Source: Paragordius varius
Lineage: Eukaryota; Animalia; Nematomorpha
Direction of reading: 5' to 3'
DNA length: 64,000 nucleotides
Assembly: GCA_964247055.1 (NCBI GenBank)
Contig: OZ176056.1
Span: 4,402,001 to 4,466,000, forward strand
Positions 1 through 64,000 of the stretch are shown here, one piece after another. Under the pieces are notes generated by a model that did no database searches, was not told the DNA's origin, and saw only the letters and a list, made by a program, of their open reading frames with translations. The position numbers and the translations under genes were made by a program. The number at the start of each line of letters is the position of its first letter. Within the stretch, counting starts at the first letter, position 1.

Positions 1-119
1 AAGGAATACAATTTAAAAATGATCTAATTTTTCAATTAAAACTAAAATAAAATCCGAAGTTATCCCATTTATAATTTGATAATGCGGACAAAATGTTAAA
101 TTAAAATATATATTTTAAG

Positions 120-3100
120 GACATTCCATAGCCAATGGCTATTTTAACGACGAAAATACGAACAATCATATTCCGATTTGGCCAACTTTAAACCATAAAA
201 ATCCAGGTAAGAACATATATCTTATATATATATATATATAATATAACCATTAATAATAGAATAAATTTTAAACATTAAACTTTATGCACAATATAATAAT
301 TTCTTATGTTTTGCCCCTTTTATAGACTTATTTCCTATAAACTATGATTTTATAAACATTTTTGTCAATTATGAAGTTTCATATTTTTTGGGTGGCGTGT
401 TAGTCACCCTTGAACCTTACTAAGCTATATTAATCAACACCAATAGATTGGCAAAATATGGATAAAAGTATGGGTAATAGCCATGCCATTGGAAATATCA
501 CAACGAACCGAATTGATGAAGTTTATTCAAAGCCTAAGGCATACAAATTTACTAAGAACGGTTTCCCTACTATAATATAATTATTATTGATCCAATAATT
601 TTTAATTATGTATGCACCATGATTTTTTCTTCAGATTTAGACTCAAAATTAAATAAATCTCGTACGGTTTTGGCAAGTATTATTTATTAATATAACAAAT
701 TTTAACCAAATTATATCGTACCTGATATAGAGGTGAAAACACGATCAATTCCTGATTCCAACTTTATTTTAAAGATTAATGGTAAAATATTTTAATATAC
801 ACGCTTTGTTAGTATTATTATGTATATATATACTTTAATATTTCTTAGAAAAAATCATTTTGTTACTTATCTGTTCAAAATTTAGATAGCTTCCAAAATT
901 AAATTAACATTTTTAATTTTTGAATAAAGCACCTCTCAGATAAGCATATTAATAACATCCGTATTTATTTCAGGTCCTACTATCCAAAAAATTAAAAAAA
1001 AAATTTGATTATGAAAATTAAAACCCAAGTAAATGGAGAATCCTACTATTGTTAGTTTTAATGAGTAAATAAATTAAACAGTCATTAACTAGCATATATT
1101 AAAATTAAAATTATTTTGTCTCGTTTGGCAGTAAAATGGTATTTTGCTAGAAAATCAAATTTAATTTACAATTTTAATTTAAATTATATTGCCCTATCTC
1201 TACAATATTAAATAAATTCTTAACAATACCCAGAAATGAATCATCTAATTTGAATATTTACTTTTTTGTAAAACATAAAAATCTATATGATACAATATAT
1301 GGAAGAATAATAATTATTTTTTTAATATTAATTTTTGTCTTGAACAACAGGTAAATTCCAAACAATACATGATAACCATAATGATTATATAGCATATAGT
1401 ATATTTGCAACGATCATTATCGTTTAAAGCATTTTTTAAAATTTTACCTCAAATGTGACATAACTGACTTAGAGGTCAAGGAAAACTGGTTTTTTACTTC
1501 CTTTAGACATCAAAATATTACATCAATATAAGTGGTAACAAAAACAAAATCCTTAAAAATAAATTTGTTCATAGCGATGTCGATTTTGTGTTTTATATAA
1601 AAGATTTTAACATTATAAATGTTAATTAAGCTTATAATTATTTTAGATACTAAAGATATCACGGCAGAGGTTGAAAAATGGATTCAGGACAAAAATATAT
1701 CCGAAAATATTCCCGGTCAGCACTTATAATTTTTGTGATACAATTGGCTAAATTCATATGATATGCTAATTTTTTACTTTGATTGATTTTAGAATTCAAC
1801 TATACAAAGTTATTGGTTATGGCACCCAAAGATAAAACAAAAGGTTTATAATAATATTGTTAAATTAGCTAAAAAAGCAATCAATTTTTTTTTGAAACAA
1901 GGAAATTTATATTAGATTATTTATCACCAATTCAGCTCGTATTTATCTAGTTTAACTCTACTCTATAAATATGTTAACAATGAATAAATATAAATAAAAA
2001 ACCCTAAATACTATTATCTTGATCAAAGAAAAATAAATGTTATCTCCGCTTCTGAAAATAAATTAATATATTTTGATAAATTTAGACCGGGTTTTAAAAT
2101 CTCTTTGGATTATATAATTTCAATGATTAGGCTTGTTTATGACACTTATTTTTTCGATTTAGCTATTTTTTAAAATTAATTGCCTTAATTTTTTAATTAA
2201 AAGGAATTCAAAATAATATTCAATAACCTTTTATTCTGTATTTTTTAGAGATATCTGATATAGTGGCAAACATCTCCCATGCTACCAATGTCAATGTTTC
2301 TGAAGATACAAATACACATGGTTTAATGAAAATTAATAATATATTTTATTTTTATTACATTATATTTTATCAAAATTAGACGTTGCTTTAAGTAAATTTG
2401 ATTATAACATGCTTAAACTTACTGATATAGTATTACAAATTGGTAATTTTTTTCAATTATATAAATGAGGGTTATTATCCAAAACATTTCTGAGGCCCGT
2501 GAGAAATTTCAAATACAAAATTTTACGAAATTAGAAAAAATATCCTAATAAATTTTCTGATAAATTTTTCCGAAAGCCATTTGAGTTAAAAACCCTGATA
2601 AAGATTGCGTCTTTCTCGGAATTTTATAATGTAAAAGATAGGTCTGGTATGATATGAGAAATGCAATCAATTATAAAAAATTCAGCTTATATTTTTTTAT
2701 ATATATGTAGTTTTTTTTCATTAATTCAAATTTTGCTTTGCTCCATATTTTATAACAAACAGCACCTAAGATTTTGTTATATGATATAAATCTAATTACT
2801 AAGAGGCCCTGTGACACTCTGATTAATAAGGTGACCAGATTTTTTGAAGGAAAAAGCGGGACAAATCTGAGAAGGGAAAGAAGGGTCGTTGGGGGGTACA
2901 ACCAAAAATTTTTATTCATATTGTAATATTTATTTATTAACAATACACTATAAATATAAAAAAATTTGTACCTTACAAATTGTTTGTACCATATTCAATA
3001 TATTTACATGTGCATGAACAAAGGGTGAAGTGATTGGAATATTCTAAAAAAAATAAATAAAGACGAAATCATCAAAAGTGCGCCGAATGATGCAAGAAGC

Positions 3101-6100
3101 GGCACAAAATATATTTTTAACAATTTAGCGAATAATCTTAATCAAAACATTATTGGCAGATACACAACGCTATTCAAACAGCTACTGATTTTTTACCCCT
3201 GGATGTGGAAAATATAGATGTTAAAATGCTTAGACATGAACTGTTGGTTAGCTTTTTTGCCAGCGATTGAAATATTTATAAAAATATGATCTCCTAGAAT
3301 CCCATTTTTTATCACAGAACAAAGGTTCAAGTTACAAGTCAAAAAAAGTTAGAAAATAATTTTATACCATTAATCGCAATATTATAAAGCATCCAGAAAA
3401 ACAAGGCTCAATGAATAGCCAGAATACAAAAATGTATTATACAAATTGAAACGATTATTTGGAACACAAGACAGTGCACAATGACACTTTTTTATTAAGC
3501 CTCATTATTAAATAAATATAATGATTGAAAACTTATATTATGGACAACAGAAAAAAATACGTAGGATAGAAATAATAATCATTTTTAAACAAATTATGTT
3601 CCATACAATAATATTTTAATTTGCAATATCTTTACCTGAACCACTGCTATTGAACGCGTTCCACAGTAAATTAAGCAAGGACATGGAATCAAATTTAAAT
3701 GTTGAATAAAAGCCAATTTGATGTGTTCAAATATAATTTGAATTATGAAGACTTATACAATTTGAGCAATTTTGTTTATTTTTTAACACCAAAACGTTAA
3801 AGAAAATATTTTTTTCTTTGGTATATTTTTTTGTTTGAGTGAATGCGTTTTAGCAGACTGTCATCATTTTTTAAAATATTGTAGAAGTCTTCACAAGAAT
3901 TTGTCAAATTATATTTGACGGATAAAACGGCCTTTAAAGTTTCAACATTAAAATTTGATTTTTTCGATGTTTACACCTGATTTACTGTGGAAAAACGCGC
4001 TCAGTAGCAGCGTTGGTTCCAGGTAAAGATAGTGCTAATTCCACAATTTTTAAAGTATTAGTATGGAACATAGTTGGCTTCAAAATGATGAATTATTTCC
4101 AACCATTTCTTTTCTACTGATATTTTCCTGTCCATAATTTAAGTTTTTCATTACTAATATATCCTATAACTAATGAAACTCAGAAAAAATATGATTTTCT
4201 GAAAGATTAATTTTTGAGAATTTTTGGGAAATCAAATGATTTTTGAACATCGCACCAATTGAATTCTGATTTTAATGTTATGCAATGAAAATGATCAATT
4301 TCATTGAATTGCGTCGTCCAGTCGTCTAAAAAATCTTTACAGTTTGTATAAAACATTATTATATGGTACAGGATATCTTGGCGATTTATTAAGCCTTGTT
4401 TTTTTAAATTATTTATTATATTGCGGATGGTTAATGGTATAAAATTATTTTCTAACCGTTCTTGACATTAAAATTTTAGGTTACTAACTTCATTGGCTAC
4501 TTCGATTGCCGAAATTTCGTCACCTTCTATAAATTTAATAATATTTTGAAAGAAAGAAGCTTGATTATGTAAGAATTCTAACCATATTTTTGAGAGAAAA
4601 CTTTTTTAAAGTTGTAGGACATTTGTACTGTGATAAAAAAAGATATTGAAGGATCATACATTTTTAAAATTGTTTCGATAGCTGGCATAAAACCTATATA
4701 ACGAGTACAATAACCAAGCATTTTTTGAACTTCTGCATTTTCACAGAATTCTTTATGCGTTTCAACACGTACCGTGTTTATATAAAAATAAAATATTTTA
4801 ACTACTTTTTCCATATCTAGGGGTAACAAATCAGCAGCTGTTTGAATAGCGTTGTGTATGATATCCGCTGCACACCCAACGTCAATAATGTTTTGATTAA
4901 GATTATCTGTTAATTTATGAAAAATATTTTTTCTTCCCTCCTTGCTTTTCCATAGAAAGTTCGTATTGGTGTTGTCAGTGCAATATGCGATAATTTTGTC
5001 TTTTAAATTATTTTTTTCTAGAATATGCATTAACACTTCGATTCAAATTGGGGTATCTAAATACCCCAGACTAAATTTATATTAAAATTTTTAAAAAACT
5101 ACTGAAAGAAACGGTCCCAATTTAAATTTATGCTTCTATCCTGATAAATACTATATAAATATGTCAAAATATCTTGATAAAATTTTGTTTTGAAAAAAAA
5201 AGCTTCATCTCAAACTACTTCGACGCCATTTTTATTTTACAAAATTTTTGCAAAATATCGTCTTCATTTAATTTTAAGGGTAAAACTAAAGCTTATTTTT
5301 AATATAAATCACATCTAACATTGATAGAAATAGAAAAAGCGGTTTATATTTTATTATTTTTTAATTTTACAATTTGACACATGTCAAGTTGACTAAATTT
5401 TTACCTTTCAGTTTTAGCTCAAAATAAGTAATATCAAGTATTTTTGAATAAAATTTTTTATATATTTCGGTTTATTAATGTTATATAAGTGCAAAATTTT
5501 GCCATGGTTTTGATTGCTTCCATACTTTTTAAAGTATTTGATTTTAAACAGGCCTGGGGAATCCAACAACCCCAATTTGAATCGAAGGACTAAAATGAGT
5601 GTGTTGTATCCAAGTGTTAATGAAGTAAATATTATTTCAAAATTTTCACCGGGTAGAGAAATTCATTCTAAAATTATAATTCTTACTCCTGTTTCTGAAT
5701 CAAAATATCTTATTAAAGTGGGAAATAATTTTGTTTCATGGTGATTTGATGCATCAGAGTATGGGGATAAGAAATTAATTTTTAGCAAATTTTTTTGTAT
5801 TTCAGTAAATGCATGTGGCGAAAGGACATTGCACACAATGGCTTCAGCCTTTGTACGGGTACATGTAAATTTTTTATGGAATAACGTGCGAATAACCTGT
5901 GAGGTACAGTCCATAGATCTAAAGGAATGATTGTGATTAACGGCGTGAAAAGATAACACGCCCTCAGCTAGTGCCTAATTCTTTTCATCCTCTCCAAAAG
6001 CGGTTTTTCAAAAAAAATCGTCCATTTTTTAAGATGATGCCCCCATATCGAAAACATTTTTATGTTTCTGTGTTTCCATATGCTTTGTAACATCATGCTT

Positions 6101-9100
6101 GCCGCCATGTGCTAGGGTAAATTCCCCCTCGCATATAATACATTTAACAGATGATTCATTCTTCGTTTTTTTGATAAAAGGAAAACCTTTCATTAATTCA
6201 TCGTTGAATTTACAACCTCTTTTTGTGGTCATATTTTTTAAACTACTATTAGCATAATAAATATTATATTTTTTGGAATAAACGTGTAAGGTACCGATTT
6301 GTGGTATCAATTTGTGTTTTAAGCAACCGATTTGTGGTAGGTATCTTTTTAATAATGTTGGCAAGTAATAAAACTAAAATATTAGTATAATTAATATTAT
6401 ATTACCTTAATTTCTGGAATAAACGTGTAAGGTACCGATTTGTGGCATCAATTTGTTTTTTAATCTAGAGATTTGTGGTATTAACTTGGATTTTGATAAT
6501 GATGACAGTAGTAGGAAGGAAAGTGTATAATTATATAAATTTGAAAAAAATAATTTTTATTTAAAAATAAAAAATTTAAACGGATAAAATATTTGTAATA
6601 AAAAAATTTTTTTTAGATAATCGTGAAAAAGCAGGACATTTTAAAAACGTAGCGGGACGCGGGACAAGGTGTGAAAAGGCGGGACTGTCCCGCCAAAAGC
6701 GGGACGTCTGGTCACCTTATGTATTAATCACTTTTTTTTACTAAAATGGCTTTTAAAATATTTTAGGTGGGTACTCAGGTATATATTTTCAACCATCCCG
6801 AATCTTAATTTATTATATATATAATCATTATTTTACATTTTCCGTATAAATCGTTTTTTTGAAAACTGGTTTCTTTAAAATTAATACTGTTTTAATTGGA
6901 AATTAAATATAGATCAAGTGATTGAAAAATATATCCTATAACTTATGATAAATTGCATATATATTTTACAGTAATTGGCATCTTGTCTTGTACAATCGGA
7001 GCAATAGCTACCACAACTACCAAAATAAGTGCCCAAAGTATAAAAATCTTATTGAATCTATGATGTCCAATGTTACTTTTTTTATTAATAATACAGCAAA
7101 TATTAGATTTTGAAGTTGTTTAATCATTAACTATATATTATATATATATAGAAGAAATTTTTCTAAAAATTTTTAGTTTTTAAGCATCATTTAAACCCTC
7201 CTGTATTCTCTAAGATCAATAGACAAATTAGAATGTATGGGAATTTTAGTTTTTTAGGAATGGTATATTGATTTAATAAATCTGCAACTTGTGGCTATTT
7301 AGAGTGTTGAAATATTTAGAAAAAAGTTTGTTATAAAATGTTAAGCCTAAATTAAAATTGGTTAAAGTTATTTATTTTCGATGTAATTATTTAAATCAAG
7401 TGATCAGTATATTAGTAAACCAAAGTATATCCAAAAGTCCAGCACACAAAAAATTACCTCATGTAATGTAGACTGGGTCCGAAATCGGGAGGTATAAAAA
7501 TAACTTGATGAAATATATATATAAATTCTGATAAGAAAATATACCAGGATTATCATGGTAGTGCTTTTGGTTTTGGTCCTTACGAGAGATTTAAGCTACT
7601 TACAGTTTTTTGTAGGTGCTCCGTATTAGAAAATGGCATAATTTGTGCATTAGTTAAATAAAATTTTTATGATAAAAAAATATATTATACACTATTAAAA
7701 ACCAATTTTTTTTAGATGCAGGCTCCAGTTTCATATTACGCTTCTAAAATGGGCTTCTTAGTAAAATAATGACGGGATAATCAATTTATTAAATATGTGC
7801 TAAATTTTGTCAATAAAATTTTTTTAACAAAATGCATACACAAAAATTTGATTTATATCTTAAAGCGATTTACCGTTTTCTTCATGCTTTAAAATAGGAA
7901 AAAGTACACTTTAACAAAACTTTGCTAAAAATTGAATTATTGCAAAAATGTTTTTTATTAAATTATTTTTTTATGTCAAAATTTAGCATGTATTATGAAT
8001 TTGCCGCGCAATCAAGGCATTTTGCGTTTATTTTTAAAACTGACCATTTTAGAAGAGCGAAAAAATTAGGGACTTTTTTATCGAAAAATTATGATATATT
8101 TATCTTTGACCAATAAACATCATTACAAAAAATGTACTCAAATTTTGCCATTTTTTTGATAGGGCACCTACCACAAAGGTTTCAATAACTTTATACCACT
8201 CGTTAAAGCCAAGAAAGCAGGATTAATTCTAATATATTTTCCTATCATATATATTTCATCAGGTTATTTTTTGTGGACACAGTTTATATAGAAATGTATT
8301 AAAAATTTGGTTAAAGATGGTTTTGTAAAAATCCTTAAAAATATTGCATTGAACCTCGTATTCCCATCTTGGGCAGAATCATTGCTTATTTCTTGGATTG
8401 CATAATTAATATAATATAAAAATAAACCATTCTATGATAATACAATGTACAAAAATAGCGATAGAAAAATGTATCAGGATGGTGCTTTTTCGGGGGCTTA
8501 CGAGTGACATAAGAAAGTTATTTATACTTTTATGGTATGTTTCCATATCAGAAAATGACAAAATAGAGCTATTTTATGCAATAAGTTTTTTTTATAAAAC
8601 TAAATGCTTTATTCCAAAAAGAATCACTAAAATTTATTTTAACTCCTTAAAAGCAAAACAGTATTTTTATAATATTTTAGATGTGGACTCCAAAAGTCCC
8701 GAATCTTTGCTCTTCTAAAACCGGCTAGTTTTTTAAATGAATGCAAAATTGTTAGATTGGGTGATTGAATAGATAAAAAAATATTTAAAAAACCTAAGTT
8801 TATTTTTTAGCAGATTTTATTGAAGCGCACTTCATAGGTATGATGAAAACGATATAAAAACACTTTTAGATATGGTAAAAACACTTTTAAATATAATTTT
8901 ATGATGGTAAACATTTTTCTCACCTCAGATTTTGATTAAATATTTTGTCTTCGAATTTACCTCAAATGCGTTTTTATATAGAAATTAACCAAAATTTAAA
9001 AAGCAAAGAACCTTTATAAAATTTCTCAATAGATAGAAATGTTCAGCATCATTAAATTATATAGAAAAGTATTTTTATAATATATAAGATCGTTATACTG

Positions 9101-10379
9101 TTTTGTATGCCTATAAATAGTGAATACGCTCAGCAAAAACTTTCTAAATATTTGCTAAGAATTTAATTTTTCCAAAAGTACATTTTTAAATTTATTGTGA
9201 AATTTCGGCATTTTGGCGGTTATTTTATAAGAATAAGCCCGTTTTAGAAGAGCAAAAAAATTTGAGACTTTCGGAGCATACATCTTAAAATAAAAATATT
9301 GTTTTGCTTTTTATAAGTAGTTAATGATATATTTTAGTAATATTTATGTGGATGAATTAAAATATTTAAAAACGTGGTCAAATTTTGCAAAGGGCACTTA
9401 GCCTAAAAATGTAAATAACTTTTTTATATCACTAAGGGCCAAAACCAAAAACCATTCTGTGTAATAATGCATATCTTATAAAAAATATAAGATATCAAAG
9501 TAAAACTAAGACTTAAATATTTCAATTGTTTGCTAATTAATTTATGAATAAATAAGCAATATAAAAAAGATAATTAAATTTGTGGTTTAAGGTTACATGG
9601 ACTTTATTTACTATCTTGTTTAAGTTTTTAGCAGAATTTTGCGAGTAACATTATTTTATTATTTAAAACATAGTTTTCATTGATTTTGTAGCTCCAAAAA
9701 GTAAAATATGTTATTAATTATTTATGATATATTAAAAGGTTTTTGATAAATTGTCTTAAAATTTTTTGAAATTAACCGTGGAAGTGCAATTTCGAAATTA
9801 ATATTATATATTTATATTAGTTTTGAAATAGGATCACCAATAATTGTTTTAATTTTTTGCGTAATCCAAGCCAAGCAGACAAAAATATTTGGCTTAAGAC
9901 TTTCGATATTTTTCTATTTAACCAAAATATCGCTAATAAAAAATATCTGCAAAGATTGGCATTGAACTCGTTTTATTTTAATTCATTACATCATAGATAT
10001 TATTTCAAAATATGTTTACAAAATTTTCAATTCGTTACGCTAAATAACATGATTATATGTTTATACACTGCATTCAAAATCGTGGGTATATAAATATCCT
10101 GATATGAAATATATATTCTGATAGTAAATCGTATCAGTATTAATATGGTATTTTTTGGTTTTGCCCTCACGAGTGATATAAGAAATATGACTTTATTAAC
10201 TGCTTCATATCAAAATAACCGAAATTTACGCACAATGGTTAGGCAAACTTCTTTGGTGATGGTAATAGCTTAGTTCCCAAGAATATTATTTAATATATCA
10301 TAATATGCATAAATATCATCTGGGGACGGCAATGTAAAGTATTTATTGTATATCACAAGAACAATGCGTTATATCATGA

Positions 10380-10416
<37 letters not shown>

Positions 10417-12762
10417 AAAATAATTAGGTTTAATGTATTCAATATATCAAGGTGAGATGTTTGCTTATATACAATTATCTCAAGGTATAATAATAATATT
10501 CACAAGTCGTGTGGAGGTTATAATAATATAATAATAGTATACAGATAAGTTAATAGGTTAATGTACTGATATATAACGAATGTTGTGTGTTTAACCTAAT
10601 CGTGTAATAACAGGTCTATTCAAATTAGCCTCTAACATCACTTCCCCCCCCCCCTAACGAAAGCGGGCAGGTTTCTGCCGAGTTCTTGTCGGGGACCGCC
10701 GTTCTTGTGTTTTAGCGGGGGAGTAGATAGTCTCAGGTTTCTGGGTATTATCATTATTTGTCGGCTGTCGGAGTAATTGGTTCGATTTTGTCCCTTGAAT
10801 TGATCGTGTTTGGTTGCGTTCCAGCGATTGTTCCATCATCCGTGGCAGTGGTTACCTCCTCCTCATTTGTGTTGCTGGCAGTGGTCGGCTGTGGTTGTGG
10901 TTGTTGTACTATTTGGTCAGCGTGTTTCCTCACAACTTTGTCTCGGTCCTTGTCCCATACCTTGTATGAAAATAACCCTGTACGGTCCGTAATCTCTCCG
11001 GTGCGCCACCCTGGACTTAATTCATTTTTAATCATTACCTGGTCATTAATGGCAAACTGCCGTAAGGGGGGCCGGTGCATCTAACAATCTCTCCCTACTA
11101 TTAAACCAGGTTAAGGGCGTATGGGGGGTACGCCTAAACATTAACTGGGCCGGGGTTTCTTTCGTTGTTGAGTGTATAGAATTTCTATACGCCCATAAGC
11201 TAGTGTTATACGCTTCGTGGGTGGATAACCCATTATTTTTTATTCTTTTGTATTTATTTTTTATTGTACCTACTAACCTTTCTACCATCCCATTACTCTT
11301 AGAGTGGTAGGGGGTAACCTTAATATGTTTCACCCCTAACGTACTTAAGGTTGACGTAAAGTACTCGTTACTGAAGTACGAAGCGTTATCGCTCACGATC
11401 TCTCTTGCAAAGCCAAACCTTGCAAACGTTTCTTCTAATTTGTGGATTATACTCGCTGCAGTTACCTTTTTCAACATAAATCCTTCTGCCCATTTCGAGG
11501 CACTATCAATTATCAACAACCAATACAAACCGTCTACCGGTCCTATCAATATGCAAACGCTCCCACTAGCAACATTGTGATCCCACTGATACGTGGAATT
11601 CTAAGTGACATTCGGCCTACTACGTTGGCACGATTCGCATTGAATACTGGCTTTTACCAGGTCATTTTCTAATTCTGGCCAATAACACGTAAATCTGGCC
11701 ATCGCTTTCATGGTCTCTACGTTGTTATGCCCGCTGTGTAGGTATCTCACCATCTCTTTTTGGAGGGGTTTCGGAATTACAATCCGATCATTTAAACTTA
11801 ATAAGCCATATTGATGTGCCAACTCGTCTTTACAGTTTACAAACTTTTTTAATTCTGGAGAACTCCAGTCATGGTTGTTTAACGCTTTAATTACTTTTTG
11901 TAATACTGAATCTAATGCGGTTTCTTTTCTAATTTCATCTCTGCCGCACGTTATGATAATTCAAAAATCACAAATATCTGGTAACCCCATAATCTTCATC
12001 ATAGGCAAGATCTCGTCAATCAGCCATCTCGATAAATAATCAGCTCTATTTTGAGCCCCTTTTTGATGACTTATTTCAAAGTCGTATTCATTTATCATAT
12101 TAATCCACCTTAGTATTAGTTTGCCATTAATGACCAGGTAATGATTAAAAATGAATTAAGTCCAGGGTGGCGCACCGGAGAGATTACGGACCGTACAGGG
12201 TTATTTTCATACAAAGGGTGGGACAAGGACCGAGACAAAGTTGTGAGGAAACACGCTGACCAAATAGTACAACAACCACAACCACAGCCGACCACTGCCA
12301 GCAACACAAATGAGGAGGAGGTAACCACTGCCACGGATGATGAAACAATCGCTGGAACGCAACCAAACACGATCAATTCAAGGGACGAAATCGAACCAAT
12401 TACTCCGACAGCCGAAAGCACAAATAATGATAATACCCAGAAACCTGAGACTATCTACTCCCCCGCTAAAACACAAGAACGGCGGTACCCGACAAGAAGT
12501 CGGCAGAAACCTGCCCGCTTTTGTTAGGGGGGGGAAGTGATGTTAGAGGCTAATTTGAATAGACCTGTTACTACACGATTAGGTTAAACACACAACATTC
12601 GTTATATATCAGTACATCAACCTATTAACTTATCTGTATACTATTATTATATTATTATAACCTCCCCACCACTTGTGAATATTATTATTATACCTTGAGA
12701 TAATTGTATATAAGCAAACATCTCACCTTGATATATGCGAATACATTAAACCTAATTATCTT

Positions 12763-12799
<37 letters not shown>

Positions 12800-15700
12800 T
12801 CATGATATAACGCATTGTTCTTGTGATATACAATAAATACTTTACGTTGCCGTCCCCAGATAATATTAAAATTTTTAATTTTTAGATGTGATCGCCAATG
12901 ATGATAAAAATTTTTATGATATCAGAATTTTGCTTACGTTTTTAAATCTATCTATAATTTGTTTTTTTACTTTTATTATAAAAACCGTTTTATACCGTTT
13001 CTATCATGTCTCATAATGGCAAGAAGTACTCTTTAACCAAATTTCGCTAAAAATGGTTGTTAAAAATATGCATTTTTTAAAAATTTTAGCTGATCTCAAA
13101 ATTTAGAATATACTTTGGATTATCGCGCCATCTGGGCAGATTGTCATTTAATTTGAGAGAACAAGACCATTTTAAAAGGGCGGAAAAATGGGACTTTCGG
13201 AGCCAATTCTAAGACTTCAAATTCTTAAAATATTGTTGTACTTTTTATATGTAGTTTGTGTGTTTTAGTGATATTTTTTGGAAAAAGCATTTAAATTTTA
13301 TTTAAATAATGTGGGCAAATTTGGCGATTTTTTGATATTGAGGTCTTTCCATAAAAGTGCAATATATTTTATGACTACCACCATAATAATTCTGATACAT
13401 TTTCCTATCAGAATAATTATATATATATTTCATCAGGATATTTTTATATTCACTATACATATAGGTTAAAGCATTAAGTTTAACATTGCAAATTTAGATT
13501 CAATTGAATTAACTGCATTCCGTTCACAAGTACCATCATCCGTTTCATCAAGTAAATTAAACATTTTTACACAAAAATCATTTTTAATAGCACAAAATTG
13601 GTAATCTTTTTTCAGGAGACGAAACTTTTACGAATAAATTTATGGCAAATTTTCTATTAACTAATACATTTATATCGTATGCAAACTCTGGAGTAAAAAA
13701 TTGAGTGCTATTTTCCAAATCATACATATACCAATAGTACATACACAGCCAAAATATATTTAAGATATAATTAATGATCAATTATATTTTTATGATCTCG
13801 CACTCTTGCACTTTTTTAAAATATATAAACTAGCTACAAGTTAAAATAAACTCTATCATCAATTAATATAAAATGTTAATAGATAAAACATAACTAAAAC
13901 GTTTGCTTTTGGTGTAAAACCAGTAGTTTTTGGCAAAATTTTATTTAATATGCAACATGAAATAATAGTTTAGTATTGCAGTTATCATTTTATAATAAAT
14001 ATTTTGAGTTTATAAAATTATAATTTAATCTTGTAAATATAAAGCTATTATTAATACAATCACGTACATACTCTTAAAGAGTCAGTTATATAACACGTTT
14101 GTTATATAAATAATTAGGTCAATCTTTATCTTCGTTTTCATCTTCCAATTCGCTTTCGTCTTTACAAGGCCCCGGTTTAAGCGCTTCCATACCCAATTTA
14201 GGGCCATCGGCAGGTTTAATTGGGTCCATAGCTAGTTTGGGGGGAGCAATGGGTGTGGGTGCTATTTCACAAGCATCTTCTTTAGCATTAAGTTCGTTTG
14301 AAACTCAAAGCGCAAACACGATTGATTTTTCTTCCCAACAATCTGTAGTGCAATCAGATGCAAGTGAAGTCACGGAAAATACGGATGGTAAGTATATATC
14401 ATAGGAATAAATGTGATTGCAAAAATTCTAACCCCCTTTTTAACAATAAGATTTTACACTATTAACAAACACTGCAATAAGATTAATGTTTGAGTATAGC
14501 TTAAAAAGGATAGATTGTTATAGTTAAAGTTACTAATCACCTATTTTTAAAACCTAATATAACAGAATATCATTTAAACTTTATTGACCTCAGATATGCA
14601 AAAATAATCAATGTATTGAATATTTTAGCCATGCTGTGTTATAAAACCACAACTCGACAGACTACAAACTTAAGATTTGTAAAAATTTTAACCGAAGCAT
14701 TCCCAATAATATAATTTAGAATATTAAATGATCTCAAAAAAATTACCAATTTTAATTTAATTAAATAGATGAATATTGATTAAAATTGTTATATGCTATA
14801 AAAATTAAGAAACACCAATTAATGTGTATTGATGTAGCTTCCATATCAGAACCACCACATGTTTGTAAGTTGTTGCACATTTTATAATTTTTAAATTAAT
14901 ATAAATTATAATTTATTAGATTTTTGGATGTCATTTTTATGTATTAAGTGAAAAATATAGAAAATGATTTAATCATGAAAAAAATGGATTTGCATCAGCT
15001 TTAAATACTAATTAAGTCACAAAATTCTTATAATATTTCTAAAATGGCTAAGTATATAAAGATTTATAAAAAATTTGATAATATATTGTATCCATTTATT
15101 TGATTATACAGTACAATTACGAAGAGAGATCGAAGCGTTATGTAAAATAATTTAAAAAATCTTTAAGCAAATTACATTGGTGCCACTTGTAAGATTAATT
15201 TAGATTTCTGTTTTTCCAAGTTTTTAGCTTGTTAAATAGATTTATATAAAATTATGTTGTTTGTCATAATTTGATTCGCAATGCCCTAACACGTGGTACC
15301 AAAGGTATTAAAGTTCAACTACGTTCATTAGGGAATTTTATTTGTTAAATCTAAATCTATGCCTTCTTAAGTTATGGAAACGATGCTAAATCTTATATAT
15401 TCATATCATATTTAGCTATGTTCGACCAAAGTAAATCCTCCATATTTTTTAACATATTAACCCATACCTATCCTACATAGTCATTCAATCACCTTTGGAA
15501 AGTATCTTGTTTTAAATAATATATTATCATTCTTTTTCCTAGCTTTTCAACGATACGGTTTTGTTTTAATTATTATTTATCCATTCCATATTTATACACG
15601 GTGCGACCAAATAATATCAGCTTATAGATAAACATTTATAAACGTTTAACGATACTGATATTCAAAATTTTAAAATTGGTTTAGCCTAAAATAAAAAATT

Positions 15701-16335
15701 GGAGGAAATTGCGTCATCTAATTTTTTTGTTAAAGGGTATCTTAAGGATAATTCAAAATGCTAAATAATATAAAAGATTCTAAATTTTACAATAAATCCT
15801 TAATCCATTGCAGAATTAAAAAAGTATTTAGCGTCGAAATCGAACCAAAAAAAATCGTTCCATTAATTTTAGAAGTTAAAGGTTGGTCAATTTTACATTT
15901 AACTTACTTTGATGTCCTTCCAATTCAAGGTTCAATATCATAAAACAATATGCACATATATATTGTTAATAGCGTATGATAAAAAATAAATCTTGTTAAT
16001 ATAATAAAAAACAAATTTGATGTTGAGGGAAACATTGTTCAATTTAACCATTTTTGCTTTTGTAACCATACGCTACCAATAGAGCAAAAATAATGTGAAT
16101 TGGCCAAATGTGCATAAATAAGTCGCAAGATACGAATGGTTAAAAAAAATTTTTGGTATTTTTTATTTTTACAATAGACTTCAAGATTATAATACCTGGT
16201 TAATTGATAAATATATAATAAAAGTGATTCTCACATAATTTATTAGTTCAAATTGTCAATTAATACTTCGATAATTAAAAATAAAACATTCCCATTTAAC
16301 TTAACTTTTTTTCAACTTATATGGGTTTTACAATC

Positions 16336-16374
<39 letters not shown>

Positions 16375-18446
16375 TATTAGGTTCGATGAATATGCTCGAA
16401 TGTAACATATTTTTATAATTCAAACAAATTTTGGCTTATTTAAAGTTTTAATTGTTGCATAAAACTCTTTCTCCTCTCAAAATGTCTACAAAAATATCCT
16501 GACCAAAAATTTATCGGATAGGAATGTATATCAGAATTGCTTTTCGTTTTAACTCTTACGATGGATTTAAGAAAGTTATTTACACTTTTGTGCTAAGTGC
16601 TCCATATCAGAAAATGACCGGCCATTTTTTAAATAACTTTTTTTGATAAAAGCTGAATGTCTTATTCCAAAAAATGTCACTACATCATAAACTGCAAATA
16701 AAAAGCAATACAATATTTTAAAAATATAATTTTTTGATGTTGGCTAATGGGGTTCTGAAGCTTTGGCAAAATAAATGCAAAAATGCGATTGGGCGATAAA
16801 AATTTTAAATATATGTTATGTTTTCAAATTAAATTTCTAATGCCTACTTTTTTCTTAATTTCAATTAAATATTTTTGAGCGTAATTACTGCTATTTTCAG
16901 CCGTGATATCAACGGTATAACTATAATATTAAGTCTAATTATGAGATGCTGAACATTTATAACTCGACTTTGGTTTAAAAATTCGTTCAACATCGAATGT
17001 AGGTTGCATTAAAATTTGAAAACGAACCTACCGTCAAATAAAATGAAGCTATATTAATGTTTAACATCATACAATAAAAAATCTTTTTTAATATCCATGT
17101 TTTTATTTTCTTGAATCCAAATGATGTTAAGTACGCTTTAACGAAATTTTGCAGAAAACTAAATTTTTAAACAAATATATTTCAAATATTTTGTAGACAC
17201 ATATTAAAATTTAGCATATATATAAGTTTTAATGCGATCCTGGGTTTGCTTTTATTTTAAAATAACTAGAATAATTAAAAAGAGAGAACAAATTTGAAAT
17301 AGCCTTATCTTATAATTTTAGCCTAATATTCAGTTTATGCGATTTATGTTATCAGTATTTGGATAAAGTATCAAGCTTTTACAAAAAAAATTTCTCTAAC
17401 AAAATGTACCCAAATTTTGCCATTTTCTGATATGGTGCAGTTATTATGCAGGTGATAAAAAGTTACTTAAATTTAAGGGTCAAAATCAAAAGCTGACCAT
17501 CCAATTACACTCATCTATATATATATATATATATATATTATAAAGTTTTTAATCCATAATATACATTTTCTCTTTATTTTATTAGCAATATAACTTTATA
17601 GGGTTTGATTTAAGATAATATTTTTTTAACGTGAAAAAGTTTCGCTTTCATTTAAAATAAATGCAAATTTTATATATGGCCCAATATCCCAAAGTAATTT
17701 TTGAGTTTTAGTTTTTTCCTCTGGTCTACTAAACAATCCAAAGCCTAATGTGTAAAATATAATTAGGAGGGTGGATTTACGAGTGTCCTAATATAATTTT
17801 TTGATATATAAAATAATAATTAATTTAATTTAATATAGTGTATCGTCATCTAAGTAAAATTTGTTTCTTAATTATCAAAAACATTATCTATCATATCCTA
17901 TTCAGATACCTTTCAAAGTAAAGTTGTTTTATATATTAAATATCTGTGTTGCTTATCATAGGATTGTCCGATGTGGCACAAGGTTACTTTTTCATACTTT
18001 ATTTTTAAGATTTAAACACTTTGTCAGAGGGTATTTTTCCCGCCTAAAAATTATTATTAAATAAGAAATGCAATCTTTCCTGGAAGGTAGAATTTATAAA
18101 ATATATTATATGGTCATTTATAAAATATAGAGGCTCAATATTTTTCACTGAGTAAGATGATTGAAAATAAACACATTCTAACCTAATTTTTTATAGCTGA
18201 GCCTGAAGCATTGGCGGGTATCATAATCTGATCTAATTACCAATTTCTTTTTTTATAGAATTAAAGGAATACCTTACACGTTAGTTTACGTTCTTATATT
18301 AAAAATCTATATAATAGAACGCATAAGTGTGTTTTTAAGTATGAATTATTTTAGAATATTTTATCAATAAATTTGTTGTAATTAGCTAGGAGCCATTTCG
18401 GTATCAACCAAATTTTATACATTTAGCTGCCGAAATCGAAAATTAG
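120..18446 (+). CDS. Unknown micro-exon gene A (5' end outside window); about 29 symmetric phase-1 exons, Ser/Gly/Ala-rich middle, helical C-terminus
   Basis: Hand-called AG|exon|GT, all internal lengths multiples of 3 and phase 1-1, no stops on joining: 120-206, 326-391, 447-560, 635-676, 731-781, 1351-1398, 1647-1715, 1793-1843, 2249-2320, 2380-2442, (6767-6778?), 14118-14387, 14838-14864, 14920-14940, 15112-15141, 15168-15188, 15416-15430, 15481-15501, 15543-15557, 17839-17853, 17906-17917, 17962-17982, 18010-18030, 18066-18086, 18131-18151, 18197-18217, 18259-18279, 18386-18400, terminal 18427-18446 (TAG). Many exons have same-order peptide homologues in gene B. Some exons are probably missed. 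Confidence 0.8.
2990..3790 (+). pseudogene. Second, more decayed copy of the same hAT transposase on the opposite strand inside the element
   Basis: The plus strand reads NNLNQNII...IHNAIQTATDFLPLDVE, matching the minus-strand ORF NLNQNII...IHNAIQTAADLLPLDME; 3628-3770 mirrors the dimerisation-domain DNA at ~3880-4035. Boundaries are approximate. Confidence 0.75.
5034..5616 (+). mobile_element. TTAA-flanked piggyBac-like MITE (family R1) inserted in the hAT transposase
   Basis: TTAA target duplication at 5030-5033 and 5617-5620; CACTT termini; internal inverted repeat TTCGATTCAAATTGGGGT placed asymmetrically. Removing it restores the frame ...IFTSLMHILEKNN. Confidence 0.85.
6970..7294 (-). 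CDS. Two putative spliced exons of a nested antisense gene with hydrophobic segments
   Basis: Exons 7197-7294 and 6970-7057 have canonical AG/GT and matching phase 2, joining to PQVADLLNQYTIPKKLKFPYILICLLILENTGGFNKIFILWALILVVVVAIAPIVQDKMPIT. No family recognised. Confidence 0.45.
7500..9500. repeat. Two adjacent degenerate R7 copies
   Basis: Shared motifs (gatgaaatatatat...ctgata.gaaaat.ta.cagg; ttttagaagagc.aaaaaatt.g.gacttt; aaattttgccatttt) in both orientations; boundaries approximate. Confidence 0.55.
10314..12865. mobile_element. Ty3/Gypsy LTR retrotransposon remnant arranged as a fold-back with two inverted LTRs
   Basis: Arms 10314-11058 and 12118-12865 are inverted near-copies. Each holds the integrase C-terminal tail, a polypurine tract (AGGGGGGG..AAG) and a ~327-bp LTR starting TGATG (10640 on minus; 12538 on plus) with an internal (TA)n. 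Confidence 0.9.
11046..12115 (-). pseudogene. Disrupted Gypsy pol fragment (RNase H end, H2C2 Zn-binding domain, integrase core)
   Basis: RWINMINEYDFEISHQKGAQNRADYLSR; LHSGH...YWP...CESCQ; WERLHID followed by a frameshift into GPVDGLYWLLIIDSASKW; IVSDNASYF; PYHSKSNGMVER. Stops and frameshifts are present. Confidence 0.9.
16494..17510. repeat. Degenerate R7 copy in an intron of gene A
   Basis: Left end aaaatatcctgac... and right-end motifs aaattttgccattttctgatatgg match the other R7 copies. Confidence 0.55.
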
Positions 18447-19691
18447 CAAATTATATGTTTTAAGGGTCATATTTATTATTTATAAGCAGCCAGACAATAA
18501 ATTATCTTTGATTTATATTTATTTTACATCAAGTTGGTTCTTAAGGGTTTTAAAAGTGTTCTTAAACACTCTTACAATTTTTTTACCTATACATTTTATC
18601 AATCCAACTATATATCATGCATGTGTGCTATCATTAGCTAATATATATATCTATATATATATTAATCTAAACTTTTGGATTAATTACAACCTTTTCTCAT
18701 TATAGTTTTCTAGGCGTAATTAGCGATTTTTTGCCTAAACTATCAGTGAGTTATATACCAAAATAAGCTTAAAACAAAAAGCTGTTTTGAAAATTATAAT
18801 AAAGGAAAAATATATAATTAGATATTAGGTTAACAACATATATATAAATATTTGCTAAAATATACTTTAACATAAAAGTTTAAGGACAACTTGAAATGTT
18901 TAATATCCAACTTTTTAGATTTAAGGACACTATCGACATTAACGTTCATTTAAATGTTAAAGACACTATTGAAGTGTAAAAGTTTTAAAATATTATTTTT
19001 ACCTTTATGAAATCCAATTTTTAAAATAAAAATATAAATATGGGGATGATCAAGATGATTATTAAATGCTAATTATTGGGTTATTTGAATTAATCAAATA
19101 AATTTTGTTATAAACAAAATATTCATAACTATATAAAGAATAATTAACCAATTTAAGGTAGGTGCATCAATTAGTTGTGATACGATAAACAAACGAAAAT
19201 TTTATAATGCTTCATTGGGAAATTAAATTAAATATACAGATCAATATTTATAAATAGGTAAATTGGTTAATTTCACCCTCTGGTTTCCTGTGACATCAAG
19301 AAATTGCAATAATATGGGACAAACCATATCAGGATAATGAATATTTCTATGATATGCGGTTAAAATGCAAGAAAAAAAATTTCATTTTTCTGTTATCCAA
19401 AATATAAAAAATTTCAATTTATCGCACATAAACTTAGATTATAATAAAAATAGAAATAATCAATCGATAAGCTTAAACATAGCCTTCGCCAAAATTTTGG
19501 CATAAGGAAAACTATTTAGCTATTTCTTCTATCTATTTTTGATGGTGGCTTAATTTAACAAAATAGCACCCTAATATATTCCATTTGGTTATGTGAAGAA
19601 TTTGCTTTAAACTATGTTTAATGATACCCATTTTGCAGTGAAAAGATCTAAGCTAAATTTTTTATTTTACACGGAATATGTTAAAAATCAG

Positions 19692-22600
19692 GATTTGTTT
19701 TCCAGGTGTTTAAGCTATTCAAAAAAGATGTTCCAGTTGTAATCAACAAGGCATACCAGCGCTCTATAAATTCCCTTCTTACACGAAATATACCTGCAAA
19801 CACATTTAATATATTCTCTTGGGGAAAAGGTATTATTTGATTGTGGTCTATTAGAGGGTTAAGTCTTACCCAGTGAATTATTTAAGAGGTTGACAAGTTA
19901 TGCTGTTATCCTTTATTAAATCTTTATAATTTATATAGGGGTTTACCGAAAATTCGCTTCAAAGCCAAGTTATTTTTATATGGTTTCATATTTAATAAAG
20001 AGAGGAGCTAAATAAAAAAATGGGAGTTTATGAAAGAAGTAGCCTTAAATTCACAAATCTTTATGTGATGGCTGGTATAAGGCTTGCCCAGCGGTCATTA
20101 AAAAAACAAAAATTATTCATATAAAATATGTAATGACTTAAAACTTTATTTTGACAACTGCGAAGAGGGGTGGAGCTCTAATCTGCGGTTTATTACAAAA
20201 AGTCCTAACACATTTACCTTTTAATCTTGTTAAATATTTTCTCTAGGTCTATATGAAAATTGCCCTAAAGCAACGTGTTATTTAATATAATGGTTTATTT
20301 TTCAGAAACTAAAGATCTACTCTGGGGGCAATTTAAAAAAGGACTGGACTTAAATTAAAATTAATATATGTAGTTAAAACCATGAATGCACGCACAACCT
20401 ATCATACCTTTATTTTAAAAACGTTGAAAAATATTTGAAGGTAGCGAATTTTTCAAGGGGTCGAGGCCTAACCAACGGTTTATTTAATACGCTTTATTAA
20501 GCTGCCTTTGTATTAGAACTAGTTAAAACCTTATTCAATATATATGGTTTGGGTTTAAATTGCCTTAATATAACCTTATTTTTTAAATGGCGACACAAGT
20601 GTAAAACGGTTAGGCGTGTTAATCGGTTAATTTTAAAAAAGTTCTGTAAACTTATACCAATAAAATCTATTTAAATTTTTTCCATAACTGGGCGAAATTC
20701 AGTTAAACAAAATTAATTTTGATATAGGCTTAATTTTTAATATGTCGTTATAAGGGGTGAGGTAAATATGGGGGCTAAAATAATGGTGGCTATTTTTGGT
20801 GCATTCTTAAACAAATTATTTAACTTGAATGGGACTACCTCCCTTTTTAAAATATTATGTCAAAGAGATTATTTTTGGGGACTTTGTTTTATAAACCCCC
20901 ATTTTTACAAAGTGTTCCAACTTAAGTCAGTATATTTAAATTCAAAATCGTTTATTTTATAAAAAATTCGAAATCCACATTTGTATTATTGCTTTTAAAA
21001 TATTTTATACCCAGTATGAACAAAATTTAAGAATACAAGTAGTTAAAACTATACACAATTATGAACTATATGTTAGCCTGTATATAAATAAGGAAATAAG
21101 AGTTAAGGTTTTAATTCTTAACACTAAGCTGTTGCTGGACAAAACTATTTTCAATGAATTAAAATATTATCCCCGAAATGGAAAAAAACAATAAACATGA
21201 ACTTTAATATAGCTAAAGTACAATGGCTTTATCTAAATTTGGCCAACTCAAAACAAACATATAAAAAGGGTAATTGGAGTTATTTTTTATTTTCTAAATA
21301 CTTTACTATTTATCATGCTCGGTATTTGCGTATGGATAGGTATGCAATAAATATAAATTATAAATTTAAAAAACATTTTTTCTACCGATTTGAAATCGTT
21401 AATTCTTAACTATTTTTTTACTGAATTGACATTAGGAAACATGACAGTTTTCTTGACACAAAATACATAAAATATGGAATCTATTGAAAATATTAATCAT
21501 TACAATAAAAAAAATTGATAGTGTTTTAGTGATTATAATTGAATTAAAAATTAAGACACTAAAAGCTCCCTTTAAGTTGAATTTACTTGTTGAATCAATT
21601 TATCCATTTTTTATAGTCTTTATCGGGTTTCCAACAAAAATATCTTCAGGGGCCATATTTTTACTTAAGATTTGGCGAGAATTATATTGAATTTATAACA
21701 GTAAATTTAAAAAAAAATTAAAATATATTTAAAAAATATCACCAATTATTTTAGAATTTTGCTAATTCTTTTCTATTTTGCTTTAAAAATTAAAATTTAG
21801 ATTATTTAAAATTTTTAGTTTACAATTTTTAAATTATTTCATAATTTTTTATATATTTGCGGAAGCACATATCGCGGGCGCCGTATATCTCTTAGTCTAC
21901 AAATTTATTTGAACTCAGATTTTAGCGACACAATCTCTTATATTATTTTATTTTAAAATATAAATGCGGTAAAATATTTGATATTTACACTAATTAATTA
22001 ATAATACAATCGGTTAAATTATATGCATAACATAAGCGAGATAAGAAAACTTTTTTATTTAAATCATGTTATTTAATTTCTAGGTTTGATTTTAAAATAT
22101 AATCAGTAATAAACTAGGTCCGAAAAAGTTAAGCCATACATATTTTTATTAGCTAACAATAAATATAACACAAATCAACCACTTTTTAATGTTAGTTGTG
22201 ATTTTAACATTCGATTCAAATTGGTATAATACCCCAGACTAAATTTGAGTTAGGATTTTTAAAACTACTGAGGGAAACGGTAATTTAAATTTATGCTTCT
22301 ATCCTAATAAAAATTATATAAATATGCCAAAATATCTAAATAAAATTTTGTATTGAAAAACAAAGTTTTATGTCAAACTACTTCAACGCCATTTTTATTT
22401 TAAAAATTTTTTGCGTAATATCGTCATCATTTAATTTTAAGGTTAAAATCAAAGCTAATTTTTTATTTAAAATCTAATATTGATAGAAAAAGAAAAAGCT
22501 GTTTATTTTGTAATTTTTCTATTTTACCAGTGCACGCATGTCAGGTTAACTAAATTTTTACCTTTCGGTTTAATCTTAAAATAAGTAATATCAAGTATTT

Positions 22601-23508
22601 TTGAAAAAAAAATAATATTTTGGTTTTTTAATATTGTTTTAAGTGCAAGATTTGCCATCGTTTCGATTCTTTCCATATTTTTTGAAGAATTTAATTTTAA
22701 ATACCCCAATTTGAATTGAAGGACTAAGTTAATAAAAAAATCTTTAGTTTTAGTAAAACAAAAACACGGTATTTTGCAAAAATGTTAAAATGGCGTCAAA
22801 ATAGTTTAATATGGAGCTTTATTCCCAACTATATTTAATTAATCGAGGCATAATTAAAACCGTTCTTTAAGTAGTATTTTTATAAAATCAATATAAAAAT
22901 GGTCTGGAGTCACTAGTTATTCCATTTTGAATTGAAGACAATCTAAAACTTAAACTTTTCTAGCTAATTACAATACCAAAATAACCAATACCGCGTTTTG
23001 TTTTGCCATGTCGCATATAAAAAATACCTTTTAAAAGATCCAAAATTATTTATTTTTGCAAAATTTCGTTTTTTTCAAACAGTTTGTCTTACTATTCCAA
23101 CATTAAACTCACTGCCTGCTGAAGCTAACGGTGACAGAGAGGACGAAGTAAACACACTTTCAAATGATATACCTAATCATCCAATGCTAAATGGTATAAT
23201 ATATTTTAAAGTCGCCCACAATTTGCATAGAAAAAAATTACTGTTGATTTTCTGAGTAAATAATTATTCCTTAAAAGTGATTTAAATTAAACTTTATGAA
23301 AATTAGTTTAGAATTGATGTTTTATTTAATGATTTTTAAAAGATTGGGCAAAACTTCAACAAAGGCGACACCAGCAAGTCCTAGGGATTGCGATTGGAAA
23401 CATAACAAGCAATAAAATTGACCAAATATATCCGAATCAGTTTAATTTTACAAAGAAGAGTAATTATATAAAAATTATTTACTAATAACATAAAATAAAT
23501 TTTAAAAT

Positions 23509-23572
<64 letters not shown>

Positions 23573-26500
23573 TTTGCAGAAACAACTAAATCGTACAAAA
23601 GCAAATTTACAAAGTATTTTAATTTAGTTTTATAAAAAATAGCTATTTTTTCAAAATAAGGAAATTTTACTTATATAATGCCGCATGTATTTGAAAAATG
23701 ATTATTTATTGAAAAGAAGATGCGAATACGAATTTTTTCAATAAAATTACACAAAGTATAATCCAGATTTAATTATATCTGAAGTGTAATATCAGCAAAT
23801 TTTTTTCATATGCTTTGAATATTATTTTAGAATAATGCTACCTTAAATGCATTTTAATGGTCTAACACTATAGTATTCCAATTTGCAACACAGTACTATA
23901 TGTTAAGTACAGCAATTTTTTTAAAATACATAGCTAATATATTTCAGATTACTAAAAAATCGGTTAAGCCTATCGATTTACCCCACTTTTTAGCTCATCT
24001 TTAAACTGTTGTAAAAACACAATTATTTTTTATGTTTTAAGATTGGTATTTTTTTATCACATTTGCATAATTTAGGAATAAAGACTAGATCTGTTACCGA
24101 TGATACCCTTGTCATACCCATAAATAGTAATTTTATCAATAATTTGGTATTGATTTCTAATTTCTGTATCTATTATAACACATATGTAATAAAATTTAAA
24201 ATTGTACGGACAAAACGTAAAAATATAAAAACGAATATTTTTTTTTCAAAAGATAACCATATCATTTTAAACTCTAATTTTTCTTATATAATATATTAGT
24301 TTGCAATTGTAAATTATATTAATAATTTACATCTCTTTATATGACTATGTAGTTTAAATAAGGGGTTACATTAAGATAAATTAAATTCATAAATTACCGT
24401 GGTCTTTTAAAAAAATAATTGTCATTAAATTTTCACTTTTTTTCCTTATAATTTCAACTTTTACTGTGTTTTAACCTATCAGGTACAGAGAATATTACTC
24501 AACAGATTGGGAGATGGCTATATCATCACAACTTAACCAATGATGAAAACACAAGTAAGACTTAATAACATACCTCCTAAGTGATCCATTACATTTTATA
24601 ACATCTAAATTTTTAAGGTTGCATAATATAAATTTTTTCGATCGTTCAAGCTGCTTATATATGAAATATCCTACAATAACAATTTCAGAACTAATATTAT
24701 AATACAAATATAAAATTGTAAATTAAATTTGTATTTACCGATTAAATATTCTTTCGTTTCTAACGCAAACTACTAAAGTGATAACGGCCACTGTCCAAAT
24801 GAATTGATCACCAATCACCTTTAAAATCTAAATAAAAAATTTCATTAATTTTGATTCGTTAATTTATAATCATGGTTAGTTATTTTATATTTTTATTTAT
24901 AACCAATAGGTTAAAAAAGTTTATATTAAATAGGAGCCTCATAATTTTTATAAGTCTTATTCGTTCTAAAATTTAAATCTTTATACATCAAACATACATA
25001 TATATTTTACAGATTATAAATTTATTCATAGATTTCACATTCACAAAACTACTTGTGGTGGCACCCAAAGACAAACGCAAAGGTTATATACATGATTTTC
25101 TTCTAAACCCAAGAGTTAATGCCAATGGCTTTTCTAATATAAAATTTTTATTATTTATAATATAAACCCAGATGCCAATATATCTAATGTAATTGATGAA
25201 ATAAACTCCCCTAATCCAATACCGCCAATAAATACTGAGTCCGAAAGCTCTTGGGAAAGTTTATATTCATATATAAAACAATTAAATTGTATATTATTTG
25301 ATTTCTGATAAAAATCTTTTGTGATCACAATTTTTTTTTAAATTACTTATAATATCGATTCCATTGTTACATTTTAGTCTTAACCGTCGGTAAATCATTT
25401 TTAAATAATAAATTTATATCATTTTTTAAGATAATTTATTATCTTTAATAATGTTAAACCTTTGTTAGTCTTGGGATTTGGTAAATTCAATATATAATCA
25501 CATATATATATAATATAATAAAATAATAACTTTGATATGATTTATAGGCGAAATCGCAGGTTATTTATCACCAATAAATTTGCATTATATTTAAACCTAG
25601 TGTCAAAAAACCTATATAAATTTTATAATTTATTTTTATAAATTTTAATAATAATGAACAAAATAAATTACTAATCCTCTATTACAGTTAAAATCGAAAT
25701 TGTTATACATACAGATAAAACGTAAAAACATAAAGGCCATTAAAAATATTAATCTAAACTTGATGTCTATCATTGTTTTGAACTTGAAAGTAAATACATA
25801 TGTAAATTGGTAAACAATCATATGTATAACTTTTTTCAGTCAAGAGCAACTTCAACCGAACGCAACATTTTCAAGCAAACGCAGCATTTTTCATTTAAAC
25901 ATAACATTTTTTCAAGCTAACGCTTTGCCATTCAAACGGAACCAAAATTGTTGCTTTTGAAAAGATTTTGCGTATGGTTGATGTTGCGTTTAGTTGATAA
26001 AGCGTTGCTTACTGATAAATGGTATAACAATCATAATTAAATGATTTGTATAGGAAAGTAAGGTTGATTTAAATTTATATTTTTACATTTTGTCCGTATA
26101 GCTTTAATAATACTGAACCTATCAATTTTTTACTTTTAATTTAATTTCCATATCACTTAAAGTCGTTGGAATGGTTGGTATTATGGGTGCGGTATCTCAA
26201 TTGTCTGCATCTGTCGGAGGATCTGTAGTAGCTGGCATCGCAGGTTATTGGTCAATAAAATATTTTTTTTTAAAAATTATATTTTTTTAACTTTACATTC
26301 AAATAACATAGGTCAGATTAAATAGTTATACCATCAGTCAAAAGCACATTTATTATCGAAAGCGAAACAAAATATTTTTTAAACAAATACAACTGAAAAA
26401 ATGTTGCTTTTGCTGAAAAATGGTATATAAATATGTGGAAGCAAATAATTATCCCTGTAAAATAATATTATAGATTTTCAAACGTTTATTCAAAATAATA

Positions 26501-28406
26501 TATGAGAGGGGCCAGCATTGAATTAAATTAAACTTATGATACTCTTTTTTGCGACACGTTGTATAATCACACATATTCAGAAGGGCTATATCCAAGAAAA
26601 ATATATATATAAAAATGGAAGTAGCCTAAAAAATATATTGGCGAAAATGAAATTTATCACTTATCGTTTTTAAGATATATTCAGTTATATTTCATTTAGT
26701 TTCATCTTTTTAGGGTCTACTGTGGGTTCAATAAACTCATTGTCAACTCTAGCTAGAGGTAAAATATTTTTTTTAGCATAACCTAAAAACTACCCAAAAA
26801 TGTAATATTGACTCAGTTATCCATTATTTAATTTTAATTTGGACACCTGCTCGTCAATAAACTCGCAACTATTGTTAGTGGAAACTGATTTTGTCGCTAT
26901 CTAAAATTATCAATTAATGACCAAATTTTTTTACAATTTATCAATTATTTGCATTGCCTTATATTTATCACAACACTAAATAAAATTATATCATTAAAAA
27001 TACTTTACAATAAATGACCCTACAGAAAAAAATATGTCAAATTCGATAAGGGTATATAAGTTTATGGCATGTTTAGAATCATAAATATTTAATATTAGCA
27101 ATCGAGATAACCTAGATTTTAAAACCAATATGTTTGTCCAACTATAAAGTATTCATCAGTTATCACATGTATATATACCTAATAATTTTTAGAGTTATTT
27201 AACTTTTTTGTTAATACATAAATATAAATAGTTTTTTTTACCATATATTAATCACAAAAAGGAAGCGTTGGTAGCATCGGAACCGTCTCATCTATATCAG
27301 GGAATAGTTTAGCTGGTTCGATAAATGCAATCTCCATGGCATCTTTAGGTGCAATTTCAGCAGCTGGGTCTGTGGCGGCCTCTTCCTCAATCCTTAGTAA
27401 TTCAGTAACCGGCCAAGTTTTTTATAATCCAAACCCTTCGATATCTGAAAGTTCAACAAGTATTGCTGATCGACTTTCATCTCAAGCGGAATCGGAATAT
27501 ACAGTTGATTCAAATGGTCAACAGCAGAGTCTTAATTCACTTGACAACTGGGAAACAGTTTCATCTGACAGTATAATATCAAATTTTATTTTATTTAACA
27601 TACTTACTTTGGTTAGTGTTAATTTAGAGTAAAATTTTCAGATAAGTTATTTCAAAAATTTATCCATTACCCGACTCCACAAAAGGATTTTTGTTGTAAA
27701 AAACATATTACGGTATTAGCCAATCTTATTAAATCTTTAAGTAAAAGAAAACTTTTGATTCTACCTTTCATAGATATTGGTATTCTGTGCTATTAATTAT
27801 AACCTTTATAGGTATTGACGTCTTATCAAATCCGGAAAGTTGTATGTGATTAAATTTTTAAAATATAATTTGTTTAAGAAAAAACTAATTTTACCGACGT
27901 CTTTATGCATTTATAGTAACTCCTAATTCTATACCCGCCGAATTAACTCCACTTCAAATGCAGATTATGCAAACAATATATATTTATCGTTTATGTTTAA
28001 AAAAATACATTAAAAATAAAATTATATGAACAAAACGTAAAAATTAAACGATAAATATTTTACTCTATACATATATATAATTAATCATACTTTTCTAAAG
28101 TTGGAAATTGGGTGTGTTACCAATTCACATCTCTATACTCTATTTTGGAAACATAAAACGATGAATTATTACATAAGAATTGACTCATAACAAAAAAATA
28201 TTTGTCTTTTAATATTTACGTTTTGTCTCTATATTTTAATTTTTATTGTATTAAAATTTCAAAATTCATATAGTTTTAAGAGCGGAAATAGATTCCCTTG
28301 GTAAAGTTATTTATATTTGATAATAAATTTTAAATATCTAGCAAGTTATATTGGAGCATGTTGTATGTATTTTTTTCACAATAGATAATTATTTAATTTA
28401 TTTTTT

Positions 28407-28459
<53 letters not shown>

Positions 28460-31411
28460 AAATATGATATATATTTAATAGATCATAATATGTTACGGAA
28501 TACTTTGATAAGAGCTACCCAAGGTATATTGTTAATTTATATTTATGTCCAAAAATTTTTTTATAAAAAAATTATGTTAAAATCGTTGACAAGATATTTA
28601 GCCAGATATTATGGATTAAAGATTTATCTAAGAATTTATTGTAATAATTTTAGCCACAAGAATGCACGGTAATTTATATAATTATTTTTTTTTCTTAACA
28701 TTTAATAATTACTATATATTATATAAGAATTGGAATTAAAACCGTTTTGATTATAATATTAAGCATTTTCTTTACAGATTCTACATATCATCAAAAACTT
28801 ATTCAATTAAAATGTTTAATTACAAAAAAAAATAGTTTATAAAATTCACCGGTTCCATGTTGATATTTTGGATTGCTTGCATGGTAAATTTTTATAAAAC
28901 GCTCTAATGGACAAAGATAACTTCAAAAACGAATAAATGTATAAATATTTAAAATTTTCTAGTAAAAACCGCTGTTGTGATTTAATTAACTGTTTTGAAA
29001 CAATGTTAATAAAATCTTTTGAAACGGCTTAAAAAAAATTTGATTACTTCCGTAAAACATGGGTTTAAATCCCTGCATTATGCCATTGTATAAAAATATT
29101 TTTAAATAAAATTTTTTAATCAATTATTCTTTTTTATATGTCATTTAGTGTTAACCTCGTCATTCGAAGGTATAATTATATCAATAAAATTAAAAAAAAT
29201 AATTATTTAAATTATATTTTTAATAAATAATTTGATTATGGGTAATAAAATATTTCTATTTTAAAACAAGATTTTTTTATTTTATTTTATAGGTGGTAAT
29301 CCTAATCAAAAATGTTCAAAAATAAACTTAAATTAGTTGATTAATTCACCATTTTATTAAGTTAAAGCATATATTTTTGATCCGTTTTAAAAAATAATTA
29401 TGATGTAGTCAAATAATTAATTTTTATATGCTTTCTGAAGTAATTTAAAATTCACATATAATATATTATATATATAGTATTTCAGCAACAAGGTTTTTTG
29501 TTATTTTTTCAATTAATATTTATTTTTAATTATAATAACGAATTTTTATATAACTTTAGGAGTTTCCAATATGCTTCGCTGTAATATATTATTATAATTC
29601 TTATAACGCAAATAAAATTAAATAAAACTAAAATATTTTTTTGACTTATAGTTTATCGAGAAACAAGTTTTTATCTAATGTAAAGTTATATAAATATAGA
29701 TATGTTTACAGGTATGGTTTAAAGTTGTGACATATATAATCCCTTAGAATTATCTGAAATAGCAGAGGGTAGTATTTTCCAATCACAATGCTTCATTTTA
29801 AATTTATATGAATTTATTAATTTTTTCTAAAATAATTTAAGATTTATCAACCTTGGGACAAGGTATATCTTAAATTTTAAAAATTAATTTATTCATTTTT
29901 CACATTTTTTAGAAATGGAGGCTTTCTTTGAAGGTAAAACGTTTCTTAAATAATTTATGTTGAATAAAAATATTAATTTTATTTTTAATATTTTTTTTAT
30001 TTAGAAGCACTAAATTTACCTAATGGTACTTTTTTATTATTATCGTCAAAATATTTATAAGGAAAAAAATGTGAGCCGTTTTACAGTAAAAATTGAAATA
30101 ATATACGGAAACGTTTAAATATAAAGACAAATATTTTTATCTAAAAGACAACCGTACTTTTAAACCTTAATTTTTCCTATGCATGAAATTAATTACAATC
30201 TTAAAATATAGAATAGAATGTCTTAGTAATATGTATCCCTATTTCACACTTTGCCATTTTAAATATATTTATAAAATTCAAGATTTAAAAAGTATGGTTA
30301 TCTATTAGAAAAAAATATTTGTCTTAATATTATTAGGTTTGTCCGTATAATTTCAGATTTTACTGAAATTCGGAAAAATTCAATTAATTCATTTAAAATA
30401 TATTCCACCGCGGTTTATTTAATACTTCAAAAATTATTATTGCAAGAATTAACGTTTTAAAATTAAGAAAACATCTTAAAAATAATGCCAAGATAAATGA
30501 AACTCATGTTGTCTAAATGTGATCTTCAATATTATATCATTTAAAAATACCATACTTTTTTAAAATTAATATTATTTATATAACATTAGAATTTTTCTTA
30601 TTTATTATGCTGTGCTGAATACTATGGGCCCACAAATTTGTGTTTGTTGGAATTTAATTTTTTGGATATGGAGAGTCAATTATTTTTAACTTTTTAATGG
30701 TCACCCTTAAATAATATTTATTGAGTAAAAAAATATTATTTTTTATAATTCTTTATAATAGCCGCTCCGGAATCCTTGTCGGGTATTTCCATTATTCTTA
30801 TATACATTTTAAATTAAGTACCTTTCAAATAATAGATGATTATATATAAAATTGAAAATCAAACCCGTTAATTAAAATAGGGCCATATGAAAATCAAATG
30901 CATTGTTTATAATAAAAATTTTCAATTTGTGTAAATAGAATTTTTATTATTAATATAATAAAATTTTGGAAATTAAATTTTATAAAAGCATGATTCTGTA
31001 TTTATAATTTTTTTATACAGATATTAAGGAATACTTAGAGGGTAATTATTATAATTATACCATTTTTCAGTCAAAACCAACAGCTTTTCAACCAAAAACA
31101 CCACTTTTTCAAGCAAACACAACATTCTTAGTTCCATCTAATTGTAAATGTTGCGTTTGCTTGAAAAATGTTGCGTTTAGTTGAAAAATGGTATATTCTT
31201 TAAATACTTTTATAATTTATATTTTTTTTAAAAATTCATAATTATTTATCGATAATAGATGTTATTAGCTCGATTGTTGGTATATTATAAAAAATTTTTT
31301 ATTGTGTTGAAACAAATATTAAAAATACCTTTTTAATTTTTTTGTTTTAGAACGGGGCAGATTCAGTATATTATAATTGTCTAATTCTTTACAGATAATA
31401 TTGAACCATAA
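19692..31411 (+). CDS. Unknown micro-exon gene B, tandem paralogue of gene A (start codon not located)
   Basis: Symmetric phase-1 exons: 19692-19829, 19864-19896, 19939-19968, 20003-20074, 20247-20276, 23083-23193, 23343-23459, 23572-23613, 24483-24554, 25032-25082, 25172-25258, 25378-25389, 25548-25559, 26163-26243, 26714-26758, 27262-27570, 27812-27838, 27917-27988, 28274-28300, 28342-28362, 28482-28523, 28654-28668, 28778-28813, 28836-28883, 29293-29313, 29652-29666, 29700-29711, 29748-29768, 29842-29862, 29913-29933, 30005-30025, 30762-30782, 31021-31041, 31351-31365, terminal 31395-31411 (TAA). Homology with A: AIGNITSNKIDQIY vs AIGNITTNRIDEVY; FTFTKLLVVAPKDKRK vs FNYTKLLVMAPKDKTK (both 51-nt exons); LRAEIDSL vs LRREIEAL; SYIGA vs NYIGA. 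The 19.7-20.3 kb exons have no in-window paralogue and are less certain. Confidence 0.8.
22208..22728 (+). mobile_element. Degenerate R1 MITE copy
   Basis: Colinear similarity to 5034-5616 along its length, with TTAA at both ends. Confidence 0.8.
23515..23568. repeat. (TA)n microsatellite directly abutting an exon acceptor
   Basis: Perfect TA run of ~54 nt followed by CAG|exon. Other long runs at ~10382, 12766, 16340, 17506, 28391, 31751, 36680, 39488 and 62648. Confidence 0.95.
24574..24827 (-). CDS. Two putative spliced exons of a nested antisense gene in an intron of gene B
   Basis: Exons 24739-24827 and 24574-24690 with a 48-nt GT-AG intron in matching phase 2: ILKVIGDQFIWTVAVITLVVCVRNERIFNRSEIVIVGYFIYKQLERSKKF... 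Confidence 0.45.
25825..26026. mobile_element. MITE family R3 (termini TATACCATTT(T)TCA; internal aaacgcaacatttt repeats)
   Basis: Inverted ends and internal repeats; further copies at 26327-26426 and 31056-31195. Confidence 0.65.
28020..28250. repeat. Inverted-repeat family R4 (tttacattttgtccgtata / acggacaaaacgtaaaa)
   Basis: The motif pair recurs in both orientations at ~24200, 25700-26110, 28020-28250, 30090-30360, 48370-48680, 50440, 52350-52420 and 53810-53870; boundaries unclear. Confidence 0.5.
31056..31195. mobile_element. MITE family R3 copy in an intron of gene B
   Basis: TATACCATTTTTCA...TGAAAAATGGTATA inverted termini. Confidence 0.75.
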
Positions 31412-31618
31412 TATTTCAATATGTGTCTTGATTAATCGGTACAAATAAATAAATTCTTTAATATTTTTCTTATAATATTTGCCAATTAAAATATTTGTTT
31501 TAAAAATGATAATTTAATATAATATGAATAATTTATTAATATATTAGTATTAAATGCTAATTTAAACATATCTTTATCAGTAGTTTTTTTGTAATTTTGA
31601 AGCGAAATAATATCTTGA

Positions 31619-34600
31619 TTATAAGGGTTTATTTTGCAAAAAAGCTGAAATCATATGAAATGCAGGACCAGGCTTCCATTGGGGGACCATATGACCAGCC
31701 CCTTTAACAGTTACGAAAGTCACGTTTTTCTCGTAATAATCCACAAAACCTATATATATATATATATATATATATCATTTACAGTTTAAATTAACTCTTA
31801 AACAATTCGAATTCACCTGAACGATTCAAATTCACTCTTGAACAATTCAAATTCCCCCTAAAATAAACTAAAAAAATAATAAACTATGCCATAAGAATAT
31901 ATTTTATATTAATGATGAGATATATTAGCCTGAAAACACATAATTTATTTTTAGGGTTATTTTAAATTTTTCGAAGTGAATTAAGAGTAAATTTTTAATT
32001 TTTCAAGGGTGAATTTAAATTGTTTAGGGTTGAATTAAATTGTTCAAGGGTGAATTTGAATAAATGGTATATTAATCCTAAAAAAGTAGTATAAAATTAA
32101 AAAAGGCTGAAAACAAATTAAGAATGCATGTTGTATACTTAAAAATATTTAGTAGCATATTTCTGAAAAAGGTATGACCTCAATAGGACAAAAAACGCAT
32201 AACAACATTTCACTGATTTTAAAATAAGTTTTAAAAAGAAACATCTATCAGATGCAATTTTATATCGCGACTTAATAATTATAATATTTACAGTTAAATA
32301 TCACATAATGTCAAATTAAAATATATTATTAATGGTCAGCAAAATGTAAAATATTTACAGGTAAAATAAGGTTTTACATTATATCATATGGAAAATGGTT
32401 ATATTTTAACCAAAAAAAGTTTATAATTTTTGTCTTTTTATCAATGTTGTTGAGGAAATTTTAAATATACATTGGGAAATGCCACCAATAATATGTGTTC
32501 GGATTATTATATATGCAAAGTAAATCCTCTAATATGTATTTTAGGCAGGAGCAGTGTTAAAAACAAGAATCGTATTTTATTTATAAAGGTTATGAAATGG
32601 TGTCCACAAAAAATCGTAAAATCCATTCTCAATCCCCATATGGCGAAAAACATATGACTTTGGAACTTTTAAGAATTATCAATCTTTTTCATAAAATCAT
32701 CCATCTTACAAAAAAAAGAAAAAAAATTACCTGCAACTTGACCTTTCCATTGCCAAGTTTGATGTATTCCACGGGGTTTAAGAGCTAACCCATAAACGAA
32801 CCATTCAGCCCCGATAAAATTACACATGACATCAGTGTCACCATTGTAAATTAGGATACGCATATTAGCATTGAGTAAGGCACGGATTTGTTTATACATA
32901 TCACTGTACAATCGAGTATACCCCTGTCCAACATTTTCACTAAAGAGTAGGTTATAAAATAAAACATAAATTTTGAAATAAAAATTATATATTTATATAT
33001 AGATGTATGAAAAAGTAAAAAAAAAATTTACAGTTTTTAATTATTTTTTACATTAAATCCACTTTTTTAAATAAAACAAATTAATTTTTTTATTCAAAGA
33101 CCATAGCTTACTCTTTAAAGCCATTGATATGTTTTGCCACAACATATTTACGTTTAAAATGCAAGATCCATACAAAAAATCGAAAGCACCAATTAATTAT
33201 TTAAACGCAAAATTTCTTTAATTAAAGCAACTTTTTTTTCTTTCAAACGCAATTTTTTTATTTCAAAATTTAATTTTAAAAGCTTATTTTAAAATGGTGC
33301 CTGCATATATCCCATTTGCCAACATGAGTGGGTATGTGAAGAGCTTGTCTAACATCATCTCTATTCAACCAATTCCGTATAGCAGAAGAATCAATACACG
33401 GCGGACTTTCAGACATTGAAGTTTTCTAAGATGAAAAATAGGAATTATTTAAGTGTTAATATTATTAGGTATAAAATATAAATTTTTATATTATTTTAGA
33501 GACAAAATATAATGTAACAGTGTAAAAAATATTTTTGTTATAAGAAATGCCTTATATTATCATGTATAACTCTTAAAAAATTAATATCAGTAATATAAAT
33601 TTGGGTGTGCAGCCAATTAACACCTATATTCCTAATTTCACCCTAAATTATAGGTATATTTATAAATTAAAATTTAAACATATAATATTAAAAATAGAGT
33701 TGCTATTTTCATGTTTAAAAATATAACCACATGAAAATTTAGACACCTAATTCACCTTTAAACATTTGAAATTCACCCTAAAAATAAAATTATCTTTTGG
33801 GCTAATATAACATTATAAAATATTTCTTTTTGGCATAGTTTATCATTTTTATTTATGATACTAGGTTTATTTTTTAAAAAACATCAAAAAATATAGGTAA
33901 TATTTGATAAACCAAAAACATAATTTATTTTTGGTATGAATTTTGAAAAAATTCAAGGTGTGAATTTGAGGTTTAAATGGTATATAACCCCAAATACTTA
34001 CGAAAGACATTATTTCCTTGTCATCATTATTAAACAACTCTGATGTTAAATGCCTCAGGCTACTTTTTAGTTGTGACAAAATATGAGATGAAAGCCATAA
34101 ATTAGTCGTTTTTTGTATGGGGATACCAAAAGGTTCGCTAAACAAAAAATTGAGCTTATTTTGATAGTTTTGTAAAGGGGTTCCGCTATAACGGTCAACT
34201 GAATATTGAGGATTAGGATCTGTATCACATGGGCTATATAGGGCATAATCATTAAGGCCAGCATCAAATATGAGCTTTAAAGCTGCCCTGACCTAAAATT
34301 AAATTGAAATAGAAATATCAGATTTATAAGATATTAGGAAAATTTAAAAAATGAGTATATCAAATTTTGTTAAAATTATATTAATTTAACTAAATAAATG
34401 GTGATGACAAAACAATAAATTATATTTACTGTGGACACCACCCCCCCCCGCTTCTTATCAAAGTAATTTTTGTTTTAATATATTAATATCCATTATAAAC
34501 GATTGAAATTTACAAAAGCTAGTAAATGATTATAAATTATCATTAACAAACATTAAATTGCTTTAGTAAATACAAATGTTTATTATAGAATAATAAAATC

Positions 34601-37600
34601 GATTTTAAAAATATTCCATCAAAACTTAACATGGACATACATAAATAAAATAAATATTTCTTGTAATTGAATGGTTATAAAAAAATTCGAAAAATCAAAG
34701 ACGATAAAAAATATAATTCAGCTTACATTACTTAAACAGGCACCACTAATTGGATCAGTAAAATTACATTCAAGTTGATCCGGGAAATAGGTATCGACTA
34801 TAAAATTGTATATTTTTTAAAAGATATTATATTCGGGAAAAAATACATATAAAATATATAAAATAAAAATATGTTAAACGCATTAATTTTTTTAATATAA
34901 GCCTATGATAAAAATAATGAAATAATTTTTAACTTTCAATGTACCCAAATTGTCTGTAAAAAAATTAAATTTTCCTTTTGACGGCGCAGTTCCAAACAAT
35001 CAAGTTTTTAAGGATGTTTTTTTTTCATAATATTGTTAATATACAACTTTCTTTAAATTTAAAGATGGAAAATAAAATTTTGCTGTTTTTTATATTTTTT
35101 GTTTATTAATGAATAATTTTCAGAATAATTAAGCTATTGGTAAAAATTACAATTCAAATCAAATTTATTGACCAAAAAGAAAACAAACCCAACCCATTTT
35201 TTTTTCAAATAACAATAAAACCTTTGGCCTATATTAATTTCAAATTTTATTTAAAATAACCATTTTAACGGTTTTTTTTGATAAAATCATGTCATGAGAA
35301 ATTTTTTAAGCAAAAATTTATCATAAATTATCTAGGCATTTATTTTTTTTAAAAAAAATATATTTTGCCATTCAAACCATTTAAATCGTTATTTAGCTTA
35401 TGTAATAAAAATTATTATCCATGCATCCTTACAAATTTTAATAACTTTCCCCTTGAAAATAGCATTTTTAAATTAAAAAATGGTAATATCCAACATTTTA
35501 TGGACTTAATTTTTTAAATCGAAACTAGAACACTTAAATCGCTTTTATGGATAATCTAATGTCACAATTTGTAAAATATATCAGAAATTTTAACTTTTTT
35601 TTGGATAAGCTTAGTGATATTAACGCAAAAATTGCCTTAAAAAACTCTTTCTTTGTGAAAAAACTCAGGCTTTTACATTTACGAGCTCCACAACAGGTAT
35701 GTATGAGATCAATCCATTGAGAATGACCTACTATTCCGTGTGCATATGCGAAAGGAAAAACACTTTGATCATTGAAAGGAACGGATAATAAACCATTTCC
35801 AATAGCAATTCCCTACAAATTAATTAAATATATATATTTTACAGAATAAAAATCGAGATTATATGTATATAGCACAAAACACAACAAATGTTTTTATAAA
35901 AATAATTTTAAAGTAAATATATTATTATAAATTAACAAATCCTCTTTTAATATGCAATGCAAAATTTTAAAATCCAAAAATTAAGTTTTAATATATTAGT
36001 CTTTTATTTTTTTGTTTATAATAATGATAATTTTTAGTGTAAATTTTTTTCTTTTACAAAGTTTTGTGGCAATTATTATACTTTGTTAAACAAGTACATT
36101 AAACAATCATGTTTGATCATTTTTATAAAAAATAACGGTTTGAAACCTTTTATTTGGGGCATGAAAGCCGCATATTTTATTATCATTTCTTTTCAACATA
36201 TTATTATCTGATTCCATTTATAAAAATGAAAAATTCATTTGTTATATACGGACTATTAAAATTTTGCCTTATATTACGTTTTTTGGTTCAAAAATGATAT
36301 TTTTTTTACTAACATTACATTAAATCATTGTTTTTATAAATAATTCTAAAAAATCGCTTCATTATATCTGATTCGTCCGTATATTCTTTGTAGGTTTTAT
36401 ACATATTAAGCTAAAAAATTTTTAATTATTCTTAAATGTTTAATAATTTTTATTTTACCCTTGAATAAAAATATATATAAATATATGCTTGCTTTGAGTT
36501 TAATGCCATTTTTAGGCATATCTTGAATTATACGGTATGCAAGAGTGGGCACATAAAATCCGCCATAAGATTCACCCGTAACATAAAAATCGTTTTGAAT
36601 GAATTGTGGAAATTTGGCAAAAAATGACTTTAATGCCATATAATTGTCCCTGCTAACCTAAAATTAATAATTTGAATTAATATATATATATATATATATA
36701 TATACCAGTTAGAGTCAAATTCAGCCTTTAACAATTCAAATTAGCCCTTTAAAAATATAAATTTACCCTTTAACGATTCAAATTTACCCTCAACAATTCA
36801 AATTAGCCCCCTTTAATAATTCAATCCACCCTTTAACATTCAAATTCACCCTATTTTCGGGCTATTAACTCATTCTTAATATCAAATATATCTTTATGGC
36901 AAAGTTAATTTTTTTTCAGTATTTAATTTTAAAAAAAATTTTATTTTTGAAAAATATAAAAAATGTAGGTAATTTTTAACCTAAAAAACATAATTTATTT
37001 TAGGGTGAACTTGAATTGTTCAAGGGTAAATTTGAATTGTTCAGGGGTGAATTTAAAGTGTAAATGGTATATATAAGAAAACAAATGTTTTGCTATTTTA
37101 AATATTTAAAATATATTTTAAACTTTAGATTTTTAGGTTCATTTTTTTCTAATTGGTAAAATTTACAAAAATTATATATATACATTAATTTAAAAAACCA
37201 AGTTTTAAAAATCATAGTGTTAAAATTCAATCAACTAGTTAAACAACTGCATAAAAAGTATGTTAAAATTATAGCATTTGTGAAAAATTACCAAAAAAGT
37301 TTAATAAATTTAAATATATATTATAAAATTAAATTTCCATAATTTCAAAAATATTTTTGGGAAATTTAAAAATTATTTTTAGCAGATTTTATCTTTAATT
37401 TTATTATTATGTTACTGTGTCATCATCGTATACATTACGGTTTTCTAAGTCATATGAATAACCCACACCAGCCGGCGATTCCAGGAATATTATGTTAGCC
37501 ATCTAAAGGATAATAAAATCATAATTATAATATATCCATGGAAATGTATTTTAAAAACGTTTGCTAACTGAAATAAATAGTTTTTATAAATGAAATTTAA

Positions 37601-38683
37601 TAAAAGTTTAAATAAAACGCCAAGTATTCACATTTAATAACATTCATTTTTATTATTTATTGGTTACATCTTATTTAAAAATAGAATAAAGTTAAGTAAA
37701 CATGATATTTATTACCTATCAACAAATTAAAATTTCTCAAACGCATTTTTACTGAAATCCCATAGATTAAAATTTTCTTATTCTAACCATTAAAAAACGT
37801 CAAAAATCTTTAAAAATGGTAATAAATTGTCAAAAAAAAATATTTTTTTTTCAAAATAAAAGCTACCTTATTCCACGTATGATTATTAAAGTATAATTGT
37901 TGGCCTTTTCTGTCTTTTATGTGGAATGGGCCTAGCTCCCCAATAAGCCCTTCAAGAGAACTACAACCCGGACCGCCATTTAGCCAAAGTACTAAAGGAT
38001 CTTGAGATGGCTCATTTAGAGATTCTACGAACCTTTTGCGATTGCCAATGAGTGTAAAAATATTTTACGTGTATATAAAATTATTTGATTTATATGTATG
38101 TATAAAGTATTGATTACCCTTCTAAGATGCCCTTATTTTATCTAATTGCAATTTTTTATGTGAATCAGATTTGATTAAAAACTGTAGAATATTTTTTTTT
38201 TGATGAGTTATTATCACTACCCATCATTATGAGCCTTTTAAAATAACCTGTGCTCTATAAACTTTGTAGCTTATTTATTATGCATACCGAAGTTTAAAGA
38301 AGGTCTTCCTGATATAAAAGTAAAGTTGAGAACATTTAACCACAAACCTAATATTTTGTGGTTATTATGCATCTAATAATTATCCAAAAATAAAGAAATT
38401 AAATTTTTTAAAATTTAATATATAATTAAAAATTATCAATAAATTTTAATTTATTTTATTTTATTTAAAAAAGGGTGGTAAATTTATTTGAATATATACA
38501 TCATCTTATATATATATATATATATACCAATAATGAAAGGATTTGTTTTCATTAATCTTGAGGTATCCTGAATATTGTTTGAACGTTATTTTATCATTGA
38601 AACCAGGTAAGTTTTGAATTAAATCCGGATTCTCGACATATTCGTCCCAATATTACAGTAAGCAGTGCACAATATTTAATCAT
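31619..38683 (-). CDS. Serine carboxypeptidase, peptidase family S10 (cathepsin A / lysosomal protective protein-like), 10 exons
   Basis: Exons 38528-~38683, 37867-38032, 37416-37502, 36493-36657, 35683-35812, 34727-34797, 34002-34292, 33301-33425, 32731-32939, 31619-31749 join in frame. Motifs: [34 protein letters not shown] (catalytic Ser), GIAIGNG, YNGDTD (Asp), KGAGHMVP (His). Two donors must be GC; the extreme 5' end is unresolved (see findings). Confidence 0.95.
31771..32071. mobile_element. MITE family R2 (termini TATACCATTTA; subterminal ttcaaattcaccc repeats)
   Basis: Inverted termini and shared core. Other copies at ~33721-33984, 36701-37071, 44595-44851 and 61428-61689, with a partial copy at ~57160-57225. 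Confidence 0.75.
36701..37071. mobile_element. MITE family R2 copy in carboxypeptidase intron 3
   Basis: tatacca...aaatggtata termini with amplified ttcaaattcaccc subrepeats. Confidence 0.75.
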
Positions 38684-38763
38684 GCTGCTATCTATACACA
38701 CACTCATCAGATGAAGGAATATCAATCACACCATAAAAATTATAAAATAGGTATGTAGTTTAA

Positions 38764-39338
38764 GACTTGGATACAACACACTCATTTTAGTCCTTCGATT
38801 CAAATTGGGGTAGTTGGATACCCCAGGCCTGCTTAAAATTAAATTCTTTAAAAATATAGAAGGAATCGAAACCATGGCAAAATTTTCCACTTATCTAACA
38901 TTAATAAGCCGAAATATATAAGAAATTTTATTCAAAAATACTTGATATTACTTATTTTAAACTAAAACCGAAAGGTAAAAATTTCGTCAACGTGACATGT
39001 GTCAAATTGTAAAATTGAAAAATTATACAAACTAAACCGCTTTTTTTTATTTCTATCAAAAATAGATGTAATTTATATAAAAGATTAGCTTTAGTTTTAC
39101 CCTTAAATTATATAAAGGAGATATTTTGCAAAAATTTTGTAAAATAAAAATGGCGTCGAAGTAGTTTGAGATGGAGCTTTTTTTTTCAAAACAAAACTTT
39201 ATCAAGATGTTTTGGCATATTTATATAATATTAATCAGGATAGAAGCAGGAATTTAAATTGGGACCGTTTACTTCATTATAAATAATATTAATTTAAATT
39301 TAGTGGGGTATTTAGATACCCCAATTTGAATCGAAGTG
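38764..39338 (-). mobile_element. R1 MITE copy immediately upstream of the carboxypeptidase coding start
   Basis: Reverse-complement match to 5034-5616; TTAA at 38760-38763 and 39339-39342. Confidence 0.85.
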
Positions 39339-39484
39339 TTAAAATTAAAGACCTGATTTTTTGTTGCAATTTGTTAGGGTTTTATTATAGAGCAGGGGTA
39401 TTCACACCAAGTAATTTTTGGGGCTCACTATAAAATAATTTTTCATAAAGCGGGCTCCAGTGTAGTTTGATTCTGAATGCCGTT

Positions 39485-39522
<38 letters not shown>

Positions 39523-39560
39523 AATTTATATTTTATCAGATACTAGTTTTTACATATGAT

Positions 39561-40929
39561 TAGGGTTGTGATTTTGACCCCCTCTTTTTGAAAAAGGGGG
39601 TCAGACCTAGGTCGGACCTAGGTCTGACCTAGGTCATACCATATGTTATTGCCAATAATAAATAATTACATACATAAATACTTGATTAAATCACATAAAA
39701 AAGGTTTTTACATAAAGTATATATTTTTTAAAATTATACTTTCACCAATCCTGATAATTTAAATTTCTACAATTGACGATCTTTCCTGGAATCATACATA
39801 AAGACTTATAGATAGTTTCAAATCACAGAAAGCTAAGACTAACGAGAAAATATGGATTTATTAAAATCTATTTATGCTCAATTTAGATTGTGTGAAAACG
39901 AGTCGAAAACGTGTCCTTGTCAATGAACTTAACGTTAACTTAGGATGGTTCAAAGAAAATTTTATACGATTTATTAGATTTAATATATAATCGTGCTCAC
40001 TTCATTTAAAATTTCTGTAATCTTAGTAAGTTAAATATATTCTTTGATCAAATTATTTTAAATATGACATTGGCATCCATGTCATATTATATTAGGATAT
40101 TCTTTATTAATCGAATTTTTAGCAGCCTTCATGTTCGCTGCATTATCGGTCACAATGGCATTAATTTTTTAATATTATCTTTTATTAGTCCATTATGTTA
40201 TAGATACATTCGGCAGTCTTACTATGATAAGATGTGTCAATAGTTAATAAAAATGATTATAGGGATCCTTGGCCAATAAATAATATTAATTTGCTTCCGA
40301 CGAATATTGGTAAAGGGATCGACGATTAATGATATATTATTTTTATATCTTTATAATATGAATCTAGTAATTCATTGGAAATCTGTTTCTATGAATAGCA
40401 TAATTAGGTTTATAGTATGAATGAAACTCCGTAAATGTTTATTTTCAATTAGGTTAAGAGTTGAGGATGTAAAAATAAAATTTGCTAAATGTTTCTGGCT
40501 AGTTTCTCTTAAAAACATAAATTTTAAGTACTAAACTTAAGAAATTAAATAAATAGCTTGTCGACCATCACCCTCTGTCATATAATTTATTTGAACTTCT
40601 TTTAGATGTTTCTACAGTCCCTTTATATAAATATATATAATGTAATTCCATTTCTTGCATGTAACTTATTTTTGATGGAAAAATTTGCACAAGGCTGATT
40701 TCATTATGATTTAGGAAGTAAAAAAAGATGTGTATCAAATGATATTTAAAACAAAATAATATATATATAGATAATATAAGGTTTTGTTTTCCTAAAAATT
40801 GTAAAAATAAAAAAATAAAAAATTAAAAAAAATAAAAAAAATTGACCTAGGTCATTTTTTTTCGTAGTCATGACTATGGTCATGACCTAGGTCATGACCC
40901 TAGGTCATTGACTAATGGGCCCAACCCTA
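39561..40929 (-). mobile_element. Internally deleted hAT transposon with a perfect 8-bp TSD
   Basis: TIR TAGGGTTG...CAACCCTA; TSD CATATGAT at 39553-39560 and 40930-40937. Minus-strand remnant AIVTDNAANMKAAK...HGCQCHILN; subterminal GACCTAGGTC palindromes at both ends. Confidence 0.9.
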
Positions 40930-41393
40930 CATATGATGCATTAAATTTTAGCGTATTGTGAGTTTCAATGTGCGCAGTGCCCACAAAAAAATATAAATTC
41001 TGGTGGGAAAATATATGAAGATTATTATGGTGTTTGGTTTTTAGCCTTTTAAAGTGATGTAGTAAATTTATCTAAACGTTTGTTGCAAATGTTCTTTATC
41101 AACAAAATTGCAAATTTTTTGTAAAAGCGAATGCTTCATTCCAAAATAATCTAAAATATATTAAGTACTACATATAAAAAGCAACATATTTTTAAAATAT
41201 TTTAATTTTTAAATATGGGCTCCAAAAGTCCCAAATTTTTTCGCCCTCCTAAATAGGATAATTATAAATACTCAAAAATGCGGAGCTTGTAATAAAAAAT
41301 ATATTTGTTAGGTTAGCTTAATCAATTAAAAATTTTTATTAAAAAAATTATTTAGCAAAAATATGGGGTATGATGAATATAAATATGCTTAAA

Positions 41394-41780
41394 CACTAGG
41401 ATAAAACGCATTCATTTCAGTCCTTCGATTCGAATTGGGGTAGTTAAATACCCCAGGCTTGCGGAAAATCAAATATTTTGAAAAATGTGAAATAAATTAA
41501 AACCATTGTTTGCACTTTTATAACATTACTGAACCAAATTAGAATAAAAAATTTATTCAAAAATACATATTACTTATTCGGAGGCCCAAAGGTAAAAATT
41601 TAGTCAACATGATATTCGTGCATTAGCTATATTTAACATTTTGATTCAAATTGGGGTATCTAAATACCCCAGACTAAATTTTAGTTAGAATTTTTGAAAA
41701 ACTACTGAAGTAAACGGTCGCAGTTTAAATTTATGCTTCTATCCTAATAAAAATTATATAAATATGCTAAAATATTTTTA
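41394..41780. mobile_element. Two truncated R1 halves in opposite orientation, nested in an R7 copy
   Basis: 41394-~41615 matches the start of the 38764 copy; ~41636-41780 matches the start of the 5034 copy. Confidence 0.7.
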
Positions 41781-43044
41781 TTAATATAAATACATCTTTT
41801 TTAAACAATTAATGCTGAACATTTTTATCACCTCAAAATTTTGATTAAAATATTGTTTGTCTTCAAATTACAAATAAACAACCTTTAAATTAATATTCAG
41901 AGATATGAATGCTTAGCCTCATCAAATTAGAAAAAAGTGTTCAATATCTAAAAGCGTTTTTATACCGGTTCCATCATGGCTAAAAATAGTAGAGAGTACG
42001 CAGCAACAATATTATAAAATTTTTCTGAGAATATAAAATCAATAAATATTTGTCAAAATTTAACATAAATTTAAAAATTAAATCCCGGAATTTTTGTCTT
42101 TTAAAAGAACTAGTCCGTCGGGACTGTAGTCTATATCTAAAATTAAAATATTATAAAATTGTTTTGGTTTTTATAAGTAAATTATGTTATATTTTAATGA
42201 TAGTTTTTGAGATTTAAAAAATGTGTTAAAATTTTGCCATTCTAATCTGGCACTTATCGCAAAAGTGGATATAATTATATCATATCCAAAACCAAATGCA
42301 CCATAATCCTATACATTTCTATAAAATATATTTATTAAATATCAATATATTAATTCATGATCTTCTATATTGTACACTGTGTATATTACAAATATTGGAG
42401 CTTTGGCATATCTAAAATAATGTTTTATAAAAAAATTTCCTTTTTTTAATATATATAGTATATCTTATATGATAAAAGATTATAGGAATAAAGCATTTAG
42501 ATTTTACCAAAAAATATATATAATATTATAAGCGCTAACTTTGCGAATTACAATATCGACCAATTACCAAAGTCAAATAAAATTTAGATATCACTAGTAA
42601 GCCTCAACTCCAAAGTGAATGAGAATTCTGTTACATATATCTAATAAAAAATTATCAGTAAATCCTTTAATCATCCGATTTTGTATGCAATGTAACAAAT
42701 TCTAAATTTCTAACAAATAAGGACTTTTACGAAAAAAACTTCTATACTCTAATAACCTTTAAAAGATGAAAAACTGGCTATAAAATATGAGTCACCGTCA
42801 AACCATTTAAAATGGTTAAAATGACCTCCCCGTTTAAGTAACGCTATCATTCAACATTTATAATGAGAAATACCTAAAAATTCTTATTTTGCTATATTCT
42901 ACCTTTATTAAATATGTAATAAAGATTAGAAATATATGTATAAATTAACTCATATTTCCGATATTTAAGACCAAATCTCACATATATATAACCATTAAAA
43001 TGTAAATTTGATTAACATTTGATTAATGTATGAATAAATAAAAT

Positions 43045-46000
43045 ATGTCTTTATACGAGGGCTTAGATGTCGAAGTTGATACAAGTTTTTTTTATTTTAT
43101 AACTGGGCAGAGGAAAGCTGGGGTTCGCAAATAAAACTACTGCAGAGTCAATTGCAACTCAAAAAATCTCACAGTGCTACTAAAGTATAATTTTATTATA
43201 ATTTATAGACCAAATCCCGACATCCATCTTATCCCCCAGTCGGAAATACTGAACCAGTATTTATATTTATTTGTTTGTAATAATTAAACAATTATAAATC
43301 ACACCCCTCTTTTTATCTAGCATAAAGTTGAAGGCGCCTTGTTTGCCACAGTTATCAATAACCCAATAAACGAGTCTACACTATTCTCTCAACCTATAAC
43401 AAACGATTTAGAAGACAAAGTTGACAATTATGATGGCATTGATGACAATCTTATCAACAAAACCGATCAGCATGGTGAAAATTCACAATCTTCTGGTATC
43501 GAAGATGACTTTAGTCTAACTCCGTTTGAGGATGAATATGATCCAAGATACCCAAACGATTACGATAAGATTATGCTGTTACGTGAAGAAGCACGTGAAA
43601 GGGAACGGCTCGATGATTGGCGCAAAGAGTTTGAGGACCGAGATAAGTAATTTTGGTTTTTTCTTTACATAGATTTTTTTCAGATTAAAGCTTCTTAATT
43701 AGGCATGAAAATGGAAATTTGTTAATATCAAAACATTTCTAATCGATTCTTTATCTTGGTTTATATTTTATGTTTTGATCTTAAACACTTTACTTTATAT
43801 TAAATTGAATCTAATTAATATATCTATCCTATCTAATTTAAAAATTTATATTTGTTTATTAGACGTAGACGAGAAAAAATGAAAGAAAACAATGCTACTA
43901 CTGTTTCAGAGAATAAAAGTGGAGTAGCTATCGGACCTCCGCCCAGTGTTCTCTCCGATGTTAATGCAATCATAGTTAGCGGTTCTGAAACCGAAACTAA
44001 TAAGGGCGGCAAAAATTTTGCTCCAACTTTACAGTAAATTTTTTAATTAAAATAGTTTTTTGTTTTTAGATCTGAATTAAGGGACAATTTTTTTCATAAA
44101 TGAAACCAAACCATCTATCAAGAGTTTGGATTTATATATTTTTTAAGAATATTTTTTAATAGTCTTCTCTTGTCTTATTTAAGTTTAATTCACATCCAAC
44201 AAATATTATTTTATATGTCAATTTTTTATTTCGTCGGTTTTTAAATATGTAAGTTAGATTTATTTTTTTTATACATATAAATTTCTCAATATAGGTATAT
44301 TTTTTAAAACAGATAAAATATTTGATCGTAGTTATATTTCAGATACGCATTAGTAAATGCATTTTATAACCATTTTTAATTTATTTTTTTAATAATATTT
44401 TTTTATTATATTTAATTTAATTTTATAACAAGTGTTTTACTTAGAATTGATTACATTATTAGGTAAGTATATTTAACTGCATTTTGATTTTATAAAATTA
44501 TTACAAAAAAATATTGAATACAAATAAATAATTTGTATTAACAAATATTTTTGACAATATTTTTATGTTTACCATTATCATACCGGTTTTAAAATATAAC
44601 ATTTACAGTTCAAATTCACCCTTGAACAACTCAAATCCACCCTAAAAATTAATTATTTTTTCGGGCTAATATATTTCATTATTAATATAAAATATATACT
44701 TCTGGCATAGTTTATTATTTTTTCAGTATATATTAATTTTAAGCAAAAATTGATTTTTTAAAAATGTAGGTAATTTTCAATCCTAAACACATAATTTATT
44801 TTACGGTGAATTTGAATTGTTCAAGGGGGAAATTTGAACTGTAAATGGTATGGATATTTTTTAAATAATCGTAAATTTATGGGAAGCTGATTTTTTTTAA
44901 TTAAACATTTTTTTATTTGAATATACTTGATATTTAGTAATTGGTTGGCCGAATTTTCACAATAATAACATAAAAAATTATTTGTTTAACAAATTTTCAT
45001 TAAAAAATATAACTTATCTAATGGAATTTAATAAAAATAATTATTTTCAAAAAATTATTTATATTTAAATTTTATGCCATATTGTGATAAAAATGATTTT
45101 TTATATGTAAAAAATTTATAATTTTTATATTTACCTCTGCATTAATCTTTAATAATTCAGTGGCTGCATTTATAATTTCTTTCAAACCGAAATTTTTATT
45201 TTATTTTCCAATCCCTATTTTTTTATTTCAACAAACTTTTATAATCTTTTTTTATAATTTTTATTAATTATAATTTATGACATTTTTTAAACTTACTATT
45301 TTTTTACTGATTCATTGGCCGCATTTTTCACTTTTCTATATTAATAATAATTTTAACCAATTTTTATTAATTTTAATTTTCCTAGAATTTTTTTTATTTT
45401 TAATAAAGTTTAGTTTCATTAAATTTAACTTTTATTTATTTTTATCTAAAAAAATGATTATTGATTTTTCAATATTATTTATATAGTTTTTTCATTAAAT
45501 TTAACTAACTTATTTATTCTTTTTTTAGTGATTCAGTAGCCGCATTTTTCACTTTTATTATATTAAAAATGATTTTTTTAACAATTCTCTCCTAGGATTT
45601 TTATTTATTTTTAAATTTTCATAGTATAACTTTTATCTATTTTTGTCTAAAAATAACTTTAAATATTTATATTTATTAAATTTAATAACTCATTTATTCT
45701 TTTTTAGTAATTCAGTAGGCGCATTTTTCACTTTTATTATATTAAAAATTATTTTTTATTAATTTTAACAATTCTCTTCTAGAAAATTTTTTTCATGTTT
45801 GACAAATTTTTATTTAATATAACTTTTAACTATTTTTCTCTACAAATTGACTTTTAATGATTTTTAAATATTATTTATAGCGTTTTCATTAAATTTAGTA
45901 ACTTATTTATTCTTTATTAGTAATTCAGTAGCCGCAATTTTCACTTTTATTATATTAACAATTATTTATTTTTTTTTATTAATTTTAACGATTCTCTTCT

Positions 46001-49000
46001 TAGAAATTTTTTTTATTTTTATAACAAATATTCATTGTAATATAACTTTTATCTATGCTTCTCTAAAAATGACTTTTATTGATTTTCAAATATTATTTAT
46101 AGCGTTTTCATTAAATTTAATAACTTATTAATTCTTTTTTAATGATTCATTAACCGCATTTTTCACTTTTATATTAACAATTATTTTTTCAGCAATTTTA
46201 ACAATTCTTTCACAAAAATTTTTTATTATTTTTAACAGATTTTCATTAAATTTAACTTTTATATGTGCTTTTCTAAGAATGACTTTTAATATTTATAGTT
46301 TTTATCTTTAGTTTTAACTAACTCATTTATTCTTTTTTAGTAATTCAGTAGTTTCACTTTTATATTCAAAATTATTTTTTAGCAATTTTAACAATTCTCT
46401 CCTAAATTTTTTTTTATTTTTAACCCAGTTCCATTAAATTTAACTTTTATCTATTTTTCTCTAAAAAAATGACTTTTATTGATTTTCAAATATTATTTAT
46501 ATAGTTTTTTTTTCAATAAATTTAGTTTATTTCCTCTCTAATTTATTAGCCGCATTTTTCACTTTCGAAATTTTTTTATTATGTTGAACAGATTTTTCAT
46601 TAAATTTAACTTTATCTATGCTTCTCTAAAAATAACTTTAAATATTAATAGTTTTTTTCGTTAAATTTAATAACTTATTTATTATTTTTAGTAATTCAGT
46701 AGCCGCATTTTTCACTTTTATTATATTTAAAATTATTTATTTTACATTAATTTTAACAATTCTTATCAATTTTATTTTTAACAAATTTCATAGTAATTTG
46801 ACTTTTATCTATTTTTCGCTAAAAAAATGACTTTTAATGATTTTCAAGTATTATTTATATAGTTTTTTTTATTAAAGTTAACTAACTTTCATTTTTATTA
46901 TTTAACAATTATTTTTTAGCGATTTTAACAATTCACTTCTAGCAAATTTTTTATTATGTTATACAAATTTTAATTAAATATAACTTTTATCTATTTTTCT
47001 CTAAAAATTACTTTATTTTCATTAAAATTAACTGACTTACAATTTTATTATATTAACAATTTATTTTTAGCATTTTAACAATTATTCTCTAAAAATGACT
47101 TTTATTTTTAACAAAGTTACCATGAATTTAACTTTTATATATGTTTCTCTAAAAATGACTTTTATTGATTTTCAAATATTATTTACATAGTTTTTTTCGT
47201 TAAAACTAACTTTCATTTTCTTTTAAGTAATTCAGTAACCGCATTTTTCACCTTCGAAATTTTTTATTTTTAACAACAAAGTTTCCTTAAATTTAACTTT
47301 TATCTATTTTTCTCTTTTAAATATTATTTATAGTTTTTTTCATTAAAATTAGCTAACTTACAATTTTATTATATAAACAATTATTTTTTTAGCAATTTTA
47401 ACAATTCATTCTACCTAGAATTTTTTTTTTATTTTTACAAATTTTCATTAAATATAACTTTTATTGATTTTTCTCTAAAAAATAACTTTTAAATAATTAC
47501 AATTTTTTTTTATTAAATTTAACTAACTTATTTATTCTTTTTTAATGGTTCATTAACCGCATTTTTCACAATTCTTTCCTAGAAAAATATTTTATTTTTG
47601 ACCCAGTTTCATTAAATTTAACTTTTATCTATGCTTCTCTAAAAATGACTTTAATTATTATTTATATAGTTTTTATCTTTAGTTTTAACTAACTTTTATT
47701 TCCTCTCTAATTTATTAGCCGCATTTTTCACTTTCGAATTTTTTTATTATGTTTAACAAATTGTTATTAAATATAACTTTTATTGATTTTCAAATATTAT
47801 TTATAGTTTTTATCTTTATGTTTATCAAATTTTGCATAGTAATTCAGTAGCCGCTAAAATTATGGCAAAGTACGGATTCAAACACGGTCAAGGCCTGGGT
47901 AAAAGTGAACAGGGTATGAGTCAAGCCCTTCAAGTCGAAAAAACATCAAAGAGAGGCGGTAAAATTTTGCATGAAAAGGATTTGTCATCTTTTCTTATTA
48001 GCGGTACAACAAATCAAAATAATACCCCTCATCACTATGCCTATGTTAATAATGTGGGTACCCTAGCTAAAAGTATGGTGGTGATTTATAACTCATTTTT
48101 GATTCCATTTTGACTTTTTTTTGGCTTTTTTTAGCTTATAATACTACACTTTGCATTTTAATGGTTACTTATTTGACCCTATATAGATGGGCAATTTGCA
48201 ACACACAGGACAGTAATGTATGGAAAAAACAACAAAATGTTGAATTAACAATTTTTTTCCTTTCTTACTTTTTACTTTGGTTATTTTATTCCATACACTA
48301 TTGTGTTGCAAATTACCGATCCATAGGGTGAAATAATCAACCATTAAAATGCATACTGTATGTATTTTGATTTGAATTTTGTTATAATTGTTTTCTCTGG
48401 GTAAATACAGTAAAAATTTAAAACGTAAAAACATAAAGAAAAGTTTTTTTTATCAAAAGACAAGCATACTTTTTAATCCTTATTTTTTCTTATTTAAAAA
48501 TAATTTGATTAAATAGTAAAATAAAAATAGATTATTTAATTAACATCTCTAATTTATATTATTTTTCTTTTTAAAACCCATGATTTATATTTTATAAAAT
48601 CAAGTTTTAAAAATTAGATCTATTTTTTAGAAAAATATTTGTTTTTATATTTTTACATTTTGTCCGTATAAATCCATTTATTAGTGTATTTTATTTATAT
48701 TATGTGAATTTCTGGAAATTTTATCCAAATCTGCATCATATCTATAAAGTTGTTAAGTATTATAAAATATTTTTATTAATATTAGCGGGATAATCATTTA
48801 ACTTTTCAGTTTTTATATTTTACCCCTTAATAATATTTTTATATGATGAAATATAATTTTCCCGTTTTGTATTAAGTATTTTAAATTTGCTTTATAATAG
48901 CAAAATGTTTCAGTTATTATATAAAATTACCGTTTATTCTTTTGAATAAAAAAACTGTAAAAATCTTATTTCCGCAACAACCAAAATTTTATATATAAAA

Positions 49001-51871
49001 AATTATTTTTTGTAGAATTTATTCTTTATATCTTCTATTTTTGATATTTATTATTAGGTCAATTGGGTAGCTTAGGGAGTTTATATGGTGAAGACGATAC
49101 TGAAACGAATGAATTGAATGCGCAAAATAACAATACGGAAAATATCAATATTACCCCTGATGATAACAATTTTTCTGACCAAAACTCCATGGATACTAAC
49201 ACACCAAATCCAAATGAAACATCTACTCCTAATAACTTAACACAACCAAGTATAATTAAAAATTTACCTTTTTTCAAATATATATATATAGTATGCATTT
49301 TAATAGTTGCTTATTTTACAATCTATAGTTGAGCAATTTGCAACACAGTAGTTTATAAAAAAAAACGACAAAATATTGAATAAACAAATTTTTTCCTTGT
49401 TACAAATTACTATTGTGTGATAGCAACCTTTAAAATGCATACTATATATATATATATATATATATATTGTGATGATTGGTTTTTGAAGAAAAATGGTAAA
49501 AAAATTATGTAATAAAAGTAAGATGAAATAAAAGCCAAGTTTTTTTGGATTAAAAAAAATAATGGCTAAAACGGTTTACAGTTTATACCATTTGATCATA
49601 ATCTATTTTGTTTTATATTATCATAATGTGTTTTTTAGATTTAACATTATACATATATAAAGCCTTATTGCAAAATAATTTTATTAAAGTCTATTTAAGA
49701 TAGCTGTGTATGGACAAATTTTTCTTTATTATTGTAAATTTATGGCATAGATAATACAAATAATTAGTTTTATAACCTTTAAAAAGCTAAATAATGATAT
49801 ACTCTTAAAAATCTTTAAAAACGTTAATCATCTTTGTTAAAATGATTCAAAGATTTTCTTTGTTTTAACTTTTTTCTTTTGTAGAACCATTACAAAACAA
49901 CCTGCCTCCATCATCAAACATACCACCTCCTTTAGCTTTTATGACCCCTAGTAAAGTAAAGTTCAATTTTTAAATATTTTTTATAAATGATTATTTGGAT
50001 ATAATATGGATGTGACGAGCCCATCTTAATCTTTTGGCTCATAGAAAGGTATTAAGAACACTGATTTTGAGGATTTTATAGGAATCGAATCGAATCTTAA
50101 AAAACATAAGAGTTTGAGAGATAAACAAAAATAATTTTTTGAGAAGTATTTAAAATTTAAATTAAAGTGTTTGGAATTGCCCCAAAATTATTTGACTTTG
50201 TCATAGGGCCAGCATTTAGCGCCATATGTCAAAGTAGGACGGATAATTAATTTATTATTTTAAATTTTATAATTTATTATTGACTCTTTATACCTCTAAA
50301 AATAAAGGTTTAAAATGTTTGCTTATAAGAAAATTCCATTTAAACTTTTCCAGGTTATTTTACTGTTTAATATGGTCATGGACTTGTAAAGAAGGAATAT
50401 ATTAATATGATAGTAAAAAATATATAAATAAATTACAATTTGACAGACAAAACGTAATAACTAGAAAACAAATTTGTTGTTCGTTTAGGGCAAATAAATA
50501 GAGATAGAGATGTACATTATTGACACATTCAATTGTGTATACTTTAAATTAGTGGAACTCATTAAAAATTTTAAAGGGTCAAAAAAATATTTTACTTGGC
50601 TTAAGGGTCAGAATACCGATAAAATTTTCATAGCTGTTTTACACATTTTCAAATGATTATACGCCAAATAAATACATCAAGAAATTTATAAATAATTTAG
50701 GGCCATAATAATGCAGTAGATATGCGGCCTGTGGGCCGCGGTTCGAGTATCACTGCTTTAAATTAATTTATGTAGGAATGTTTAAATATGGAAAGAGGTT
50801 GTTTTTACAAAATAAATATTCTTTCGTTATTAGTTTTTACAAAATTATTATTGTAAGCATTAATCGTTTACCAGGTTATTTTATTGCGTAATATGGTTGG
50901 GCCAGGTGAAGTAGATCCTGAACTCGAGGAAGAAACTAAAGAAGAATGTTCAAAGTATGGACCGGTTAGGGGTTGTACCGTCTTTGAAATACCGGCAAGT
51001 GAAAAGGGTAAGCACTAAAAAAATTTTTGCTTTAAATAAGGGGTGTCCATCATAAATGGCTTCATGGGCGCATTTTGAATACTCAAAAAACGGGGCCGCA
51101 TTTAAAATTATATATGCAGGGATTTATAAATATTTTATTAGATTGCAAACATAAGACCGTAAAAGCAAACAGAAACATATGCTTTCTTATTCTTGTTTCA
51201 AATTGAATAACTTATTCCGAAAATTTATTAGGGAAAAATTTGTTTTTACTAGATTTTGTGAGCATAATTTGCAAGCTTTGAATTTTTAATTATTTCGTGG
51301 GCCGCGTATAATGTCTTGAATGGCCGCGTGTTGGCCACCCCTGCTTTAAACTTAAATATTTAAACCTTAATATTTTATATAAATTTTAATTAAAATTTTT
51401 GGGGGTATAATTGTCTTTAAATTATCTATTTTTTGGGAAAATGAATATAATACAAAAGCAATGCTTATTTAATTTATTAATAACATTTTTTTTTTATCAA
51501 AGACAACACTATTTCGAATGAATAAAAATATGCATCATTTTTTTTAAACCGTTTACTTTAAAAAAAGTATTTTTACCCATGAAAAAATTATTTTATATGG
51601 AAATAAATATGATTATTTGAAAAATTAGGCATTTCCGAACTGGATCGTGTCCGTATATTTGTTGAATTCATTCGGGTAGAATCAGCAATTAAAGCTCAAA
51701 TCGATTTAAATGGGAGGTAATTTTTAATTTTAATCAATTAATTTTTATTAATAATTTTAGGAAATAATGAATTAATTTATCTTTTTTAGATTTTTTGGTG
51801 GGCGGATTGTACGTGCAGATTTTTACAATCTTGACAGATATAGAACGTTTGATTTGGGTGAAGGAATATAA
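43045..51871 (+). CDS. RBM17: Splicing factor 45 (SPF45/RBM17): G-patch plus C-terminal UHM/RRM, 11 exons
   Basis: Exons 43045-43084, 43111-43184, 43209-43256, 43321-43646, 43863-44033, 47840-~48072 (donor uncertain), 49058-49249, 49885-49955, 50875-51007, 51629-51716, 51790-51871. Motifs: MSLYEGL, KLLQSQLQLKK, DEYDPRYPNDYDK, G-patch AAKIMAKYGFKHGQGLGKSEQGMSQALQVEKTSKRGGKI, UHM VILLRNMVGPGEVDPELEEETKEECSKYG...RIFVEF.RVESAIKA.IDLNGRFFGGR. Confidence 0.95.
44595..44851. mobile_element. MITE family R2 copy in SPF45 intron 5
   Basis: tataacatttacagttcaaattcaccc...gaatttgaactgtaaatggta. Confidence 0.75.
45140..47830 (+). repeat. Degenerate AT-rich tandem array (~200-bp unit, about a dozen copies) in SPF45 intron 5
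   Basis: Recurring unit ...ttattctttttag taattcagtagccgcatttttcacttt...ttaacaattc...aatttaacttttatctatttttctctaaaa...gacttttattgattttcaa; boundaries approximate. Confidence 0.85.
51038..51343. mobile_element. hAT-Charlie-type MITE in an SPF45 intron
   Basis: TIR (A/C)AGGGGTG(T/G)CCA; 8-bp flanks ctttaaat/ctttaaac; gggccgc subterminal motifs. Related degenerate copies at ~57884-58192, ~50700-50757 and ~39396-39480. Confidence 0.8.
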
Positions 51872-52530
51872 CCATATTTTATGTTAAATTATTGTAAAAA
51901 TAAATTTGATATATATTTCCTAACTATAAACTTTATATATTAATATATTATTAGAGTTTGATTATAAATAACATTTTGTGAAAATTTAGTTGTTTTTGAT
52001 TTTGAAACAAAATAGATTTTTGTCCTTAACTATGAAAAAAAATAGTGATAAAATATTAAAATGGGCTATTTAAAGGGTTCTTGTTACCCTAAATAAATAT
52101 AATATCGGTAAAATTAGCAAATATATTCAATTCGCTTGCTTTGTACATTATTTATGAGACTATCTTGTCTATTTTCTCTGTTTTCCTATTTTTTTTCTAG
52201 AAAAAACGCCAGAGCCCAGATTTTTTTGTGTACTTTGTTTGTGTTTATATATATATATATATATAGGTGGAATTTGTATATAAATAAATGCCCTACTTAT
52301 TATTGAAATTATCACTTAGGATACTTGCAAAAACATGTATGGTAGAGTTTAAGGAAGTACAGTAAAAATTAAAATTATACGGACAAAACGTAAAAATATA
52401 CAGACAAATATTTTTTTTCTCAAAGCCAACCCTTCTTTTTATATCTTGATTATTTTCAATATAGCTCATTATTTTAATCGAAAATATATTAAATACAGAT
52501 GTAAATAACCCCAACAATTTTATTTATATA

Positions 52531-53748
52531 CTAGCGTGAATCTCGTGCTGCTACGCAGCCCGAGGAAGTCCTTCGGACTTCTGGGGGGGGGGGGAGAGGG
52601 GGGGTTCGAAGTTTGGATTTTAATGGGTCTACCGGTTTTCCTGTACCAGATCACAAAGCCAGCATTTTCCATTTTTATAAATATATAGATTACCATAAAT
52701 AATGTTTTAATATCCATATATCTTTTAACATGCTATACATATGATAGATACTCCTTACTCAGCAGCTATCATCAAAGAAACGCCTGACTAAAATTTTTGC
52801 CTTTTAACAGGCATTACGAAAAATCCTTCTCGAATTTTTACAGTCTCATACCTTGGGCAAAAAAATACAATCAAAAAAATATTTTTGTGGACTTTGTTTT
52901 TTTTTGAAAAAAATGGCATTTTACGGGGGGAGCGGGTAAAAAGAGGGCCTAAATCAAAAAAGTGACTCGACTATGTTCGGCGCAATCGAAAATAAGTAAA
53001 CAAAAATCATATTTGAAATTGAATGGTCCAACACGTTCTCCAAAAAATTGACTTAACCCATTTTTCACAAGAGGTGGGCCCAAACTGGGGACCTAATTCC
53101 AAAAAAGGGCGAAGCTATTGTCGGGACATTTATTAATGATTGTATTTTTTCGATATTTGGATTTGATTGGGTCTACCGGTTTTCCGGAAACAGATCACAA
53201 AGTTATATGAAAAATAAGTTTTTAGCGGGCAGCTCCTTACCCAGCAGCTATCATCAAATAAACGGTAGACTAAAATTTTTGCCTTTTAACAGGGAATACG
53301 TGGAATCTTTATTGAATTTTTACGGTCTCATACCTAGGGCGAAAAATCGATTTAAAAAATTATTTTTGTGGACTTTGTTTTTTGAAAAAGGTGGCATTTC
53401 ACGGGGGGAGCGGGTAAAAAGAGGGCCTAAATCAAAAAAGTGGCTCGACTATGTTCGGCGCAATCGAAAATAAGTAAACAAAAATCATATTTAAAATTGA
53501 ATGGCCCAACACGTTCTCCGGAAAATTGTCTCAAAGACACGATTTTTGTGGACTTCTGTTTTCAAAAAAAACCCGTTTTTCATACGGGGTGGGCCCGAAC
53601 TGGGGGCCTATTTCAAAAAAAGGGCGAAGCTATTGTCGGGGCATTCATTAATGATTATATTTTTTCGATATTTGGATTTGATTGGGTCTACCGGTTTTCC
53701 TGTACCAGATCACAAAGCCAGCATTTTCCATTTTTATAAATATATAGA
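52531..53748 (-). mobile_element. Non-autonomous Helitron with an internal ~520-bp tandem duplication
   Basis: On the minus strand: 5' A|TCTATATA at 53748 (repeated at 52689); 3' hairpin CTCGGGCTGC-GTA-GCAGCACGAG followed by ATTCACG and CTAG|T at 52531. Internal units start at ~52614, 53158 and 53673. Confidence 0.8.
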
Positions 53749-53940
53749 TTACAGTGGTAGAATATTTTATATAAGTATATTAAGGTTTAAAAAAATATGT
53801 TGTCTTTTGAAAAAAAATATTTGTCTTTATGTTACATTTTGTCCGTATAATTTCAATTTTTACTGTATAATATACGAAACATTCACACCGTTGATACACA
53901 AGAAAGCATATAAAATACTCATTAAATGTAATTAAATAGA

Positions 53941-54448
53941 CCATTTGCACTTCAAGTTGGTCTTTAATATTTTTTAATTTTGATTTATAATTTTTGCATG
54001 TATTTTTTATTTTATTATTTTAAACTAATTTTCTTATTTATTATATATTTTTAATTTAAATATATAAATTTTTATTTAAAAACCATTTTTATTTTAAACT
54101 AATTTTTTCCAATTTAACAAAATTATTAACTTTTGTATGTTTTTAATTAAAATTTGTATTAAGAAAAGATATACGGTTTTTCAATGATTAAAAATTGATA
54201 TTATAATTATGTTATATAATTGAAAATAGGTCAAAACGATAATAGATGAATCATTTACTATTTCATGGATAAAAGTTCAAAACAAAAAAGTCAAACATGA
54301 AGTATTCAAAGACCAACAGTGTTCAAGGACCAACTGAATTGTTAAAGGACCAACTTGAAATGTTCACGGACCAACTTGTGTTCATGGATTAACTTGAAAT
54401 GTTCAAGGATCAACTAAGTGTTCAAGGACACTCTTGACGTGCAAATGG
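53941..54448. mobile_element. MITE with CCATTTGCAC.TCAAG termini and a subterminal gttcaaggaccaactt mini-array
   Basis: Inverted termini at 53941-53956 and 54433-54448; about six short degenerate repeats at 54318-54430. A related left end lies at ~57689. Confidence 0.7.
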
Positions 54449-57023
54449 AATTAAACCCGTAAAATTCTTGGAAATACACACATTTGATAGTTTCGGACGA
54501 ACATTACACCAGATTTTAAAAATGTATCAAGGTATGCAGACAAAACACCTTGAAATTTATTTGAGAGGTTTAACACAATTCTAAAAAAAAATAATGTTTT
54601 TTATTTATATTATTGTGTAACTAAAAGATTCAGAATAATTAATATCAAAATGATAAGAGCGGTTAAAATACATTTTTCTGCTCTTAGCTCAAAATAAAAA
54701 TTAGCCTATTTGCGCATTAGATAGTCTAATTAAAACAGAAATAATAGAAGAATGCTCGCTAAATATTTGTCAATGAACGCAAAATTATCCAAAGAGATTC
54801 ATTTTTTCAGAGAGTTTAAAAAAAGACTTATTTGTGCTACATGTTTAATTTAAGTATTTTTTCTATAACTACATTCCAAAAAATAATTTTTTAAGGTTAT
54901 CCATATTATTATACATATTGACAATAAAATTGAGTTGACGCGTTTTCTACTATAGTATTTAATTTCATTTGACCTAATATGCGATAAAAATGGGATTTTT
55001 TAATTCTGCCTAATAGCAGGAAAACAAAAATAATTTTTTTGAAGACCTTTTACCAAATACATTTCCATATTATTGCATTTTAAATAAACAATAATCTATT
55101 GTGAATGTAAATGCTAACCCATAAATAATTAAAAAATATGATTAAACATTTAATTTCATTTTATAAACTAGTTTATAATTAAAGGAAATAGACAACGAAA
55201 TTTTAATTTATTAAATTTATTTCCATCGAAAATTAAGATATCTTTGAATTCCGGCCTTAACCAAAACGCAATATATATTAAATGTTATCAGAAAAATCAT
55301 AACTATTGGGAAAATATTATCTTGACCGCGGTATATAAGGATTCTGTTTAGTTAATATAATATTTTTTATAATAAAACCATGCATATTAAATATAACGAT
55401 TTTACTTTTAAAACTGCATAAACTTAATTAAATATTCCCTTGAATTTAACTAATCTTGTCAAGATTTATTAAAAATATTTGGAATTATGGTTCAACTATA
55501 ACATTATATAATTTGATACTATCAAAGTTTCCAACTGCATTTTTTTTATTTAATTAATAATACCTATTTCATCAGTAACTAAAGGAATCAAAATGCATAG
55601 TATCGTATTATATTATGATACTTACATTCGACTGTCTCAATAACATCTATTAAATATATATTATAAATTAAAGCAAATTCAATACTTTTACAATCAAACT
55701 CAATATTTTTTCATATAAGGGCTATTCAATTTAACTTATTTACTTAAGAACACTTGTTTTGATTTAATGAAACTTTATTAAAAATAATTTTTCAGAATTT
55801 AAATGTGATAAGCATTCTACAATGATTCTCGATGGTATTAAATACAAAAAAATTAAGTTTTCCATTGAAAAACATTGATGTTAATTTATATACCCGCCAA
55901 GCATTATATTTAATATGATTTATATTTCATTATCTTTCACCATTTTGTCCTAGTTTACATATTGGGGTAGTTGTATATTCCTGAGTTCAATTTTAAATAA
56001 ACAGTTTTAAATGTTATTCAAGTTTTAGTAAAGTTTTTAATTAGATAAATAAGTTTATGAATTTAACAGTTGTGTGACTTCTGGACTCTAAAATTGGGAT
56101 TGCTTTAAAACGCGATTGAAACGAACAGCTGATACAAAATATATCAAGTTTTTTCTTGTAAATGTAGCATAAAACCTTTTTAGAGTTAATTATTTACATT
56201 TAATTGCCACAATATATATTTATTTGCCTTTGCAATAGATATATAAAAAAATATCAAAAAAGTTTGAGATGAGGATTTTATTATGTTTTTAATAAAATAA
56301 TGTGCCTAAAAGACTAAAGAAAGCATATTTTCAAATTCGGCTTAATTTATAGTTTGAAAGATATTCATTTCGAATCTGGGATACAAAACTATCCCAAAAT
56401 GAAGTTAAAAAACTCAAATCAAATTGATTGAAAATGTGTAGGGTTATAAAAAAATTCTTATATGGTATTATGTCGACCATATTCAAGGGGTATTTAAATA
56501 ACATCTAAATTAATTTCAAAACAAAAAAATTATAAAAAAAATCATATATTTTGGGCATTTCGCAGTGCAAAAAATCGGAGGATAAAAATATTTTGATAAT
56601 ATATATTTTGCAAGAAATGCAACAGGATACTCAATGAGCTTTCACTTTTTGTGACTTACGATTATTGGGGAAAGTTATTTCTAATTTTATAAATTTGCCC
56701 ATATCGGAATCTGCGCATATTATGTTAAAAAATTTAGAGAATGCTAAATGCTTGCTTCAAACATCAATAAAATATACTATATATTTTTAATGATATTTTT
56801 AAAAGCATGCATTAACTATCACCAAAAAAATTACATATTTTCCGATTTTTTAGGTAACCAAAAAATCTTTTTCCCAAAACTCTAAACCCAATTTTAATAG
56901 CACCATGATAATACTAATTTAATCTATCAAACAGTATAAATTTCACTTTATTTTTTGTGTACTATGTTTTATATACGAATTACACCAAAAATTCATCCTT
57001 AAACAATTTAACACTCGTGAAAA

Positions 57024-57128
57024 GGCAAGAGGGGAAAAGGGCGACCTAAAACGCGATGGATAGATACAGTTAAGAGGGATATAGCAAAACTGAACCTAAA
57101 ACGCGAGAACGCCACAGACAGGGTAAAA
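57024..57128 (+). mobile_element. 3' fragment of an RTE-clade LINE
   Basis: Translates GKRGKGRPKTRWIDTVKRDIAKLNLKRENATDRVK, resembling the C-terminal RGRP..RW.D motif of RTE-clade reverse transcriptases. Confidence 0.75.
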
Positions 57129-58735
57129 ATATAGGTAATTTTGAGGTTCGCCTCAAAATTAATTTTAGGGTAAATTTGAAATTTTCAAGGGTGCATTTGA
57201 TTGTTTAGGGGCGAATTTGTGGTGTATATGAGAATTTACGTAATGTGACTAATATATGTGTAAAAGTTTTTAGCTGGTTATTTTTATAAGCGATACAGCC
57301 ATATTATTCAATTATAATTGGTACCAACTTATAATATAGATGCTTATAATTTTTCATCCAATTAATATCTATAAAAAACAACAATTCATGTACCTGATAG
57401 ATGTTGAATGGTTTCTAACATGAAAAGTTTTTGAATTATAAGATCAATATAATGCTTTATAATTTTAATAGTTGCTTATATTTTTTATATCATATAAGTA
57501 TGGCTTTTTTTATGGAGTTTGGGTGAAAAAGATATATTTAACAATCATCAAATTCAAAACTCTTTAAACAAAATCGGCCTTCCAACACAACTAACTTTAA
57601 TTTTGATTATAATTCCGTAAATTATTTGAAGTTTTTGTAATTTTCGATATTTTTAATGCAGAGATTCGGTACTTATAGCACAAATATCCCATTTGCACTT
57701 CAAGCGTGTCACCACTTCAAGTTGGTTAATTTTTTAAGTTTGCGTGTAACCTAATTTATTTCTTTCATTTTTAACCTAATATCTTTAATTATTACTATTA
57801 TTATTTTATTATAAAATTTACATTTTTCATTTTAAAAAAACTTTTTGGGATTAAAATTAAAAATATGATATTTATTAATAAAACAGGGGGGGTGTCCAAC
57901 GCAAATATCTTCGCAGGCGGCATTTTACCCAAAAAATGCAACGGGCCGCATTCAAAAAATATACGGGGATCAATGATTACATATTTAACCTAATCATGTA
58001 AAAATTTACAAACACAATATAAGAACTATTTTTTTAATAATTATCGATCAAAAAATTTGTTTAAGGAACATTAATTTAATTTTTGTAAAAATAATTTTTT
58101 TATTTTTTTGGTATTTTTTTAAAGTTTCAAGGGCTGCAAAAATATTTCTGAGGGTAGCATGCGGGCCCCGGGCTACGAGTTGGATATTACTGCTTCAAAA
58201 AAATCATAAGATAGTGTATTTGATATTGGTTTGCTTGATAAAAATGTTTAAGGACCAAATTTATTGAAGTGTAAAAGGAGAACATTATTAAAGTGCGAAT
58301 GATATATATCGGCACTTTTCTCAAAGTTATTGGTAGCTGAAAAAGTTTATATCATTAACGGACCACTATTAGGGCCCGCCACTGAGGGTTTCCTTTGAGT
58401 TAGGTTTATTGAAAAAAAGCATAAATAAAATATAATACATTAAATTCTGATAAAATTTAAATTTGTACTATCTCTATCCAAAATTTTCGATACACGGTGC
58501 AATGGATGAATTAAAACAAATAATATGGATAAAATAATTAAAAATATCCTATTTTAGGATTTTTTATGTTTTGTTTAATTATTATTATTATTAATATTCT
58601 TTTGTTTTATAGTTCAACTATTAAAAAAATTCTATCATGTTGAAAATTTGGATATAGCCAAATTTAATAAATTTTCGATTTTTTATTTGCACAAAACATT
58701 CTTATTGACAATTAAACAATAATTAAGTTCTATAC

Positions 58736-61700
58736 CCTGTTCTGAGATCGGGTCTATAAAATAACATTATTATGATTAATATCAATTGATTATCATCTTG
58801 TTTTATTGAAAATTTATATATAAAAATGCATTATAATAAATGATCCATCTTTTTATATATGGTTTCAAAAAAAAAGTTAAAAAGCAATCCCCCAATTATA
58901 TCTATAATATATTATAGTTACTCTGTAACACAGAATGGGTCTCTACACATATTTGGAAGGATTGTTGTTAAAAACTTTTAATAAATTATAAAAGAGGATT
59001 TTAATATGCCGTTAGAAAAACCTGCTGCAAGTTGTTCCATAGCTAAAATATTATAAGAAAAAAAAACATTTTAATTTTACTTAAGAAATCTGCTTCCAGG
59101 GCTAAGAATATAGCATATTTAAGCGACATAGATATTACTGTCTAATAATCCTCTAACTCCTATACAAAGGACATAAATTACTCATATTACTTTCGATATT
59201 ATTCCGTAATCCTGCATATGAGATAAATTAAATTAGATTTAATAAGGTTTTATTTTTAAAATGGAAACATTATAAACGTACTTATAGTAAAGAGGGAAAT
59301 TAATATTTAGTAAAAAAAAAGTTTTTATATTCAAACCCTTTTGTGCGTTTATTTTTGAGCAATAAACCTATGACATAATAAGCTTAAGTATATATAAATA
59401 TATTTTAATACCGCGTAAACTGATTATAACCCACAAAATTTTTGATAACTGACATTTTCAGCGATTATGATATAAAACACTGCACACACGAAATACAAAA
59501 CAAAAATGTTTTGATGAAGTATTTATATTCTGATATAAACATGTATCAGGAATCACATGGTACTTTTGGTTTAGGTTTGCGATTTGTTCAAAAAAGTTTT
59601 TCCTTCGTGTTGTAATTCCATAAAATCGCAAAATATGCGCTGATATATTAAAATGTTTGGTAAAAGCTAAATGCCTCATTCCAAAAATATCATTTTCATA
59701 TGTGTGAAAAGTACCACAATACTTATTTTAAATTTAAATTTTTGTATATGAGCACCTAAAACATGTAATTTTTGGCACCCTATAAAATAGTGTAGTTCTC
59801 TTATAAAGCCGATATTACGCGCTAAAAAATTAAATATATACTCTTTTACAACCTCAAAAATTACTGTTAAAAAATTCATATGCTTAAAATATGGAAATTT
59901 TTTGTATATTTTATGGTATGGTAAAAATGCATAAGGATTCATAATAGAGAAACATTTTTTATACTAAATAATTTCTCTAACCTTATCGATTAACATTGTT
60001 GTATAAATATGCTAGGTTATCTGTGCCCAAACTTTTTAAAAATTTGGAGGTATAAGCATCATTATTTAGAAAATGTATGATGTCCAGGTGATTTTGACAA
60101 CCCATTACACCAAGTTTTGCATTACTAAAACTCTTGAGCAAATTGCAAAAAAGTGACTTTTTAAGCATAATATGTTCAAATATTACTATTTTTATCTCAT
60201 AATCTATCATATGTTAAAAATAGCTAGGTTGCATCTCGGTATTTTTGCGTTTTTTATACAAAAACTACCCTGTTATATAGAGGGCCTAAAATTGGGACTT
60301 TAGGAGTTGTCTTTAATATCAATATTGTTACCTTTATTATTGTTTATGAGATATTTAAATTATATTATTTGTATGATTAGCTTTCGCCAAAAAAATTGTA
60401 TAATAGTAAAATGTCCGCAATGTTTGCCATTTTTTGATATGGAGGAGTTACTGCAACAAAAATTATAAGAACTTCTTTGACTCATTCAACACCATTAGAA
60501 CGATTCATTTTATAACAATATTTTTGAGTCATCGGGAGATTTTTTATACCGCAATATTTAATTTATAAATATATAATTATACTTTGAAAGTAATCTACAA
60601 AAAAGTATAATATAAATAGTGAAAAAATTATAAAATAAAGTGGATATTTTATCTAAAATCCAAATACATTTTTTGGTTAGCAAATAAAAATTTTTGTTTA
60701 ATATCTTTTTATAGAGGTATCCATATTACTGTAAGACTATTAAATATTTATTTAACATATGATCCTATGGTATTGCATATGCAATTATTATTTTTCCCAA
60801 AAATAATAAAAAAATATTTTGTAATAGATAACATTGTATCGCGGTTCAAAAACGTTTCTTTAATTTTTCCACTTTCTTAATATGAAATTTCTATAAATCT
60901 CCATTTTTTGTAAAAATATAATCCAAAATAAATTTTAGAAAACCTGAGTTTACTATTAAAATCGAAGGACCAAATTATATAAATCCGTTTATGGAAATGT
61001 TTAAAATTTAAATATTTGTTAGTAAAATGTTATTATTATATAATTATATAGATAATTTTTTGATTTTTTGCAAAAAAATACTTATACAAAATACTTGTTT
61101 CACGGATTACCATAAAGCCATCCGAAACACTCGCTTCATATAGAAATTTAAATTTAAAATATTTTTTTATCAATTTTCAAATATTAAGTAGTATAACGTC
61201 CATTTTGTTTGAGGTAAAACTTACTGTAAAAACCTAAATTTAATAAAGATAGATCACAATAAATCAAATTTAAATATATATTTATATTATCATCAAAATA
61301 TACTTACTTCTCTGTAGTCTACTTGCCGCTAAAGGTAAATTATATAATATTTTGAGTTAATATTTAAGGGGTCTAGAGAATGATATAATATGTTTATCAA
61401 TGCAATTATATGTTCACATGTCCTTAATATACCATTAACAATTCAACCCCCTTGAACAATTTAAAACCACCCTAAAATAATTAAGTGTTTTTTCGGGCTA
61501 ATATAACTCATTATTCCTTGTGGCATAGTTTATTATTTTTTTAGTATATAAAATAAAATTTTATTTTTCAAAAATATATAAAATTATGTGTTTTTTAATT
61601 TAAAAAACACATAATTTACATTAGGGTGAATTTAGATTGTTCGAGGGTGAATTTGAATGTTGGGTTGAATTTGAAATGTAAATGGTATATTAGGTTTATT

Positions 61701-62646
61701 AATAAATGTTTTTTTGCACGTCTAACATAGATATAGTTTATTTTAGAGTTCGTCATATATCGCATTATAAGTGAAAATGTATGTTAAATTTTTGATCATA
61801 TTGATTATAATATAAAAAATTACATTCCGAAATGACTGAGGAAACTGATTGAATAAAACATAAAATTATTTTATACATAAATTCAGCACTATAAAAGAAT
61901 ATCCAATAATAATTTATTAAGTAAAAGTATATAAAATTACAGTCATTTTATTGAAATCAAAAAAAGAGATATACATTCTTCCAAATATCCAGCGTCTAGA
62001 ATTGCACAATAATATAATTTTAAATTATAATTTTTTTGAAGATCCGATCCGTATGAAATAATAATAATAAAATACCGATTCTCAGGACATCGAGAGCTGT
62101 TGTTTGAACAATATAGAGATGAAAGATAGCACAATTGAGAAAATTATGCATTTTAAAATAATGTAATTTATTTAAAACTTAGGCATGAATTCTATATTAT
62201 TAAATTAAATTAAATACGATTTTTAATTTTCGAATTTTATTTAATGCGCAGCATTCAGGTTTAATGTTGAAGTTACAGATATAAATATTTTTAACATAAT
62301 TGGGGAATATGAGATTGGTTACTTGACAGCTAAAAGAGAGAAGCTAAGTCTTACTGCTTATGAATTTGAATTTCACAATGGGAAAAAATTTTGAATCAAC
62401 TAAAAAAAGCGATGAAATTAACCAATAAAATTTGTTTTATTAGCAGTTTTAAAAATATTTTTAGCACATCAAATTTATTTTTTTAAATCTGGGTGACTGG
62501 TTGTTTTATTCACGGGTGAATTTTAAAAACCAACTATAGTCGTAAGATTAAAAAAAATAAAAGAATGATACATGTAATCATAGCTTCGGAAGCTAAATTG
62601 ACAACAGAATTAATTACTTTAGGGTTACCTAATTGTTCACTGCGTG

Positions 62647-62681
<35 letters not shown>

Positions 62682-63213
62682 AAATATTTTTTATAAAAAG
62701 GAGGATATAAAATCAATTTTTACCTGCCAGAAAAAGGAAAATTTTCAATATTTTTTTATTTTCAATGGTTATTTTGAGCATATTCTTTTGGTTTTGTAAA
62801 AATTTTATGCCAAAATTTTGAACACTATCATATTTTTTATTATATTAAACTTATTTATTTAAGGAATTTGGTAAACAAGAAGGAAAGGGCGGGTGATAAC
62901 GCATTATTACAAAAAATTGGTTCAATGAGATATAAATTTAATAATTTATCTTTTCGTAGATAAATTATTGAAATATATAACCTAAAATTAATTAACAAAA
63001 GAATCACTTAATACTTTGCTCGTTTTCATGTTGTACGGACATATCATCATTTGTGGTTTCGCCTATTCATTTTGATTTAATTTAAAATAAATTGAAAATA
63101 TATGTTACAAGTTAAGTTAACAAATACGGAAATTGATTTACCATCGCTTTCGCCATCCTGAGCGGGTCTATTTTCTTGGGGATCTTGTTCATTGACAGGT
63201 TCATTCTCTTCAA
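58736..63213 (-). CDS. Unknown micro-exon gene C (partial), same architecture as genes A and B
   Basis: Minus-strand AG|exon|GT symmetric phase-1 exons: 63142-63213 (EENEPVNEQDPQENRPAQDGESD), 63015-63062, 62572-62646, 62076-62096, 61975-61995, 61824-61844, 61308-61328, 59368-59382, 59191-59211, 59139-59159, 59081-59101, 59022-59042, 58922-58942, 58736-58753. Nine are exactly 21 nt, five of them consecutive; no stops on joining. Start and stop were not located. Confidence 0.7.
61428..61689. mobile_element. MITE family R2 copy in an intron of gene C
   Basis: tataccattaac...gtaaatggtata termini and shared core. Confidence 0.75.
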
Positions 63214-64000
63214 CTTACAGTAAAAATAAAAATTTTTATAGACAAAATATTAAAAGAGGAATATTTATTTATAAAATGATAACCATGTTTTTTTAAAAAA
63301 GCCTTGATTTTTATAAATATAAGCTATCTGCTGTTGCCAAACAAGGAATATATATATACTGTGAAAAAGAGGGTTGATTTTTTAACAAAAATTTTCTTCA
63401 TGAGATAGCTTATGACCAGCGAATTAATTTGCGGCAATAATTTTAGATTGTTGACGACCTAGTTTTGAAATATTAAAATCGAAATCGGGCAAAAAGTGAA
63501 AATTAAGGATAAATACTTCAAAAACAATGATAAAAGTTGAGATATTATTGTTCAATTTCATTATAGGAGATATTTTCAATATATAAATAGCCTAAAATCA
63601 TATGGATAGGTCTATAAAATCTCAGCTTAAAAGATGGCATTTTTCTTTTAACATACTTAAAGACAAAATTTTTTTATGAAACTATATTAAAATATTTTTT
63701 TTATTTATTTATTAGCTAAACTCACTATTAAAATCTTAAATATTATTATTAGTAAAAAAAACTTCTATATAAAATTAAAACCAAAAAATATTGTTTTTTA
63801 TTTAACTTTTTTCATCTGGTTTATGAGTGTATAAAAGATTTATACTGTTTTATTTTGGAATCTTACATGAGTGGGTATTAGAAACTTTATAATTTATGTA
63901 AAATAGGTTTAAAAGTAGTGGAATCAAAAAATACTTACTAATCCGTGTAAAAAGTTTGTTTTAATACAAATAAATATTTTGCTGGGATATGTACGGATTT

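Follow-up and report, generated by a model that had tools for sequence, protein, structure and literature searches.

Two adjoining genes built of symmetric exons

The window analysed here is a 64-kb stretch of an AT-rich animal genome. It contains two adjoining and related plus-strand genes, G1 and G2, which lie colinearly in this order (Table 1). The earlier note had placed two consecutive plus-strand genes here, and the gene models confirm this: an internal exon of G1 starts at position 120, and the stop codon of G2 ends at position 31411. As had also been claimed, every internal exon has a length that is a multiple of three, and all 58 introns in the two models are in phase 1. The predicted number of about 30–35 exons per gene was somewhat high, since 28 and 32 were counted with both 5' ends missing, but the abundance of micro-exons stands: 19 of the 28 exons in G1 and 21 of the 32 in G2 measure at most 36 nt. 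These small exons hold 30% (G1) and 28% (G2) of the coding nucleotides. The conceptual proteins, both partial, comprise at least 391 (G1) and at least 468 (G2) amino acids.

Table 1. Modelled exons of G1 and G2 in gene order, with positions in the window.
Gene	Feature	Positions	Strand	Exon lengths (nt)	Remarks
G1	Gene model	120-18446	+		28 exons modelled; 5' end beyond window edge
G1	N-side exons (putative ectodomain)	120-206, 447-560, 635-676, 731-781, 1647-1715, 1793-1843, 2249-2320	+	87, 114, 42, 51, 69, 51, 72	All phase 1-1
G1	Two micro-exons	2380-2391, 2431-2442	+	12, 12	39-nt intron between; predicted transmembrane helix start, VAL-I-LQI
G1	Predicted transmembrane core	6972-7037	+	66	IGILSCTIGAIATTTT...; counterpart of G2 26163-26243
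G1	Ser/Gly/Ala-rich exon	14118-14387	+	270	Aligns with G2 26714-26758 and 27262-27570
G1	Exon pair	15112-15141, 15168-15188	+	30, 21	26-nt intron between; partners G2 28274-28300, 28342-28362
G1	Provisional micro-exons	15416-15430, 15481-15501, 15543-15557	+	15, 21, 15	Good splice signals; weak paralogue support
G1	Micro-exon SMNMLE	16381-16401	+	21	Partner G2 29560-29580 (VSNMLR); common AATATGCT core
G1	Micro-exon pair	17839-17853, 17906-17917	+	15, 12	Partners G2 29652-29666, 29700-29711
G1	Seven heptad exons	Starts 17962, 18010, 18066, 18131, 18197, 18259, 18318; run ends 18338	+	7 x 21	Introns 27-47 nt; RLSDVAQ/DLNTLSE/EMQSFLE/EAQYFSL/TEPEALA/ELKEYLT/QRISVFL
G1	3' end	18386-18400, 18427-18446 (TAG)	+	15, 20	26-nt intron between; same layout as G2 end
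G2	Gene model	23083-31411	+		32 exons modelled; 5' end not located
G2	N-side exons	23083-23193, 23343-23459, 23572-23613, 24076-24126, 24483-24554, 25032-25082, 25172-25258	+	111, 117, 42, 51, 72, 51, 87	
G2	Two micro-exons	25378-25389, 25469-25480	+	12, 12	Predicted transmembrane helix start, LTV-V-LGF
G2	Predicted transmembrane core	26163-26243	+	81	Glycine-zipper-like (VGMVGIMGAV...)
G2	Ser/Gly/Ala-rich exons	26714-26758, 27262-27570	+	45, 309	Also polymorphism hot spot
G2	Middle micro-exon group, first five	27812-27841, 28274-28300, 28342-28362, 28482-28523, 28654-28668	+	30, 27, 21, 42, 15	28274 and 28342 with G1 partners; others by splice signals only
G2	Middle micro-exon group, last four	29149-29169, 29293-29313, 29478-29492, 29560-29580	+	21, 21, 15, 21	29478 and 29560 with G1 partners; others by splice signals only
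G2	Micro-exon pair	29652-29666, 29700-29711	+	15, 12	Partners of G1 17839-17853, 17906-17917
G2	Seven heptad exons	Starts 29748, 29842, 29913, 30005, 30762, 31021, 31259; run ends 31279	+	7 x 21	Introns 50-736 nt; ELSEIAE/DLSTLGQ/EMEAFFE/EALNLPN/AAPESLS/DIKEYLE/DVISSIV
G2	3' end	31351-31365, 31395-31411 (TAA)	+	15, 17	29-nt intron between

The two conceptual proteins align from end to end with 31% identity and an E-value of 5e-54, which is inflated because the exons were partly picked for similarity. The first 10 exons of the two genes correspond one to one in length, and the pairs of equal length that the note had listed in the same order (51/51, 42/42, 21/21, 15/15, 12/12) were all found. 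AG/GT bounds and lengths were checked for the N-side exons of G1, each of which has a single partner among the exons of G2, and both genes carry two 12-nt exons at the equivalent position. The 11.7 kb that separate the second 12-nt exon of G1 from the 270-nt exon contain transposon remnants, and the 66-nt exon sits among these; its inclusion raised the Kyte-Doolittle 19-residue maximum of the protein from 1.60 to 2.48 and improved the alignment to the E-value given above. Further downstream, the likeness of the exon pairs is visible in their peptides, e.g., QLRREIEAL/LRAEIDSL for G1 15112 and G2 28274, and NYIGAT/SYIGAC for G1 15168 and G2 28342. At the DNA level, a comparison of G1 with G2 returned microsatellites, one shared repeat and one exon only, and the paralogy is therefore visible only at the protein level.

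Open candidates of the form AG(N21)GT occur at chance level, with about 70 per frame in the window, so a micro-exon is credible only when paralogy or context supports it. About eight micro-exons without paralogue support are accordingly provisional (G1 15416, 15481 and 15543; G2 27812, 28482, 28654, 29149 and 29293). For the set as a whole, chance AG/GT pairs are ruled out as the source, as the note had argued, by the control frames and strand, the splice signals and the contrast in GC content. Same-length colinear exon pairs scoring at least 15 numbered 10 in phase 1 of the plus strand versus 2–4 in other phases or on the other strand. Thirty exons were chosen by paralogy only and without filtering for splice sites. 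Of these, 25 have C or T at acceptor position -3, against a background of 48%, and 24 have A at donor position +3, against a background of 30%. The GC fraction is 0.37–0.41 in micro-exons versus 0.18 in short introns. Junction codons, which were not a selection criterion, are identical at 4 of 17 aligned junctions. The frames of both genes are open across all exons and end with stop codons at homologous places; Rfam and tRNA scans gave no matches. G1 and G2 are intact tandem paralogues and real genes.

Ultra-short introns

Introns around the micro-exon clusters measure 26–52 nt in G1, and those around the clusters in G2 are mixed, ranging from 29 to 736 nt. Retention of a short intron would introduce a stop codon in 16 of 18 cases in G1, including the 26-nt intron between exons 15112-15141 and 15168-15188, and in 10 of 11 cases in G2; the remaining three give a frameshift or an in-frame insertion of 13 codons. 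Within the heptad run of G1, each intron leads to a stop or a frameshift if retained. The gene for SPF45 in the same window (43046-43250), whose G-patch exon was confirmed by Pfam, served as a control. Introns of 26 and 24 nt are needed there to read the N-terminus EGWS..KLLQSQLQ, which is conserved with respect to the human protein. The possibility that the ultra-short introns are artefacts is ruled out by this control and by the stops upon retention. The exons of SPF45 are asymmetric, with phases 1 and 0, so that, compared with SPF45, uniform phase 1 is specific to G1 and G2.

With many introns of 26–50 nt, the pre-mRNAs of G1 and G2 would be spliced mainly by intron definition, and the same intron class would also serve a conserved housekeeping gene of this genome. 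Because the introns are so short, splicing is expected to be mostly constitutive, with limited exon skipping at most.

Predicted protein architecture

The hydropathy maxima of the two proteins (Kyte-Doolittle, 19 residues; 2.52 for G2, close to the G1 value above) lie at aligned positions. On the N-side of this segment, G1 and G2 have seven and eight N-x-S/T sequons, respectively, where shuffled sequences have 3.3 on average (P 0.035 and 0.006). On the C-side there are none in either protein, with 2.1 and 4.5 expected. Each product thus has one hydrophobic segment of about 20 residues and sequons on its N-side only, which is the pattern of a type I membrane glycoprotein. The sequon asymmetry suggests that the products enter the secretory pathway. 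Upstream of G2, no convincing ATG with a hydrophobic exon was found within the window. The sole candidate for a signal-peptide first exon of G2, at 20768-20858, was weak, with a poor donor, and was not adopted. Neither a start codon nor an exon for a signal peptide was found, and the N-side-out topology is taken from the sequon asymmetry only.

Both products resemble lineage-specific membrane glycoproteins of the single-pass type. Their N-side, some 165–180 amino acids long and poor in Cys, would be N-glycosylated and face outward. It would be followed by a transmembrane helix that has GxxxG-like motifs of small residues and is spread over exons of 12, 12 and 66 or 81 nt. Downstream, a flexible Ser/Gly/Ala-rich stretch would lead to a C-terminal amphipathic helical tail of the a/d-heptad type, in which each 21-nt exon would contribute one heptad. 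The heptad exons encode hydrophobic residues at positions 2 and 5–6, and self-similarity is best at period 7 in both genes. Our guess is that the proteins act at the surface or in membranes of the secretory pathway, pairing or docking via the helical tail.

Homology searches and sequencing data

The sequence had been called unrecognised in the note, and this agrees with the searches, which covered exon pieces of up to 102 amino acids. Eight exon pieces gave nothing over noise in Pfam at E-values up to 10, and the best score in the ESM Atlas, 0.63, was noise. The large exon of G2 had no match in a word search of 5.8 billion proteins, and the products of both large exons are absent from a collection of 15 billion proteins. 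In a HMMER profile search of 1.84 billion representative proteins, neither large exon found its own product. The sole matches of this two-exon profile were bacterial low-complexity repeat proteins with many stretches, and these were dismissed as compositional. None of the pieces searched yielded a homologue, and the family appears to be lineage-specific. The absence of the large exons among the representative proteins is also consistent with the claim that the genes escape annotation; G1 and G2 are probably unannotated.

In the RNA-labelled runs of the species, which are few and small (1–30 million letters), the fraction of words from the large exons of G1 and G2 that was found is 0.00, and two such runs (X6 and X7) have no reads on 13000-18600. 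The four runs that contain the locus (X1–X4) are DNA runs in which the introns are evenly covered. Two runs that bear the labels of other organisms, X5 and X11, were considered as a source of diverged orthologues and rejected: their low-depth 151-nt contigs are identical to the window, so no comparative footprint is possible. A polymorphism hot spot at 26.7–27.9 kb covers the large exon of G2, with seven non-synonymous and six synonymous changes, and the listed variants keep the frame open.

Comparison with known gene architectures

Fibrillar collagens are encoded by 54-bp exons in phase 0 that carry Gly-X-Y triplets. They share with G1 and G2 the principle of one structural repeat per exon, which points to growth by exon duplication. 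The unit in G1 and G2 is a heptad per 21-nt exon, however, and their introns are in phase 1 with units predicted to be alpha-helical. In vertebrate tropoelastin (ELN), all splice sites are of phase 1:1 and there are about 30 or more short exons (PMC12554196). This uniform phase, the cassette design and the match of exons to structural units of the protein are common to G1 and G2, whose sequences are nevertheless unrelated and lack the tropoelastin style of hydrophobic PG-rich and cross-linking domains. Furthermore, tropoelastin is a secreted matrix protein without a transmembrane segment, whereas G1 and G2 have a predicted one, and its exons are mostly longer than 27 nt, with documented alternative splicing.

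The note had likened the genes to micro-exon genes (MEGs), of which Schistosoma mansoni MEG-1 to MEG-35 are platyhelminth examples (PMC4350168, PMC10526429) and which are apparently restricted to platyhelminths (PMC4350168). The likeness holds for the paralogous genes with their many very small exons, the lengths of which are multiples of three and keep the frame upon skipping. Like MEGs, G1 and G2 are missed by ORF scans and difficult for automatic annotation, and they share lineage-specific sequences without homologues, family growth by local duplication and amphipathic-helical parts. The likeness does not extend to the micro-exon share, which in MEGs is "most of the coding region" (PMC4350168) and here 28–30%, nor to the exon number (about 30 versus 10–20). 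MEG products are small secreted peptides, the longest in S. mansoni having 189 amino acids (PMC10526429), whereas those of G1 and G2 are at least 391–468 amino acids long with a predicted transmembrane segment. An N-terminal signal peptide comes from a conventional first exon in MEGs; the part of G1 where such an exon would be expected lies outside the window. Finally, MEG micro-exons are interspersed with long introns of 100–5000 bp (PMC10526429), whereas introns of 26–50 nt flank many of those in G1 and G2.

Explanations for the two genes

The explanation that we favour, and consider reasonably probable as a whole, is that G1 and G2 are tandem lineage-specific paralogues of symmetric phase-1 exons that encode a membrane glycoprotein and are spliced mostly constitutively. 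That all introns share one phase and each exon of the tail encodes one heptad would be best explained if the gene had grown by duplicating phase 1-1 exon units prior to the separation of the paralogues. Since all exons are symmetric, the omission of any internal one would preserve the frame, and each would be a potential cassette. A variant generator resembling the MEGs, in which differential skipping of such cassettes yields a set of related proteins that are secreted or displayed at the surface, e.g., at a parasite-host interface, can draw on this uniform phase, and on the tandem family and the different content of the middle micro-exon group in the two paralogues. Leaving out a 21-nt exon would shorten the tail by exactly one heptad with the helix still in register, the polymorphism hot spot in the large exon of G2 recalls the accelerated evolution of MEGs, and membrane anchoring is possible for MEG products as well (PMC4350168). 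We nevertheless regard this as rather unlikely, given the modest micro-exon share, the short introns favouring intron definition, under which skipping is presumably uncommon, and the failure to find a signal peptide. In addition, each exon of the N-side and of the heptad tail has kept its counterpart in the other paralogue despite the age of the pair, and this suggests that none of them is dispensable.

We see little probability that the genes are untranscribed or decaying copies, left over from a family that once functioned, and owe their exon-like features to recent descent only. The lack of both large exons from every RNA-labelled run of the species would fit such decay, as would the transposons that fill the large introns of G1, but those runs are few and small. 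The paralogues are also old, with their DNA similarity gone except for one exon, and still each retains some 30 open exons bounded by AG/GT sites, and the stop positions of the two genes match; the listed G2 variants, six of them synonymous, leave the frame open. The genes might instead belong, as remote relatives, to a conserved membrane-protein family that is already known and whose ancestral exon structure merely looks unusual here. Such a kinship might have been overlooked with the short pieces that were searched, but the empty results from Pfam, the 5.8-billion-protein word search and the ESM Atlas, and a HMMER search that returned only bacterial low-complexity repeats, make this quite improbable. 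A bolder reading, which we hold to be unlikely, runs as follows: a parasite that is not a flatworm would have independently evolved a micro-exon cassette system, convergent with the schistosome MEGs. In these tandem membrane glycoproteins with introns of 26–50 nt and raised allelic diversity, any of about 30 symmetric exons could be omitted, and the ectodomain, as well as the length of the helical tail, would be varied combinatorially.

Significance

To our knowledge, genes that consist wholly of symmetric exons are rare, and tropoelastin and the flatworm micro-exon genes are the two textbook cases. A tandem family of this kind in another animal lineage, with about 30 phase-1 introns in succession, exons of 12–21 nt, a heptad per exon and introns of 26–50 nt, would demonstrate that the architecture can have independent origins. 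G1 and G2 would provide a natural test of splicing where 21-nt exons lie between introns of 27 nt, and would draw attention to genes of a type missed by ORF-based and standard annotation. If exon skipping is used, the two genes would be the second case in which a parasite varies its surface through splicing.

Gene models of G1 and G2

As read in the sequence, the neighbouring plus-strand paralogous genes G1 and G2 consist of exon-like blocks preceded by a T-rich ...YAG and followed by GTA, each split in phase 1. We listed every AG...GT stretch open in phase 1 with a length divisible by 3, and matched the peptides of one half of the region against those of the other, without a splice-site filter. 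This returned colinear partners of 42/42, 51/51, 69/72, 51/51, 30/27, 21/21, 21/21, 15/15 and 12/12 nt, followed by seven times 21/21 and 15/15, i.e., the series of shared order and same or near-same lengths described in an earlier note was recovered. The terminal exons have stop codons at corresponding places. In the final models, in which a few boundaries were corrected and a G1 transmembrane exon (6972-7037) was added, all 58 introns are in phase 1, in agreement with that note's claim of two genes with symmetric phase-1 exons. The first ten exons pair one to one between G1 and G2, with 87/111, 114/117, 42/42, 51/51 and 69/72 nt for exons 1-5 and 51/51, 72/87, 12/12, 12/12 and 66/81 nt for exons 6-10. 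The conceptual proteins (391 aa for G1, 468 aa for G2, the N-terminus missing from both) align end to end in one segment at 31% identity, with an E-value of 5e-54 that is inflated because similarity guided the choice of some exons. An AATAAA lies about 40-50 nt 3' of both stop codons (18493-18498 in G1, about 31449-31460 in G2), which is weak evidence since the motif is frequent in DNA this AT-rich.

Counted per 2 kb, the GC content of the window is 0.17-0.37, with most values near 0.25; (TA)n arrays are abundant, and there are transposon remnants. The conserved genes adjoining G1 and G2 are animal-type. PF00450 matched three exon segments of the carboxypeptidase gene (Pfam E 2e-24, 7e-17 and 1e-11), and the rest of the window holds no further G1/G2 paralogues. 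The LTR remnant has an integrase core (Pfam E 5e-8), an H2C2 zinc-binding domain (E 6e-11) and near-identical, inverted ORF segments at 10757-11080 and 12120-12454; the other transposon-like fragments had no Pfam match. A repeat of ~500 bp occurs in a G1 intron (5030-5548) and upstream of G2 (22204-22701) with 83% identity, and is a very high-copy (MITE-like) element, as its word depth in the DNA runs exceeds that of single-copy sequence several thousand-fold.

Features of the window and their positions
Feature	Position (nt)	Strand	Remarks
G1	120-18446	plus	28 exons
G2	23083-31411	plus	32 exons
Serine carboxypeptidase (Peptidase_S10) gene	32672-38064 (32.6-38.1 kb)	minus	kb-sized introns
SPF45/RBM17-like gene	ATG at 43046	plus	G-patch exon near 47.8-48.1 kb, Pfam E 6e-14
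LTR-retrotransposon remnant	10628-12537	minus (domains)	in 7.1-kb G1 intron between 6972-7037 and 14118-14387
Transposon-like gene ORF fragments	2674-6373	minus	within G1 intron; CxxC...HxxxxH at about 6.1 kb

Controls and ultra-short introns

Open AG(N21)GT candidates are no more frequent than chance would give, at about 54-87 for each frame and strand over 64 kb, and since control frames also yield runs of 5-6 within 600 nt, their counts by themselves prove nothing. Paired exons are another matter, and the claim that chance AG/GT pairs would not give them held: plus-strand phase 1 contained 10 same-length colinear pairs scoring at least 15, as against 2-4 in five control frame/strand combinations. 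Among 30 exons chosen by paralogy alone, acceptor position -3 was C/T in 25 (background 48%) and G in none, 24 had A at donor position +3 (background 30%), and T was enriched in the tract upstream (0.53 versus 0.38). GC was 0.37-0.41 in micro-exons versus 0.18 in short introns. Junction codons, which were not used in selection, match exactly at 4 of the 17 junctions in the alignment and are similar at another 4. At the DNA level G1 and G2 have only microsatellites, one repeat and one exon in common, so the duplication is old; despite this, both genes are open throughout.

Introns of 26, 26, 27, 35, 38, 39, 41, 41, 44, 44, 45 and 47 nt are found in G1, and of 29, 33, 36 and 41 nt in G2. Retention of the short introns would introduce a stop in 16/18 cases (G1) and 10/11 (G2), while the remaining three would shift the frame or insert 13 codons in frame. 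As the frame of the exons downstream is conserved between the two genes, the short introns must be removed. The SPF45-like gene served as an independent splicing control. At 43046-43250, MSLYEGL... followed by ESWGSQIKLLQSQLQLKK is readable only with GT-AG introns of 26 and 24 nt removed, and we take this N-terminus to match the conserved one of the human protein. Unlike those of G1 and G2, its exons lack symmetry (phase 1, followed by phase 0), which makes uniform phase 1 specific to the two paralogues rather than genome-wide.

Predicted proteins

Both proteins have a common layout. The part before the hydrophobic segment (N-side, about 165-180 residues) is almost without Cys and contains 7 (G1) or 8 (G2) N-x-S/T sequons, an excess over shuffled sequences of equal composition (means 3.3; P 0.035 for G1 and 0.006 for G2). 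Some of the sequons align between the two proteins (GNIT, N-Y/F-T before KLLV.APKDK, ANIS). After the hydrophobic segment neither protein has a sequon, where 2.1 (G1) and 4.5 (G2) were expected. The segment itself reaches Kyte-Doolittle 19-residue maxima of 2.48 (G1) and 2.52 (G2), shows small-residue spacing (IGILSCTIGAIA; GFVVGMVGIMGAV) and is encoded by exons of 12+12+66 nt (G1) and 12+12+81 nt (G2). Then follows a Ser/Gly/Ala-rich stretch, mostly within a single large exon (270 nt in G1, 309 nt in G2), and finally a tail composed of micro-exons. Its last seven 21-nt exons each encode one heptad, in which position 1 is the split junction codon, mostly D/E, and positions 2 and 5-6 are hydrophobic. 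Self-similarity of the tail is best at period 7 in both genes, and a Pro-containing fifth heptad unit splits it into two helices. From these sequence features we infer a single-pass membrane glycoprotein whose N-side would be outside or luminal. A signal peptide is expected for such a protein; no convincing signal-peptide exon was found upstream of G2, and the 5' end of G1 lies outside the window.

Searched against 5.8 billion proteins, the G2 large exon matched none. The two large exons combined into a profile (HMMER, 1.84 billion representatives) retrieved nothing but bacterial repeat proteins, which matched over many stretches; since there was no self-match, the G1/G2 products are absent from that collection. 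Exon pieces found nothing in Pfam or the ESM Atlas. The description of the sequence as unrecognised thus stands for the exon pieces, and both genes appear to be orphans as far as single-exon and exon-piece searches reach.

Sequencing runs and polymorphism

In the sequencing runs X1-X4, introns and exons of the locus are evenly covered and there are no splice joints, so these runs are genomic DNA. RNA-labelled runs with the same species label gave zero sampled words from the locus and no alignments. Two runs with other organism labels (X5, X11), compared with 13000-18600, gave contigs of 151-350 nt at depth 2-5. These were rejected as diverged orthologues because they are identical to the window; they seem to reflect carry-over, or joint sampling of host and parasite, and not related species.

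Polymorphism in G2 appears to be concentrated at 26714-27898 (26.7-27.9 kb), which takes 17 of 20 single-base variants listed across 22000-27999, as called from contigs of the four DNA runs, a biased procedure. Thirteen of the 20 are exonic, though exons make up 17% of 22000-27999: 11 in the 45-nt and 309-nt exons within the hot spot, the others at 23425 and 24551. Seven exonic variants are non-synonymous, six are synonymous and none breaks the frame. Counting the reference and two samples, the 309-nt exon has at least three alleles. Contig depth over the hot spot is about 1.5 times that of neighbouring stretches, and a near-identical extra copy may be behind this.

Mode of splicing and relation to known systems

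By definition, micro-exon genes (MEGs) have most of their coding region in very small symmetric exons and encode small proteins with a signal peptide, which are secreted or membrane-anchored and are varied by alternative splicing; MEGs "appear to be restricted to platyhelminths" (PMC4350168). A MEG of S. mansoni is split into 10-20 exons, each 6-81 bp long, by introns of 100-5000 bp, and the longest product reaches 189 aa (PMC10526429). The MEG-like label holds in part: G1 and G2 have the symmetric design and orphan status in common with MEGs, whereas micro-exons make up only 28-30% of their coding nucleotides, and they are much larger, with many ultra-short introns. Their design is at least as close to that of tropoelastin, a gene with phase 1:1 at every splice site and exons that act as cassettes (PMC12554196), although the sequences are unrelated.

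Skipping of in-frame cassettes is possible throughout both genes and would remove whole heptads from the tail. A MEG-like system of variation built on this is nevertheless unlikely in our judgement. The G2 polymorphism hot spot leans away from a constitutive expectation, but the exon sets of the N-side and heptad tail are conserved one to one between the genes and the introns are very short, which would suit splicing by intron definition. For these two reasons mostly constitutive splicing is the preferred expectation from the gene models. Judging by the uniform phase and the unit-per-exon layout, the genes probably grew through duplication of phase 1-1 exon units before G1 and G2 split. We would place them outside the MEG families, as a variant within the symmetric-exon, micro-exon class of genes.
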